A DNA stretch of 64,000 bases from the NCBI GenBank assembly GCA_045106235.1, contig JBGCEJ010000023.1, positions 444,823-508,822 on the forward strand, written 5' to 3'. This DNA is from Myxococcota bacterium (GTDB lineage: Bacteria > Myxococcota_A > UBA9160 > UBA4427). The position numbers and the translations under genes were made by a program. Below the pieces are notes generated by a model that was given only the letters and a program-made list of their open reading frames with translations, searched no databases and had not been told where the DNA came from. Below are positions 1-64,000 of this stretch, one piece after another (the stretch's first letter is position 1; each line of letters begins with the position of its first letter).

Positions 1-296
1 AACTCGGCGTAGGTGAACATGGCGAGCCCGCCCTGATCATCGAAACCGCGCAGCTCCCCTTCGCGAATCGCGATTCGGAAATCGGGGTTGCTTCCGTAGC
101 CTGCTCGAATGCCGGTGACGAGTTGCTCGCCGGTCAGGATTTGGCCAGAAGGCTGGATGTTGACCATGCCTGGCGCGAGGCGCCCCGCAAACTCCCGGAT
201 AAAATCGGCGTCCGACTGAGGCACATCGCCTCTAAACCATGCCGAGATATACGCGTGAACGGCGTCCACCTCTTGGACGAGGGTCGCCTTCAGCAT
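1..296 (-). CDS. NTF2/DUF4440-like small protein, truncated by the window edge
   Basis: Not in the ORF track. My translation from ATG 296 is MLKATLVQEVDAVHAYISAWFRGD...RLAPGMVNIQPSGQILTGEQLVTGIRAGYGSNPDFRIAIRE, open to position 1. It lies 35 bp downstream of cysK. Confidence 0.6.
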   Translation of the reverse strand, partial: MLKATLVQEVDAVHAYISAWFRGDVPQSDADFIREFAGRLAPGMVNIQPSGQILTGEQLVTGIRAGYGSNPDFRIAIREGELRGFDDQGGLAMFTYAE

Positions 297-331
297 GGCC
301 TTTCGGCGGCCCCAGTCCTGCGTTTCCTCGT

Positions 332-1330
332 CTACAGCCATTCGGGTACCGGGAGGCCCTTCTCGCGCAGAAATGTCGGGTTGAACATCTTGCTCTGATA
401 GCGCGTGCCCGAATCGCAGAGGATCGTCACGATCGTATGCCCGGGGCCCATTCGCTCCGCGAGTCGGATCGCTCCCGCGACGTTCACTCCGCTCGAACCA
501 CCGAGGCAAAGGCCCTCTTCCTTCAAAAGCGCGAAGGCGATCGGAAGCCATTCGCTGTCAGGAATCTGGAATGCACAGTCAATCGGCGCGTCTTCGAGAT
601 TCGCCGTGATGCGCCCTTGGCCAATGCCTTCGCTGATCGAAGTGCCTTCGGCTTTGAGCGAGCCGTGCTCGTAGTAGTGATAAAGGGCCGCACCTTCAGG
701 ATCAGCGAGACCGATCTGGATCGCGGGATTGCGTTCTTTCAAAGCAAGACCGACACCCGCGATCGTTCCGCCTGTTCCTGCAGCGCAGATAAAGCCGTCG
801 ACTTGGCCCGCAGTCTGGTCCCAGATCTCGGGGCCCGTCGTTGCGCGATGTCCCTCACGATTGGCCACATTATCGAATTGATTGGCCCAGACGGCGCCCG
901 CCGGCTCGGTTTCCGCAAGTTCTTCCGCAAGGCGGCGCGAGACGTGGACGTAGTTGCCGGGATCTTTGTACGGCTTCGCAGGGACTTCGCGGAGATCCGC
1001 GCCGCAGAGCCGGAGCATGTCCTTCTTCTCTTGGCTCTGGGTTTCGGGGATCACGATCACGGTCTTGTAGCCCCGGGCATTGCCGACGAGCGCGAGGCCA
1101 ATCCCGGTGTTCCCCGCCGTGCCTTCGACGATCGTGCCGCCGGGACGAAGAACGCCCCGGGCCTCCGCGTCTTCCACGATGGCGAGCGCAGCGCGGTCCT
1201 TCACAGAGCCACCCGGATTCAGAAACTCGGCCTTGCCGAGGATCTCGCATCCGGTGAGCGCAGACGCGCGTTCGAGGCGAATCAGTGGCGTTTCACCGAT
1301 CGCGCCCAAAAAGCCGTCGCGGGTTTCCAT
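332..1330 (-). CDS. cysK: cysteine synthase (PLP-dependent O-acetylserine sulfhydrylase)
   Basis: KAEFLNPGGSVKDR PLP-lysine motif, EGTAGNTG and GTGGT motifs. Start trimmed to METRDGF. Confidence 0.92.
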   Translation of the reverse strand: METRDGFLGAIGETPLIRLERASALTGCEILGKAEFLNPGGSVKDRAALAIVEDAEARGVLRPGGTIVEGTAGNTGIGLALVGNARGYKTVIVIPETQSQEKKDMLRLCGADLREVPAKPYKDPGNYVHVSRRLAEELAETEPAGAVWANQFDNVANREGHRATTGPEIWDQTAGQVDGFICAAGTGGTIAGVGLALKERNPAIQIGLADPEGAALYHYYEHGSLKAEGTSISEGIGQGRITANLEDAPIDCAFQIPDSEWLPIAFALLKEEGLCLGGSSGVNVAGAIRLAERMGPGHTIVTILCDSGTRYQSKMFNPTFLREKGLPVPEWL

Positions 1331-1341
1331 TTGAGGCAGAC

Positions 1342-1851
1342 CTAACTGCGGCCGAGCCGCCGATCGATCGCGGTCGCCCGACCGTCGCCCGTCGGCTGAT
1401 ACACCACCCGCACTTCGCCCACGACCGACTTCCATTCCTCAAGAATGGCTTTGTCTTCCGTATCGAAGGTCGTGAAGCCGCTGCGCAGCATGTAGGGCAC
1501 CTGCTCGAGCATCACCTCACCCATCGCTCGGATCTCGCCCGCGTACTGCATGCGCTCTTTCAAGATTCGGGCGGAGGTGAAAGCTCGCCCGTCCGAGAAA
1601 ACCGGGAAGTCGAGCGCGACCAGCGCAATCTTGGCGAAGTCCGCGTCGGCAATATCCGTCGGTGACTCGTCCGAGGCCAACCACACTCCGAGATCGCCGT
1701 CGCGGGCGAGTAGAGCGTCGCGTTCCGTCTGGAACCGCGAGAGTGAGACAAGCACGCCGCCGCTTGCAGGCAAGGCCCCTTCGTCATCGACTCGGGTGAA
1801 GCGATCTTCAACGACCGCTGCGCTGTCGCCCTTCGGCTCAAGCAGTGCCAT
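1342..1851 (-). CDS. DUF934 family protein (sulfite reductase-associated)
   Basis: ALDFPVFSDGRAFTSARILKERMQYAGEIRAMG motif; overlaps the cysI stop. Confidence 0.85.
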   Translation of the reverse strand: MALLEPKGDSAAVVEDRFTRVDDEGALPASGGVLVSLSRFQTERDALLARDGDLGVWLASDESPTDIADADFAKIALVALDFPVFSDGRAFTSARILKERMQYAGEIRAMGEVMLEQVPYMLRSGFTTFDTEDKAILEEWKSVVGEVRVVYQPTGDGRATAIDRRLGRS

Positions 1852-3493
1852 AGACCTTCTCCTTGAACGGGTTCTGTCCGACCCGGCGATAGGTATCAAT
1901 GAAGCGTTCGCCGTCTTCGCGAAGCTCGAGATAGATATCAACGATCTTCTCGACGATGTCCACGACTTCGTCCGCCGAAAAGCCACGACCGAGGATCTTG
2001 CCCAGCGCCGCATTCTCGCTGGCGTCGCCGCCAAGCTGGATCTGGTAATGCTCCTCGCCCTTGCGATCGACCCCGAGGATGCCGATATGGCCCACGTGGT
2101 GATGACCGCAGGCGTTGATGCAGCCCGAGATCTTGATCTGCATCTCGCCGATCAGGTCGAGTCGCTCCTGCGCCGCAAAACGCTGGGTGATCTGGGTGGC
2201 GATCGGGATGGACCGAGCGTTGGCCAGAGCACAATAGTCGAGCCCCGGGCAGCAGATAATATCCGAAAGCAGTCCGACGTTAGGCGAAGCGAGTTCCGCC
2301 GCGGCCAGCTTGTCATAGAGCGCAGGAAGCGCAGCCCGTTCAACATGGGGCAGTACGAGGTTCTGCGCGTGGGTCACGCGCAGTTCGCCGAAGCTGTATT
2401 CGTCCGCGAGGTCCGCCACGAGGTCCATCTGCTCCGCCGTTGCGTCGCCCGGCGGTTCACCGACGGGCTTGAGCGAGATGTTCGCGATGGTGTAGCCCGC
2501 GACCTTATGCTCCACGCAGTTGTGATTCACCCAGGCCGCAAAGGCCGGATCACTCGTCATTCGGGCGTCAACGTCGGGCGAGACATTCTCAAGGGCGCGG
2601 AAAGCCGGCGGCTCGAAATGCTTCGCGATGCGGTCGATTTCTTCCTTGGGCAGCTTCAGTGAAGAGTCCTTGATCGAAAGCCATTCGGCCTCAACGAGCT
2701 CGCGGAACTCTTCGATCCCGGTCTCATGGACCGTGACCTTGATGCGCGCCTTGTACTTGTTGTCCCGGCGACCGAGCTGGTTGTAGGTCCGCAGGATGGC
2801 CTCGAGATAGGAAAGAAGATCTTCCTTGCCGAGGAAATCACGGATCGTCTTGCCAACGAAAGGCGTGCGCCCGAGGCCGCCGCCCACGATGACTTCGAAG
2901 CCGGCTTCGCCGCCCTCGCCGCGCTTCATGATCAGCCCGATGTCGTGGACCTTGACCGCCGCACGATCATCCTCACAGCCCGTGACCGCGATCTTGAACT
3001 TGCGCGGCAGAAACGAGAATTCCGGGTGAAGCGTCGACCATTGGCGAATAATCTCACACCACACGCGGGGATCTTCGATCTCGCCCTTCGCTGCCCCGGC
3101 GTACTGATCCGAGGTCGTGTTGCGAATGCAGTTGCCCGAGGTCTGGATGGCATGCATCTCGACTTCAGCGAGCTCTGCGAGAATATCCGGCGTCTCTTCG
3201 AGCTTCGGCCAGTTGTACTGCAGATTCTGCCGCGTCGTAAAATGCCCGTAGCCCTTGTCGTAGCGGCGCGCGATGTACGCGAGCTTGCGCATCTGCCGCG
3301 AATCCAGCGTCCCATACGGAATCGCCACGCGGAGCATGTAGGCATGCAGCTGGAGATAGAGCCCGTTCATCAGGCGCAGCGGTCGGAATTGTTCTTCCGA
3401 AATTTCACCGGCCATGCGGCGTTCGACCTGACGGCGGAACTGCGCGACGCGGTCCTGCACGAGAGCATGATCATGTTCGTCGTAGTGGTACAT
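1838..3493 (-). CDS. cysI: sulfite/nitrite reductase hemoprotein (siroheme, 4Fe-4S)
   Basis: FRPLRLMNGLYLQLHAYMLR, LPRKFKIA, CPGLDYC and SGCINACGHHH cluster ligands. Confidence 0.92.
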   Translation of the reverse strand: MYHYDEHDHALVQDRVAQFRRQVERRMAGEISEEQFRPLRLMNGLYLQLHAYMLRVAIPYGTLDSRQMRKLAYIARRYDKGYGHFTTRQNLQYNWPKLEETPDILAELAEVEMHAIQTSGNCIRNTTSDQYAGAAKGEIEDPRVWCEIIRQWSTLHPEFSFLPRKFKIAVTGCEDDRAAVKVHDIGLIMKRGEGGEAGFEVIVGGGLGRTPFVGKTIRDFLGKEDLLSYLEAILRTYNQLGRRDNKYKARIKVTVHETGIEEFRELVEAEWLSIKDSSLKLPKEEIDRIAKHFEPPAFRALENVSPDVDARMTSDPAFAAWVNHNCVEHKVAGYTIANISLKPVGEPPGDATAEQMDLVADLADEYSFGELRVTHAQNLVLPHVERAALPALYDKLAAAELASPNVGLLSDIICCPGLDYCALANARSIPIATQITQRFAAQERLDLIGEMQIKISGCINACGHHHVGHIGILGVDRKGEEHYQIQLGGDASENAALGKILGRGFSADEVVDIVEKIVDIYLELREDGERFIDTYRRVGQNPFKEKVYGTA

Positions 3494-3506
3494 CTCTAAG
3501 CCTCTT

Positions 3507-3824
3507 CTAAGCTTCAGATCCTTCGGCCTGTTTGCCGAGGTCGGTTCGAATCGTGGGTCCGAGGCAGCGAATCACCTCGCGATATTTCGTCGGCCGAAGC
3601 TGGCCGCCCTGCTCTTCCACATCAATTAGATAAGGTTCGACGACGGAATTGCTGGCGGTCGCATCCGCTTCGCCGAGCGTCAGGAGTTCATTCGCTCGGG
3701 CATCGTCCGCCGCGACCTCTGCGTCCTCGAAGCGTGTTGCCCACTCGACTGCGCTGCCCGCGCTCTTGAGGAACACGACGATTCCGTCGGTGAGGCGGCT
3801 CGCAATCACAATCTGCTGGCCCAT
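3507..3824 (-). CDS. DUF2849 family protein
   Basis: IASRLTDGIVVFL...VVEPYLIDV...REVIRCLGPTIR; the usual position directly upstream of cysI. Confidence 0.85.
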   Translation of the reverse strand: MGQQIVIASRLTDGIVVFLKSAGSAVEWATRFEDAEVAADDARANELLTLGEADATASNSVVEPYLIDVEEQGGQLRPTKYREVIRCLGPTIRTDLGKQAEGSEA

Positions 3825-4271
3825 GGCTGGCGGATCCTTCCTTGATTTCCATCCGCAGGCCGCGCTCGAAAGCGCAGTCGCGGTCGTTCCTCCGCTGCGA
3901 AGAAGCCCAGGATCGACACCCAGTCCCGGATCTCCACGGCGATCGTTTGTAAGTTGGCGGCCCGGGTCAGCTCCTGAGGCGAACGGGGCTCGGTCAAAAC
4001 CCCGAGTGCTCGCTCATTTGGTTCGGAAAGCCCTTCAAATCCAGGGCCTTGCATGCCGGGCACGGCGAACGCGGGAGCGTACTGGACCCCTCTGGCCTTG
4101 GCAACGAAATCCCGAGTGCGTCCATCGGGATTCTCCCCGACCCACAAGCTGCCCGGCAGAATGCGAAAGGTCCCGAAAGCTGCGCCACGGGCAGCGCCTA
4201 AAGCAGGGCCCAGCGCCCTCGTTTCCGCCCCGCCATTGACGGAAACCGCGCATCGTGAGTAACTGCCACGC

Positions 4272-4973
4272 GTGACGAACAAAAATACCTCCGAGACCCA
4301 AAGCTCCATGAATGATCTCCCGCCCGCGCTCGTGCTCGCAAGTGGCTCTCCCCGCCGCAGCCAAATCCTGGGCGACGCCGGCCTCCGGTTCGAAATCCAG
4401 CCCTCGGGTATCGACGAGAAGACGCGCCCGGGCGAGTCGCCACCCGACCTGGCAGAACGCCTCGCGCGCGAAAAAGCCGAAGACGTCGCCGCACGCCTGG
4501 CGGAAGGGCCAACCCGCCCCGTCTTAGGCTCGGACACGATCGTCGTCGCCGGCCCCAATGTCCTGGGTAAGCCCCGAGATGCCGAGCACGCCGTCGAACT
4601 GCTCAGCCAACTCGTTGGGACCACCCACCGCGTCATGACCGCGATCGCCCTGGCCTGGACAGACGGACGTGGAACAACGTCCCAAGTCGTCACCAGCGAA
4701 GTCGAGATGCGCCCCGCGACCCGGGATGAGCTGATCGAATATGTCGCCGTGGGCGAATCTCTGGACAAAGCTGGCGGCTACGCGCTCCAGGGCGAAGGTG
4801 CTCGCTTCGTCGTCGAAGTCCGCGGTAGCTCATCGAACGTCATCGGCTTGCCGCTTGAGGAAACTCTCGCCCTGCTAGACGCCGCAGGGGCCAGCCCATT
4901 CACACGTGACGCGGCTCCCCGCAGCGCTGATCATGAGGCCAACACCGCGCCTCGAACGTCGAGCGACAACTAA
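4272..4973 (+). CDS. maf: Maf/YhdE nucleoside triphosphate pyrophosphatase
   Basis: LVLASGSPRR, GSDTIV, LGKP, DKAGGY and NVIGLPL motifs. Alternative start at 4308. Confidence 0.92.
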   Translation: MTNKNTSETQSSMNDLPPALVLASGSPRRSQILGDAGLRFEIQPSGIDEKTRPGESPPDLAERLAREKAEDVAARLAEGPTRPVLGSDTIVVAGPNVLGKPRDAEHAVELLSQLVGTTHRVMTAIALAWTDGRGTTSQVVTSEVEMRPATRDELIEYVAVGESLDKAGGYALQGEGARFVVEVRGSSSNVIGLPLEETLALLDAAGASPFTRDAAPRSADHEANTAPRTSSDN

Positions 4974-4974
4974 C

Positions 4975-5766
4975 ATGCCCGGTACGGACGAATCTGCCGA
5001 AATCGGACGGGCGCTCGGAGTTTCAGAAGCCGCCGTGAACGAAGCGAGTCGTCGACTCACTGAGGTCCAAGCTCGGATTCAACGCGCAGCGGATCGCGCG
5101 AAACGTGATCCGAACGAGGTTCAATTGGTGGGCGTTGCGAAGCGTCAGCCCGAAGAGCGCATCCTCGCGGCCGTCGCAGCGGGCGTCCATGTCCTCGGCC
5201 AGAGCTATATCCAGGAAGCCCGGGAAATCCGGCCCACGATCGAAGCCGCGCTCAGTCGCTGGCCCGCGAATGCGACGCCGCCGCCTCCGGCGCTGCGCTG
5301 GCATATGGTCGGCCGGCTCCAGCGCAATAAGGCCGGGCTCGCGGCCCGACTCTTTGAGACGATTGAAAGTGTGGACCGGCCGGAACTCGCAGACAAACTC
5401 GCGCGCTGTGCCGAACAAGAGGGCAAGGTGCTCGACGTACTGATCCAGCTCAGCCTCTGCGGCGAACCCCAGAAAGGCGGCTGCGAAATCGACGCGCTCG
5501 AGCCCCTCGCCGAGAAAATTCTGGCCTCGCCCACACTCCGGCTGAAGGGATTGATGACTGTCCCCGCCGCCGGCCCCGATCCTGAATCCTCTCGCCCTGC
5601 CTTCGCGCAGCTCCGAGAACTCCGCGAAGGGCTCTCGCGTCTCGATCCCAGCCTTGCCGACGGAGCGCTTTCGATGGGGATGTCCGGGGATCTTGAGGTC
5701 GCCGTCGAAGAGGGCGCTACCCTGATCCGCGTCGGCACAGCCTTATTCGGCGAACGCGTAAGCTAG
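4975..5766 (+). CDS. yggS: PLP homeostasis protein YggS
   Basis: WHMVGRLQRNK, LKGLMT and LSMGMSGDLEVAVEEGATLIRVGTALFG motifs. Confidence 0.92.
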   Translation: MPGTDESAEIGRALGVSEAAVNEASRRLTEVQARIQRAADRAKRDPNEVQLVGVAKRQPEERILAAVAAGVHVLGQSYIQEAREIRPTIEAALSRWPANATPPPPALRWHMVGRLQRNKAGLAARLFETIESVDRPELADKLARCAEQEGKVLDVLIQLSLCGEPQKGGCEIDALEPLAEKILASPTLRLKGLMTVPAAGPDPESSRPAFAQLRELREGLSRLDPSLADGALSMGMSGDLEVAVEEGATLIRVGTALFGERVS

Positions 5767-5821
5767 TTCGCAGCCAGGGCTCGGCCGGCGAGATAATCGA
5801 TCAACGAGGAGTACGAACGGG

Positions 5822-6649
5822 ATGGCGAAAACAGAACTCGGCAAAAGCACAATCGGCTTCATCGGCTGCGGCGCGATGGCTCGCGCTCTGGCCGGCGGAC
5901 TCGTCGAAGCCGGCGTTGCTCCGAGTCAAATCCGTGCATCCGATCCCTTTGCCGGCGCGCGCGAGCAGTTCGCAGAGGCGATTGGCGCAACGCCCGTGGA
6001 AGACAACGATGAGGTGATCCGCGGCGCCGATTTGGTCGTCCTCGCGGTCAAGCCCGGTGCTGTTGCCGGCGTTCTGAAGGCGCTCGACCCGAAGGCGGCC
6101 TCTGGCCCCATCTGGGTTTCCATCGCCGCAGGGGTGCCGCTTGCGGCTCTGGCGGGCGCCCTGCCCACCTCGACGCGAATCGTGCGGACGATGCCCAATA
6201 CGCCGGCGCTGGTCGGCGCGGGGGCAACCGCCTATTTCCCAGGCCCCGGCGTCGCCGAGGACGATCTCGCCCTCGTGGAGCAAGTTCTCGAGGCCGCGGG
6301 CTATTGCTGGCAGTCCCCCAACGAAGATCTGCTGGATGCGGTGACTGGCCTTTCGGGCAGCGGGCCCGCCTACGTTTTCCTCATTCTCGAAGCGCTCTCG
6401 GATGCGGGCGTTCGTCAAGGGCTGCCCCGGGACGCGGCACAGGCCCTGGCTACCCGCACGGTCTTTGGCGCCGCGAAGCTCGCCCTCGAAACAGGAACGC
6501 ACCCCGGCGTCCTGAAAGACCAGGTGACCTCCCCCGGTGGCACCACCATCGCCGGGCTGGAACAACTGGAAGCCGGCGGCGTGCGTGCGGCGCTCTATGA
6601 AGCGGTGCGCGCGGCGACGGACCGCTCGAAGGAACTCCGGGATAGCTAG
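5822..6649 (+). CDS. proC: pyrroline-5-carboxylate reductase
   Basis: IGFIGCGAM, VRTMPNTP, GLSGSGPAY and VTSPGGTT motifs. Confidence 0.95.
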   Translation: MAKTELGKSTIGFIGCGAMARALAGGLVEAGVAPSQIRASDPFAGAREQFAEAIGATPVEDNDEVIRGADLVVLAVKPGAVAGVLKALDPKAASGPIWVSIAAGVPLAALAGALPTSTRIVRTMPNTPALVGAGATAYFPGPGVAEDDLALVEQVLEAAGYCWQSPNEDLLDAVTGLSGSGPAYVFLILEALSDAGVRQGLPRDAAQALATRTVFGAAKLALETGTHPGVLKDQVTSPGGTTIAGLEQLEAGGVRAALYEAVRAATDRSKELRDS

Positions 6650-6707
6650 AACACTGATTCCTCTGGCCGGATGCCCTCGATACGGTCCGGCAATTGTGAC
6701 CAAATTC

Positions 6708-6736
6708 CTCAAGATCGACGCGCCCCTGGCCGATTC
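6708..6736 (+). promoter_or_regulatory. sigma-28-like promoter upstream of divIVA
   Basis: CTCAAG-N15-GCCGATTC. Confidence 0.6.
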
Positions 6737-6895
6737 TCTTGCCGGAGCGAGAGCGTTTTTTGCCCATGCAGATGCGCATTCGTTCCTATGCAGCCCGCGA
6801 CACGCCGCTGAGAGCCCGTTGAGGACTCTTTCTGCTTTCGCGGGTCCGCCGGTCGCGCCGGTCACCAAGGTCACGAAGCGAGGAGAATCAGCCCC

Positions 6896-7489
6896 ATGCG
6901 CATGACACCCCTGGACGTCCAGAGCCATCAGTTCGCCCATCGCCTTCGAGGATATGACCCCGACGAAGTGGATGCTTTCCTGCGAATCGTGTCCGAGGAC
7001 TATGAATCTCTGGTTCGCGAAACCGAGAGCCAGGGCGACCGAATTCGCCGCCTCGAAAGCCGGATCGAAGAACTCTCCGCTCAGGAGAACCTCCTCAAGG
7101 AGACCCTCGTGAGCGCCCAGTCGATGACCGAGGAGCTCCGGGCCAGCGCCCAGCGCGAAGCCGATCTCCGCCTCGCTGAAGTCGAAGTGCGGGCCGAGAA
7201 GATCCTCGATGCCTCCCATCGCCGCGCCGCCCGCCTCGCCCAGGATATCCGTGAAATGCGGGGCCTCCGTACGCGCCTCGGCGAAGCCCTCCGCAGCACA
7301 GCTGAGACCCATATGGCCCTCCTCGAAACCCTCGAAACCGACGCCGAGGACGATCCGCTCGTCCAGGGCCTCGAAGAAGGCACCATCTCGTATCTCCAGA
7401 GCGATCGCCGCCGCGCCGCGGTCGCTGAGCCTGAAACGACCTCTGAATCCGACTCGACTGAGTACTCGGAGGAGTCGACGACGGCCTGA
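6896..7489 (+). CDS. divIVA: DivIVA domain protein
   Basis: MTPLDVQSHQF...RGYDPDEVDAFL N-terminal motif followed by coiled coil; GAGGAG RBS. Confidence 0.9.
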   Translation: MRMTPLDVQSHQFAHRLRGYDPDEVDAFLRIVSEDYESLVRETESQGDRIRRLESRIEELSAQENLLKETLVSAQSMTEELRASAQREADLRLAEVEVRAEKILDASHRRAARLAQDIREMRGLRTRLGEALRSTAETHMALLETLETDAEDDPLVQGLEEGTISYLQSDRRRAAVAEPETTSESDSTEYSEESTTA

Positions 7490-7608
7490 TGCATCCTTAA
7501 GGTTTCAGTTGAGTCTCGCGGCTCCTTTGCGCCCGTCGGGCACCCGTTGGCAGCTCTGCTCCAATGGGATATCAAAGGCGCCGACTGAGACCCTGCAAGG
7601 AACCCAGG

Positions 7609-7935
7609 ATGCCGACCTACGACTACCAGTGCGAGAAATGCGGATTCGAGTTCGAGCGCGAGCAGCGCATCACCGAAGACCCCATCAAAACCTGCCCTGA
7701 GTGCAAAGGCCGAAAGGTCAAAAAACTGCTCTCCGCGCCCAATTTTATTTTGAAGGGCGGCGGCTGGTACGCCGACGGCTACGGCAGCACGGCCAAGAAG
7801 AGCGGCGGGAGCGATTCCTCCTCCGAGTCCTCCTCTTCCTCATCCGACGCCTCATCCTCCTCCTCGAAATCCGCCAAGGGCGATTCAGGCTCGAAGTCCT
7901 CGGGCAAGTCTGAATCCAGTTCGAGCGCGTCCTAG
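7609..7935 (+). CDS. FmdB-family zinc-ribbon protein with Ser-rich tail
   Basis: [12 protein letters not shown]...CPEC...[13 protein letters not shown]. Confidence 0.88.
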
Positions 7936-8021
7936 TTTCCCTGCGCTCGCGCTGACGGGCGAAACAGCCAACTCCACTCGACCTCGGTCGGGGCGAAACG
8001 ACGAGAAAAAGGGCCACCGTA

Positions 8022-8903
8022 ATGACGGAAAACGCAAAGACTGAAAAGATCGAAACCGTCGTCGTGGATGGTTTGGGGCTCGCGAACCAGCTCCGAGACG
8101 AAATGGCCAAGGAAATCGAGGCGCTCACCGCCGCGGGGCATCGCCCCCCTCAGTTGACCGTCGTGCTCGTAGGAGACGACCCCGCAAGCAAGTCCTATAT
8201 CAAGGGAAAACAGCGCGCCTGCGCCCGCATCGGGGCTGACTCGTCGGAGCATATTCTGCCCGAGTCGACGACGCAGGAAGAGCTCCTCGCCCTCCTCGAT
8301 CAGCTAAATAACGACGACGGCGTGGACGGCATCCTGGTTCAACTGCCTCTGCCCAAGCATATTTCTCCGGAAGTGATTGCCGAGGCGATCAACCCCGCCA
8401 AAGACGCAGACGCGCTCCACCCGCTCAATTTCGGCCGTCTCCTCCTCGGGAATGCAGAGCTGATTTCCTGCACGCCTCTCGGTGTGATGGCGGTCCTCGA
8501 ACGGCATAACATCCCAATCTCGGGCAAGCATGCCGTCGTGATTGGTCGAAGCAATATCGTTGGTAAACCCGTTTCAATCCTGCTGCAGCAACAAAATGCA
8601 ACCGTGACGATGTGCCATTCGCGCACGGAAGACCTTGCCGGCGTTTGCCGCAGCGCCGATATCCTGGTCGCCGCAGTCGGCAGCCCCCGCATGGTCAAGG
8701 CCGATTGGATCGCGCCGGGTGCCGCCGTCATGGACGTGGGCGTGACGGAAGTCGACGGAAAACTGGTCGGAGATGTGGATTTCGAGGCGGCGCAGGGCAT
8801 CGCCGGCATCATCACGCCCTCGCGGCGCGGCATCGGCCCAATGACGATCACCATGCTGCTGCGCAACACGCTGCATGCCTACAAGGTCCGCAAGGGCCTG
8901 TGA
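8022..8903 (+). CDS. folD: bifunctional methylene-THF dehydrogenase/cyclohydrolase
   Basis: GILVQLPLP, CTPLG, GRSNIVGKP and GIGPMTI motifs. Confidence 0.95.
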   Translation: MTENAKTEKIETVVVDGLGLANQLRDEMAKEIEALTAAGHRPPQLTVVLVGDDPASKSYIKGKQRACARIGADSSEHILPESTTQEELLALLDQLNNDDGVDGILVQLPLPKHISPEVIAEAINPAKDADALHPLNFGRLLLGNAELISCTPLGVMAVLERHNIPISGKHAVVIGRSNIVGKPVSILLQQQNATVTMCHSRTEDLAGVCRSADILVAAVGSPRMVKADWIAPGAAVMDVGVTEVDGKLVGDVDFEAAQGIAGIITPSRRGIGPMTITMLLRNTLHAYKVRKGL

Positions 8904-10015
8904 GCGACGCCTCCGCCACACCATCCGCAACGAGCGAAGCCCTTCGCACGCCGCTCCACGCAGCCCACTTGCGCCTCGGTGCGCGCATGATGCCCTTCGC
9001 CGGCTTTGATATGCCGGTGCAGTACTCATCGATCCGTGAGGAGCATGAAGCGGTCCGCGAGCGCGCCGGCCTTTTCGACGTGTCCCATATGGGCCAGGTC
9101 CATCTCTCGGGACCCCGCGCGAACGAGGCGGCAGAAGCCCTCGTCACCTGCGAGATCGCATCCCTTCGCGTCGACCGCGCAAGGTACGGACTCATGCTGA
9201 ACGACGAGGCCGGCTGCGTGGATGATGTGATGGTCACCCGCGAGGCCGACGATGCCCTGTTCTTCTGCGTCAACGCATCGAATATCGAGAGGGATGTCGC
9301 TTGGATCCAGGACCGCGTCGGACCCGATGTCCTCGTCGAGGACCGAAGTGCTGAGACGGCACTCCTCGCGCTCCAAGGCCCCGCTGCCTCCGCGATCCTG
9401 AAGAAGCTCGCCTCACCGGGCGCCGAATTGCCGAAGCGATTCCGCGTCTCGCGCCTTTCAATCTCGGGCATCGATGTGCTCGTTTCCGCGACGGGCTACA
9501 CCGGTGCCCCTGGTTTTGAGATCTACCTGCCGGGTACGTACGCAGAAAAGCTCTTCGACCAGCTGCTTGAGATCGGGGCCGACGACGGCATCCTGCCTGC
9601 AGGTCTCGGCGCGCGAGATACGCTGCGCCTCGAAGCCGGACTCGCACTCTACGGCCATGAACTGGACGACACGACAAGTCCGTTCGAGGCGGGCCTTGAC
9701 CGCTTCGTAAAACCCCTCGAGAGCGGCTTCATCGGATCGGAGGTCCTCGGGAAACGGAGCCAAGGAGCCGACGACCGCCTACTCGTCGGCTTCGAAATGA
9801 TCGGCCGCGGTATCGCCCGCGCCGACTACGAGATCCTGTCAGAGGGTCAGGTCGTCGGCCGGGTGACCTCCGGAGCGCCCTCCCCGACCCTCGGAAAGTC
9901 GATCGGGCTTGGCTACGTTCCAAGGCGTCTCGCCGAGGCCGGCCAGCCTCTCCAGATTCGGATTCGAACCAAGGACATCGACGCCCAAATCGTCAAAGTC
10001 CCCTTTTTGAAATGA
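8900..10015 (+). CDS. gcvT: glycine cleavage system aminomethyltransferase T
   Basis: RTPLH, FAGFDMPVQY, GLFDVSHMG and GLGARDTLRLEAG motifs; GTG start overlaps the folD stop. Confidence 0.93.
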   Translation: MSDASATPSATSEALRTPLHAAHLRLGARMMPFAGFDMPVQYSSIREEHEAVRERAGLFDVSHMGQVHLSGPRANEAAEALVTCEIASLRVDRARYGLMLNDEAGCVDDVMVTREADDALFFCVNASNIERDVAWIQDRVGPDVLVEDRSAETALLALQGPAASAILKKLASPGAELPKRFRVSRLSISGIDVLVSATGYTGAPGFEIYLPGTYAEKLFDQLLEIGADDGILPAGLGARDTLRLEAGLALYGHELDDTTSPFEAGLDRFVKPLESGFIGSEVLGKRSQGADDRLLVGFEMIGRGIARADYEILSEGQVVGRVTSGAPSPTLGKSIGLGYVPRRLAEAGQPLQIRIRTKDIDAQIVKVPFLK

Positions 10016-10026
10016 AAGAAGGCCCC

Positions 10027-10428
10027 GTGGCTGATTACGAAATCCCTGAAGACCTCCGCTATACCGCCGAAGACGAATGGATCCGCTCCGAAGGCGAAGA
10101 AGTCGTGATCGGCATCAGTCATTTCGCCCAAGACCAACTCGGAGACATTGTCTTCGTTGAGCTTCCCGAAGTCGGCGCCACCACCGAAGCGGGCACCCCC
10201 TTCGGTACGATCGAGTCGGTCAAAGCCGTCTCGGATCTCTTCGCTCCTCTGACCGGCGAGGTCCTCGGCATCAATGAAGCGCTGGAAGACCAGCCGGAGC
10301 TCGTGAATGAGAATTGCTACGGCGACGGCTGGCTGATCCGCCTGAAGCCGACCAAGCCCGATGAACTCCCGACCCTGCTCGAAAAAGCCGCGTACATCAA
10401 AACGATCGAAGAGCGCGAATCCGACTGA
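10027..10428 (+). CDS. gcvH: glycine cleavage system H protein
   Basis: AQDQLGDIVFVELP and the ESVKAVSD lipoyl-lysine motif. Alternative ATG at 10012. Confidence 0.93.
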   Translation: MADYEIPEDLRYTAEDEWIRSEGEEVVIGISHFAQDQLGDIVFVELPEVGATTEAGTPFGTIESVKAVSDLFAPLTGEVLGINEALEDQPELVNENCYGDGWLIRLKPTKPDELPTLLEKAAYIKTIEERESD

Positions 10429-10440
10429 GCGCGCAGCGCC

Positions 10441-10489
10441 TCTCACCTCCGCCTCTCACCTCCGCTTCTCACATCCGCTTCTCACATCT
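10441..10489. repeat. 13-bp tandem repeat, about 3.8 copies
   Basis: TCTCACCTCCGCC TCTCACCTCCGCT TCTCACATCCGCT TCTCACATCT; the last copy contains the stop codon of the TPR gene. Confidence 0.85.
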
Positions 10490-11588
10490 TGTCGGAGGCG
10501 CGATCCAGTCTCTGGCGAGCAACTTCGGCCCAGCTGCCCTGGGGATCGAGCTTGAGGTAGCGACGCCAATGCTGGGTCGCCCCCAGCATTCGGTCCAGCT
10601 TTTCGTAGAGCAGCGCCAGGTTGATATGCAAATCGGGATAGTGCGGATCGGAGGCCAGCGCGCGGCGGTAATGCGCCAACGCTGAATCATCCTCGCCCGC
10701 CTCCTCCAGCACATTCGCCAGATTGAAATTAGCCTCGACGTGATCGGCCTCGTAGTCGAGACAGGCCTCGAACGCGCGGCGCGCTTCGCCGAGTCGCCCC
10801 TGGTTGTACCGGACGGCGCCGAGATTGCAGTACGCGTCCGCGAAATGCGGATCAAGTTCAAGCGCGCGCTCGTATGCCTCCGTGGCCTCTTCCGACTTTT
10901 CCGAATCGGCGTCCAGCGCGCAGCCTCGTTCGAACCATGCGATCGCTTCGTCCGCGGGACTCTCTGCATCGAAGGGAGAAATGACCTTCGCCGCATCATG
11001 CTCCGCCAAGGAGGCCACCGGCTGACCGGCCGGATCCGCATCAAACTCAAGAAAGAGCTGACCGCCTGCCTCTTCGAGACGCCCGTCGTGACGAACAACG
11101 ATCCGTCGCGGGTCTTCGTCCCAGAGCCGAAGTGCTGCGGCCGGGTCATCCATTTCCGGGATGCGGTCGCGGACGGTTTCGAGATTGCGGCGGATCCGCT
11201 GAAGCGGGATGCCCTTGTCGAGGAGCGCGACGATGGCCCGCAAAACAACAAGATCGCGAAACGCGAACTGATCGTCGCCTTCCGTAGACCCCGGTGTAGA
11301 TCCCTGTGAAGACGCTGAAGAAGACGCTGAATAAGAAGACGCAGGTGCCTCTAGAGACGTCGCTTCTTCGTCCCCGGCATGCCCAGATTCGGATTGATCG
11401 GATTTCCGCTCGTCTGGTTGCTTGGCCTTCGCGGCAGAAGTCGCGGACGCCGTCTGTGATTCAGATGCGGACGCAGAATCCCCTTCACGCGAAAGCGCTT
11501 CCACCAGCTGCGTTTGCTGCCAGTAGCGCAGTCGGCGCGGCGAAACCTTCAGGATTCGAGCGACATCACCGAGCGAATAATCGGACAC
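10482..11588 (-). CDS. MerR-like HTH plus tetratricopeptide-repeat protein
   Basis: YSLGDVARILKVSPRRLRYW...FAFRDLVVLRAIVALLDKGIPLQRIR, followed by TPRs (AYERALELDPHFADAYCNLG). GTG start inferred. Confidence 0.8.
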   Translation of the reverse strand: MSDYSLGDVARILKVSPRRLRYWQQTQLVEALSREGDSASASESQTASATSAAKAKQPDERKSDQSESGHAGDEEATSLEAPASSYSASSSASSQGSTPGSTEGDDQFAFRDLVVLRAIVALLDKGIPLQRIRRNLETVRDRIPEMDDPAAALRLWDEDPRRIVVRHDGRLEEAGGQLFLEFDADPAGQPVASLAEHDAAKVISPFDAESPADEAIAWFERGCALDADSEKSEEATEAYERALELDPHFADAYCNLGAVRYNQGRLGEARRAFEACLDYEADHVEANFNLANVLEEAGEDDSALAHYRRALASDPHYPDLHINLALLYEKLDRMLGATQHWRRYLKLDPQGSWAEVARQRLDRASDKM

Positions 11589-11741
11589 GTCGCAAAGATG
11601 CCACGTTGCCGCGCCGGAGGGAACCATCTTTGACGTTTCAACCGGCGCATCGGAGATCGTCTTCAATCCGTCACGCCGCAAACACGGACAGGGCTGAAGC
11701 TTCGGATGCCCCCGGCACCGCCGAGCGTGTCATTGCGCGCC

Positions 11742-11750
11742 TGCTAAAGT
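11742..11750 (+). promoter_or_regulatory. extended -10 element for tRNA-Sec
   Basis: TG-C-TAAAGT ending 7 nt before the tRNA 5' end. Confidence 0.4.
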
Positions 11751-11757
11751 CTGCGAT

Positions 11758-11856
11758 GGCGAGGTTCCCGCGGCTGGTGCCCGGCCTCGACTTCAAATCG
11801 AGTGTGGATTGCGTCGCCGCGATCCAGGCGGGTTCGATTCCCGTCCCTCGCCGCCA
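11758..11856 (+). tRNA. selC: tRNA-Sec (anticodon UCA)
   Basis: CTCGA-CTTCAAA-TCGAG anticodon arm, 4-nt TGGT D-loop, 9-bp variable arm, GTTCGATTC T-loop, G discriminator and encoded CCA. Confidence 0.9.
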
Positions 11857-11908
11857 TGCCCTCGGCTCCGGGCGTTCAGGCAGCGCCGGGCAAGAAGACA
11901 CGCCCCGT

Positions 11909-14704
11909 TCATGCAGCCGGCGCGCTGCTCAGCAATCTTCCCGTCAACGAATCAGGAACACGGGCCACCTGCGCCGGCGTCCCTTCGGCGACCACGCGGC
12001 CACCGTGAGGCCCGCCACCTGGCCCGAGGTCGATGACCCAATCGGCACTCTCGATCACGTCGAGATCATGCTCAACCACGATCACGCTCGCGCCTGCTTC
12101 AATCACCTCATCGAGGCATTCAAGCAACACCGCGATATCCGCGGGATGAAGTCCCGTTGTCGGTTCATCGAAAATATAGAGCACGCCCGCGGCGCCCTCG
12201 ACGAGCGCCTGACCGAGGCGCAGCCGCTGATGCTCACCCCCCGAAAGCGTCGAGAGGGGCTGTCCCAGCGTGAGGTACCCCAGCCCCACCCTAACAAGGG
12301 GCTCAAGACGCTTCACGATTTTCGTATCCTTCTCGAAGATCACGCAGGCTTCTTCAAGCGAGAGGTCGAGCACTTCAATAATCGTTCGGCCCTCTACGCG
12401 AACATCGAGAACCTCTCGGCGGTAGCGCCGACCCGCACAGGCGTCACAGGGCACCTTCAAGTCATCCAGGAACTGCATATCGATCAGAACCTGACCGGCG
12501 CCCTCACACGCATCGCATCGACCGCCGGGCACGTTAAACGAGAAATAGCCTGCGCTCCAGCCGCGCGCCTTCGACTCCCGGGTCGCAGCGAAGCGCTGCC
12601 GAATGAGATCGAAGGCTTTCGTAATCGTCGCAGGGTTTGAGCGACCACTCCGCGTCGATGGATTTTGATCGACCACCACCACTTCATCAATGCGCTCAGC
12701 GCCTTCGATGCGCTTCCATTTTCGCCGTGAAGGATCGAGCGAGCCGCGAGGATCCAGACCGGGCACCAAAATATCCCGAATCAGCGTCGACTTCCCTGCG
12801 CCGGAGACTCCCGTGATCGCCACCAAACCCCGCAGCGGAATTTCAACATCGAGTCCGTCGAGGTTATTCGCCGCGGCGCCGATGATCTTAAGGCGCGGCG
12901 TCTTCGACAGATCGCGAGTCTCGCGTCCGGCACGGGTGAGTTCGCCCCGAAGTGCTGCCCCGGTTTTCGAGTCCTGGCGACTCCGGATCACATCGACCGA
13001 GCCCGCCTCAACGATTTCGCCGCCGCGCCGACCAGCCCCCGGTCCGATATCGATGACATGATCCGCCGCCTCGATCAGCTGTAGCGCATGCTCGACGACC
13101 ACCACGGTATTGCCCTGATCCCGAATTGCTTCGAGTACCCGCAAGAGCCGCGTCAGGTCCGCCGCATGCAGTCCGATGGAAGGCTCGTCTAGAACGTAGA
13201 GCGAAGCCGTCAGGCTACCGCCGAGGGCCGTCGCGAGCTGGATCCGCTGCGCCTCGCCGCCGGAGAGCGTGCGCACGGTGCGGTCGAGGGTCAGATAGCC
13301 AAGCCCCACCGCATGAATCGTCCGCAGCCGCGTATCAATCAATTCGAGCAGACGCCGCGCGCCCTCCCCGCCAATTGAGCGCGTGCGCAGGTCTTCGACC
13401 CAACCCAAGAGCTCGGCGAGCGTGCTGCGAGACAGCGAGGCAATCGATCGGCCCTCGATTTCCACCGCACGCGCTTCCTCGGAAAGCCGCGCGCCTTCAC
13501 ATTCCGGGCACGGGTCGTAGCGCCGATGCCGCGCGAGCTGAACGCGGGCCTGGACTTTGTAGCGCCGTCCTTCAAGCCACTTAAAAAAGGCCCGAACGCC
13601 GCCCCAATGTTCCTCGTCGCCTTCGAACACGAAAGCCTGCTCGGCCTCGCTCAGCTCCCCAAACGGCCGGTCAATATCCAGCCCCACCTCGCCGCACGCT
13701 TCAAGCAGCCGGAAACGCAGCCCCTTCGAAGTCTTCGTCGCAAAAGGCGCCACGGCGTCTTCGGCGAGGCTCTTGCTGGCGTCGGGGACGACTTTGTCCC
13801 AGTCGATCTCCGCGATCCGGCCAAAACCTTCGCAGGCGGCACAAGCGCCCAATGGATTATTGAAGGAAAAGAGCCCAGGACTTGGGTCTGGAAAGCGCCG
13901 CGCGCAGCCATTACAGACGCGACCTTCTCGGTAGGTACTCTCGGCTGAATCCCCATCCACCTCGCCCACATCGGCACGCCGAATGAGCAGCTCGCCTTCC
14001 CCACGCGAGAATGCGAGGGAGACCGCTTCGATGAGACGCGTCCGATCACTTTCCGCGTCGGTCACTTTCAGCCGGTCGATCAAGAGCCACCAAGGCTTCT
14101 TCTTCGACGGCTTGGCCCGGGGCGCCTTTTCCATGAGGTCGAGGAGCGATCCATCCTCCTGGACCAGTCGCGTATGTCCATCGCGCACGAGTTCGTCGCG
14201 AACCTGTGCCGCACGCCCTTCCCCCCGACGGATCGGTGCCGTCACCGAAATGCGTTCCCCCGGATGCGCCGCCAAGATTTGGTCCGTGGTCGCGAGAATC
14301 CCCCCTGCCTCGACCGGAGTCTTGCAATCGGGACAGATCGTTTCACCGACTCGGGCATACAAAAGCCGTAAATGTTCGAGCACTTCCGTCGCGCTGCCCA
14401 CGGTCGAGCGGGAGCCGGTCACGCCGTTACGCTGCTCAATCGCGATGGCCGGCGGCAGATTAGAAATATGGTCGACCTCGGGCCGCGGTAAGCGCTCGAG
14501 GAATTGACGTGCATAGGCCGACAGAGAACTGACGTAGCGCCTCTGCCCCTCGGCATAGAGCGTGTCGAAGGCCAGGGTCGATTTCCCGGAACCCGACGGC
14601 CCCGTCACAACGGTGAGCTGCCCAATCGGAATCGAGCAATCCACGCCGCGCAGGTTATGCGAGCGCGCGTTTTCGATCGTGATTGTATCTTGGGGGGTTC
14701 GCAT
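11909..14704 (-). CDS. uvrA: excinuclease ABC subunit A (UvrA family)
   Basis: Two ABC modules (GPSGSGKS, GVSGAGKS; LSGGEAQR, LSGGEHQR), AEGQRRYV, FSFN and CxxC zinc motifs. May be a second UvrA paralogue. Confidence 0.9.
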   Translation of the reverse strand: MRTPQDTITIENARSHNLRGVDCSIPIGQLTVVTGPSGSGKSTLAFDTLYAEGQRRYVSSLSAYARQFLERLPRPEVDHISNLPPAIAIEQRNGVTGSRSTVGSATEVLEHLRLLYARVGETICPDCKTPVEAGGILATTDQILAAHPGERISVTAPIRRGEGRAAQVRDELVRDGHTRLVQEDGSLLDLMEKAPRAKPSKKKPWWLLIDRLKVTDAESDRTRLIEAVSLAFSRGEGELLIRRADVGEVDGDSAESTYREGRVCNGCARRFPDPSPGLFSFNNPLGACAACEGFGRIAEIDWDKVVPDASKSLAEDAVAPFATKTSKGLRFRLLEACGEVGLDIDRPFGELSEAEQAFVFEGDEEHWGGVRAFFKWLEGRRYKVQARVQLARHRRYDPCPECEGARLSEEARAVEIEGRSIASLSRSTLAELLGWVEDLRTRSIGGEGARRLLELIDTRLRTIHAVGLGYLTLDRTVRTLSGGEAQRIQLATALGGSLTASLYVLDEPSIGLHAADLTRLLRVLEAIRDQGNTVVVVEHALQLIEAADHVIDIGPGAGRRGGEIVEAGSVDVIRSRQDSKTGAALRGELTRAGRETRDLSKTPRLKIIGAAANNLDGLDVEIPLRGLVAITGVSGAGKSTLIRDILVPGLDPRGSLDPSRRKWKRIEGAERIDEVVVVDQNPSTRSGRSNPATITKAFDLIRQRFAATRESKARGWSAGYFSFNVPGGRCDACEGAGQVLIDMQFLDDLKVPCDACAGRRYRREVLDVRVEGRTIIEVLDLSLEEACVIFEKDTKIVKRLEPLVRVGLGYLTLGQPLSTLSGGEHQRLRLGQALVEGAAGVLYIFDEPTTGLHPADIAVLLECLDEVIEAGASVIVVEHDLDVIESADWVIDLGPGGGPHGGRVVAEGTPAQVARVPDSLTGRLLSSAPAA

Positions 14705-14724
14705 CGGAATGAGTGCCGCTCGTA

Positions 14725-15087
14725 TTAGGCGCGTTTCGCGCCCGAAAAAATGAGTCGAAGTTTAAGGGCGAGAGACAGAGAACCAGAGATTTCGATTCGG
14801 TCTTCCATGTACAGGAGGTCCGGATTCTCGCGCTCTTCGAGGACGCCGAAGAAATCCTCTGAGTCCATGCGAAACACCACATCCGGCCCCGGAGTCCGGC
14901 CATCTCCCAAGGAAAGCCGACCATCGTCGACCCGCGCCCAAACCACACATGCGCGCTTCCCGGTCAGCTCAAGCTGGTAGATCGCCTGAACACCCTTCGC
15001 GGCCTCTGGCCGAAAGACATCGCGCATCCAAGCCTGCGCGCCCTCCATATTGAGCGGCGCGTCGTCAGCGGCCTCGCGCCCTGGCAT
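14725..15087 (-). CDS. SCP2 sterol-binding domain protein
   Basis: FRPEAAKGVQAIYQLELTG...PDVVFRMDSEDF...YMEDRIEISGSLSLALKL; starts 4 nt after the upstream stop. Confidence 0.8.
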   Translation of the reverse strand: MPGREAADDAPLNMEGAQAWMRDVFRPEAAKGVQAIYQLELTGKRACVVWARVDDGRLSLGDGRTPGPDVVFRMDSEDFFGVLEERENPDLLYMEDRIEISGSLSLALKLRLIFSGAKRA

Positions 15088-15091
15088 GGTC

Positions 15092-15433
15092 TCAGGCTTC
15101 CACAGTTGCGAGCCGCGCCGCGGACTCGGCATCACGTTCCCGGCCTTTGGCCGTTGCGGCAGTGGCAAGATCCCGCCAGGTCTGAGACGAAGGCTCATCC
15201 CCCAGCGCCGCACTTGCAGCCTTCATCAGAAAGACATCTCCGCGTTCGAGAGCGGCTTTCTGAAGCTGCCCGAGTTCATCCGTAGCCTCCGCGTGCGAAA
15301 GGAAATCGATCGCCTCAATTTCACGCCCCTGCTCAAGATAGGCGTCGGCGATTGCACGCGCCTTTTTAGCGTCGAGCTTTCCTTCCAGGAGATGACGCCG
15401 AGCGAGCGAATCGGGAAGTTTGATCTTGGCCAC
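15092..15433 (-). CDS. small all-helical hypothetical protein
   Basis: GTG start with AAGGAG RBS; 113 aa, Ala-rich. Confidence 0.7.
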   Translation of the reverse strand: MAKIKLPDSLARRHLLEGKLDAKKARAIADAYLEQGREIEAIDFLSHAEATDELGQLQKAALERGDVFLMKAASAALGDEPSSQTWRDLATAATAKGRERDAESAARLATVEA

Positions 15434-15456
15434 GAAAGTTCTCCTTAAAATATGTC

Positions 15457-15472
15457 CGCAAGGCATATGCCG
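15457..15472 (-). promoter_or_regulatory. candidate sigma-54 (-24/-12) promoter
   Basis: Minus strand CGGCATATGCCTTGCG has GG-N10-GC with GGCA and TTGC; predicted TSS near 15446, at the RBS. Confidence 0.45.
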
Positions 15473-15537
15473 AGCAGCGAATCGCCCCTCAACCGGAGGA
15501 CGGTCCACCCCCAGATCATACCGCGAGCGAGCCGGAC

Positions 15538-16713
15538 CTAGTAGCGGGGAACGCTCGGATCGACGGTGAGCGACCAGGCTTCGATGCCTCCGTCGAGGTT
15601 CGTGGCGCCCGTGAAGCCTCGACTCTGCAAGAGCCGAACGGCCTTTTCGCTTCGTCCGCCGTGATGACAATGCACGACAAACTCGGCGCCTTTCACATGA
15701 AGCAGCTCGCCGATCCGCGCCTCGAGCTCACCCAGCGGAATGCCGTGCGCCCCTTCGATCCGGGCCGTTTCGATCTCGTCGGCCTCTCGCACATCGAGGA
15801 GAAACACGGACTCGCCTGCACGCTGCCGAGCATCGAGATCCGCAGCCGAACACTCGGGCATCTCGCTCGGCGCCGTACCTTCTCGCGCCGGCATGCCACA
15901 AAAGCCTTCGTAGTCGATCAGCTCGGTAATTTCCGGTGCCTCGCCGCAAACGGGACATTGCGGGTCCTTCGACATTTTGAACTCGCGCCACTCCATCTCG
16001 AGGGCATCGTAATGAAGCAAGCGTCCCACCAGCGTCCGCCCCAAGCCCGTCAGGATCTTCATCGTCTCGGTGGCCTGTACAAGCGCGACCGTGCCCGGCA
16101 AGATCCCCAAGACGCCCCCCTCTGCACAGGAAGGCACGGCCCCCGGCGGCGGCGGCTCGGGATAGAGACAGCGATAGCAGGGCCCCTGCGTCGCGTCGAA
16201 AACGCTCGCCTGCCCCTCGAAGCGGAAGATCGAACCATGCACGTTGGGCTTGCCCAGCAGCACACAGGCATCGTTGGTCAGGTAACGCGTCGGAAAATTG
16301 TCCGTCCCGTCGACAATCACATCGTAGTCGGCGAAGAGTTCGAGCGCGTTGCTCGAATCGAGTCGCAAGGCATGCGTCTCCACCTGGACATCGGGATTCA
16401 GTCCCGTGAGCCGTGCCTTAGCCACTTCGACTTTGGGCCGACCAATATCCTCGGTCGAATACAAAATCTGGCGCTGCAGATTCGACGCTGAAACGACATC
16501 GTCATCGACCAATCCAATCCGGCCGACTCCTGCGGCGGCCAAGTATTGCGCCGTCGGGCAACCGAGGCCGCCTGCGCCGATCAACAGCACCGATGCAGAG
16601 AGAAGGCGCTGTTGGCCCTCAAGGCCGAGCTCAGGAAGCGTTAGATGCCGTCGGTAGCGATCGAATTGGTCTGGGCGAAGGGGGGTCTCAGAAGATTTCA
16701 TCACTCTCAGCAT
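15538..16713 (-). CDS. moeB: MoeB/MoeZ-type adenylyltransferase with C-terminal rhodanese domain
   Basis: RYRRHLTLPE, GAGGLG, SNLQRQ, GPCYRCLYP, CPVC and the rhodanese CHHGGRS motif. Confidence 0.92.
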   Translation of the reverse strand: MLRVMKSSETPLRPDQFDRYRRHLTLPELGLEGQQRLLSASVLLIGAGGLGCPTAQYLAAAGVGRIGLVDDDVVSASNLQRQILYSTEDIGRPKVEVAKARLTGLNPDVQVETHALRLDSSNALELFADYDVIVDGTDNFPTRYLTNDACVLLGKPNVHGSIFRFEGQASVFDATQGPCYRCLYPEPPPPGAVPSCAEGGVLGILPGTVALVQATETMKILTGLGRTLVGRLLHYDALEMEWREFKMSKDPQCPVCGEAPEITELIDYEGFCGMPAREGTAPSEMPECSAADLDARQRAGESVFLLDVREADEIETARIEGAHGIPLGELEARIGELLHVKGAEFVVHCHHGGRSEKAVRLLQSRGFTGATNLDGGIEAWSLTVDPSVPRY

Positions 16714-16836
16714 CTTCCCCCGAGGTCGCGGATATCCCAGCCCCGGGAGCCCCCAGCGCGAACTCAGTCAAACCCTAGCGAGCAAAACCCAAGAAAAGGA
16801 CCTGGACAGCGCTACAGCGAACGCATCTCGAAAAAA

Positions 16837-16923
16837 TGGTGCCGGAGGCGGGACTCGAACCCGCACGACCTTGCGATCGGGGGATTTTGAGTCCCCTGCG
16901 TCTACCGATTCCGCCACTCCGGC
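16837..16923 (-). tRNA. tRNA-Leu (CAA)
   Basis: GCCGGAGTGGCGGAATCGGTAGACGCAGGGGA-CTCAAAA-TCCCC...GGTTCGAGTCCCGCCTCCGGCACCA, with long variable arm. Confidence 0.96.
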
Positions 16924-16998
16924 AGCGGGCCGGCAGCATACCACGAAGCCCGCTGTACGGTCCCCCGTCGGGCCTCCGCTGCCGATCTTTTGCCGGCT

Positions 16999-17027
16999 TT
17001 GACAGCTTCCCCAGTCGTAGGTAAGGT
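16999..17027 (+). promoter_or_regulatory. sigma-70 promoter for tRNA-Ala
   Basis: TTGACA-N17-TAAGGT ending 12 nt before the tRNA. Confidence 0.7.
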
Positions 17028-17039
17028 CTGCGTCCCGGT

Positions 17040-17115
17040 GGGGCCGTAGCTCAGTTGGGAGAGTGCTTGAATGGCATTCAAGAGGTCGCGGGTTCGATTC
17101 CCGCCGGCTCCACCA
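17040..17115 (+). tRNA. tRNA-Ala (GGC)
   Basis: GGGGCCG/CGGCTCC acceptor with G3:U70, CTTGA-ATGGCAT-TCAAG anticodon arm, encoded CCA. Confidence 0.96.
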
Positions 17116-17347
17116 TTTACCTGCCACCTGTCACCTGTCGGACGACCGATAGGGAGAGGCGTTTAGCCTCCGCGTCGGCAGACGTGTTTATTTGCTCCGA
17201 GGGGCCCAAGGCCGGGGTCGTTCTGGCATCGCCTGAGCGCGCTGGCCCTGACGCTGGGCGAAGCAGCCCAATGCCTAAGACGCCCGTTGAGCGCGGCCAG
17301 CCCTTCATTCCGCGCGCGCGGGCTGCATGGGCATGCTCGGGCTGGAG

Positions 17348-17995
17348 CTAGAGGTCGCCTAGGACGAAGGTGCGGAAGAAGTAGTCGTCGGTTGAGTTGA
17401 CGAAGCCTGTGTCGTCATCGTCTTCAGAGCCCGTGCCATCGGCGAAGGGGTTGCCCGAAACGCCCAGGAGATTGGCGATCGGGTCGACGTCCGTGCTCGT
17501 AGCGCGACTGATGAACTCAACGACGATCGCGTACTCCTCGCCCATCGCAACGTCGCGGCTTTCGATGTCATCGCCGACATCGAACTCAGCAAATTCCGCC
17601 TCTCCGAAGGTGGGAAGCGTCGAGGTGTCGACGTCAATCGGCGTGATAATCGAACTCGATTCGTCGGAATCGGGAACGTCCATCGCGTCGAGGGGCCGAA
17701 CCGTGACGCGAACCGTTCCGTCATCATCTGAAGCGCCGTCGATCAAGACGATCCAGAACTCCTCGAACAGGCCCGACTCTTCTTCGATCGTGAAGGTCTG
17801 CGCAACGAGAAGATTCGCCTCGTTCAGCGGCCGAAGGACGCTCGCGGCGATATCAAAGTCGAATTCCGCATCCGCGCGGAGAACTCGGCCTTCCGGACTC
17901 CCTCCGCAGCCGAGCGCGAGGAGACCCACGAGGATCAAAAGACTGAGCTGCGTCGCAAGCGACGGGAGCCACTTAATCTGAGCATTCGGAAACAT
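17348..17995 (-). CDS. acidic lipoprotein of unknown function
   Basis: Hydrophobic signal ending in the LALGC lipobox; GGAGG RBS; very Asp/Glu-rich mature domain. Confidence 0.7.
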   Translation of the reverse strand: MFPNAQIKWLPSLATQLSLLILVGLLALGCGGSPEGRVLRADAEFDFDIAASVLRPLNEANLLVAQTFTIEEESGLFEEFWIVLIDGASDDDGTVRVTVRPLDAMDVPDSDESSSIITPIDVDTSTLPTFGEAEFAEFDVGDDIESRDVAMGEEYAIVVEFISRATSTDVDPIANLLGVSGNPFADGTGSEDDDDTGFVNSTDDYFFRTFVLGDL

Positions 17996-18030
17996 CACAC
18001 CCTCCAGTTCGAGACCGAACCTTTCCGTTT

Positions 18031-18059
18031 CCATCGGAAAATCAAGGCGATAGCTTGAG
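18031..18059 (-). promoter_or_regulatory. sigma-28-like promoter upstream of the lipoprotein gene
   Basis: Minus strand CTCAAG-N15-TCCGATGG. Confidence 0.6.
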
Positions 18060-18330
18060 TCGATGCGTGCGAAATGCACCCCTTGGCACCATACTCCTCG
18101 ACACTCCGCTTAATCCAATATTTTCAGTACTTTAGAGCTCTCAATCAAAGCAATGCATGAGGCCTTGACCCTTTTTCTGGCGCTCACCTGCCCTGCCCAG
18201 CCCTCGAATCAAGCCGGCTGCCCTCAATTCTGGCGACCTCTACGCTATCGCTTCCTCAAGTATCTGCGGCGCTGTCCCCCCTCACCAGCCCACCTTGCCC
18301 TCCTCCCCAAAGACCGAAGGATCCGAATCC

Positions 18331-19179
18331 ATGAGCGAAACGTCTGCCCCTATCCGAATCGAACGTAGCGACAAGATCGCCTGGGTGACCCTCGACGCGC
18401 CCCCGATGAATCTGCTCGGCGCGAACCTCATGGGGGCACTCTTCGGCCTTGTCGACGCTATGGAGAAAGACGAAGACAGCCGGGTCATGGTTCTGCGGAG
18501 CGCAGATCCTGACTTTTGGGTCGCCCATGGTGATGTGGAATCGATCACTCAAGTCCCGACCGACCCAGCCCCCGAAGCCGTCGAACTACCGATGACCCAC
18601 CTTCTCATGGAGCGCCTCCGCAAGCTGCCGCAGGTCACGATCGCGCAGATCGAAGGCTATGCCCGAGGCGGCGGCAGTGAACTCGCCCTCGCCTGCGATA
18701 TGCGTTTCGCGACCCTGGACAAGGCGGTCTTTGGGCAACCCGAAATCGCCCTCGGGATCCTACCTGGGGCGGGCGGAACGGCCCGGCTCACCCGACTCCT
18801 GGGGCGCGCCCGCGCTTCAGAGATCATCCTCGGCGGAGATGATTTCAGCGCCGCTGAGGCGGAGCGCTACGGCTGGATCAACCGCGCCCTGCCCGCAGAC
18901 GAGGTCGGCCCTTTCGTCGAGCGACTGGCGCGGCGCATAGCAACGTTCCCTCGCACCGCTCTCATCGCCGCGAAGCAAACCGTGCAAACGATCAGCGACC
19001 GCGACATGGAAGCCGACCTCCTCCTTGAGCAGCGGGCCTTTGACGCGCTGATGAGCGACCCCACGTCCGAGCGCGTCCCTAGAATGGAGCGCTTCCTCGC
19101 TAAGGGCATCCAGACCCGCGAAGGCGAGACCGGCCTCGCGAACGCCTGCGAGCGCCTCGGCGATCGAGATCCCGCTTAA
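18331..19179 (+). CDS. enoyl-CoA hydratase/isomerase family protein
   Basis: GYARGGGSELALACDMRFA and FGQPEIALGILPGAGGT crotonase motifs. Confidence 0.9.
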   Translation: MSETSAPIRIERSDKIAWVTLDAPPMNLLGANLMGALFGLVDAMEKDEDSRVMVLRSADPDFWVAHGDVESITQVPTDPAPEAVELPMTHLLMERLRKLPQVTIAQIEGYARGGGSELALACDMRFATLDKAVFGQPEIALGILPGAGGTARLTRLLGRARASEIILGGDDFSAAEAERYGWINRALPADEVGPFVERLARRIATFPRTALIAAKQTVQTISDRDMEADLLLEQRAFDALMSDPTSERVPRMERFLAKGIQTREGETGLANACERLGDRDPA

Positions 19180-19191
19180 CAGCCCGAAGGC

Positions 19192-20463
19192 CTAGTCCTC
19201 GAGGGCGACGCCAAAACCTTCAATATAAGGCGCGAGCCCCGTGCGTAACTCCGTCGCTGTGAAGCCCCATTCTTCGGGGGTATAGCGATGCACACCGAAT
19301 TTCCCTTTCGGCTTTTCTGCGAGATAGGCACGAATGCGCTCCCCGTGCGCGTCGGTGAACGGGCGCCCCATCCCCTCGTATACACCTCGAAGGGTTTCCA
19401 CGGGATCCTGAACCAATGACTGAAACGGCACATCCTGAAACCGATCAGGCCAATCCCCCGCCGCACGGCGCTCTGTCACCGAGTTGAGCCCCGCCGTGAA
19501 GGCCATCCCGATGGAGCGCGCATGCTGTTCGAGATTGACCTCGTCCATGCGCATCCACTGAACCAGAGATGTCGCGCTCACCGTCGACGGCATCGTCTTC
19601 GCAGGGTCACGATGAGTCTGCACGATCCAGGCGTCCGGGAAGGTGTTAAAAACGAGGTCGAGCATGAGGAGATGTCCGGGCGTCTTGAGCAACCAGGTCC
19701 GTTTGGGCTGACCAAACTGGAGAACCTGCAGCGCGCGCTTTTCAAAGGCGTAGGTCTCGACCATATCGGTCTCCATCCCGATCGCGCCGATCATTCCCCA
19801 ATGCGCGCCGCAAAAACTCCCCGTCGTGAGCGTGATGCATTCAACCGGAAGATCCGACCTCAGCTCATGCACCGCTGCGAATTCCGGCTGTACATCTGCC
19901 CAGAACTCCTGCTCACACTCGCTCCATTCCAGACGCTGCGACAGGCTCTCCCCGCCTGCGGCTACGGGGTGCAAAGCCTCTGCCCCGACCGGGCCACGCA
20001 GATCAGGATCTAGCCAGAGGAGTTCGAACATGATCGAAGTGCCAGACCGCGCAGGTCCCGTCACGAGAATCGGCGCAATAATCTCCTCCTCTGCGATTTC
20101 GGGATGGGCTGCCCACATTTCGTGAAGCTGCATCCGCGTGCGCAGGGATCGCAAGAGTTCCTGTTTTGTCATCAGGCGGCCAACGACGTTCATGTCAGCA
20201 GCATCGAGCGTCGCCACGAGGCTTGCGTAACGGCGGCGCCAGAGGGGATCTCCGAACTCGCCGAGCTCCGGATTCGAGGCGGAGAGACCGAGGCTCTCGG
20301 CGCATTCATCAATCCAGGCCTCCGCCTCAAAGGGAATCATCCGGCGTGCGCCCGCCGCGCCCCCGCCCACTGAATCGCCCATCGCGTTCATGCGACGGAC
20401 CCAATCGGGCCGCTGATACCGCGCAGCCATACTCTGCATCGTCTTAATCTCCGCTTCGCCCAT
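19192..20463 (-). CDS. sulfotransferase (Stf1/Rv3529c-like)
   Basis: PILVTGPARSGTS PAPS-binding motif, WLLKTPGH and THRDP. Confidence 0.85.
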   Translation of the reverse strand: MGEAEIKTMQSMAARYQRPDWVRRMNAMGDSVGGGAAGARRMIPFEAEAWIDECAESLGLSASNPELGEFGDPLWRRRYASLVATLDAADMNVVGRLMTKQELLRSLRTRMQLHEMWAAHPEIAEEEIIAPILVTGPARSGTSIMFELLWLDPDLRGPVGAEALHPVAAGGESLSQRLEWSECEQEFWADVQPEFAAVHELRSDLPVECITLTTGSFCGAHWGMIGAIGMETDMVETYAFEKRALQVLQFGQPKRTWLLKTPGHLLMLDLVFNTFPDAWIVQTHRDPAKTMPSTVSATSLVQWMRMDEVNLEQHARSIGMAFTAGLNSVTERRAAGDWPDRFQDVPFQSLVQDPVETLRGVYEGMGRPFTDAHGERIRAYLAEKPKGKFGVHRYTPEEWGFTATELRTGLAPYIEGFGVALED

Positions 20464-20583
20464 CTCTTTTGCCCTCCTGCTCGCCTCGAGGTCGAGGCGC
20501 TTCCCCTTCCCAGACTCTACACTGAGCGGCGGCGAAGAATCATCAATGAACGCAGGCCTCCACGGCCACAAAAGGAATTCGGC

Positions 20584-21339
20584 ATGGGCAATCTCGACGG
20601 AAAAATCGCAATCGTGACCGGCGGCGGACAAGGAGTGGGACAAGGTATTGCCTTCGCTCTCGCCGCAGAAGGCGCGGTTCTGGCCTTGACGGGTAGGACG
20701 CTCTCAAAGCTTGAAACCTCGGCCGCCGAAATCGAGCGCCGAGGCGGGCGCGCAATCGCCGTCGAGTGCAACGTCAAATCCGAGGACTCGCTCAAAGCCC
20801 TCGTCGACCGAGTCGTCGGGGAGCTCGGCACCATCGACATTCTCGTGAATAACGCACAGGAAGTGCCGCTCGGCCCTCTGCTGGGCGTCACCGAAGCGGC
20901 TTTCGAGGCCGGATGGGAATCGGGGCCGCTGGCCACCTTCCGGCTGATGAAGCTCTGCCATCCCCACCTGAAAGGCGGAGGCTGCATCGTCAACCTCGGC
21001 AGCACTGCGGCGAAGCGCTGGGATATGTCCAACTACGGATGTTATGCCGCGGTCAAGGAAGCGATCCGCTCGCTCACGCAAGCGGCGGCCTGTGAGTGGG
21101 CTATGGACGGGATCCGGACCAACGTCGTTCTGCCGCATGCCTCCTCCCCTGCGCTCGCCGGTTGGATCGAGGGCAACCCCGAAGAAGCAGAGGCTTTCAT
21201 GGCGACGATTCCTATGCGCCGAGTGGGCGATTGCGAGGAAGATATTGGACGCTTCGTTGCGCAGCTATGCTCGGATGGCTCGCGGTACATAAACGGGCAG
21301 AGCATCGCAATCGATGGTGGCCAGGCGCATATGGGCTGA
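20584..21339 (+). CDS. short-chain dehydrogenase/reductase
   Basis: TGGGQGVG, NNA and YAAVK motifs. Confidence 0.9.
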   Translation: MGNLDGKIAIVTGGGQGVGQGIAFALAAEGAVLALTGRTLSKLETSAAEIERRGGRAIAVECNVKSEDSLKALVDRVVGELGTIDILVNNAQEVPLGPLLGVTEAAFEAGWESGPLATFRLMKLCHPHLKGGGCIVNLGSTAAKRWDMSNYGCYAAVKEAIRSLTQAAACEWAMDGIRTNVVLPHASSPALAGWIEGNPEEAEAFMATIPMRRVGDCEEDIGRFVAQLCSDGSRYINGQSIAIDGGQAHMG

Positions 21340-21422
21340 TCACGGGACGGACTGTCGGGCTTGTAAAGCTGCGGCTCAGGCTCTTGGAACGTGTCACGGC
21401 GCCTGAGCGCCTCCCCGCGCCG

Positions 21423-22142
21423 CTACTTCTCGCGCAGATGCCAGTCGGATGCTTTGGGGTCGAGATCGAAGGACACGAAAAGGGCTTCGGCCTCGGTGAC
21501 CACCTGGCCTCCCACCAGGCATCGCCCGCGCGTCAGGATTTTCCGGCCGTCGATCCGCTCGACCCAGCCCTCAAAACGCAGCAAATCATAGAGCGGCGTC
21601 GGCTTCCGGTACTTGATGCTAAGCTTGCCGGTTGGCCCGCCGACTTGCCGTAAAATATTCGCCGCCGCCAGGACCTCGTCGTAGATCGCGGCGATCACGC
21701 CACCGTGCACGAGCCCTGTGCCGCCCTCTACGGTTTCGTCTAGCCGGATCTCGGAAACGGCAACTTCCCCCTCGGCATGGAGCTTGATGCCGTACGAGGC
21801 GGGATTCAGCTTGCCCATAATTGGGCTGAACGGGAGGTAATCCATCCCCTCGCCGCGCTTTTTCCATTCCGATTCAACCAAGGCGACCCGCTTCCCCCGC
21901 GCTTCCGCCTCCATCGCTTCGGCGAGCGCCGTCGCTTGGTCCGCGAGCGAAGCGAAAACGGCTTCGGGAGCATCGAGTTCAACACTGGCCGCGGCTTGAC
22001 GGCGAATAGCGTCGGCCAGTCTCTGCCAATCCGGATGCTCTCTAGAAACGAGCGGCTCCGTTCTGCGCGCCAACCGATCGGCACGCTTCGCTTCGGCCGC
22101 GGCATCCTTCGGCCGTTCCTCTTCTTCCGTTGAACGGTTCAA
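21423..22142 (-). CDS. PaaI/hotdog-fold thioesterase
   Basis: FSPIMGKLNP, VHGGVIAAIYDEVL and YRKPTPL motifs; TTG start. Confidence 0.82.
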   Translation of the reverse strand: MNRSTEEEERPKDAAAEAKRADRLARRTEPLVSREHPDWQRLADAIRRQAAASVELDAPEAVFASLADQATALAEAMEAEARGKRVALVESEWKKRGEGMDYLPFSPIMGKLNPASYGIKLHAEGEVAVSEIRLDETVEGGTGLVHGGVIAAIYDEVLAAANILRQVGGPTGKLSIKYRKPTPLYDLLRFEGWVERIDGRKILTRGRCLVGGQVVTEAEALFVSFDLDPKASDWHLREK

Positions 22143-22221
22143 CTTCGATTCCTTTGATCAATCTAGTTGGGGCAATTCGCAATGGTGAAGACGCGCTCGT
22201 CAATACGCGCCCGTCAATACG

Positions 22222-22255
22222 AAAGGGGCACGCGGTTCGAAAACCGTGTGCCCCT
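22222..22255 (-). terminator. rho-independent terminator after the ferredoxin gene
   Basis: GGGGCACGCGGTT-CGAA-AACCGTGTGCCCC hairpin, short T run on the minus strand. Confidence 0.55.
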
Positions 22256-22296
22256 GATCATTTGAGCAAAAAAGAGGCGCAGGGCGCCCTATCCAC

Positions 22297-22488
22297 TCAG
22301 CCTTCGATGCGAATGGCCTGTCGCGGGCAAAGCCGCTCGGCATCCTGGAGCTTCGCTCGCAGCTCTTCCGGCGCGTCATCCATCAGCACCGTCAGCGTAT
22401 CGTCATCTTCAACCCGGAAAACCTCGGGACAGGCCTCCATGCAGAGCGCGTTTGCCTCGCAGAGGTCATAGTCCACCACCACCTTCAT
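22297..22488 (-). CDS. [3Fe-4S] ferredoxin (FdxD-like)
   Basis: CEANALC...CP motif, 63 aa; GGAGAG RBS. Confidence 0.88.
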   Translation of the reverse strand: MKVVVDYDLCEANALCMEACPEVFRVEDDDTLTVLMDDAPEELRAKLQDAERLCPRQAIRIEG

Positions 22489-22730
22489 GGATCTCTCCTA
22501 TCCCTGTCTTTCGACTCTTCGGTCCGCGTCATGGAACGTGCCCGCAGGCTTCGAACTCGACTCGGTCCCGATCTTGTCCTGCAGTCGACCGGGGCATTTT
22601 CTCCGGCGTGTCCAAGACATTTTCATCCCTGCTCTGAAGCAGAGGCCCTAGATTTTACCCCATCTATTCTCGACCTGCCCAGACTTCTCCAAAGCAAAAA
22701 AACGAGACTTTTGGGCCCTTGGATCTCCGC

Positions 22731-23588
22731 CTATTCTTCGCAAACCAAGCGACATGAGCCGCCAGACTTCACGATGCGCCCCGCCGTCGGTCCGGCGAAA
22801 TGCGTTCCGATCACAAGGACCGGCTGGTCCCCATAGCGATCGACAAAAGCCCTTCGCGTCTCGGTCGCCATTGCCGGAATCGCGTCGGGATGACTTCCCC
22901 AGCCCGGCTCAGCGAGTTGAACCGGATGGTGGACCATATCCCCGGTGATCACGGCGCGCTGATTCCCTGATTCAATCCGCACACTCACATGTCCCGGCGT
23001 ATGTCCCGGCGTCGGCTCGAGGGAAACCTCTCCGGTCAGAGCATGCCCCGACTCAACCAAGGCGTGGAGCCCCGCATCCACAACGGGCTGAACCGTGAAA
23101 CGCAGATCGATATTCTCGTCCTCGACCCCCGACGTCCAATGCTCATACTCCTCGCGTCCGAAGAGATACTCGGCATTGGGAAACGTCGGCACCCACTCTC
23201 CGTCCACGAGCATCGTATTCCAGCCCACGTGATCGAAATGCAGGTGCGTGCAGAGCACGTAGTCGACCTGCTCCCGGGGCACGACCTTCTCGAGCCGCGC
23301 CAAGAAATCCGTCTGCATCGGCTCGAGGCCCATCGGAAGTTCCCGATCATTCCCCATGCAGGTATCGACGACGATCGTCTTGCCCCCAGACTCGACCACC
23401 AAGGCATGAATCGAGAGACGAATATTCCCGTCCTCATCCATGAAATGCGGTTTCAGCCAGGATGCATGTTTCGCCATTCGGTCCGGCTCGATATTCGCAA
23501 TCAAACCCTCAGCAGGGAGCGGCGCCTCCGACTCTTGAACGCGCGTGACCTTCACATCACCAATTTGCCAGCTCAATTCATCTGTCAT
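22731..23588 (-). CDS. metallo-beta-lactamase fold hydrolase
   Basis: THLHFDHVG, PGHTPGH and GDMVHH motifs. Confidence 0.88.
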   Translation of the reverse strand: MTDELSWQIGDVKVTRVQESEAPLPAEGLIANIEPDRMAKHASWLKPHFMDEDGNIRLSIHALVVESGGKTIVVDTCMGNDRELPMGLEPMQTDFLARLEKVVPREQVDYVLCTHLHFDHVGWNTMLVDGEWVPTFPNAEYLFGREEYEHWTSGVEDENIDLRFTVQPVVDAGLHALVESGHALTGEVSLEPTPGHTPGHVSVRIESGNQRAVITGDMVHHPVQLAEPGWGSHPDAIPAMATETRRAFVDRYGDQPVLVIGTHFAGPTAGRIVKSGGSCRLVCEE

Positions 23589-23644
23589 TCCACTCTCCCT
23601 TCGACGCCGCGGTCATCGCTTCGCCTCCGCTCTCATCCTAGAAC

Positions 23645-23681
23645 AAAAACCGCCCGCCCCGACAAGCGTCGGGACGGGCGG
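23645..23681 (-). terminator. rho-independent terminator after the SDR gene
   Basis: 14-bp GC stem CCGCCCGTCCCGAC/GTCGGGGCGGGCGG followed by TTTTT on the minus strand. Confidence 0.75.
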
Positions 23682-23740
23682 AGTGTTCCAAGGTCTGCGC
23701 TCCAAAGCCATCACGTCGACGGCCGAAGAGCTCGGCGGAG

Positions 23741-24658
23741 CTAGATCGTCGGCGGCACGATAAAACTATCCTTGATGGGCTCTTTGCCCTCAAAGAAGCC
23801 GCCCACGTGCTTCACGACCTCTTCGCGAGTCCAGACATCCTCGCAGTGGAACTCGCCGTCCCGCTTCGGATAACCGAGCACCGCGATTTCCTTGCCCCAG
23901 ACGATGAAGACGTTGCCCGAGATATGCTGCGCCGCAGGGGACGCCAGATAGCCCACGAGGGGCGTCACATGAGACGGATTGAAGACATCAAAGCCCTCTT
24001 CCGGCTCTTTGAACCATTGAATGTTCTGCCCGACCATCGTCATCGCCGTGCGTGCCCGCGGCATATAGGTATTCGCAGTCACGCCGTATTTTGCGAGCGC
24101 CTGTGCTGCACCATTCGTGATCGCGATGATCCCCGCCTTGGCCGCCGAATAGTTAGGCTGCCCCGGATCCGCAAAAAGCGCCGCTTCGGACGCCGTGCTG
24201 ATGATGCGGCCATAAACCTGACCTTCAGCCTTCCCCTTCGTACGAAAGTACTCAGCGGCATGCCGAATCCCGCAGAAATGCCCCTTCATATGCACCCGGA
24301 CGACCGAATCGAATTCCTCTTCGTTCATCGAGAACAGCATCTTGTCGCGGCAGAAGCCTGCATTGCTCAGCAATATATTGAAGTCGCCGAAGGTATCGAT
24401 GGCCGTTTGGATCATCGCCTTCGAGTCGTCCCAATTAGCGACGTCTCCGAAATGCGCGACCGCTTCGCCGCCCATTGCCTTGATCTCGTCCACGACTTCC
24501 CGGCCCGCAGATTCGTCCTTGCCGCTGCCATCCGCGGCGACGCCGAGATCATTGATCACGAGACGCGCGCCTTGCTTCGCGAATTCGAGGGCCTGCATCT
24601 TCCCAAGGCCGCGGCCCGCGCCGGTCACCACGGCCACCTTGCCGTCTAGTTCACCCAT
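23741..24658 (-). CDS. extended SDR, steroid side-chain 3-hydroxyacyl-CoA dehydrogenase-like (ChsB1/Hsd4A-like)
   Basis: TGAGRGLG, INDLG, RDKMLFSM, VHMKGHF and GQPNYSAAK; recalled resemblance to Rv3502c. Confidence 0.8.
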   Translation of the reverse strand: MGELDGKVAVVTGAGRGLGKMQALEFAKQGARLVINDLGVAADGSGKDESAGREVVDEIKAMGGEAVAHFGDVANWDDSKAMIQTAIDTFGDFNILLSNAGFCRDKMLFSMNEEEFDSVVRVHMKGHFCGIRHAAEYFRTKGKAEGQVYGRIISTASEAALFADPGQPNYSAAKAGIIAITNGAAQALAKYGVTANTYMPRARTAMTMVGQNIQWFKEPEEGFDVFNPSHVTPLVGYLASPAAQHISGNVFIVWGKEIAVLGYPKRDGEFHCEDVWTREEVVKHVGGFFEGKEPIKDSFIVPPTI

Positions 24659-24730
24659 TTGTGTATTTCTCCTGAATTTCGATTTCGTCCTGAGAGCCCT
24701 GCCCGGACCCTCATGGCTAGTTCGTGGGCT

Positions 24731-25990
<1,260 letters not shown>

Positions 25991-26626
25991 TTAGGAATCT
26001 CGCTCCGCCGCGTCGAGGATCAGATCGCTCGCCGCGCGCATGCGTTCGTTAATCGTGGCCTGGGTCTCAAGCCCCCCTGCCCAGCCGAGCATCACGGCGA
26101 ACCAGACCTGATTCAGCACATCCGCCACCAGCTTCTCACGATCCGTCAGCTCCGGCGCAACCTTTGCCTGCGACTCGCCCTGCGCAGCCGAAGTCGGGCT
26201 ACCCCGAAGCGCAGCCACGGTCATTCGCCCCATCATCTCATGAAAGAGGCCGACCTTTCGGGCCAGCGCGGGCTCACCGGCCGCGGTCGCCCGCAGCATC
26301 GCCCGAGAGAGATTTGGCCGACGCAGCATGCCTCTCGTCTGCATCTCGAAATAGGCCAGGACCCGGTCACGAGCGCTCGCCCCTTCGAGGGACCGTTCGT
26401 TCACGCGTTCTTCGAGTGCGCGCGTCTCGGACTCGAGGGCTGCGACGAGCAGGTCTTCCTTGCTCCGAAATCGCCGGTAGAGCGTCCCCATCGCGACGCC
26501 TGCATGGGCCGCCACGTCACGCAGCCGAACCGCCTCGAACCCACCCTTCTCGGCCAGCTCAATCGTCGTCTCGATGATGCGTCGCGCTCGCTCTTCGAGG
26601 AGCGGATCGGGGGAGTCAGTGGACAT
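25991..26626 (-). CDS. kstR: TetR-family repressor, KstR-like
   Basis: KGGFEAVRLRDVAAHAGVAMGTLYRRFRSKEDLLVAAL resembles KstR KGGYEAVQMRAVADRADVAVGTLYRYFPSKVHLLVSAL; KstR boxes lie directly upstream. Confidence 0.78.
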   Translation of the reverse strand: MSTDSPDPLLEERARRIIETTIELAEKGGFEAVRLRDVAAHAGVAMGTLYRRFRSKEDLLVAALESETRALEERVNERSLEGASARDRVLAYFEMQTRGMLRRPNLSRAMLRATAAGEPALARKVGLFHEMMGRMTVAALRGSPTSAAQGESQAKVAPELTDREKLVADVLNQVWFAVMLGWAGGLETQATINERMRAASDLILDAAERDS

Positions 26627-26636
26627 CGCCCCGGAT

Positions 26637-26672
26637 TGAAACACGTTTCATTGGCGAATGAAACACGTTTCA
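26637..26672. promoter_or_regulatory. two tandem KstR-type operators
   Basis: Identical TGAAACACGTTTCA at 26637-26650 and 26659-26672, each matching TnnAACnnGTTnnA. Confidence 0.85.
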
Positions 26673-26696
26673 CCCGGATGGCCTACCCTGCCGCTC

Positions 26697-27608
26697 ATGC
26701 CGCTGCATTCCGGTCCGCATTCAAAATCAGCCAAGACGATCCACGCTTTTTGCCGGGCGATCATGGAATCGGGTGATCTTGCGACCAAGCTCAGCCCCCC
26801 TCCACCAGACGAGAATCGCCTCGATGACCCTCCGGGGCCCCCGCTCTACCTCGATCGGCCCGTGCGAAATCCGGAGCTCAAGATGGGGCCCGGAAGCGAT
26901 GCGCTCCCGCGTCCCGGGCAGCTCAAAGATGTTGCGCATCGCCGAAGCTGTCTATCTCGTTTTGCGCACCATGAACTTCAGGCGGTCGAGTACTTCGCCT
27001 GGGCCCTCCTGCGCTGGCCCGACATGCCGCCCCTGCTCCGGCGCGGGCTCTTGTCGGCGCTTGCGGATGAACAAAGACATTGTCTCCTTTACCTCGACCG
27101 ACTTGAAGCTCAGGGTGGCGCTTTCGAGACCGGCGATCATTCCGACTATTTCTGGCGCCAAGCGCCCGCCATTGCGGCGTCCCCCGCCGGCCCCCGCGCC
27201 TTCCTCGCCGCGATGGGCCTCACCCTCGAACAAGCCAATCTCGATTTCACCCTGACGTACCGCGATGGCTTCGCGGAAGCCGGCGATGCACAGAGCGCAG
27301 CCGTCTGCCAGCGTGTACATGACGAGGAGATCGCCCATGTCGCGCTTGCAGCTCGCTGGCTCACCCGCCTTGAAGCGGAGGAAAAGGCCGTCTCACCGGA
27401 AGCGGTTCATGATCTCGATGCCTACTTGAATGCCGTGCCATTTCCGATGGGCCCTGCGCGCGCGAAAGGACGCCGATATGAGGTGGGCCCGAGGCGCCGC
27501 GCAGGACTCAGCGAAGAAATGATCGAGGCGATCCGGGTTGCCCGATCAACCCAGGAGAACCCCCAAGGCGCCCCCATAGACGCCCCGATCCACAGCGCGC
27601 GGCGATGA
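26697..27608 (+). CDS. ferritin-like (DUF455-type) diiron protein
   Basis: FAHHELQAVE, DEQRH, LEQANLD and EEIAHV diiron ligand pattern. Start uncertain (26697 or 26763). Confidence 0.78.
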   Translation: MPLHSGPHSKSAKTIHAFCRAIMESGDLATKLSPPPPDENRLDDPPGPPLYLDRPVRNPELKMGPGSDALPRPGQLKDVAHRRSCLSRFAHHELQAVEYFAWALLRWPDMPPLLRRGLLSALADEQRHCLLYLDRLEAQGGAFETGDHSDYFWRQAPAIAASPAGPRAFLAAMGLTLEQANLDFTLTYRDGFAEAGDAQSAAVCQRVHDEEIAHVALAARWLTRLEAEEKAVSPEAVHDLDAYLNAVPFPMGPARAKGRRYEVGPRRRAGLSEEMIEAIRVARSTQENPQGAPIDAPIHSARR

Positions 27609-29002
27609 CCGAAAAGGTTTCGGGCGCAGATTCGGAGCCGGATGCGGCCCACGACGATCCCCCCCGCCTACTATGGCCGAATTTGGGCGCCGAGGAAGGG
27701 GGCGATGAAGCCGCCGTTGCCCAACATGTCTCTGCCCGTCAGGCCGCAAAGCTCTGGGCGCTCCTTTTTGCTCGTCAGGACGAGATCTGTTGGCCTAACA
27801 TCCACAAGAAATCAGCAGACGGCATTCCTCGAGAGCCCATCCCGTCTGTCGAGACGCGCCGACAGAGATGCGAATCGCTCTGGCCGCTTCACCTCGGGAA
27901 TCCCCCAGACGCGGCGGCCTTTGCGTGGCTGGCCGAGGGCGGCGTGCATGCGTGGCTGAAGACGGAAATGGCGGAAGCCAAGGCGAAGCATCTGAGTGGG
28001 CAGGCGCTCCTTGGGCCCGGGTCGGCATGCGTCCGCAGCCTCGGAGACAAGGGCAACACGGCGAAGCTCAGCGACGAACTTGGCCTCACTCCCCGTACGC
28101 TTGCCCCCCTGATTCAGGTGCTCAGTCCCGAGGATTGCCTAGAACCAGACCAGGTCATCGCGAGACTGAGCGCCGACGTCGAAGCTTGGCCTGCGTGGAC
28201 CGGAGGCCGCTTCACCCTCAAGCCCAGGTGGGGCACGAGCGGGCGCGGGCGCGTCGCGGGCGTAGGAAGCCTAGAGACCAGGGCGATCCGAGGAGCGCTG
28301 CCCAGACTGGCCGAGCGCGGAGGGGCGCTGCTCGAACCCTGGTGCGCGCGAGAAAGCGACCTCTCCGTATCGGTTCATATCCCGGCGCCTGAGGCCGAAG
28401 AGAAGCTACCCACCCTCCTCGGCTCGCTGTCCATGCTGACGTCGGCCAGTGGCCTCTACCGGGGACATTGCGGCGAGCTCGACCATCGCGGCCGCGTCTT
28501 TTCGGGGCATCGCGAAGACGAGACGCTTCGCGGCGATGCAGCCATCCTCGCGGGACGAGCACAGCAAACGGGTTTCTTCGGTCCATGTGGCATCGACGCT
28601 TTCACCTACCGCGAAGACGACCGGACGCGCCTTCGAAGCATCGTCGAATTCAACCCCCGAATGACGATGGGGATCGTGACGATCGGTCTGATTCGTCGCG
28701 CTCTGCCCCTCGCTCGCCAAAAGCTCGATCTCTCTCCCGGGGATCGTCGGGCTTTCCTCATGACCACCTTTGATGAGGCGGATGAGGCTTCGCGAGACGC
28801 CATCGTCACGCTTCGAGAAGGACTCGGCGAGAACACTTTGATCCTCGACCTCCGAGCCCCGTCTGACTCAAGCCTCGCGGCCAGCCAAGACGGCTTGGCG
28901 CATGACGGCGCCCCTGCGACCGAGGGCCTTCGGCCTCTGCTCTTCTTCGCGCCCGACCTTGAGTCGCTCCGCGGCGCCTATCAAGAAGCCATCGGCTGCT
29001 AA
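27605..29002 (+). CDS. ATP-grasp-like protein of unknown function
   Basis: LKPRWGTSGRG, LLEPW, GFFGPCGID and VEFNPRMT; ATGA overlap with the upstream gene. Confidence 0.68.
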   Translation: MTEKVSGADSEPDAAHDDPPRLLWPNLGAEEGGDEAAVAQHVSARQAAKLWALLFARQDEICWPNIHKKSADGIPREPIPSVETRRQRCESLWPLHLGNPPDAAAFAWLAEGGVHAWLKTEMAEAKAKHLSGQALLGPGSACVRSLGDKGNTAKLSDELGLTPRTLAPLIQVLSPEDCLEPDQVIARLSADVEAWPAWTGGRFTLKPRWGTSGRGRVAGVGSLETRAIRGALPRLAERGGALLEPWCARESDLSVSVHIPAPEAEEKLPTLLGSLSMLTSASGLYRGHCGELDHRGRVFSGHREDETLRGDAAILAGRAQQTGFFGPCGIDAFTYREDDRTRLRSIVEFNPRMTMGIVTIGLIRRALPLARQKLDLSPGDRRAFLMTTFDEADEASRDAIVTLREGLGENTLILDLRAPSDSSLAASQDGLAHDGAPATEGLRPLLFFAPDLESLRGAYQEAIGC

Positions 29003-29012
29003 CCTTCGCGCC

Positions 29013-29657
29013 ATGCCTAGAACTGCAGTGCTCTTTGACCTTGGTGGCGTTGTCCTTGGCTCGCCGCTCCATGCTATCCGCGACTACGAGCAAGAACTCG
29101 GTCTCGCCAAGAATGCGATCAATCTGGTGGCGTCCCGAACGGCCCCCTCCGGCGCTTGGTCCCGGCTTGAACGCGGCGAGCTCACGATGGAAGCTTTTTA
29201 TCCCGCCTTTGAAGCGGACTGCCTCGCGGCGGGACATGTGATGGACGCGCGCGAAATGATGCGCCGCATGTCGCTCGCGACGGCGCCGCATCAGGGAATG
29301 CTGCGCGCGATCGAGCAGCTCCGAAACGCAGGCTTGCCCGTCGGTGCGCTGACGAATAACTGGTCGCATACCGAGACCGACGGGAAAGATGACGGAACGC
29401 GGGCCCTGAGCGAACGCTTCGATGCTTTTATTGAGTCCGCGGTCGAAGGCCTCCGCAAACCCGATCCGGCGATCTACCGACTCGCCTGCGAACGCCTCGG
29501 GACGCAGCCCGCCGAGATGGTCTTCCTCGACGATATCGGCGGGAATTTGAAGCCGGCCCAGGCCATGGGCATGGCGACCATCAAGGTCGTCACCCCTGAA
29601 GCGGCCCTGAAAGAGCTCTCGGAACTGGTCGGGATGGACCTCCTCGGAACGGCTTAG
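29013..29657 (+). CDS. HAD-family phosphatase (sEH-N/ACAD10-N-like)
   Basis: FDLGGV, LTNNW, GLRKPDPAIY and FLDDIGGNL motifs. Confidence 0.88.
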   Translation: MPRTAVLFDLGGVVLGSPLHAIRDYEQELGLAKNAINLVASRTAPSGAWSRLERGELTMEAFYPAFEADCLAAGHVMDAREMMRRMSLATAPHQGMLRAIEQLRNAGLPVGALTNNWSHTETDGKDDGTRALSERFDAFIESAVEGLRKPDPAIYRLACERLGTQPAEMVFLDDIGGNLKPAQAMGMATIKVVTPEAALKELSELVGMDLLGTA

Positions 29658-29750
29658 GCTCAGCGGAGGCACGAGCGCGATTTGATCGAGACTCGATCCA
29701 TACCGGATCCAGCCCGGAGCCGTCCCGGAGGCATCTCGGGTGATCCGTCA

Positions 29751-29778
29751 CTCAAGTTGCCTAGGCGGAGACCGAATT
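29751..29778 (+). promoter_or_regulatory. sigma-28-like promoter upstream of the TraF-like gene
   Basis: CTCAAG-N14-ACCGAATT. Confidence 0.55.
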
Positions 29779-29823
29779 CTTCTAAGAGGTCTCGCTTCCG
29801 CCGGGACCCAAGGAAGGCCTTTC

Positions 29824-31422
29824 ATGACGACCCGCGCGCTCTCGCCCCGACCTCAATCGACACGCCCCACCGCACCCCCGAAACACGGACTCTTGTCTCG
29901 GGTATTCCCCCTCGCGATGGCCACGGTCTTCCTCGGCCACGCCGTCCCAGAACGCGTTCATGCCGAGGAATGGAGCTTTATCGGCGCGCGCTACCAGGGC
30001 ATGGGCGGCGCAGGTGTGGCACTCGTCGATGATGAGCACGCGTCCTATTGGAACCCGGGCGCCCTCGCCTTCGGCAAGACCTATGGCGGCAGCCTCACAA
30101 CGGGCGCCCAGGTCGCGGCCGAAGGCACAATCCTTCAGGACATCGACCGGGTTGCCAATTTCCTCGATGACCTCGGCGACGGCGAGTTTGATCAGCTCGT
30201 TGATGATCTCGAAGCGGGCAACCCCATCGATCCGGATCAGCTTGCCACCGCCATTAACTTGGCCACAGTCGAGCTCCCCGCACTAGCGGGCAAAGGCGAA
30301 GGCGTCATTGGATCCGTGAATGCCGCGCTACTCCTGCGCAAAGACCGAATCGCGATCTCCGGAATCGGCAACGGGTTCTTCGCCGCGGATCCGGTCTTCG
30401 ACAGCGAGAACCTCTCCGTTTCAAGTCTGACCGGAGATGCGGCGGTCGACCAACTGATCGCCCCCGGTAGCGCGATGGACCGATATGCCCCAGGCGAAGC
30501 ACCGGATGTGGTCGCCGAAATCGAAGCGCTCTTCGTGAGCGTCGGCTCCACTGCGCCGAACCTCCAAGCCGAAGAACTCGTCTTCCAAGCGGAACAGGCC
30601 GGCGTCAATGTCCGCAGTGGCGCCGTCGCCAGCGGCCTCATCGATCTGATCAATGCCACGGTCACCACCGCCACCGGTAATTTCGCGGACAACGGCTCTG
30701 GCGCTTTCGTCCGAGGCCTCGCTGTCGAAGAAGTCGGCTTCGCTTACGCGCATCCCTTCCTGAAGGATCGCATCGGCATCGGCGGCAACCTCAAGTACAT
30801 GGTCGGCACGACCTTCAATAAATTCGTGCGCTACGACGATGTCGAAAGTGGCAGCGACCTGCTCGATGAAATCGGAAGCAGCCGTCGCCGAGAAACCACG
30901 CATACGGCATCCCTCGATCTCGGTTTGCTCGCCAAGCCCTTCGAGTGGCTCCGCTTCGGACTCACCGCGCGCAATATCACCAGCCCTGAGTTCGATCTTG
31001 CCCGGGACCCGACGCGCCCCGGCGGCCGAAGCACGCTCACCCTCGACCCTCAAGTTCGTGCGGGCGCGGCACTTTGGGTTCTGCCCAACTGGACGATCGC
31101 CTTCGACGCAGACCTCACGAAAAACGAATCCGCCCTCCTCGACGGCTTTGAGTCTCGCATCATCTCCCTCGGCACGGAGTACAAGATCCCGCTCTGGAAG
31201 GTCGCCCTCGCCCTCCGCGGCGGTGCCTACCTGAACACGGAATCCGAGAGCAAAGACGCGATTGCCCTCACCGGAGGTCTTGGACTCAACGTGTTCGGGT
31301 TCAACCTCGACCTCGCCGTCGGCGCATCGCCGAAAACCCAGCAAGTCGAGGCCGCAGGAGACGAAGAGATCCCGTCCCGCGCGAACGTGTCGGCGATGAT
31401 TTCCTACCGAAAGGTCTTCTAA
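29824..31422 (+). CDS. TraF-like outer-membrane beta-barrel protein
   Basis: Signal peptide, GARYQGMGGAGVA...ASYWNPGALA, GLTARNITSPEF, LDPQVRAG and C-terminal Phe. Confidence 0.72.
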   Translation: MTTRALSPRPQSTRPTAPPKHGLLSRVFPLAMATVFLGHAVPERVHAEEWSFIGARYQGMGGAGVALVDDEHASYWNPGALAFGKTYGGSLTTGAQVAAEGTILQDIDRVANFLDDLGDGEFDQLVDDLEAGNPIDPDQLATAINLATVELPALAGKGEGVIGSVNAALLLRKDRIAISGIGNGFFAADPVFDSENLSVSSLTGDAAVDQLIAPGSAMDRYAPGEAPDVVAEIEALFVSVGSTAPNLQAEELVFQAEQAGVNVRSGAVASGLIDLINATVTTATGNFADNGSGAFVRGLAVEEVGFAYAHPFLKDRIGIGGNLKYMVGTTFNKFVRYDDVESGSDLLDEIGSSRRRETTHTASLDLGLLAKPFEWLRFGLTARNITSPEFDLARDPTRPGGRSTLTLDPQVRAGAALWVLPNWTIAFDADLTKNESALLDGFESRIISLGTEYKIPLWKVALALRGGAYLNTESESKDAIALTGGLGLNVFGFNLDLAVGASPKTQQVEAAGDEEIPSRANVSAMISYRKVF

Positions 31423-31441
31423 GACGGCGCGGAGGCCCCGG

Positions 31442-32503
31442 CTAGTCGGGGTACTCGACCCGGGCCGTGCCCTTGGCCACGCCCTGACAGGTCAGTACCC
31501 AGCCTTCGTCGATTTGTCGCTGATCGATGCCGCCATCGTTCATCACCATCTCGACGTCACCCGACGTGACTTTCGCCATGCAGCAGCCGCAATACGCTTC
31601 TTCACAGGCGAAGGGCGGTTCCAAGCCGACGCGGCGTGCTGCCGCGAGGATGGTCTCTCCGTCGGCGACCGAGATTTCCGTTTCCTTCCCGTCGAGTCGA
31701 ATCGTGACGACGTTTCCATCGGCGGCATCGGCCGCATTTGCCTCCACCTCGCCACTCGGCGTGTCTGGAGACTCGAAGCGCTCGATAAAAATTTGTTCTG
31801 CCGGAATCGCGAGACTGGCAAGGCCCGCCTCGACGACATCCATGAAGGGGCCGGGACCACAGATGTAAAAGTCGGCGTCCATCTGAGAGCCGATCTGCTG
31901 GACGATCGCGGCGGCATCCACATAGCCATGAACATCATCAAGACGGTGGACCACTTCGAGCCGGTCCGAATTCGCCGCATGCAACTTGGACAGTTCTTCC
32001 TTGAAGATGATCGATTGATCATCGCGGTTCGCGTAGACCAGCTTGATCGGACGCGACGTCGTCTCAAGCGCCGTCTTCAAAATCGAAATCACAGGCGTAA
32101 CGCCCGAGCCACCGCCAAAAAGAACGATCGGCGTCTGCTGATCTCGCAGACAGAAAACACCGTTCGGCGGCATCACCTCCAGGGTATCGCCGACCTTAAC
32201 CTGGTCGTTCATCCAGTTCGACGCGCGGCCATCGACCACCCGCTTGACCGTCACTTTATGCTGGGCATCGATTCCGGGCGCGCTGGCCAAGGAATAACAT
32301 CGGACCAGGCGCTTTCCGTCGACTTCGATTCGAAAAGACAGAAACTGGCCAGACAAATAGGAGAAGCGCTCTGCGAGTTCCTGCGGCACATCAAACACGA
32401 AAGACTTGGCGTCCGCAGTTTCCTCGATCACGTTCGCGACGCGCAGATTGAAATAGGGTCCACCCTCTTGGTCAATCGGCGCAGCATTTTCCACAGACGT
32501 CAT
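31442..32503 (-). CDS. FAD/NAD(P)H reductase with C-terminal 2Fe-2S domain (KshB/PaaE-like)
   Basis: RCYSLAS, GGSGVTP, YICGPGPFM and CEEAYCGCC...LTC motifs. Confidence 0.85.
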   Translation of the reverse strand: MTSVENAAPIDQEGGPYFNLRVANVIEETADAKSFVFDVPQELAERFSYLSGQFLSFRIEVDGKRLVRCYSLASAPGIDAQHKVTVKRVVDGRASNWMNDQVKVGDTLEVMPPNGVFCLRDQQTPIVLFGGGSGVTPVISILKTALETTSRPIKLVYANRDDQSIIFKEELSKLHAANSDRLEVVHRLDDVHGYVDAAAIVQQIGSQMDADFYICGPGPFMDVVEAGLASLAIPAEQIFIERFESPDTPSGEVEANAADAADGNVVTIRLDGKETEISVADGETILAAARRVGLEPPFACEEAYCGCCMAKVTSGDVEMVMNDGGIDQRQIDEGWVLTCQGVAKGTARVEYPD

Positions 32504-32567
32504 TCTCCGTTGTTCTCCTGTTCTCACGTGTTGTCCTTCTCGCGGACTGTCCTTCGCACGTCTTCTC

Positions 32568-32595
32568 TGATCGGCGAACGGCTCCGGAATTTAAC
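32568..32595 (-). promoter_or_regulatory. possible sigma-28-like promoter upstream of the KshB-like gene
   Basis: Minus strand GTTAAA-N14-GCCGATCA (variant -35). Confidence 0.35.
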
Positions 32596-32628
32596 ACGTA
32601 TACGGCCGAGGGGTTCTTCGCCCGGCTT

Positions 32629-33582
32629 TTATGACGATGCATCAAGCCATTCTCGGGGCGGCAGGAAGTCGGTGTACAGCTTCGCCTCCACGGTCCCGGG
32701 CTCAGGCGACCAATCATATTTCCAGGACACCTGGGACGGAAGTGAGGCAAGGACAGATTCCGTCCGGGCCCCTGCCTCGAGGCCAAAGCGGGTCCCTCGA
32801 TCCTGGAGCAGATTGAACTCGACGTAGCGACCGCGGCGGTAGAGCTGGAACTCCCGCTCTCGCTCACCCCAAGCCATCCCGATTCGGCGCCGAGCGATCG
32901 GTTCGTATGCCAGGAGAAACGCATCCGCCGTGCTCTTCCAGAAAGCAAAAGCCGACGCGAATCCACCCTCGTCGAAATCGTCGTAAAACAGCCCCCCGAT
33001 TCCGCGCGCTTCATCGCGATGGGGCAGATAGAAATAGCGGTCACAGTTGGCTTTGAAGCGCGGATACAGCTGCTGCCCAAAGGGGTCACAGGCCGTGCGC
33101 GCCGTCTGATGCCAATGCACCGCGTCTTCTTCGAATCCGTAATACGGCGTGCAGTCGAAGCCCCCACCGAACCACCAAACGGGCACCTGTCCGGCTTCTC
33201 CTTTCGCCTCAAAGAAGCGAAAATTCGCATGACAGGTCGGCACGTAGGGATTCTGAGGATGCACGATCAACGAGACAGAGATGGCTTCATAGGTTCGCCC
33301 TTCGAGCTCCGGGCGACGCTCGGTGGCTGCGGCGGGCATGCGCTGACCAAAGCTCTGGGTGAAGTTGACCGCGGCCTTCTCGATCACGGCCCCGGCCTCG
33401 AGTACGCGCGGCCGGGAGACGCCTCCGCCCGCACGGGGGAGTTCTTCGCGGCGGAAAACCGCGCCGTCTTCGAGGCCTTCGAGCATGCTGCAGACGCGAT
33501 CTTGAAAGCCGTCGAGATAGGCGCGCACCGCGGCCCCGTCCGGCAGATCCTGCCGCGTCGATCCCAAATGATCCTCGGTCAT
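32629..33582 (-). CDS. hemF: oxygen-dependent coproporphyrinogen III oxidase
   Basis: HPQNPYVPTCHANFR, WWFGGGFD, RGIGGLFYDD and RRGRYVEFNL motifs. Confidence 0.95.
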   Translation of the reverse strand: MTEDHLGSTRQDLPDGAAVRAYLDGFQDRVCSMLEGLEDGAVFRREELPRAGGGVSRPRVLEAGAVIEKAAVNFTQSFGQRMPAAATERRPELEGRTYEAISVSLIVHPQNPYVPTCHANFRFFEAKGEAGQVPVWWFGGGFDCTPYYGFEEDAVHWHQTARTACDPFGQQLYPRFKANCDRYFYLPHRDEARGIGGLFYDDFDEGGFASAFAFWKSTADAFLLAYEPIARRRIGMAWGEREREFQLYRRGRYVEFNLLQDRGTRFGLEAGARTESVLASLPSQVSWKYDWSPEPGTVEAKLYTDFLPPREWLDASS

Positions 33583-33780
33583 GAAACGAATTCGCCTCCC
33601 AAATGGCTGTCGCGAGGGGCTGCCAAGAGCGGATGGGGCCCTGCTGCCCTCTCTCGCGGGCTTGGAGGCTACCTCATCTACGAAACCGCGTAGAGGGCAT
33701 GGCCCGTTCACACGGCCCCCGATAGACTGCGCCGCCTCCACTGCGCCCCAGCCGATCGGGCCGATCGAAACGAGGAAACC

Positions 33781-34962
33781 GTGTCAGCCGCCTCCGAATC
33801 CAACGCAACCTCCCCGCCCACCCAGCGCCCTGCGCGGCCCCAATTTTCATCGGGGCCCTGCGCCAAACGGCCCGGCTGGGCTCCAGAAGCTCTTGCAGGA
33901 GCGCTCATCGGCCGATCCCACCGTGCTGCCCCCGCGAAAGCCCGGATTCAGGAAGTCTCAGACCGCAGCCGGGCCATCCTCGGCATCCCCGATGACTGGA
34001 AATTGGGCATCGTCCCAGGCTCCGACACCGGAGCCGTCGAGCTCGCCCTTTGGTCCCTGCTGGGCGCCCGGGGCGTCGACATGTTGGCTTGGGAGAGCTT
34101 CGGCTCCGGCTGGGTCAGCGATGTCGCCAAGCAGTTAAAGTTAGAAGATCAGCGCTTGATTGAAGCGGACTACGGCGCCCTTCCCGATTTGAATCAGGTC
34201 GACTTCAACCGCGACGTGGTTTTCACCTGGAACGGCACCACCTCAGGCGTCCGCGTCCCGAACGCGGACTGGATTCCGAAAGACCGCGCCGGGCTGACCA
34301 TCTGCGACGCAACTTCTGCGGTGTTCGCGATGAACGTCGAATGGGAAAAGCTCGACGTGGTGACATGGTCCTGGCAAAAGGTATTGGGCGGCGAAGCGGC
34401 GCACGGCATGCTGGCCCTCTCGCCTCGCGCAGTCGAACGCCTTGAGTCCTACACGCCGCCCTGGCCTATGCCCAAGCTCTTCCGCCTTACGAAGAATGGC
34501 AAGCTGAACGCCAGCATCTTTAGTGGTGCAACGATTAATACGCCGTCGATGCTCGCGGTCGAAGATGCCGTCGACGCCCTGCGTTGGGCTGAATCGGTCG
34601 GGGGCCTGCCGGGTCTGATCGATCGATCCGAGGCCAACCTCGCGGCGGTCACGCGTTGGGTCGATGCCTCTACGTGGGCCGGCTTCCTCGCCTCAGATCC
34701 TGCGACCCGGTCCTGTACGTCCATGTGTTTGCGCGTGGTGGACGCCTGGGCGGCGGAACGCGACGCGGAGACGGTGGGCGCGACGGTGAAAGCCGCAACG
34801 AAGCTCCTGGACGCTGAAGGTGTGGCCTACGATATTGGTTCATATCGCGATGCGCCGACGGGCCTTCGCATCTGGGGCGGCGCCACGGTCGAAACCGCGG
34901 ACATCGAAGCACTCCTGCCTTGGCTCGACTGGGCATGGGCCGAAGCCAAGTCAAAAGCGTAA
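33781..34962 (+). CDS. serC: phosphoserine aminotransferase (Methanosarcina/alphaproteobacterial type)
   Basis: [34 protein letters not shown] and [11 protein letters not shown] motifs. Confidence 0.92.
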
Positions 34963-35019
34963 AGAAACGTAAAGAGGCCGCGGCCCAGAGACGGGAAAGA
35001 CCTGGCTGGCCAAGAGTCG

Positions 35020-35715
35020 TTAGTCGCTGATCGCGACCTGGAGTGCCTCCAGGCGCTGGATCTTTTCTTCTTGTGCTCGAAGGCGGTCCTTCTTCACGTC
35101 GAGTTCTGAGCGGACCGAAGCATAAAGCTGCTCTTGGTTGTCCATCCGCTTCCGCATGCGGGCCTCATTCAGCTTGGCGCTCTGAAGCGCCTCCTCGAGC
35201 TTCGTCGCCTGCTCGCGACGCTCGTTCAGCTCAACCTGCAAAGGCTGAAGCGCCTCGTCGACTTGCTCTGATGCAGCGCGAGCCGGGGCCGACGCGGCAA
35301 GAAGCGCCTGTGCCGACTCCGCCGCCTCCCGCTCCAGCTTCTCAACGCGACTCGCGAGTCCTGCGCGTTCCGATTCCGCGGAGCGAGCGAGCTGTTCGGC
35401 GCGTTCGAGTTCTTCCCCAAGTTCGCTGATCCGGGCCGCTGTCCCCATCGGCTGGTCAAGCATTTTGCCCTGCTTGGCCTGCCGTTTCTTGGTCTTGTCG
35501 GCCTTCTTCCGAAACTCGGCGAGCTCTTCCGCCTGCTTCTTGCGCGCTCGCACCTCGCGATCGAGCTTTTCATTCAGATCCTGGCTTTGGGCAAGCGTCG
35601 TTTCCTTCTCCGCTTCAAGGTCCGAAACCCGAGCGAGGGCCGAGCGCCAAAGGCCTCCAAGAATCAAAGCAAGGACAGCCGCGCCGCCCGCAATCAAAAG
35701 CATTCCATTCTCCAC
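35020..35715 (-). CDS. membrane-anchored coiled-coil protein
   Basis: N-terminal TM helix followed by a long heptad-rich E/K/R/A region; AGGAG RBS. Confidence 0.7.
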   Translation of the reverse strand: MENGMLLIAGGAAVLALILGGLWRSALARVSDLEAEKETTLAQSQDLNEKLDREVRARKKQAEELAEFRKKADKTKKRQAKQGKMLDQPMGTAARISELGEELERAEQLARSAESERAGLASRVEKLEREAAESAQALLAASAPARAASEQVDEALQPLQVELNERREQATKLEEALQSAKLNEARMRKRMDNQEQLYASVRSELDVKKDRLRAQEEKIQRLEALQVAISD

Positions 35716-35825
35716 TGCCCTACTCCTGGGTCGATCTCATGAATCGATGAGATTCCGCGCGGACCATTCTACACTCCTCAGCCCGGCCCGCGTAGCGCGA
35801 GCCGTCCACACACAGGAGGCTCGAA

Positions 35826-36617
35826 TTGGGCCAGCCCGACCGACTCATCCGCGCGGCCAACGTGCTTTCTGACGTGCTTGAACCCATGCGCTTCCAAGGC
35901 CCGGTGACCCACGTCTACAATCCGCTGCGACACGCCGGTCGGGGCTACCGGCGGTACCTCAGACGCTTCGCAGAGGGCACGAAAAGGGTTGTCTTTCTGG
36001 GAATGAATCCCGGCCCCTACGGCATGACCCAGACCGGAGTCCCCTTCGGCGAAATCGCGAGCGTGCGGGACTGGATGGGCATCGAGGAGAAAATTGATCG
36101 CCCCGACAACGAACATCCGAAGCGCCCCGTCGACGGATTCGCCTGCACCCGGGGCGAGGTCAGCGGCGCGCGCGTCTGGGGCGCCATCGCTGAGCATTGG
36201 GGAGCGCCCGAAGCGTTTTTCGCGGACCATTTCATCTCCAACTATTGCCCCCTCGTTTTCATGGAAGAAAGCGGCCGAAACAGAACACCCGACAAACTGT
36301 CTGTGTCCGAACGCAAAGGGCTCTATGCGGCCTGCGATGCGCACTTGATTCGGGTGATTCAGATTCTCGAGCCTGAATGGGTAGTCGGCATCGGCGCATT
36401 CGCCGAAGCCCGAGCGCGTCTCGTCCTCGAAGATCATCCCGACTTCAACCTCAAATTCGGGCGCGTGCTTCACCCCAGCCCGGCGAGCCCGAAAGCGAAT
36501 CGCAACTGGGCAGGAGAAGCTGCAAAGGAACTGCGCGCACTCGGGCTGTGTCCGAAGACGTCGGGGCGACGAAAAAAGACGCCCCGGAAAGCGACCTTAA
36601 AAAGAAACGCGAAATGA
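35826..36617 (+). CDS. SMUG1-family uracil-DNA glycosylase
   Basis: FLGMNPGPYGMTQTGVPFG, EVSGAR, NYCPL and LHPSPASP motifs. Confidence 0.9.
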   Translation: MGQPDRLIRAANVLSDVLEPMRFQGPVTHVYNPLRHAGRGYRRYLRRFAEGTKRVVFLGMNPGPYGMTQTGVPFGEIASVRDWMGIEEKIDRPDNEHPKRPVDGFACTRGEVSGARVWGAIAEHWGAPEAFFADHFISNYCPLVFMEESGRNRTPDKLSVSERKGLYAACDAHLIRVIQILEPEWVVGIGAFAEARARLVLEDHPDFNLKFGRVLHPSPASPKANRNWAGEAAKELRALGLCPKTSGRRKKTPRKATLKRNAK

Positions 36618-36705
36618 AGCGTTGCGCGGTATTCTCCCCAATCCGTTTTTCCGTTTGCTTGAGGCGTCCTGAAATCAAGGCCGCCGCGATCAGGAGTTTC
36701 AATCC

Positions 36706-37530
36706 ATGAAGCGCAATCCGTCCTCCACGCAGCTCTCCTCTTCTTTGACGAGCGAAAGCTTCGTTGGCACCAAACTCAATCGTCATCGTCTTGGGGGCCA
36801 ATCAGGCTCTCAACTTGGCTTTCAACTTGGCTTTCAACTTGGCTTTAGCGCTGTCCGACGGGCGCTGACCGTGCTGTTTCTCGCGATGTTCTTTTTCGGA
36901 TGCGCCGATCAGGGCGGCGAAGCAACCGCAAGCGAGCCGGACCCGACGATCACTTCCATTGATGCCTTCATCAAATCGAGCGGAATCGACAAGAGCAATC
37001 CTCGCTGGCGCACGCGCCTGAAGCAGCCGCCCGTCGCAAAATTCGACGCCAGCAAGACCTACTACTGGAAACTCGACACGTCGGTCGGCGAAGTTGTTTT
37101 CAAGATGATGCCCGAGATCGCCCCGAAGCACGTCACGAGCACCTTTTATCTGACGCGGCTCGGCTTCTACGACACGCTCTCGTTCCACCGCGTGATTAAG
37201 GGATTCATGGCGCAGGGCGGCGATCCCCTCGGAAACGGCCGCGGCAACCCCGGCTATAAATACGCGGGCGAGTTTGATCCCTCCGTCGTTCACGACACCG
37301 GAGGTCTCCTCTCGATGGCCAACGCCGGCCCGCGGACCGACGGCAGCCAGTTCTTCATCACCTTCAAGGCCACGCCCCACCTCGACGGAAAGCACACGAT
37401 CTTCGGAAAGGCAGAGTCCCCCGGCAGCCTCGAAACGATCAAGAAGATGGAAGCACTCGGCGGCGGTGGTCGAAGCCAGAAGCCGGTCCAGCCGATCACG
37501 ATCAAGCGCGCGACAATCCTGATCGAATAG
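36706..37530 (+). CDS. cyclophilin-type peptidyl-prolyl isomerase, probable lipoprotein
   Basis: FHRVIKGFMAQGGD, SMANAG, GSQFFIT and HLDGKHTIFG motifs; FFFGC lipobox. Confidence 0.9.
   Translation: MKRNPSSTQLSSSLTSESFVGTKLNRHRLGGQSGSQLGFQLGFQLGFSAVRRALTVLFLAMFFFGCADQGGEATASEPDPTITSIDAFIKSSGIDKSNPRWRTRLKQPPVAKFDASKTYYWKLDTSVGEVVFKMMPEIAPKHVTSTFYLTRLGFYDTLSFHRVIKGFMAQGGDPLGNGRGNPGYKYAGEFDPSVVHDTGGLLSMANAGPRTDGSQFFITFKATPHLDGKHTIFGKAESPGSLETIKKMEALGGGGRSQKPVQPITIKRATILIE
36811..36846 (+). repeat. 12-bp tandem repeat x3 in the PPIase leader
   Basis: (CAACTTGGCTTT)3 encoding QLGF x3, preceded by a degenerate copy. Confidence 0.9.
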
Positions 37531-37594
37531 GGCTCCCGGAGTCATTGCTCGCCAGGCCTGCGGAGGCGTGCCGCCCGGGCTTCCGGGCTGCGCG

Positions 37595-38473
37595 TTACGC
37601 TTCGGGCTCCTCGGACGGAGGGGCTTCGAGGGGTTCAAGCAGCCCGTGTCGGCCGACGGAGAAGCGGTCAGTCTTGACCGTTTCCTCGCCTGCGTTTGCG
37701 CCCCCTCCGTCGCCCCCGCCGTATAGCCGCTGGCGGAGAATCGCCGTCACGGACGCTTCGTCTTGCCCCGGCAAACTGAGGCATCGAATCATCAGCGCGG
37801 GATGAAAAGTTTCAGCTGCCTCGGCCCCGGCTTCGGATGGACTCAAGTCGGCCCGTTCGAGCGAGCCCGCCGCTTCGAGGCCCTCTTCGATCGTTCGCGC
37901 CTTGGCCCGGGACGCGTCGCTCGATTGATCTACAACGAATAGAAAGCGGCTGCCGGGCGACGAGGTCTTTTTCTTCGATCCCGCCCCTTCTGAGCGCGCC
38001 CGCATGACGGCTCCCGCCGCCCCGAGCCACTGCGCCAAATCCCGTGCGCCCAGAGGCATCGAAGCAGGCTCCTCCCGAGTCGCAGCGGCCGCGTGCAAGT
38101 GAGCCTCTTCGCCGCGCCAAACCGTCATAAAGAGATCTCCCTGCGTCAGCTCTAGGATCTCCTGCGTCCCGCTCGCGAGATCGTGCAGCGCAATCTGCAC
38201 GCGACTCTCCCAGTTCGCGCGCCGGGGGTCTCCCTCGGCGACGTCCTCATCTCCGCCCGAACTGCTGGGTCGCTCGAGGACTTGGATCGCGCGGGCCCCC
38301 TTCTTCCGACGCCGACCGAGTTTTGCGTATCCCGAGACATCGTCGTACAGGACGTCTCCGGGCTCGAAACGGAAAGCGGCGATCGCTGAAGAGAAAGCCT
38401 CAGGTACAGGCCAGGAGAACCCCCTAAAGAAGCTCAGGTCCAAGTTCGAAGCCTGCTTTGCATTACCGCTCAT
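37595..38473 (-). CDS. hypothetical protein
   Basis: 292-aa ORF with GGAG RBS that fills the gap; no motif recognised. Confidence 0.6.
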   Translation of the reverse strand: MSGNAKQASNLDLSFFRGFSWPVPEAFSSAIAAFRFEPGDVLYDDVSGYAKLGRRRKKGARAIQVLERPSSSGGDEDVAEGDPRRANWESRVQIALHDLASGTQEILELTQGDLFMTVWRGEEAHLHAAAATREEPASMPLGARDLAQWLGAAGAVMRARSEGAGSKKKTSSPGSRFLFVVDQSSDASRAKARTIEEGLEAAGSLERADLSPSEAGAEAAETFHPALMIRCLSLPGQDEASVTAILRQRLYGGGDGGGANAGEETVKTDRFSVGRHGLLEPLEAPPSEEPEA

Positions 38474-38701
38474 ATCCGCGCTCCATTCGGCCTTACCGAT
38501 AGCCCCGCAGGGGCCTCGGGGGTGAATCCTCGATCAACGTCCCCTGGGGATCATTCTCAAACACTTCCCAACATACCGTTTTCAATGTGCTTTCCCAAGA
38601 TCTGCCTTGCCCCGTTCAGGATCGAGTTGACATCCATGTCGACTTCTGACCAAATAGTGACCCTGGTCCACACAAACTGCATAAAACTCGGAGGAAACCC
38701 T

Positions 38702-39925
38702 TTGGCCGCTGAAATGTCCCCCCTCTCGAACGCCTCAGCCCAGACCGACCTGAACCCCGACCTTTCAGCAGACACGAACCCGACCTCCGAGACGACAGCC
38801 GCAAGCGGACTGAACGATGCGCCGGCGCCCAAACTCTCCCCTCAGGACTCAGTCGATTTCCTGATGCATCCCGTCGAGATCGCAAAGGGACTCCGCGCCG
38901 CAGAAAACTACCTCAGCAGCTTCCGCTCCGAAGAAAGCCGCAAAACAGCGGAGGAAGCCCTTGAGACCTTGGCCACCGTGGTCAGCGGCGGCAAATGCGA
39001 CAGCCTTGAGTTTCCTTGGCAGCAGATCCAGCCCTACCACGGCGCTGCGGCCCTCACGATTCTGAAAGAAAAAGGGACGCCCGCACGCGTCGAGGCGCTG
39101 CGCTGTCGCAAGGACTCGACCCGCAGCTACCGCGTCGTCCCCGAAGCCTACCCCGCCCGCCAGGTCCAGAAGATTCGCAGCACGCTCAGCAAGGTCATCG
39201 AGGAATGCACCGAGCTTGGCTTCCTTGAGAACACTGAATTCGTCGAAGAAGCCCCCCCGCAGAAAAGCGCCAAGAAATCGACGCGCGGTGCGGCCGCATC
39301 GAAAACCTCGAAGGCAGCGACCAAGGCCTCGGCTCGCGGGCGCTTGCTCGGGGACGGCGAACTCCGTGCCCTGGTGGCTGCATCCGCCATGGCGGCGAAC
39401 GCGGACGGGCGCCGGGATGCGGTGCTCTTCTCGCTCGTTTACCGCGGGCTGAAGATCGCTGAGATTACGAGCCTGACCGTCGAGAGCGTGAAGTTCAGCA
39501 ACAAGACGGGCGCATGCCAGATCGTCGCCGCTCCCACCACAAGTGGCGGCCGGGGTCGTCGCGTGGAGCTCACGAACGATGAGCTGATCATCCTTGAAGA
39601 TTGGCTCGACGAACGTGGGGACGGCGCAGGCCCCCTGCTCTGCACGACCGGCAAGACGGCGGGCGGCAAGCGACTCACGATCGCCATGCTGAAGGAAATT
39701 TGTACGCTGCGCGCCGAACAGGCCAAGGTCGCGGAATTCGTCCCCAACGATCTGAGCCGCAGCGCAGAGGCGCTGTCGCAATACCGCAAGAACGTTCGAC
39801 GGAAGTCTGCAAAGCACGCTCAGGAGTCTCTCAGCGCCGCTGAGCAGGTTCTCTTTGACGGCGACCTGGTCCCGGATGAATCAGGAGAGATGATTCGCTT
39901 CCCGTTCCTAGGGCTAAGTAGCTAA
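38702..39925 (+). CDS. tyrosine recombinase homologue lacking catalytic residues
   Basis: GRLLGDGELRAL, GRRDAVLFSLVYRGLKIAEITSL, LEDWLDERGDGAGPLL and FVPNDLSR; TTG start with GGAGG RBS. Confidence 0.75.
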   Translation: MAAEMSPLSNASAQTDLNPDLSADTNPTSETTAASGLNDAPAPKLSPQDSVDFLMHPVEIAKGLRAAENYLSSFRSEESRKTAEEALETLATVVSGGKCDSLEFPWQQIQPYHGAAALTILKEKGTPARVEALRCRKDSTRSYRVVPEAYPARQVQKIRSTLSKVIEECTELGFLENTEFVEEAPPQKSAKKSTRGAAASKTSKAATKASARGRLLGDGELRALVAASAMAANADGRRDAVLFSLVYRGLKIAEITSLTVESVKFSNKTGACQIVAAPTTSGGRGRRVELTNDELIILEDWLDERGDGAGPLLCTTGKTAGGKRLTIAMLKEICTLRAEQAKVAEFVPNDLSRSAEALSQYRKNVRRKSAKHAQESLSAAEQVLFDGDLVPDESGEMIRFPFLGLSS

Positions 39926-39970
39926 AACCCTTCATTTACAAGGGCTTACGACCCAAGTTAGAGCTTTTTT

Positions 39971-39999
39971 CTCAAGCAACGAGAATGCAGGCCCGATGT
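39971..39999 (+). promoter_or_regulatory. sigma-28-like promoter upstream of the PilZ gene
   Basis: CTCAAG-N15-CCCGATGT. Confidence 0.6.
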
Positions 40000-40026
40000 G
40001 AGAAATATCACAGGGGAGCAAACTCG

Positions 40027-40482
40027 ATGGGTCATTGGCGCAAAGCAGAGACGGGATCACAGCGGCACCAGCGCGTGATGGCGCAGGTCCCCGCACGCAT
40101 CTCCACCGTCGATGCTGAGCGGGATCCCGATACGGGTAAACTCTTCTTCCGCAGCACCGAGACCACCACCGCCAACCTCTCCCGCGGCGGAGCTTTTGTG
40201 CATTCCTGGGAGCCGCTCGCCCCGGGCCGTCGGGTCGTCATCAACTTCGAGTTGCCGACCGGAGCCGAGATCCAGGTGGTTGGCCGGGTCGCTTGGACAC
40301 GGCGTGAGCTTCGCCTGGGCGACACGCAAGAGCTTCAGCCGCCCGGCTACGGGGTTGAATTCGTGGGCGGGACTGCGGCCGAAGTCGCTGCGCTGGATAC
40401 CTACCTGAACAGCCCTCACACCTGGAGCCCGCCTGAAACAACGGGCGCCTCTCTGGCTCAGTCGTCGAGCGCATACTCCTGA
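40027..40482 (+). CDS. PilZ domain protein
   Basis: QRHQR...NLSRGGAFV...GRVAW...GYGVEF. Confidence 0.82.
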   Translation: MGHWRKAETGSQRHQRVMAQVPARISTVDAERDPDTGKLFFRSTETTTANLSRGGAFVHSWEPLAPGRRVVINFELPTGAEIQVVGRVAWTRRELRLGDTQELQPPGYGVEFVGGTAAEVAALDTYLNSPHTWSPPETTGASLAQSSSAYS

Positions 40483-41792
40483 ATTTTGCGCCTCAGAGTC
40501 GAGCGATCGATATCGAGTAGCTTGGCCGCTCGCGTCCGATTGCCGTCACAATCCGCAAGCGCCTGTGCAATCGCCCGCTGTTCAATTTCACGGAGCGTCA
40601 TGCCGCGCGGGACGCCCGCTGAACCCACCTCACCGTCCCCGCTCGCCACTGGACGCCGAGCCGAGGTTTCGACTTGTTCGAGCGGGAGATGACGGAGACC
40701 GATCGCGGTCGTTTCGCCCGCGGCGGCCCGCCCACCCTGCACGAGATTTCGCAGCTGGCGGATATTGCCCGGAAGGGGCGCCTGACACAGTGCCTCCATG
40801 GCCTCGGGCGTAAATCCGACTTCGGGCGCCTTATCGAAATGCGTCGCCAACAGCGGAATATCATCTCGGCGCGCAGCCAGCGGCGGTAATTTGATTTCGA
40901 TCCCGCGAAGTCGGTAGTAGAGATCTTCCCGAAGACTCCCTTCATCGATCATGACCTGTGCCGCGCGATTCGTCGCCGCGACAAAGCGTACGTTCACACT
41001 CTCCGGCCGCTCCGCCCCAACGGGCCGAACTTCGCCGTCGTCGATCACGCGCAGAAGTTTGGCCTGAAAACCCAGATCGAGCGTCTCGAGTTCATCGAGA
41101 AAGAGAACGCCCTCGTGTGCTTCCCGAAGCAAGCCCCGCCGATCACGATCAGCTCCCGTAAAAGACCCCCGACGATGTCCGAAGAACTCGCTCTCAAAAA
41201 GATCCGACGGCGACAGCGCGCAGTTATGAGCAACGAAGGGTCCCTTCGAGAGTCCCGAATGGGTATGAATCGCACGAGAGACCAGCTCTTTGCCCGTCCC
41301 CGTATCGCCGGTCACGAGCACATGAACGTCGCTCCGCGCCGCCATCAAGATGCGATGCCGAACTTCCACGATCGCCTTGCTATTGCCAATGAGCTCCGGC
41401 ACATGCGAATCCGCAACGACCGCGCGGGTCCTGGTCAGCAAAGCCCGATCCACGGCTGTGCTCACGCTCGCCGGGGTCGCGGGTTTCGGCAAATAGTTCA
41501 CGGCCCCGAGGCGAACCGCCTCCACGACATCCTCGACGTCTTCGTTGGCAGAGAGCACGATCGCCGGCAGATTCGGCCAGCGCTGCGCGAGATGCGTCAG
41601 GAGTTCGAACCCGTCCATCGACGGCATCCGAAGATCCGTAATCAACAGGTCGAAATGCCCGGTCTCGAGGGCCAGCAGCGCCTCAACGCCGTTCCCCGCA
41701 AGCCGAACCTCGAAGCCCTTCTCCTCCAGAAGAAGCTTCAGATACTCCGCCGAGGCGCGTTCGTCCTCAGCGACGAGAATCGAGTCCGCCAC
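40458..41792 (-). CDS. sigma-54-dependent response regulator (NtrC family)
   Basis: REC (DLRMP), GDTGTGKE, ESEFFGH-GSFTGA, FLDE, DLYYRL and a Fis-type HTH. Confidence 0.92.
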   Translation of the reverse strand: MADSILVAEDERASAEYLKLLLEEKGFEVRLAGNGVEALLALETGHFDLLITDLRMPSMDGFELLTHLAQRWPNLPAIVLSANEDVEDVVEAVRLGAVNYLPKPATPASVSTAVDRALLTRTRAVVADSHVPELIGNSKAIVEVRHRILMAARSDVHVLVTGDTGTGKELVSRAIHTHSGLSKGPFVAHNCALSPSDLFESEFFGHRRGSFTGADRDRRGLLREAHEGVLFLDELETLDLGFQAKLLRVIDDGEVRPVGAERPESVNVRFVAATNRAAQVMIDEGSLREDLYYRLRGIEIKLPPLAARRDDIPLLATHFDKAPEVGFTPEAMEALCQAPLPGNIRQLRNLVQGGRAAAGETTAIGLRHLPLEQVETSARRPVASGDGEVGSAGVPRGMTLREIEQRAIAQALADCDGNRTRAAKLLDIDRSTLRRKIQEYALDD

Positions 41793-41832
41793 TAGACGCC
41801 CTCTCCTATACCGGTCATTTCAGCACCTTCGC

Positions 41833-43194
41833 TCACGCCTGCCGCCCCTCCGCCTCGGGAATCACGGGAATCTCAACACGGACAACCGCACCCTTCTCAG
41901 CTCCCGGCCCGAGCTCAAGAGAGCCCCCCTGATCCTGAACGATGCGTCGCGCCAGGAAGAGTCCAAAGCCGCTGCCCTTTTTTTTAGTCGTGTAACCCGG
42001 CACGAAGATCTGGTCGGCCACCTCCGCCGAGATGCCCTCCCCTTCGTCCGCAATGAGCACAACGCAGCGGCCTTCCTCGCGAAGCACCTTCGCCCGTCCG
42101 ACGCCGCGCCCATCCATCGCCTCGACTGCGTTCCGCATCAGAATCACGAGCAACTCAAGAAAAGGCGTCGCGCTAATCGGAATCACGAGATCCTCCGCGC
42201 CCGGCTCTATTTGAACCTGCCACTCGACCGACGGACTCGCCCGGGTCATTTCGCTTCGCGCTTCTTCAAGTACTTCAACGACTCGTGCCGAAGCTCCCGG
42301 CCCCGCGGACCGCTCGCCAATCTTCTGCTTTGTATCCGATGAGCGACGCTCGGTCGCCTCCGCTGATTCGAAAGAGATACCGGCGACAGGGGCCGCGCTC
42401 GCCTTTTTCTCTGCGCCCGCATCGAGGGCCGCCGCTGGCCCCGTCTCCGAAAGCGTCAACCGCGCCAGTTTCTCAAGTTCATCGATCGTCGTTCGCAGCC
42501 CAGCGAGCGCTGCATTCGAAGATGCGCCGCCCTCCAACTGGGGCTCGATCAAACCCACAAAGCCTCTCAAACTATGAACGGCATTTTTGAGCCCGTGGGC
42601 GAGCCGAGCGACGTTCTCTCCTACCCGCGAAACGACGCGCTCGTCTTCGAGCTCACGTTGCAACGCATCGAGCCGCTCGCCCAACTCGTCGCCCTGCTCT
42701 CGAAGCAAGCGCTCCCCCGTCTCGCGACGGCGGGCCACGCCCCAGCCGAGTCCGCCCATGACCGCGAGCGCACCGGCTTCGAAAAGCCAAAGCTGCCAGC
42801 CAGAGGCGAGCCCAAACAAGGACTGCACGAGGAGCAGCACGCTAATCGACGCGCCAGTCACACCAAAGACACCCAGCGGCGTCATCGACACGCCCGCGAG
42901 GGCGACTTCGATGAAAAAGGCAGCGAGGAAGGGCGACTTGAGTCCCTGCGTGAACGTCGCCAAGGCGCCCCAGCCCAACAGGCCGAGAACGGGAGAAGCC
43001 ATATGCGCGATCGGCGAGACGAATCGCATATCGCGGGCCAGCCAGAGGATCAGTCCGGGGCCAGCAGTCAAGGCGACAATCCAACCCACCAAAGGCCCGG
43101 AGCGCAGCGCAGAACTCAGCCACACGGCAGCAAGACCGCCCAGGCAGAGTGCCAGCGGCCTGGCGAGAAGTGCGCGTTCGACGCTCTTGTTCAT
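41833..43194 (-). CDS. membrane sensor histidine kinase
   Basis: Several TM helices, AHGLKN H-box, NAVEAM, DEGEG and GSGFGL boxes. Confidence 0.88.
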   Translation of the reverse strand: MNKSVERALLARPLALCLGGLAAVWLSSALRSGPLVGWIVALTAGPGLILWLARDMRFVSPIAHMASPVLGLLGWGALATFTQGLKSPFLAAFFIEVALAGVSMTPLGVFGVTGASISVLLLVQSLFGLASGWQLWLFEAGALAVMGGLGWGVARRRETGERLLREQGDELGERLDALQRELEDERVVSRVGENVARLAHGLKNAVHSLRGFVGLIEPQLEGGASSNAALAGLRTTIDELEKLARLTLSETGPAAALDAGAEKKASAAPVAGISFESAEATERRSSDTKQKIGERSAGPGASARVVEVLEEARSEMTRASPSVEWQVQIEPGAEDLVIPISATPFLELLVILMRNAVEAMDGRGVGRAKVLREEGRCVVLIADEGEGISAEVADQIFVPGYTTKKKGSGFGLFLARRIVQDQGGSLELGPGAEKGAVVRVEIPVIPEAEGRQA

Positions 43195-43243
43195 GGTCCC
43201 GGAAACGTCGCCCGGTTCGCCGCGTGGGGCCAGGGTTGGAACG

Positions 43244-43290
43244 AAGAAAAAGCAAGAGCCCCTGCGAAGTCCGCCGGGGCTCTCATTTTT
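43244..43290. terminator. rho-independent terminator after the RRM gene
   Basis: AGAGCCCC...GGGGCTCT stem flanked by A-rich and T-rich runs. Confidence 0.65.
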
Positions 43291-43299
43291 CAGATCGTT

Positions 43300-43614
43300 C
43301 TACCAGCGGCCGCCGCCGCCGCCACCACCATCACGGCCACCGCCGCCACCACCACCGCCGCCGCCACCGCGACGCTTGTCGAGTGCCTCGTTCACGCGGA
43401 GCGCTCGGCCACCGTAGTCACGGCCATCGAGTTCGCCGATGGCTTTGTCGGCATCGGCCCCCTCCATTTCCACAAAGCCGAAGCCGCGTGAGCGGCCCGT
43501 CTCGCGGTCGTTTACGACGGCCGAGGACTGAACGGCGCCATAGGTAGCGAAGAGTTCACGCAGATCCTCATCCGTCGTGCTCCAAGGAAGGTTGCCAACA
43601 TAAATCTTCTTCAC
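43300..43614 (-). CDS. RRM RNA-binding protein with Gly-rich tail
   Basis: IYVGNL (RNP2), RGFGFVEM (RNP1), LRVNEA and a poly-Gly C-terminus. Confidence 0.93.
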   Translation of the reverse strand: MKKIYVGNLPWSTTDEDLRELFATYGAVQSSAVVNDRETGRSRGFGFVEMEGADADKAIGELDGRDYGGRALRVNEALDKRRGGGGGGGGGGGRDGGGGGGGRW

Positions 43615-44011
43615 GAACTCACTCCGTGCCGGGCGGGAAGTTCCGAAGATCCTCTGCCCAGCCTATGGCCCACCGACATCTGTTTTACAACGCACTCGGT
43701 CTCGGTCGAGGTTGCCCCCACGCAAGCCGCCCTCGTCTGTCGAACGAACCCTTCAATTCGGCGCCGACGCCTTCATGGTTCCGACGCGCCTGGGGAACAA
43801 AGCCTGTCTGAACGACTGACGGAAGTCCGAGTGGCTGTTTTCCTTAGGCGACCTAAAAGTAATGAATCGCTGCGGTCTGTGCCAGATCGGAAAAACCACG
43901 TTTACCCTGCGAAACGACCGATATGGGTCTCAGTCAGTCTTTCAACGAAACCAACTCACCCGGCTGAACAGGCTTCCCGCGTGAATCAACGCAGAATTGA
44001 GAACCATCGGG

Positions 44012-44770
44012 TTAGCGATTCGAAGGTCCGCGATTGAAGCGACCCTGTCGCAGAAATGCGTCAACCTGCCGCGCGACCCCCGCAGAGTTCACGATGAAGG
44101 TATGTGTATGGGGCAGCACAAGGTGGTCCTCCATTCCGTCTAGGCGCGTACTCGCCACGCTCACGGTTCCATCATGGGGCGAAGGCAACCAGATTGGACC
44201 GACGGGATTCACCCAGCGGTCCCCTGCAATCACGCCGAACGGAATACGCGGCGCCGAAAGGCTTTGAGGCAAATCCGATTCGCGAGTCCCGAGCTGTCCC
44301 GCGATGGGCCCCAAAACACTTTTGGTGACGCGTAAATCCCGAAGCTCATCCGCGATCTCGCTACCCTGGTTAGGCGGTGCAAGCATGACCGCACGACCGG
44401 CCTCCGGCAGCGACTCGGCTTCGAGCAAAGCGCGCAAGACCAAGCCACCCAGCGAATGCGTCACGAAATGCACGGCTTCGGCGCCCTCCGCACAACGCTT
44501 GACCGCGGGCGCCACCTCCTCAAGGATCTCTTCAATTCCCTGGACACGGGTATCGTAGTTCAAGTTACAAACCGAATACCCCATCGCCCGAAGTCGCCAT
44601 TCCAAGATCAGCATGTTCCGCGCGCTTCGCCCCAGTCCGTGCAAAAGGACAACCGTGTCGCCCCGCTCAACGGGGTTGATCGTCTCAGCGCCCAAGGCGG
44701 CTCTGCCCCCGCCGACCAGCATCGGTATCGAAAGCAAAACCACAAGCAGAGCGATTCGTCCCCACCCCAC
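44012..44770 (-). CDS. secreted alpha/beta hydrolase (lipase/esterase-like)
   Basis: VLLHGL, THSLGG nucleophile elbow, HDGTV and HTHT; signal peptide. Confidence 0.85.
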   Translation of the reverse strand: MGWGRIALLVVLLSIPMLVGGGRAALGAETINPVERGDTVVLLHGLGRSARNMLILEWRLRAMGYSVCNLNYDTRVQGIEEILEEVAPAVKRCAEGAEAVHFVTHSLGGLVLRALLEAESLPEAGRAVMLAPPNQGSEIADELRDLRVTKSVLGPIAGQLGTRESDLPQSLSAPRIPFGVIAGDRWVNPVGPIWLPSPHDGTVSVASTRLDGMEDHLVLPHTHTFIVNSAGVARQVDAFLRQGRFNRGPSNR

Positions 44771-44772
44771 GA

Positions 44773-45402
44773 CTAACGCACGCGTACAGAGAGTGATTCA
44801 TCTTCGGGCCCAATCCTCTCTAAGAAGCCCTCGACGGACGCAGGGATCGGGACATCGCTTTCCGGCGAGTAAGCCGTCGACCAGAATCGGCGCCAGGAGG
44901 GGAAGAACGCGGCAAAGCCCCCTTCGTAGGGATCTTGACCGGGCCAACGCATCTTATTCGCCCCGATCGGGGGCTTATTCAAATCCGTCGCATACCAGTA
45001 CAGCGGCAGCCGGCGGCGAAAGAGCCATCGCCCCTCGACCCGCTCATAACGATCCCAGTACATCATCGTCATGATGATCCACTCGTCGCCCGTCTCGTGT
45101 TCGTTCCGGCTATAGACGAGTCCGCGCGCGGTCTCCTCGTCCTCAAACTCGATGATGTGATTGCCTGTCACATGGGCCGTGCCCGTGAACTGCTCGCGCA
45201 AGGTCTGGTCAAACCAAACCTTGAGCGCGCGACGTCCACGCGCCTCGCGGCTCACGCGAACGTCTTCCGGGAAGAGCCCGCAGAGCGAATCCAGGTCGCG
45301 CATATCAAGCGCGAGGCAGTACTTGGCGACCAGCTGTCGAATCTCATCGAGACTCTCAAGCCGGTCGAGTCTTTCGTCCTGCGTCGCTGGTTGCCAGACC
45401 AC
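44773..45402 (-). CDS. SnoaL/LinA-like NTF2-family protein
   Basis: RLESLDEIRQLVAKYCLALD, HVTGNHII and YWDRYER...WLFRRR. Confidence 0.82.
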   Translation of the reverse strand: MVWQPATQDERLDRLESLDEIRQLVAKYCLALDMRDLDSLCGLFPEDVRVSREARGRRALKVWFDQTLREQFTGTAHVTGNHIIEFEDEETARGLVYSRNEHETGDEWIIMTMMYWDRYERVEGRWLFRRRLPLYWYATDLNKPPIGANKMRWPGQDPYEGGFAAFFPSWRRFWSTAYSPESDVPIPASVEGFLERIGPEDESLSVRVR

Positions 45403-45408
45403 GCCCGA

Positions 45409-48225
45409 CTACGTCTCGTCCGAGGACTTCGCCGCCTTCTTCTTTGCGGCCGTCTTTGTCGCCTTTTTCGATGCCTTTTTCGCGGCGGACTTTTTCGCAG
45501 CGGCCTTCTTCTTGGGCGCCTTCTTGGCGGCGGCTTTCTTCTTCGCGGCTTTTTTCTTGGCCGGCTTCTTCTTCGGCTTCGGTGCCGGGATTTCCTGGAC
45601 CCATTTTCCGTCCTGGAAATGGGCGCGCCAGCCCGTGGTCTTCCCGTCCTTCTCGGACGTCACGTATTGCTCCTTCGTCTTCCGCGCGAAGCGGACCACG
45701 GAGGGACGCCCCTCATGATCCTGCGTCGGCGCATCCGCGAGGTAGCGGTATTTCGGATCCAGCTGATCCTTTACGAAGACGATCTCTTCGACCGTAGGAG
45801 CCCGAGTCTCTCGATGCTTCGGGAACTGGCTCGCTGCCAAGAAGATTCCCGCGGCGCCGTCTCGGAGAAGATAGAAATCATCACATTTCTCGCATTCAAG
45901 ATGCGGCATCGGAATCGGGTCGACCTTCGGCGGCGCGGGCTCACCACTGCGGAGCAGCTTCCGGGTGTTCTTGCATTCTTCTGCGGTGCAGCCGAAATAT
46001 TTGCCGAAGCGACCGGATTTCAGCTCCATATTCTCGCCGCATTTATCACACTCGAGAATGGGGCCGTCGTATCCCTTGATCTGGAACGTCCCCTCCTCGA
46101 CTTCGAACCCGTCGCAGTCGGGATTATTCCCGCAGACATGCAGCTTCCGCTTCTCGTCCACGAGATAACTATCCATCGCGGTCTTGCATTTCGGACAGGG
46201 ACGCTTCTTCAGGAGTCGGCGCGCTTCGCCCTCCCCCTCGTTCTCCGTGTCCGTATCGTCAACCGATTCCGCCTCTTCGCCGGGGATCAAGTTGATGGTG
46301 CTCTTGCATCTTTCCTTCGGCGGAAGCGCGTAGCCCGAACAGCCGAGGAAAACGCCGGTGCTAGCGGTCCGAACCTGCATGGGCCGCTCACATTTAGGAC
46401 ACGCAACATCCGTATCCGTGGGCGAGTTCGAACGCATGCCGTTCTCTTTGTCTTCTGCTGATGTGAGTTTTGCACGGAAGTCGGTGTAGAAATCCCCGAG
46501 GACCTTCTTCCACTTTTTGGAGCCCTCGGCGACTTCATCGAGAGACTCTTCGAGCTCGGCAGTAAAGCCGTAGTCCATCAGGTCGCCGAAATTCTCGACG
46601 AGTCGTTCCGTGACGATCTCGCCCATCTTCTCCGCCTTGAAGCGACGGCCATCAAGGCGCACGTAGCCACGGTCCTGAATCGTCGAAATAATCGAGGCGT
46701 ATGTAGAGGGCCGACCGATGCCGCGTTTTTCGAGTTCCTTAACAAGACTCGCTTCGCCGTAGCGTGCCGGCGGCTTCGTGAAATGCTGCTTCGGGTCGAG
46801 CTTCTCGAGCTTCAGACGATCGCCCACCTGCACATCGGGCAGAGGCACATCCGCATCCCCGCTGCGCCCCGAGGTCGGCTGCGCGGCGGTATGACCGTCG
46901 AACACAAGGATTCGGCCGCGGGTCTTCAACTCAAACTCGCTGGCGGTGACCGTGATATTCGTCGATAGGTACTCAGCGGGATTCATCTGGCAGGCCACGA
47001 ACTGGCGCCAGATCATGTCGTAAAGGCGTTCCTGATCGCGCTCGAGGCCCCCAATCGAACCGGGTTTGACCGCGACATCCGACGGGCGAATCGCCTCATG
47101 CGCTTCCTGCGCGCCTTCTTTACTCGAATAGGACTTCGCCTCTTCGGGCAAATAGCGATCCCCGAAATCAGCCTGAATCACGCCGCGACAGCCTTCAACC
47201 GCCTCTGCGGAGAGATTCGTCGAATCGGTTCGCATGTAGGTGATGTGGCCGGCTTCGTAGAGACGCTGGGCGAGCATCATCGTCTTTTTGACGCTGAAGC
47301 CGAGCCGCGTACTCGCCGCTTGCTGAAGAGTCGACGTGATATAGGGCGCGCCCGGCCGAGTCTTGGTCGGCTTGTCCTTGCGTTCTGTGACATCGTAATC
47401 CGCCGCCTCAAGCAGTCGGAGCGCGACGTTCGTCTGTTCTTCGTTATTCGGACGGAAGTTCTCGCCGTTTCGTTTCGAGACCTCGAGTCGCAGCGCTTCC
47501 TTCGCCTTGGTCGTCGTATCCGCGTGTACTTCCCAGAATTCTTCAGGAATGAAGGCGCGGATTTCACGTTCACGCTCGACAATCAATCGCGTCGCAACAG
47601 ACTGAACGCGTCCCGCAGAGATGCCGCGCGCAACCTTCGCCCAAAGCAGCGGCGACAACATGTATCCAACGACTCGGTCCAGGAAACGCCGGGCCTGCTG
47701 TGCGTTGACGCGTGAGATATCCAGTTCACCTGGATCTTCGAAGGCCTGCTGAATCGCCGTCTTCGTAATTTCGTTGAAGACCACACGCTTGAATCGCTTG
47801 TCGTCGCCGCCGATCACTTCGCGCAGATGCCAGGCGATCGCCTCCCCTTCGCGGTCGAGGTCCGTTGCGAGATAGACCGTATCTGCGTTCTTCGCGAGCT
47901 TCTTGAGCTCGGTGACGACCTTCTCTTTACCTGGCAAAATTTCGTAGTTCGCGTCCCAATCCTTCTCCGGATTGATCCCCATGCGCGCGAAAAGGGCCTT
48001 CTTGGCCTGGGCCTTCTTATGTTTCTCGCGCTTTCCCGGGGGCATCTTGCGGGTTTTCGCCGCAGCGGCCGCCCTCGCCTTCGCATCGACCTTCTTCCCT
48101 GAGCCGCTGACCGGGAGGTCACGGATATGCCCGACACTGGACTTCACCACAAAATCTCGGCCGAGATATTTGTTGATGGTCCGCGCCTTGGCCGGCGATT
48201 CTACGATGACGAGCGACTTCCCCAT
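45409..48225 (-). CDS. topA: DNA topoisomerase I
   Basis: [29 protein letters not shown], catalytic [18 protein letters not shown], zinc ribbons and a Lys/Ala tail. Confidence 0.97.
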
Positions 48226-48320
48226 ACAGCCTCGCTGCTCCTCGGTGGGTGCGGGTGCCCGGTCATGTCAGGGGGGGGCGACATAGACGAGCGATTGACA
48301 ACGGACGCTTGATGAGACCG

Positions 48321-48349
48321 AGTTCGGACGCCGCGCGAATTTTCTTGAG
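48321..48349 (-). promoter_or_regulatory. sigma-28-like promoter upstream of topA
   Basis: Minus strand CTCAAG-N15-TCCGAACT. Confidence 0.55.
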
Positions 48350-48584
48350 ACGCTGAGATCCGACCCCACCTTGCGGCGTCACCGGTTAGCACAGCCCCCC
48401 CGGTGGATGGCAAGACCCCGCCTGGCGTCGCGGAGGGGCTCTTTCACCTCTAAAACCGGAAAAACCGACGGCACGTCGCGCAGATAGAGTGGATTCCAAA
48501 AAACGCGCGAGATTTGCGCTTGGCCCCGCAAAGGGGAAGAATGCGGCACGCCCGCCCCTTCCTAGTCCCCTGCGGGTATCCGTG

Positions 48585-49811
48585 ATGACCGATTCAGAAT
48601 TCCAGCGCCGCGTCGCGCGAAACCCCGCTCTGCTGTGCGCCCAGCATGCGCTGATGATGTCGCTGTTCCCGATGGCCATCGTCACGCTCTTCCTGCAGGA
48701 CCACCTCGGCCTCACGATGGCGGAGATTATGTGGGTCCAGGCGGCCTTCGGCATTGGACTCGCTGTCTTCGAATTCCCCTCCGGCTATCTCGCGGACCGA
48801 ATTGGATACCGGCGGAGCATGATCCTCGCTTCTCTGCTGTCCGTCTTCGCGTGGACCCTCTACTCCATGGCGATCGGCTTCTGGAGCGTCGTCGCGGCAC
48901 AGATCATGATGGGCTTCGCACTCTCGCTCGTTTCCGGCACAAACTCGGCCATGCTTTTCGAATCGCTCGCGAATCTCGACCGCGAAAACGAATTCACAAA
49001 ATGGTTCGGTCGCGCACGATTCTTTGGCCAGTTCGCGGAAGGGAGCGCAGCCCTCGTTGCCGGGATCCTCTTCGCGATTTCCGTTCGACTCCCCTTTCAG
49101 CTGATGATCCTCGTCTGGATTCTCAATCTGGGCATCGCACTCCTGATGGTCGAACCCCGCTTCGAGCGTCATGCCGTCGAGAAGCCTCTCGAACATGTCC
49201 GCAAGCTTCTTCACTTTGTTCGCTTCCGCGCCCCGCGCCTCCGAGCGCTCTTCGCGGTGAGCGTGGCGCTCGGCTTGGCCAGCTTTGTTCCGGTTTGGAT
49301 CGTCACGCTCTACGCCCGAGATGCAGGCGTCCCACTCTCGTGGCTCGGCCCGATGTGGGCGGCTGCCAATTATTGTGTCGCCCTCGGATCCCTCGCAAGT
49401 GACCGCTTGGGTCGGTCATTATCCCTCGTGACGGTCTGCGTCCTATGCACCGCACTCATCACCCTCGGCTATCTCGGAATGGGATTCACCTACGCGTGGT
49501 GGGGATTTGCATTCTATTTCGCGTTCAACCTCAGCCGCGGCCTTTCCGGACCGCTGCTTGCCCACGCGGAGCAGGAAGAAATCCCCTCCGGCGATCGCGC
49601 CAGCGTGGTCTCGATGCGAAGCCTGCTCTTTCGCGCAGCGTTCGTCGTCGTGGGACCGATCGTGGGGATGCTGATCGATGTCCAGGGTCGGCATTCCGTG
49701 CTGCTCGGACTCGGCGTCTTCCTCGCAATCGCAGCGCTCCTCGCCTGTCGGGAACTGGCGCAGCATCCCGCTCAGGAGCCCGATCCCACTCCCACGCGAG
49801 CATCTATATAG
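48585..49811 (+). CDS. MFS transporter
   Basis: EFPSGYLADRIGYRRS motif A, SGTNSAMLFESL and about 12 hydrophobic segments. Confidence 0.88.
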   Translation: MTDSEFQRRVARNPALLCAQHALMMSLFPMAIVTLFLQDHLGLTMAEIMWVQAAFGIGLAVFEFPSGYLADRIGYRRSMILASLLSVFAWTLYSMAIGFWSVVAAQIMMGFALSLVSGTNSAMLFESLANLDRENEFTKWFGRARFFGQFAEGSAALVAGILFAISVRLPFQLMILVWILNLGIALLMVEPRFERHAVEKPLEHVRKLLHFVRFRAPRLRALFAVSVALGLASFVPVWIVTLYARDAGVPLSWLGPMWAAANYCVALGSLASDRLGRSLSLVTVCVLCTALITLGYLGMGFTYAWWGFAFYFAFNLSRGLSGPLLAHAEQEEIPSGDRASVVSMRSLLFRAAFVVVGPIVGMLIDVQGRHSVLLGLGVFLAIAALLACRELAQHPAQEPDPTPTRASI

Positions 49812-49962
49812 AAGGATGAAATCACCGCCGGTCTTGCAAGGCGATTCCGCGATGCGGCAGCCAGATGAACTCCATATGCTCTCGCCCGTGACGTCTAATC
49901 ACTCGGTAGAGCAGTCCCGAAAGAGGAGCCCCAGATGGATCACAAGGTGGATCCCGGAGTGG

Positions 49963-50334
49963 ATGGCCATCGCCGCGGGCGGCGCCCTCGGCGCGAGCCT
50001 CCGCTTCGGCTGTACCCGGGCCGCCATGACGTTGGCGCCAGACCAACTTTGGTGGGCGACGGGAGCCTCCAATGTGATCGGCGCTCTGCTGCTCGGGCTG
50101 CTCCTGGCGCGGGTCGATGACCAGCGAAGCCCTCTGCTTCGCCCTTTCCTGGCGACCGGCCTGCTGGGCTCGTTCACCACCTTCTCAACCCTCCTGCTCG
50201 AAAACAGCCAATTTTTCGAGACTTCTCCGGCTTCAGCGCTTCTGCACTTGGGCCTGATCATCGGACTCGGGCTGCTGGCGTTTACGGCTGGAGAAGCCAT
50301 CGGTTCCCCATCAACGCGGGGCCTCGGTTCATGA
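49963..50334 (+). CDS. crcB: Fluc/CrcB fluoride channel subunit 1
   Basis: GGALGASLR, N in TM2 and GLLGSFTTFST; start uncertain. Confidence 0.82.
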   Translation: MAIAAGGALGASLRFGCTRAAMTLAPDQLWWATGASNVIGALLLGLLLARVDDQRSPLLRPFLATGLLGSFTTFSTLLLENSQFFETSPASALLHLGLIIGLGLLAFTAGEAIGSPSTRGLGS

Positions 50335-50723
50335 CTGAATTCCTACTTTGGCAAAGCGTTAGCCTCGGCGGCGCCTTGGGTGCCCTGGCTCGAGCCGCTT
50401 GCCTCCGCGCGATCGCTGCCTCCTCCGGGACTTCCGACGATGAAATACTCCTCAGCCAGCGCCGCGGGATTCGCCTCGCCAATACCCTCGGCTGCCTCGC
50501 ACTCGGTTGGCTGAGCCAGGGGGAAACGGAGACCTGGCCCGAAGGACTTCGCGCTGCATTGATCGTCGGGGTATGCGGCTCGCTGACCACGTTTTCTACG
50601 CTCTGCGCTCAGCTCATCCAAACCCTGCGCGGTCCCGGCGGGATCAGATCCGTAGCCTGGGAGCTTCTTCTAAGCCTGGGATTCGGATACGCAGCCCTGC
50701 AGCTCGGCTTCGCCCTCGGCTGA
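50331..50723 (+). CDS. crcB: Fluc/CrcB fluoride channel subunit 2
   Basis: [15 protein letters not shown] and [11 protein letters not shown]; ATGA overlap. Confidence 0.8.
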
Positions 50724-50997
50724 ACCGAGCCTCTTGCGCTTCCGCATCCATGACGGACGGCGTGGATATTCCCGCAGGGGGCAAGCTCCTCGCTCCCAGG
50801 ACCTCGATCCGATCGCCGGGAGGCTGTACACTGCGCGACGCCCATTGGGCAAACGCGCAAGCCATCGTGACCCCGCCGGGGTCCCGGCTCAGCGAACCGC
50901 CTCGAAACCTCAGCAAGCATTTAACTCGGCGCAAAAGCCGCCTGTGGAAATGCGCTTGGAAGACGCCCCTCTCTCTGTGCGAAGGGCTGCGAGAAAC

Positions 50998-52665
50998 ATG
51001 GCCGAAACTGAATACGCTTTGACGAATCCCCTGGCTCCCTCGGACACGCCCGCGACGACACAAGACGGTGACGCGGCCCCGCTGAGCGTTTACGACGCTT
51101 CGCTCATCACAGGACAAGAGCTCCTCGACCGCCCCCTCGCCGGCGGCGGCCCAGCCCGCGTCCGGGTCCAGCACTCTAAGGACCGCATGACGGTCTGGGA
51201 GCGCATCAAGTGCCTGACCGACGAAGAACCGATGATCCTGTATCGGAACTGGGGTCCGGAACTCGACGGCGCCTCGATCGTGACGGGAATCTTGAACGTC
51301 GACGGCCGCGAGATTGCCGTCTACGGCCATGACTTTACCGTCCGCGCCGGTTCCATGGACGCGACCAACGGTGCGAAACTTGCGCGCTTGATCTACATGG
51401 CGGGCGAAAAAGGCATCCCGCTCATCGGCATGAACGACTCCGCGGGCGCTTTCGTGCCCGCCGGTGTTGGCGGCCTCGACGGCTACTCAGAAGCCTTCAC
51501 GGCTCTGCGCAAGATCAGCGGCCTCGTCCCCTCGATCTCCCTCATGTTTGGCTACAACGCCGGCGGTGGCGCCTACCTGCCCCGCCAGGGCTCCTTCATG
51601 ATTCAGTGTGAAGAGACCTTTATCGGCCTAACAGGCCCCGGCGTCGTGAAGAGCGTTCTTGGCGAAGACGTGACCGCGGAAGAGCTGGGTGGACCCGGCG
51701 TTCACGGTCAGAGTGGCGTGGCCGACCTGGTCACGGGCGATGAGCTTGGATCCCTGCGTACGGCCATCCGACTGCTCGGCTATCTCCCCGACAATAATCG
51801 AGAGATCGCGCCCTACCACGAGACGTCGGACCCGATCGATCGCTACACGGAAGATGAGGACCGCCTCTTCCGACGCACCTTCAATTCCCCCGCCGGCATG
51901 AACGCACCGATGGACATCACGCTCTATCTGCAGCAGATCTGCGATCACGGCGAGTTCTTTCAGATTCAGCCCCAGCGTGCCCAGAACATGGTCACGGCCT
52001 TCGGTCGCCTCGGTGGCTGGGTCACGGGCTTCGTCGCGAATAACTCTGCGGTCTCCTCGGGGCAGATCGATATCGGAGCGGCCCTTAAGGCCACGCGCTT
52101 CATCCGCTTCTGCAACCTCTACAATATTCCGCTCGTGTTCGTGGAAGACACGACGGGCTTCCTGCCGGGAACGGAACAGGAAAGCCGCGGCATCATTCAG
52201 GCCGGACGCAAGCTGCTCGACTCGATCATCGACATTCGCACCCCGCGCATGACGATGATCATCCGTAACGCCTTCGGTGGTGCCTACGCCGCGTACAACT
52301 CGCATTTCACGGGGGCCGACCTGGTCTTCGCGATGCCCATGGCCCGCGTGGCCGTGATGGGCGCTGCGGGCAAGGACTTCGTCTTCAAAGACGAGATGCG
52401 CGCGATCGCAGCCGAACACAAGAAGGCCCTCGCCGGCGGAGCCTCCGCCGAAGAAGCCGACGCAAAGCGCGACGCGGACCTCGCGGTCCTCACCGCACGC
52501 TACGAAGAACAATTGATGAACCCCAAGGAAGCCCTGTCGCTTGGCAGTGTAAGTCGCATCGTGATGCCCGGCGAAAGCCGACGTGTCCTCGCACGCAACC
52601 TGGATTTCCTCATGCGAAAATATCAGCCGGCGCCCATGGGCGGACCGCAGCGGGAGCACGAATAG
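50998..52665 (+). CDS. acyl-CoA carboxylase carboxyltransferase subunit
   Basis: [34 protein letters not shown] and AFGGAY motifs. Confidence 0.88.
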
Positions 52666-52669
52666 AACC

Positions 52670-55417
52670 ATGTTGAATCGCAATGGTGAACACGTACGGG
52701 CGATCGACTCCGACTCTGAATGGGTCCGCACCTTCGACGTCAGTGAAGTCAAATGCCTCGTCGTTTGTCGTGGCCCGGTCCGCAAGGAAGCCTTCGATGT
52801 CTTTGATGAGATCGGTGTCCGCGAATACGGCATGCTGCTTTCCGAAAAAGACTCCGTGGTCTATCCGCGCTGTCTCGCGCCGGAACTTCGGGATCTCCGA
52901 TTCCCCGCCAACGTCCACCGCGTGGCGGACTACATGGGCGTGGGCCAGGAAGAAAAGCTTGAGCGCATCGGCGAGATCATCGAGATCGGCGAGACCCACG
53001 GCTACACGCATATCTTCGCGGGCTACGGATTCATGGCGGAAGACGCGGACTTCGTGGAAGCCATCGAAGCTTCGAGTCTGAACTTCATGGGCCCCTCCTC
53101 CGATGTGATTCGTCGCGCCGGTGCGAAGGATGAAGCCAAGAAGCTGGCTCGAAACCTCGGCAATGCCGTTGTGCCCGGGATCGACAATGTCTCATCCCTC
53201 GCCCTGATCGACCGCGTCCCGGACCGCAAAGGCCTTGAAGCCCTCGCGAAGGAACATGGACTCGAATTCAAATGGAGCGATGATCTCGAACTCGTCGATA
53301 ACGCCGAAGTCCTGCTTCAGGCGGGTTATTCCAAGTCCCTCGAACTCGTCACCATTGCGGAGCTGCAGAAAACCGCAGAGCGCGAATCCCATACGATCTG
53401 GGAGCAGTATCCCGGCAAGCGCATTCGCTACAAGTGCATCGGTGGCGGCGGTGGTAAGGGGCAGCGCGTCGTCGTGTCGGCCGCGGAAACCGAAGCCGCG
53501 GTCATGGACATCCTCGCCGAGCAGAAAGTGCTCGAGCCCGGCTCCAACCGGAACTTCCTGATCGAGCTCAACCTCGAGACAACGCGGCATAACGAAATTC
53601 AGGTCGTCGGTAACGGCGACTGGGCGATCACCCTGGGTGGTCGGGACTGCTCGATCCAGATGCGCGAGCAAAAACAGCTCGAGTTCTCGCTGACGGATGA
53701 GCTCCTCGAAACCGCCGCGAAGGAAACCGACAATAAGGCCCATGCCGAAAACCTGACGCGCGAACGAGATACGCTGAAGGCGATGGAAGATGACGGCGCC
53801 CGCTTCGGTGAAGGGGTCGGCCTGAATAACGTCTCCACCTTCGAATGCATCGTCGAAGGATTCGACCATTTCTTCATGGAGATGAACACGCGCATCCAGG
53901 TGGAGCACGGCTGTAGTGAGCTGGCGTACAAGATGCGCTTCACGAACCCGAACGATCCGACGGATTTCTTCGAAGTCGAACGACTCATCGAAGCCATGGT
54001 GCTGCTGGCACTCCACGGCCCACGCCTGCCGAAGCCCCGACGCATCCTGCGCGCCGTCTCCGGTGCCGAGGTTCGGGTCAACGCAGTGAACGCCGCGCTC
54101 CAGCCTCACGCAGGCGGCCTGATTCGCGGTTGGTCGAAGCCCCTCGACTTCGAGCATCGTGACGATCAGGGCATCGGCACGCGGAACCCCGATACGGGAT
54201 CGTTCCCTTACTACAATCTCGCGGGCGCGTACGACTCCAATATCGCCCTCGTGCTTTGCGACGGAACCAGTCGGCGCGACAACCTCGAGCGACTGGCCGA
54301 AATCTTGCGGCGCATGGAACTCCGAGGCGATGATCTCGAAACCAGCGTGCCGCTTCACTACGGCCTCGTGAACTGGACCCTCGGCCTCGAGCCCATGATG
54401 AAGCCCAATACGCGCTTCATGGGTCCCTACCTCGCCGCAGTCGGCGCACTCGAAATCCTCGCCCGCGACGTGGACGTCCAGGCCGCGGGAGGAGCCCTTC
54501 TCGGCACGCTCAAAGACAAGGCCGCCAAGCAGGCCTTCTTGGCTCAAGAGACTCTGATTCTCCGCCCACTGGGCCGATTGCTCTCTGATGCCCACGCGAT
54601 GGCGGGCTTCCTCGGGCTCTACGACGGTCGGCTCTGGGAGCGGAAGGGCAAGAAGATCGTGTTCCTCAAGAACCCGATCGAGTTTCTGCGCGAGCTCTAC
54701 CACTACCTCGACATGGAAAAGACGCCCGGCAAGCCCCCAAGCGAGATGATCTGGGAACACGACGACGCGCTCCTCAGCGATGCCGAAGCGTTTTACGCAT
54801 CCGCTGCAGAAGCCCTGGGCACAAAGGACTGGGCCAGCCTGGCCAAGAAGCTCGAGGGCAAGCGGGACAAGAAGCTGGCGGACAATGATGCCCTTTGGGC
54901 AGCGTGTCAGGCGAGCCATCGCGGTTTTCAAATCGCGGCGCCTCTGCTGCTCATGATCCCGCGGCTGGGTGCGCAAGCCGAGTTCTTGGACGTCACGATC
55001 AGCGACACCCTTGAGCCGATCTTCCCGGCTCAGTTCGAAGACGAAGAGAACGCCGACGAATTGCGCCGCGCGCTGGCTCCGCCGCCGGTGGCGAGTGCCA
55101 ACGAGATCGTGACCCCCATGGGCGGCTCGTTCTACGGTCGCGAAGCGCCGCATATGCCGCTGATGATTGACGAGGGCGAACATTTCGAGGCGGGACAGCC
55201 GCTCTTCATCATTGAAGTGATGAAGATGTTCAACAAGGTGCTCGCCCCCTTCTCGGGAACCGTGACGAAGAACCAAATGGCCGACTCCGACGGAAGCGTC
55301 GTGAAGGCCGGCCAGGTGATCTTCGAGATCGAGCCCGACGAAGTCCTTGTCGTCGAATCCGAAGCCGATATCGCTGCGCGGAAGAAGCGTGTCACGACCG
55401 AGATTCTCGGCCTCTAG
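52670..55417 (+). CDS. biotin carboxylase with fused biotinyl domain
   Basis: GYGFMAE, GGGGKGQR, RDCSIQ, FMEMNTRIQVEH and the EVMKM biotinylation site. Confidence 0.88.
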   Translation: MLNRNGEHVRAIDSDSEWVRTFDVSEVKCLVVCRGPVRKEAFDVFDEIGVREYGMLLSEKDSVVYPRCLAPELRDLRFPANVHRVADYMGVGQEEKLERIGEIIEIGETHGYTHIFAGYGFMAEDADFVEAIEASSLNFMGPSSDVIRRAGAKDEAKKLARNLGNAVVPGIDNVSSLALIDRVPDRKGLEALAKEHGLEFKWSDDLELVDNAEVLLQAGYSKSLELVTIAELQKTAERESHTIWEQYPGKRIRYKCIGGGGGKGQRVVVSAAETEAAVMDILAEQKVLEPGSNRNFLIELNLETTRHNEIQVVGNGDWAITLGGRDCSIQMREQKQLEFSLTDELLETAAKETDNKAHAENLTRERDTLKAMEDDGARFGEGVGLNNVSTFECIVEGFDHFFMEMNTRIQVEHGCSELAYKMRFTNPNDPTDFFEVERLIEAMVLLALHGPRLPKPRRILRAVSGAEVRVNAVNAALQPHAGGLIRGWSKPLDFEHRDDQGIGTRNPDTGSFPYYNLAGAYDSNIALVLCDGTSRRDNLERLAEILRRMELRGDDLETSVPLHYGLVNWTLGLEPMMKPNTRFMGPYLAAVGALEILARDVDVQAAGGALLGTLKDKAAKQAFLAQETLILRPLGRLLSDAHAMAGFLGLYDGRLWERKGKKIVFLKNPIEFLRELYHYLDMEKTPGKPPSEMIWEHDDALLSDAEAFYASAAEALGTKDWASLAKKLEGKRDKKLADNDALWAACQASHRGFQIAAPLLLMIPRLGAQAEFLDVTISDTLEPIFPAQFEDEENADELRRALAPPPVASANEIVTPMGGSFYGREAPHMPLMIDEGEHFEAGQPLFIIEVMKMFNKVLAPFSGTVTKNQMADSDGSVVKAGQVIFEIEPDEVLVVESEADIAARKKRVTTEILGL

Positions 55418-55636
55418 CGCGTTTACTTCGCGAATTTCCGAAACAGCCGGGCCCCTGCGGCTCGGCTGCCTCGGAGTTTCTCGGTAGAAACCACCATTTC
55501 AGAACGAAAGCCCGATTGGCGCTTGATCATTTCGTTTTGAAAGCCGAAAGCATAGACATACGTAGCCTGTGATCTCTGGAGGGAGGATTGCGTGAGCGGG
55601 AGTGCCCAGCGCTTCCGCAAATAAGGGGCATTTCGA

Positions 55637-56455
55637 ATGTCCATTCGCATCGGCGGTACCGGGACCACCCTCGGCGTCCTCAGATCTCTTCGAAGTTCCT
55701 CCGAAAACGTAGACCGATCGCGTCTTCGCCTCGCGAGCGGGCTGCGCATTAATCGCGCAGCGGACGACCCAGCAGGCCTGGCGATCTCAGAGCGCTTCAG
55801 AGCCGATATCGCGAGCCTCTCCCAGGCCAGCAACAACGCGAACGACGGTGTCTCCCTGGCACAAACGGCCCAAGGCGGGCTGAGCGAAATCGCCAACCTC
55901 CTGTCTGAGGCAAGAGCCCTCGCCGTCCAGTCCTCCTCGGGCACCCTGGGCGGCCAGACCCGCTCCCAAGTCGACAGCCAGTTTCAGGCGATCCTCTCCG
56001 ATATCGATGCCATAGCGAGCAATACGGGCTTCAATTCCTTCAACCCACTCGCTGACGATACGCTCCAGGTCGACGTCCAAGTTGGGGCCACCCAAGGCGA
56101 CACCATCACCGTCTCAGGCGTCGACGCCACCGCGGCAGGGATCGGCGTCGATTCCTTGGATGTGACCACATCAGGTAACGCCGCCGCCGCGCTGAGCACC
56201 CTCGACACCGCCATTTCCGAGGTGAGCACCCTCGCCGGCAGCTTTGGCCTCGCCGAGAACCGCCTTGCTGCGAGAACGCGGCTCCTCAGCACACAGATCG
56301 AGGCGACTTCCGCCGCCGAGAGCCGGATTCGCGATGTCGACTACGCCGCCGAAAGCGCGCGGCTCACCAAGAACCAGATACTCCAGGAGGCGGGTATCTC
56401 TGTGCTCGCACAAGCGAATACGAGCGCGAGCATCGTTCTGCGTCTCCTGGGATAG
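55637..56455 (+). CDS. fliC: flagellin (minimal D0/D1 type)
   Basis: RLASGLRINRAADDPAGLAI, QVGA and AAESRIRDVDYAAE...ILQEAGISVLAQAN. Confidence 0.9.
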   Translation: MSIRIGGTGTTLGVLRSLRSSSENVDRSRLRLASGLRINRAADDPAGLAISERFRADIASLSQASNNANDGVSLAQTAQGGLSEIANLLSEARALAVQSSSGTLGGQTRSQVDSQFQAILSDIDAIASNTGFNSFNPLADDTLQVDVQVGATQGDTITVSGVDATAAGIGVDSLDVTTSGNAAAALSTLDTAISEVSTLAGSFGLAENRLAARTRLLSTQIEATSAAESRIRDVDYAAESARLTKNQILQEAGISVLAQANTSASIVLRLLG

Positions 56456-56671
56456 CCACGGCGACGCAAGCACTGCAGTACAGAACCGGCATCCCTCGAT
56501 CGGGGCGCAGCAAAGCGTTTCAAGGCGCTCCGAACGCTGGCCCCGGTGGCGGACACGCCGTAGAATGAGCGCTTCTCGACCGACCGCGAAGCCCCCACCC
56601 AATCCCCCCCAATTCCCTGAGAATCCGGGCAAGCGGCATAGCAAGATGGCTCCGGCCGTCCCGAGGCCCTG

Positions 56672-59600
56672 ATGTTTTCTTTGCGCGGCGCGCCTGCCCT
56701 CTCGGACGCACGACGTCAGCGATTGCTCCAAAATCTGCGCGTCAACTCCCCTTCCCTCCGCGAGCTGGAAACGGAATTCGTCTTTTTCGTGGATGCCGCC
56801 CGCGCGCTGCAGCCGCGTGAGCAGCAAATCCTCGACGCTCTCCTCCGCGAACACCACGCTGAACAGAGCGACGCGACTTCCAATCGACCCTCAGGTACCC
56901 GGGAATTCTATGTCGTCCCCCGCCTCGGCACGATCTCGCCCTGGTCCTCGAAGGCAACCGATATCCTGCATCGATGCGGCCTCGAGGTTGTCCGCCGCGT
57001 CGAACGCGGCACGGTTTTCCGTTTCATCGAAGACCCGAACGGTGCCACGACAGAAAGCGCCCTGGCCGAGAACGTCGGAGCCGCAATTCACGACCGCATG
57101 ACCGAAAGCCTGCTGCTCGATTCAGCCGAGGCCGAGCGCCTTTTCGTGAAGGCGGATCCAGCCCCGTATCAATCCGTCGATGTCCTGGGCGAAGGCGCAG
57201 ACGCGATCCGCCGCGCAGACCGCGAGCTCGGTCTCGCTCTCGCGCCCGACGAAATCGACTATCTCGTCGACAGCTTCCGCGAGCTCGAGCGCAACCCAAG
57301 CGACGTTGAGCTGATGATGTTCGCCCAGGCAAACTCCGAACATTGCCGCCACAAGATCTTTAATGCGGACTGGACCGTCGACGGAGAGTCCCAGGCGATG
57401 TCGCTGTTTGCGATGATTCGGAATACGACGGACCAGAGTCCCGACGGTGTGCTTTCCGCCTATCACGATAACGCCGCGGTCATGACCGGCGGCGACGGTG
57501 GACGGTTCCAGCCCAATCCAGAAACCGGCAAATACGCACAGGTGGATGAGCCCGCTCAGATTTTGATGAAAGTCGAAACCCATAACCATCCCACAGCGAT
57601 CTCGCCTTTCCCCGGAGCCGCAACAGGCTCAGGCGGCGAAATCCGTGATGAAGGCGCGACGGGTCGAGGCGGCAAGCCCAAGGCGGGGCTCTCAGGATTC
57701 TCCGTCTCCAACCTGCTCCTGCCCGATGCGAAAAGGCCCTGGGAAATCGACCCGGGCAAGCCTGGCCGAATCGCCTCCGCTCTCGAGATCATGCTCGAAG
57801 GCCCGATCGGCGGCGCCGCTTTCAACAACGAATTCGGCCGTCCAAACCTGACAGGCTATTTCCGCACCTACTGCCAGGAGATCGAAGGCCCAGAAGGCCC
57901 GGAAGTTCGCGGCTATCACAAGCCCATCATGCTGGCGGGCGGGATCGGCAATGTCCGGCCAATGCACGTCGACAAACTCACCGCGAAACCCGGTGCGAAG
58001 GTGATCGTCCTCGGCGGCCCCGCCATGCTCATCGGACTCGGCGGTGGCGCAGCCTCTTCCATGGCCACAGGCGAGAGCCAAGAAGATCTCGACTTCGCTT
58101 CCGTCCAGCGCGGCAACCCCGAGATCGAACGGCGCTGCCAGGAAGTCATCGATCGATGCGCAGCGCTCGGCGAGGACAATCCTATCCTCTCGGTTCATGA
58201 CGTTGGCGCGGGCGGCCTCTCGAACGCCCTCCCCGAACTTCTCGATCAGAGTGAGCTCGGCGGCCACATCAACCTGCGCGCAGTCCCGAACGACGAACCG
58301 GGCATGAGCCCGCTCGAAATCTGGTGCAACGAGGCCCAGGAGCGATACGTCATTACAGTCGCCGCGGAACGCCTCGCCGATTTCGAAGCCCTCTGCGAAC
58401 GCGAGCGATGCCCCTTCGCGGTTGTGGGCGAAGCGACGAAAGAACGCCACTTGCTTGTCGCGGATCCCCATTTCAAGGACCAGCCCCAAGCGCCGATTGA
58501 CGTTCCCCTGGCCGTGATTCTCGACAAGCCCCCCAAGATGTCTCGGGATGCGAAGCGGGCTTCGAAGCCCAAAGAGATTTTCGAGTCCGAGCGCCTTGAT
58601 CCCGCGGAAGCCGCACGGCGCGTGCTGCAGCTGCCAACGGTGGCCGACAAGACCTTCTTGATCTCCATCGGCGATCGCTCCATTACGGGCATGGTTGCTC
58701 GCGATCAAATGGTCGGCCCCTGGCAGGTTCCTGTCGCCGATGCGGCCATCACGACCAGCGGATTCTCGACCTATACCGGCGAAGTCATGGCCATCGGAGA
58801 ACGAACGCCACTCGCCCTCCTCGATGCCCGGGCGGCCGCGCGGATGGCCATAGGTGAAGCGCTCACGAACCTCACTTGCGCGCCCGTCCGTAGTCTTTCG
58901 GACGTTTGTCTCTCCGCGAATTGGATGGCGCCCGCAGGCTACGTGGGCGAAGACGCGAAGCTCTACGACGCAGTCGAAACGGTCGGCATGGACCTCTGCC
59001 CCGCGCTCGGCATCGCCATCCCCGTCGGCAAGGACTCTATGTCGATGCGGACCGTTTGGGACGAAGACGGTGAAGAGAAGAGCGTCACCTCGCCGCTCTC
59101 CCTGATCGTTTCCGCATTTGCCACAGTGACCGATGTCCGCGGCGCGCGCACGCCCGAACTCTCCCGCGATGCGGACACCGAACTCATTCTCATCGATCTC
59201 GGCTTCGGCCAAAATCGACTCGGCGCTTCAGCCCTCGCCCAGGTTTACGGCGCGATCGGAGATCAAACGCCGACCGTGGACGATCCCGCGCATCTGCGGG
59301 GCTTCTTCGAAACGGTTCAGGGGCTGCTCCGCGATGAGCGTATCCTCGCCTATCACGACCGCTCCGACGGCGGGCTCTTTGCGACCCTCGCCGAAATGGC
59401 CTTCGCTGGCGGCCGCGGTCTCGAAATCGTCCTCGACGCCCTCCCCGGCGGCACGATCGACAAGCTCTTCTGCGAAGAACTGGGAGCCGTCCTTCAGATC
59501 CGCAGCGCCGATCTCGAGGCCGTCGACCAAGCCTTCGCCGCCGCCGGACTCGCAGACGCCGTCCACCAGATCGGCCGTCCCACGGACAGCGACCGTCTCC

Positions 59601-60613
59601 GCTTCGTGGAAGACGGGCAACCCGTCTTTGACGCATCACGCGCCGAGCTTCGCCGGGACTGGTCCGACACAACTTGGCGCATGCAGCGCCTCCGCGACGA
59701 TCCGACCTGCGCCGATGAAGAGCAAGAGGCGCGCTGCGACCTCGATGATCCAGGGCTCGTCGCAATCGTCCCCTTCGACCTCTACCCCGATACCGGCCCC
59801 GACCCGAAGCGCGCGCTTCACGAAGGGATTCGCCCCTCGATTGCCGTGCTGCGGGATCAGGGCGTGAACGGCCAGATCGAAATGGCGGCCGCTTTCGACC
59901 GCGCCGGGTTCGATGCGGTCGATGTACATATGAGCGACCTGATGGAAGGTCGCCGTTCGCTCGAGAGCTTTAGCGGACTCGTCGCCTGCGGTGGCTTCTC
60001 CTACGGAGATGTTCTCGGCGCCGGCGGCGGTTGGGCGAAATCGATCCTCTTCCACGAAACCCTCCGCGACGCCTTTCGTGATTTCTTTCACGACCCGAAC
60101 CGCTTCGCCCTCGGCGTCTGCAACGGTTGCCAGATGCTCTCACATCTCGGGGAGCTGATTCCGGGGGCTGAGGATTGGCCACGCTTCGAGCGAAACCGGT
60201 CCGAGCAATTTGAGGCCCGCGTCTCCCTCGTTCAAATCGAGGAGAGTCCGTCCATCCTGCTCCGCGGCATGGCGGGCGCACGTCTCCCGATTGCGGTGGC
60301 GCATGGCGAAGGCCGCGTCGAGTTCAAGGATCCCGCCGCACGCGGACGCGCAGAAGAAGCGGGACTCTTCGCCGCGCGCTTCGTTGACGCGCACGGCGCC
60401 CCCGCGACGCGCTACCCCGCCAACCCGAACGGTTCACCGGACGGCCTCACGGCTCTCACGACCCCGGACGGTCGCGTCACAATCATGATGCCTCACCCCG
60501 AGCGCGTTTTCCGAACGGTGCAGAACTCCTGGCATCCCCCAGAATGGGGCGAAGATGCGCCTTGGATCCGACTCTTCAGGAACGCCCGCATCTGGCTCGA
60601 CAGCCGCGCCTAA
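56672..60613 (+). CDS. purL: phosphoribosylformylglycinamidine synthase (large single-chain form)
   Basis: [37 protein letters not shown] and MPHPER motifs. Confidence 0.97.
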
Positions 60614-62023
<1,410 letters not shown>

Positions 62024-62500
62024 GGATCTCGCCTTCGAGCTCGCGTCCTCACTTGCCGGAGCCTTGCCGCCTCCGGGGATGTTCAAGCGAAAACTGTCTC
62101 TGCTTTGACTCAATTTCCAAGCTGATACCGCACTCAGGGGCGTTTCAGTGCGACGACAGGGGTAGAGAGATACGGTGCGTCTCGTTATTATACGGCGAGT
62201 CACGCGGACCCCTGCGCGGGGGCACCGAAGCTTCGGGCCCCACGCGAGACACCCGCGGGACGCACGTCTCCAGCGTAAGTGAATCGACCCGAAATCGGGC
62301 CGGGACGCCTGCTCGAAAACGACGCATCTTCTCCGCTCAATTCGATGGATCGCCGACTCGGTCCCCCTCGATTGAAGACGGACGCATCGCCTTCGAACGG
62401 CCTCCACCAACGCGAACGCTGGCGAGCGCGCACATAATTCGTGCCTCAAGCAAGGACGCCCCGCGCAGCGGATCGGCGTCCCAACGGATGGAGCAAGTCG

Positions 62501-63352
62501 ATGGACAAGCGGACAACGGAGCGCGAAGCAGTCGCGGAACTCCGTGATGGAATGACAATCGGCATCGGCGGCTGGGGCTCCCGGCGCAAGCCCATGTCGA
62601 TCGTGCGCGAGATCCTGCGGTCGAGCCTGAAAGACCTCACGATCGTGACCTACGGCGGCCCGGATGTCGGCCTCCTCTGCAACGCGGGTAAGATCAAGAA
62701 ACTGATCTACGGATTCGTCTCCCTCGACTCCATCGCCCTGGAACCGCATTTTCGAAAGGCTCGCCAGGCGGGTTCAATCGAAGCAGCGGAACTCGACGAA
62801 GGCATGCTGCAATGGGGACTGCTCGCGGCGTCCCATAAGCTGCCCTTCCTCCCGACGCGCTCTGGCCTGGGATCAGACGTGATGGCAATCAATCCCGATA
62901 TCAAGCTTGTGAAGTCGCCCTACGCCGACGGCGAAGAACTGGTGGCGATGCCGGCCCTCGAACTCGACGCGGCCTTCATCCACATGAACCGCGGTGATGT
63001 CCGGGGCAACGGCCAGTACCTGGGCCCGGACCCGTACTTCGATGACATGTATTGCCGCGCCGCAAAGCGTCGCTTCATGACCGTCGAAAAGATCATGACG
63101 ACGGCCGAAATGGCGAACGAAGGCCCCCTTCAGTCGCGCATCATCAACCGCACCATGGTCGACGGCGTCATCGAAGCGCCGGGCGGCGCCCATTTCACCG
63201 AATGCGGCCCGGACTATGGCCGAGACGAAAAATTCCAGAAGGCCTATGCCGCGACCGCCAAGGACCCTGATGCTTGGCTTGAATTCAAGAAGACCTACCT
63301 CGACCTCGATACTGAAGCCGAATACCAAGCGGCCGTGGAGCGCAACCGATGA
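62501..63352 (+). CDS. ipdA: steroid C/D-ring cleaving hydrolase subunit A (CoA-transferase fold)
   Basis: GMTIGIGGWGSRRKPM, TYGGPDVGLLC, GFVSLDS, DEGML and LPFLPTR match recalled IpdA. Confidence 0.85.
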   Translation: MDKRTTEREAVAELRDGMTIGIGGWGSRRKPMSIVREILRSSLKDLTIVTYGGPDVGLLCNAGKIKKLIYGFVSLDSIALEPHFRKARQAGSIEAAELDEGMLQWGLLAASHKLPFLPTRSGLGSDVMAINPDIKLVKSPYADGEELVAMPALELDAAFIHMNRGDVRGNGQYLGPDPYFDDMYCRAAKRRFMTVEKIMTTAEMANEGPLQSRIINRTMVDGVIEAPGGAHFTECGPDYGRDEKFQKAYAATAKDPDAWLEFKKTYLDLDTEAEYQAAVERNR

Positions 63353-64000
63353 GTGACCTGACTCCGACCCGAGGCGAAATCTGCGCCGTGGCTGCTGCGG
63401 AAGCCTTCCGCGGCAATGGTGAAATCCTGGCGAGCTGCTTCGGCACCGCGCCCGCAATTGGCGCGCGACTCGCCAAAGCAACCTTCGAGCCCGACCTGCT
63501 CATGACCGATGGAGTCTGCACCGTCGTCGATGAACCGAATCCGGTTTCCGGGCCCGGCCACGAGCTGGTGACCGAAGCCTGGCTTCCCTTCCGCGCCATC
63601 TTCGATCATCTCTGGAACGGCAACCGACATGTGATCATGGCCGCAAGCCAGATCGACCGCTTCGGCAACCAGAACTTCGCCTGCATCGGCGAGCACGCCA
63701 AGCCGAAGGCTCAGCTCCTCGGCATGCGCGGCGCGCCGGGCAACACGATCTCGCATATCACGAGCTACTGGGTCGCGAACCAGACCGCTAAGGTCTTCGT
63801 GCCCAAGGTGGACGTGGTTTCGGGCGTCGGTCATGACCGTGCCGCGAAGCTCCCCAAAGAGACGACCCAGGGCTTCGATGTCCGATTCGTGATCTCGAAC
63901 CTCGCTGTCTATGACTTCGAGACCCCGGACAAGGCCATGCGCCTCAAGTCCCTGCATCCCGGCGTCAGCGTCGACGATGTCGTCGAAAACACGGGCTTTG
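63349..64000 (+). CDS. ipdB: IpdB subunit, truncated by the window edge
   Basis: Not in the ORF track. My translation: TRGEICAVAAAEAF...GARLAKATFEPDLLMTDG...QIDRFGNQN...GMRGAPGNT...SYW; ATGA overlap with ipdA. Confidence 0.85.
   Translation, partial: MSDLTPTRGEICAVAAAEAFRGNGEILASCFGTAPAIGARLAKATFEPDLLMTDGVCTVVDEPNPVSGPGHELVTEAWLPFRAIFDHLWNGNRHVIMAASQIDRFGNQNFACIGEHAKPKAQLLGMRGAPGNTISHITSYWVANQTAKVFVPKVDVVSGVGHDRAAKLPKETTQGFDVRFVISNLAVYDFETPDKAMRLKSLHPGVSVDDVVENTGF

Follow-up and report, generated by a model that had tools for sequence, protein, structure and literature searches.

Five intergenic regions of the 64,000-nt stretch of Myxococcota DNA analysed here (the window) carry the same bipartite motif, CTCAAG followed at a near-fixed distance by CCGA(T/A), in front of divIVA, lipoprotein-like, TraF_2-like, PilZ and topA genes. 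This raises the question of which factor reads the motif and how far the set of genes extends that it would control.

The five sites of the window

The pattern CTCAAG-N13..16-CCGAW has exactly five matches in the window, where 0.53 are expected by chance, and 0 of 100 dinucleotide shuffles of the window gave five (Table 1). These are the positions that an earlier note on this DNA had named, and its spacing of 14-15 nt before NCCGA equals the gap of 15-16 nt measured here between CTCAAG and CCGA (16, 16, 15, 16 and 16 nt in coordinate order). All five sites are intergenic, off the likely coding frames and directed toward the next gene. The gene identities given in the note (divIVA, lipoprotein, TraF-like, PilZ and topA) agree with the Pfam matches and, for the lipoprotein, with a lipobox-like sequence.

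Table 1. Predicted promoters of the sigma-28 type, the genes behind them and other features. Coordinates are those of the window unless stated otherwise; scores refer to the matrix built from this genome.
Feature	Coordinates	Strand	Strict match	Evidence or remarks
Predicted promoter, divIVA	6707..6736	+	6708-6734	CCTCAAG-N16-CCGATTC; 22.8 bits
divIVA (197 aa)	6896..7489	+		PF05103, E = 1.1e-35
Lipoprotein-like gene (228 aa)	17348..17995	-		without Pfam match; lipobox-like LLALGC
Predicted promoter, lipoprotein-like gene	18031..18060	-	18059-18033	18.9 bits
Predicted promoter, TraF_2-like outer-membrane protein gene	29750..29778	+	29751-29776	16.8 bits; weakest of the five
TraF_2-family protein gene	29917..31422	+		PF13729, E = 1.4e-22
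Rejected variant	32566..32596	-		TTAAAT-N14-CCGAT
Predicted promoter, PilZ gene	39970..39999	+	39971-39997	19.0 bits
PilZ protein gene, single-domain (151 aa)	40027..40482	+		PF07238, E = 8.2e-12
topA, DNA topoisomerase I (938 aa)	45409..48225	-		PF01131, E = 1.6e-120; Toprim and zinc-ribbon domains
Predicted promoter, topA	48321..48350	-	48349-48323	18.9 bits
Flagellin gene	55637-56455
fliA (264 aa)	366206-366883 of contig C23 (genome G000)			TIGR02479

The start codon of divIVA, which follows maf, a yggS-like gene and proC, is 160 nt 3' of its site; that of the PilZ gene is 30 nt and that of topA about 97 nt 3' of the respective site. For the lipoprotein-like gene the ATG at 17995, preceded by GGAGG, is the likely start, while our in-house caller had placed it at 18034, overlapping the promoter. 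The TraF_2-family gene has another possible start, the ATG at 29824.

A further variant had been proposed at 32595 on the reverse strand. With the genome's own matrix this sequence stays under 12 bits, and since it is also missing from the scored site list it was left uncounted.

The motif across the genome and in related genomes

A matrix scan with attention to orientation, as the earlier note had proposed, was done with a matrix built from 229 upstream sites of the genome. The consensus is cTCAAG-N16(15)-gCCGAT(a). In the -35 box (c-T-C-A-A-G) T is found in 228 of the 229 sites, the two A in 216 and 192 and G in 180, and in the -10 box (g-C-C-G-A-T/A) C and G are found in 227 each and A in 225. 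CTCAAG and CCGA are 16 nt apart in 181 sites, 15 nt in 39 and 17 nt in 9.

By the calls of our simple in-house gene caller, intergenic DNA makes up 11.7% of the genome. Of the 59 strict sites with gaps of 15-16 nt, 42 are intergenic and 36 face a start codon no more than 300 nt away; with control gaps of 11-12 nt and 18-19 nt these were only 2/24 and 1/27. The matrix, whose training set came from the very upstream regions later counted with it, gave 172 intergenic matches of at least 16 bits compared to 19.9 +/- 5.9 in shuffled intergenic DNA, and 36 compared to 1.2 at 20 bits or more. Coding DNA, 7.6 times larger than the intergenic part, holds 199 matches of at least 16 bits compared to 176 intergenic ones in the same count, and the ratio of intergenic to coding density rises from 6.7 at this threshold to 39 at 20 bits. 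Of the matches, 167 point toward the next gene and 15 away from it, and the median distance from site to start codon is 67 nt. The motif thus lies upstream and in sense orientation, enriched over both coding and shuffled DNA. With five strict sites the window exceeds the genome mean of 0.65 per 64 kb (Poisson P = 6e-4). However, other 64-kb bins also have 5-6 matrix sites, and the window is therefore no special island.

Conservation in related genomes is strong for four of the window's five sites, with spacers that change between the boxes. The divIVA site, third genome-wide by matrix score, reaches 20.7-23.0 bits in 15 of 16 same-genus loci; at the 16th no more than 65 nt of sequence precede the gene. 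Of 12 genomes that represent other families of the order, 10 have a site of at least 16 bits. The distance from these sites to the gene is 26-92 nt. The PilZ site has at least 19.0 bits in 15 of 16 same-genus loci, 14.3 bits in the remaining one and 14.3-19.9 bits in all nine loci from other families, always 11-76 nt upstream of the gene. In front of topA each of the 16 assessable same-genus loci has the site, with a score of 15.2 bits or more (18.6 or more in 15 loci), at a distance of 75-162 nt; at the sole locus found in another family (genome G027) there is none (8.4 bits). The homologues of the lipoprotein-like gene are restricted to the genus among the related genomes searched, and the site is at the same place in 14 of 14 same-genus relatives (15.6-21.2 bits, at least 16 in 12). 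Conservation of the TraF_2 site is weak: among six assessable relatives one has at least 16 bits and one 10.0 bits, and the other four keep CTCAAG with CCGAC as -10 box (12.9-14.2 bits). For comparison, a match of 16 bits occurs in only 1.5% of 406-nt windows taken at random.

Judged from these sequence comparisons, the motif represents a genuine, enriched, orientation-specific promoter type that is conserved across species. Its -35 T(C/T)AAG and -10 GCCGATAA boxes with a fixed gap of about 15-16 nt place it in the sigma-28 class, as the earlier note had suggested.

The candidate sigma factor and the flagellar genes

A profile search of the genome with TIGR02479 (FliA_WhiG) gave exactly one match above the cut-off of 189.6 bits, fliA with 280.1 bits; the runner-up has 114 bits. 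The search for fliA/whiG genes that the earlier note had recommended thus ended at a single member of the family. Among solved structures the nearest chains are 6pfv/6pfj (232 bits), which we take to be the Streptomyces WhiG-RsiG complexes, FliA 6pmi (190 bits) and 1rp3. Among related genomes, the best 80 of 502 loci encode a protein 80-97% identical to this FliA. fliA adjoins a sigma-54 activator gene and is preceded by a sigma-54-type box. FlgM gave no match to PF04316 or TIGR03824 in the 93%-complete genome; because FlgM is short and divergent, we regard it as not found rather than absent.

In the most probable reading, the five sites are members of a genome-wide set of some 150 promoters read by this single FliA/WhiG-type sigma-28, which would drive a broad 'motile cell' programme. 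RNA polymerase with FliA would then read the motif, and transcription would begin a few bases past the CCGAT box.

That the promoter class is real but read by a sigma factor other than FliA, such as another group-3 or an ECF sigma, appears improbable. Candidates are present: the genome has 23 Sigma70_r2 matches, with about 22 sigma-70-family genes besides fliA, and four of these reach partial FliA_WhiG scores of 78-114 bits. However, these four are long RpoD-like frames (407-723 aa), and the -10 box of ECF promoters is typically of the CGT type, which counts against an ECF reader. Across the phylum the whole-genome count of the strict motif, which is dominated by coding-sequence background, did not follow the presence of FliA, and genomes with and without the factor could not be told apart by it. 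Two genomes lacking a FliA match, for example, had 39 and 31 motifs compared to 12 and 5 for the reversed-pattern control. On the other side, the motif accompanies the fliA locus, as a copy in front of the PP2C gene convergent with fliA is found in 51 of 66 related loci. It also stands at the motAB operon and at MCP genes. In addition, boxes and gap fit the sigma-28 consensus and agree base for base with the FliA promoters mapped in Bdellovibrio bacteriovorus, given as TTAAG-N16-CCGATA (Karunker et al., 2013; PMC3627812).

The lack of the motif at the flagellin genes also speaks for another reader. Genes for FlhA, FliG, rod and hook proteins and 5-6 flagellins are present, and the host, an uncultured member of the Myxococcota, is by its gene content flagellated. 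Flagellin genes are textbook sigma-28 targets. Here none of five has a site of at least 14 bits on the upstream sense strand, and three carry TGGCAC/TGGTAC-N5-TTGC boxes of the sigma-54 type. The motif does head the motAB operon (21.7 bits; at least 18.5 bits in 12 of 16 same-genus relatives and at least 16 in 6 of 12 other-family genomes), an operon of a response-regulator-like gene, a sigma-54 activator, fliL and fliM, and the FapA gene, and it precedes two of nine MCP (chemoreceptor) genes directly, or three of nine counting operon heads. Since a sigma-28 site heads the operon with the sigma-54 activator, sigma-28 appears upstream of a sigma-54 tier. The hierarchy may run from sigma-54 to fliA, from there to a sigma-28 regulon that includes a sigma-54 activator, and finally to sigma-54-dependent flagellins, and FliA would not be a late flagellin-specific factor in this organism.

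The predicted regulon and its counterparts in other bacteria

About 150 sites stand above the shuffled background, with 154 distinct downstream genes, of which 105 were annotated. Among these are 8 PilZ genes, 5 of the type IV pilus/secretion-ATPase group, 2 for bactofilins, 2 MCP, 2 GGDEF and 1 EAL gene; the remainder includes some 15 further signalling genes as well as genes for proteases and envelope proteins, and 30 genes are without a Pfam family. The type IV pilus targets comprise pilM, a pilB-like gene, pilT-like ATPase genes and a pilin-like gene, and HDOD genes and relA/spoT are further predicted targets. A direct site is found at 10 of 21 PilZ genes compared to 184 of 4694 genes overall (Fisher P = 1.6e-9). 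A large regulon, in keeping with the global regulator of the earlier note, is therefore borne out by prediction, mostly outside the flagellar structural genes. Its description as non-flagellar holds in so far as most targets are not flagellar structural genes, but has to be given up for the motor, fliL/fliM, FapA and chemoreceptor genes headed by the motif in a genome that does possess flagellar genes.

It could be argued that FliA reads the motif but controls an ordinary flagellar and chemotaxis regulon, the divIVA and topA sites being incidental weak promoters without physiological weight. The motAB, MCP, FapA and PilZ genes are indeed classic FliA-type targets, the E. coli PilZ protein YcgR is itself a FliA target, and topA and divIVA may own extra promoters that simple scans miss. 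We regard this explanation as quite improbable, as the divIVA site is among the strongest of the genome and persists throughout the order, the topA site is present in every assessable same-genus locus, only a handful of flagellar or chemotaxis genes is found among the 105 annotated targets, and a set of late flagellar genes would be far smaller than the number of sites. A transcription-factor site, operator or activator, instead of a promoter is very improbable: two conserved blocks could in principle be half-sites, but they are dissimilar and form neither a direct nor an inverted repeat, their strand relative to the gene (167 compared to 15) and their gap are fixed, they lie where a -35/-10 pair is expected, and simple scans showed no sigma-70-like promoter for such a factor to control beside the topA site (48200-48600) or the divIVA site.

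The preferred reading, a broad programme driven by FliA, has its closest counterpart in Bdellovibrio. As the earlier note had stated, FliA drives a broad programme there: its promoter sequence, the same as the consensus found here, is reported for 92 of 140 mapped attack-phase promoters (PMC3627812), a scale similar to the sites predicted here. In both the mapped and the predicted regulon, flagellar and chemotaxis genes are mixed with surface proteins, proteases, regulators and many unknowns, and both organisms have several flagellin genes (PMC3627812). With more than 100 putative FliA-type promoters, mostly on non-flagellar genes, the present genome would fit such a global programme. The two differ in phylum, and the promoters described here are predicted from sequence. 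In the expression table of the Bdellovibrio study (supplementary file 1), DivIVA (Bd0464) and topoisomerase I (Bd0964) are growth-phase-specific (PMC3627812), whereas both genes have conserved sigma-28-type promoters here. Further differences to Bdellovibrio are the sigma-54-type boxes on flagellin genes and the targeting of 10 of 21 PilZ genes.

A second likeness is found in the Actinomycetota. According to work on Rubrobacter, WhiG with flagellar promoter specificity directs type IV pilus and c-di-GMP turnover genes, at which the motif stands here as well, and -35 TAAA and -10 GCCGATAA are quoted as sigma-28 consensus (PMC8325347). A preprint likewise assigns motility, chemotaxis, type IV pili and c-di-GMP metabolism to predicted WhiG/sigma-28 regulons of the phylum (10.64898/2026.01.14.699351). 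The work on Rubrobacter describes control of WhiG by the anti-sigma factor RsiG with c-di-GMP and, in R. radiotolerans, 12 confirmed promoters out of 20 matches, a small regulon compared to the one predicted here (PMC8325347).

With the enterobacterial class 3 system of FliA and FlgM the genome shares the GCCGATAA-type -10 box and motAB, chemoreceptor and PilZ-beside-flagellar-genes targets. It differs from the canonical scheme in that no FlgM was found with two models and the flagellin genes are no sigma-28 targets, and its predicted regulon is roughly ten times larger than the canonical FliA regulon. In the Vibrio scheme fliA is a sigma-54-dependent gene. That fliA adjoins a sigma-54 activator gene and follows a sigma-54-type box agrees with this four-tier hierarchy of Vibrio and Pseudomonas, whereas a sigma-28 site heading the sigma-54 activator/fliL/fliM operon departs from both schemes.

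The proposed FliA programme may mark a motile or dispersal state. It would span motAB, the regulator/fliL/fliM operon, chemoreceptors, type IV pili and about half of the PilZ c-di-GMP receptor genes, together with GGDEF, EAL, HDOD, bactofilin, divIVA, protease, envelope-protein, relA/spoT and topA genes. A FliA regulon of such breadth is known in principle from Bdellovibrio (PMC3627812), and would here be found in an uncultured lineage of the Myxococcota.

Five motif copies in the window and their conservation

The earlier note had described five copies of a bipartite motif, CTCAAG-gap-CCGAW, in the window. All five CTCAAG-N13..16-CCGAW matches were recovered at the reported positions, against 0.53 expected, and none of 100 dinucleotide shuffles reached five. 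When the sequence was read against a gene map from a simple home-made codon-usage caller, with annotation by Pfam, all five were located between genes and oriented into the next gene. A sixth copy, proposed as a variant at 32595(-), reads TTAAAT-N14-CCGAT and was dropped as a site because it scores below 12 bits under the two-block matrix grown from this genome's own sites. An origin of the copies from a repeat or a mobile element was rejected, since the sites have only the two boxes in common and their spacers are unrelated.

Conservation was scored upstream of the orthologues in up to 30 related genomes: 18 belong to the same genus, and the other 12 to different families within its order. 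For comparison, 1.5% of random 406-nt windows of this genome reach 16 bits.

Window sites, the genes downstream of them and site conservation in related genomes (bits under the genome's own matrix)
Site	Downstream gene	Gene position	Strand	Same genus	Other families of the order
6708(+)	divIVA	6896-7489	+	15/16 loci at 20.7-23.0 bits; the 16th with 65 nt upstream only	10/12 genomes at least 16 bits; related genomes G023 and G029 without the site
18059(-)	lipoprotein-like gene, without Pfam family	17348-17995	-	14/14 at 15.6-21.2 bits	no homologue of the gene found
29751(+)	TraF_2-family gene	to 31422	+	1/6 assessable at least 16 bits; 4 with CTCAAG but a CCGAC -10 box (12.9-14.2 bits); 1 at 10.0 bits	no homologue of the gene found
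39971(+)	single-domain PilZ gene	40027-40482	+	15/16 at least 19.0 bits, 1 at 14.3 bits	9 loci at 14.3-19.9 bits
48349(-)	topA	45409-48225	-	16/16 assessable loci at least 15.2 bits (15 at least 18.6 bits); one more locus with too little upstream sequence	single locus returned, 8.4 bits, without the site

The sites of the PilZ gene all lie 11-76 nt upstream of the gene. In alignments of the upstream regions of all five genes both boxes are kept and the spacer varies, a combination that marks a functional bipartite element. The comparison argues strongly for four of the five window sites as predicted promoters, and weakly for the TraF_2 site.

Some further features were seen close to these sites. 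A terminator-like hairpin with a T-run (6736-6762(+)) begins where the divIVA -10 box ends. Read-through from proC could be halted by it, and sigma-28 transcripts would start within the stem. Among the 16 genus loci the T-run is present in this genome alone and was therefore rejected as a conserved feature. In two cases, at 17995-18034 in the window and at G000:C40:40967-40977 on another contig of the genome, the sigma-28 box and the called start codon overlap, which suggests that the true starts lie downstream of the called ones, at ATG 17995 for the lipoprotein gene. Immediately downstream of the putatively sigma-28-driven PilZ gene, and convergent with it, are genes for a sigma-54-dependent response regulator and a histidine kinase (40458-43194(-)). 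A gene at 43300-43614(-) encodes a small protein of 104 aa with an RRM_1 domain, a eukaryote-type RNA recognition motif.

Genome-wide distribution of the motif and the sigma factor

The whole assembly (5.82 Mb, 63 contigs, 61.6% G+C), in which the window occupies G000:C23:444823-508822, was searched. With a gap of 15-16 nt the strict motif occurs 59 times; 42 copies are intergenic and 36 are directed at a start codon no more than 300 nt away, where intergenic DNA makes up 11.7% of the genome according to the home-made gene calls. The same boxes at control gaps gave 2/24 (11-12 nt) and 1/27 (18-19 nt), a test that is independent of the matrix. The two-block matrix derived from the strict sites converges on cTCAAG / gCCGAT(a), and among 229 matrix sites the gap is 16 nt in 181, 15 nt in 39 and 17 nt in 9.

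The possibility that the motif is as frequent in coding DNA was checked with this matrix, whose counts have to be read with the caveat that upstream regions served to train it: 176 intergenic and 199 coding matches score at least 16 bits, a 6.7-fold higher density between genes, and 36 and 7 matches, respectively, score at least 20 bits, a 39-fold difference. At a threshold of at least 18 bits the genome holds 57 coding matches. One coding match of 19.8 bits in the window (44475-44504(-)) lies inside the called gene 44012-44722, encoding a DUF7379-like protein, and could have arisen by chance in coding DNA, act as a promoter within the gene, or indicate that the true start codon is located further downstream. 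In ten dinucleotide shuffles of the intergenic segments 19.9 +/- 5.9 matches reached at least 16 bits compared to 172 observed, so that about 150 sites stand above background; the corresponding values were 5.8 versus 99 at 18 bits and 1.2 versus 36 at 20 bits. Orientation was analyzed for the 183 matches of at least 16 bits that are not wholly within a gene: 167 are oriented into the next gene, 15 face away from it and one is without a downstream gene. From site to start codon the distance has a median of 67 nt. Several other 64-kb bins also contain 5-6 sites, so that the window does not stand alone.

A sigma-28 gene, which the earlier note had asked to be looked for, is present. The FliA_WhiG model gave one match above its cut-off (280 bits vs 189.6) at C23:366206-366883, on the contig of the window and about 80 kb from it; the next best match reaches 114 bits, and the genome has 23 Sigma70_r2 matches in total. 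The protein is 264 aa long, its best solved relatives are 6pfv/6pfj (232 bits), FliA 6pmi (190 bits), 9wsf and 1rp3, and it is 80-97% identical in the best 80 of 502 related genome loci. FliA-family matches above the cut-off are present in 67 of the 121 genomes that were sampled across the phylum and, for the same order, in 17 of the 18 sampled.

In Bdellovibrio 140 attack-phase promoters were mapped, and TTAAG-N16-CCGATA, present in 92 of them, was assigned to FliA (Karunker et al., PMC3627812). Schumacher et al. quote a flagellar consensus with TAAA as -35 and GCCGATAA as -10 element (PMC8325347). Compared with the sequences quoted in these two sources, the consensus found here is that of sigma-28. 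Whole-genome counts of the strict pattern did not separate 13 genomes without a FliA match from 17 with one; coding sequence (CTC-AAG codons) dominates these counts, which were therefore taken as uninformative. Both the sequence statistics and the comparison of genomes lend good support to the sigma-28 reading of the earlier note, and the motif is probably a sigma-28-type promoter with a predicted dependence on FliA.

Predicted targets and flagellar wiring

The sites precede 154 distinct genes, 105 of which were annotated, namely the five in the window and the 100 next best by score; the 49 lowest-scoring were left out. Neither the label 'non-flagellar', under which the regulon had been proposed, nor its possible developmental role could be established; the motif heads the motAB operon, MCP genes, a FapA gene and the fliL/fliM operon. 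The motAB operon, a classic sigma-28 target, has motA and motB behind a leading gene of 260 aa, and a site of 21.7 bits lies in front of that gene. This site scores at least 18.5 bits in 12 of 16 same-genus relatives, the other four keeping only the -10 box, and at least 16 bits in 6 of 12 genomes from other families. Of the nine MCP genes, two are directly preceded by sites (21.8 and 20.7 bits) and a third belongs to an operon headed by a 20.8-bit site. The latter site, at C23:179563-180894, heads the same-strand gene run G000:C23:175189-180894, with a response-regulator/DUF4388 gene in first place and the MCP gene five genes downstream. Besides the two MCP genes and the FapA gene, the motility targets include two operon heads in flagellar clusters. 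In the first operon a response-regulator-like gene leads, with genes for a sigma-54 activator, FliL and FliM after it, and the site was seen in each of the 12 same-genus loci recovered (15.7-18.7 bits). The second operon is made up of unknown genes, and its last gene, for a degenerate sigma-54 activator, directly precedes flgB, flgC and fliG.

Type IV pilus targets are pilM, a pilB-like gene (T2SSE + MshEN), two more T2SSE ATPase genes and a pilin-like N_methyl gene. Eight PilZ genes are among the 105 annotated targets, and genome-wide 10 of 21 PilZ genes have a site of at least 16 bits vs 184 of 4694 genes overall (Fisher P = 1.6e-9); two GGDEF genes, one EAL and one HDOD gene complete the c-di-GMP group. 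Cytoskeleton and polarity are represented by divIVA and two bactofilin genes, signalling by three single-domain response regulator, three DUF4388, three histidine kinase and two FHA genes, together with one gene each for a Ser/Thr kinase, PP2C, RelA/SpoT and a universal stress protein. The envelope targets encode a TonB-dependent receptor, an SLT transglycosylase, HlyD, DUF11 and SprA-related proteins, the peptidase targets are of the S8, M1, M17 and aspartyl types, and the housekeeping targets are topA and the genes for a class II tRNA synthetase, AdoHcy hydrolase and NqrA. For 30 of the 105 no Pfam family was assigned at the thresholds used. By its predicted membership the regulon is a motility, surface and signalling programme.

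The genome has a full flagellar set with FlhA, FliG, rod and hook proteins and 5-6 flagellins, as well as RpoN. No sense-strand sigma-28 site of at least 14 bits was present upstream of any of the five flagellin genes examined. Near-consensus sigma-54-type boxes, TGGCA(T/C)/TGGTAC-N5-TTGC, were found 79-142 nt upstream of three flagellin genes and at one there was none. The flagellin gene of the window (55637-56455(+), Flagellin_N + Flagellin_C) has a weak sigma-54-like TGG-N9-TGC 60 nt before its ATG, and its upstream region 55418-55636 contains no sigma-28-type site.

The fliA gene itself (locus L001, G000:C23:364706-368383) lies downstream of a sigma-54 activator gene and has a TGGCAC-N5-CTGC box about 115 nt before its ATG. 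The strict form of this box occurs in 30 of 80 related loci (best 80 of 502) vs 5 of 400 control windows. An autoregulatory sigma-28 site before fliA was rejected, as none of at least 16 bits was seen in the same best 80 of 502 loci. The convergent PP2C phosphatase gene adjoining fliA is preceded by a motif copy in 51 of the 66 related loci whose sequence extends far enough. Because searches with PF04316 and TIGR03824 found no FlgM in this genome, which is 93% complete, the phosphatase is a candidate for FliA control. From these promoter elements it is predicted that sigma-54 with an activator would drive fliA, that sigma-28 would then drive its regulon, including the sigma-54 activator encoded with fliL and fliM, and that this activator would in turn drive the sigma-54-dependent flagellin genes.

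Relation to known sigma-28 regulons and meaning

The nearest precedent is the attack-phase FliA regulon of Bdellovibrio, as described in PMC3627812, which has the same promoter, a similar size and a comparable range of targets, with genes for flagella, chemotaxis, surface proteins and proteases as well as unknown genes. A difference concerns divIVA and topA, which here have conserved, predicted sigma-28-type promoters; in supplementary file 1 of that paper DivIVA Bd0464 (27 RPKM in attack phase, 845 in growth phase) and topoisomerase I Bd0964 (0.9 and 211 RPKM) are both flagged as growth-phase-specific. In Rubrobacter, sigma-28-family factors drive type IV pili and c-di-GMP enzymes (PMC8325347), and such control has been predicted Actinomycetota-wide in a preprint (10.64898/2026.01.14.699351). 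A literature search found no paper on FliA in these flagellated Myxococcota, the sole match on the topic concerning Peredibacter, and a second search, on sigma-28/FliA, type IV pili and non-flagellar regulons, gave nothing on this lineage among the matches listed.

Broad FliA regulons as such are already known, and what is new here is one in a new, uncultured lineage. Some of its predicted wiring is distinctive, namely the sigma-54-type flagellin promoters, the lack of a detected FlgM, and PilZ genes, divIVA and topA as targets. A wider and rather doubtful reading is that FliA in this uncultured Myxococcota order is freed from the flagellar assembly checkpoint, with no FlgM found and the flagellin genes apparently under sigma-54, and that it acts as the mid-point of a sigma-54 -> sigma-28 -> sigma-54 cascade and as master switch of the motile-cell state. 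This state would join the flagellar motor, type IV pili, half of the c-di-GMP receptors, the polarity proteins bactofilin and DivIVA, (p)ppGpp metabolism and topoisomerase I.

The motif can be used as an annotation tool: with it, the called starts of the lipoprotein gene and of the 260-aa gene at the head of the motAB operon can be corrected, and unknown genes can be tagged as motility-phase candidates. With about 150 predicted promoters and one sigma factor it provides a testable map for a widespread, uncultured group of flagellated Myxococcota, and heterologous systems offer a way to test the predicted couplings, in which sigma-28 would be linked to PilZ/c-di-GMP receptors, type IV pili, bactofilins, DivIVA and topoisomerase I. 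It would also extend the idea that sigma-28 can develop from a late flagellar factor into a lifestyle-wide regulator, which has so far been based mainly on Bdellovibrio and on WhiG in actinobacteria. If the wider reading is true, these unstudied bacteria would have a Bdellovibrio-like two-phase life cycle, and the sigma-28 wiring of polarity and DNA supercoiling genes, which Bdellovibrio appears not to have, would be an invention of this lineage.
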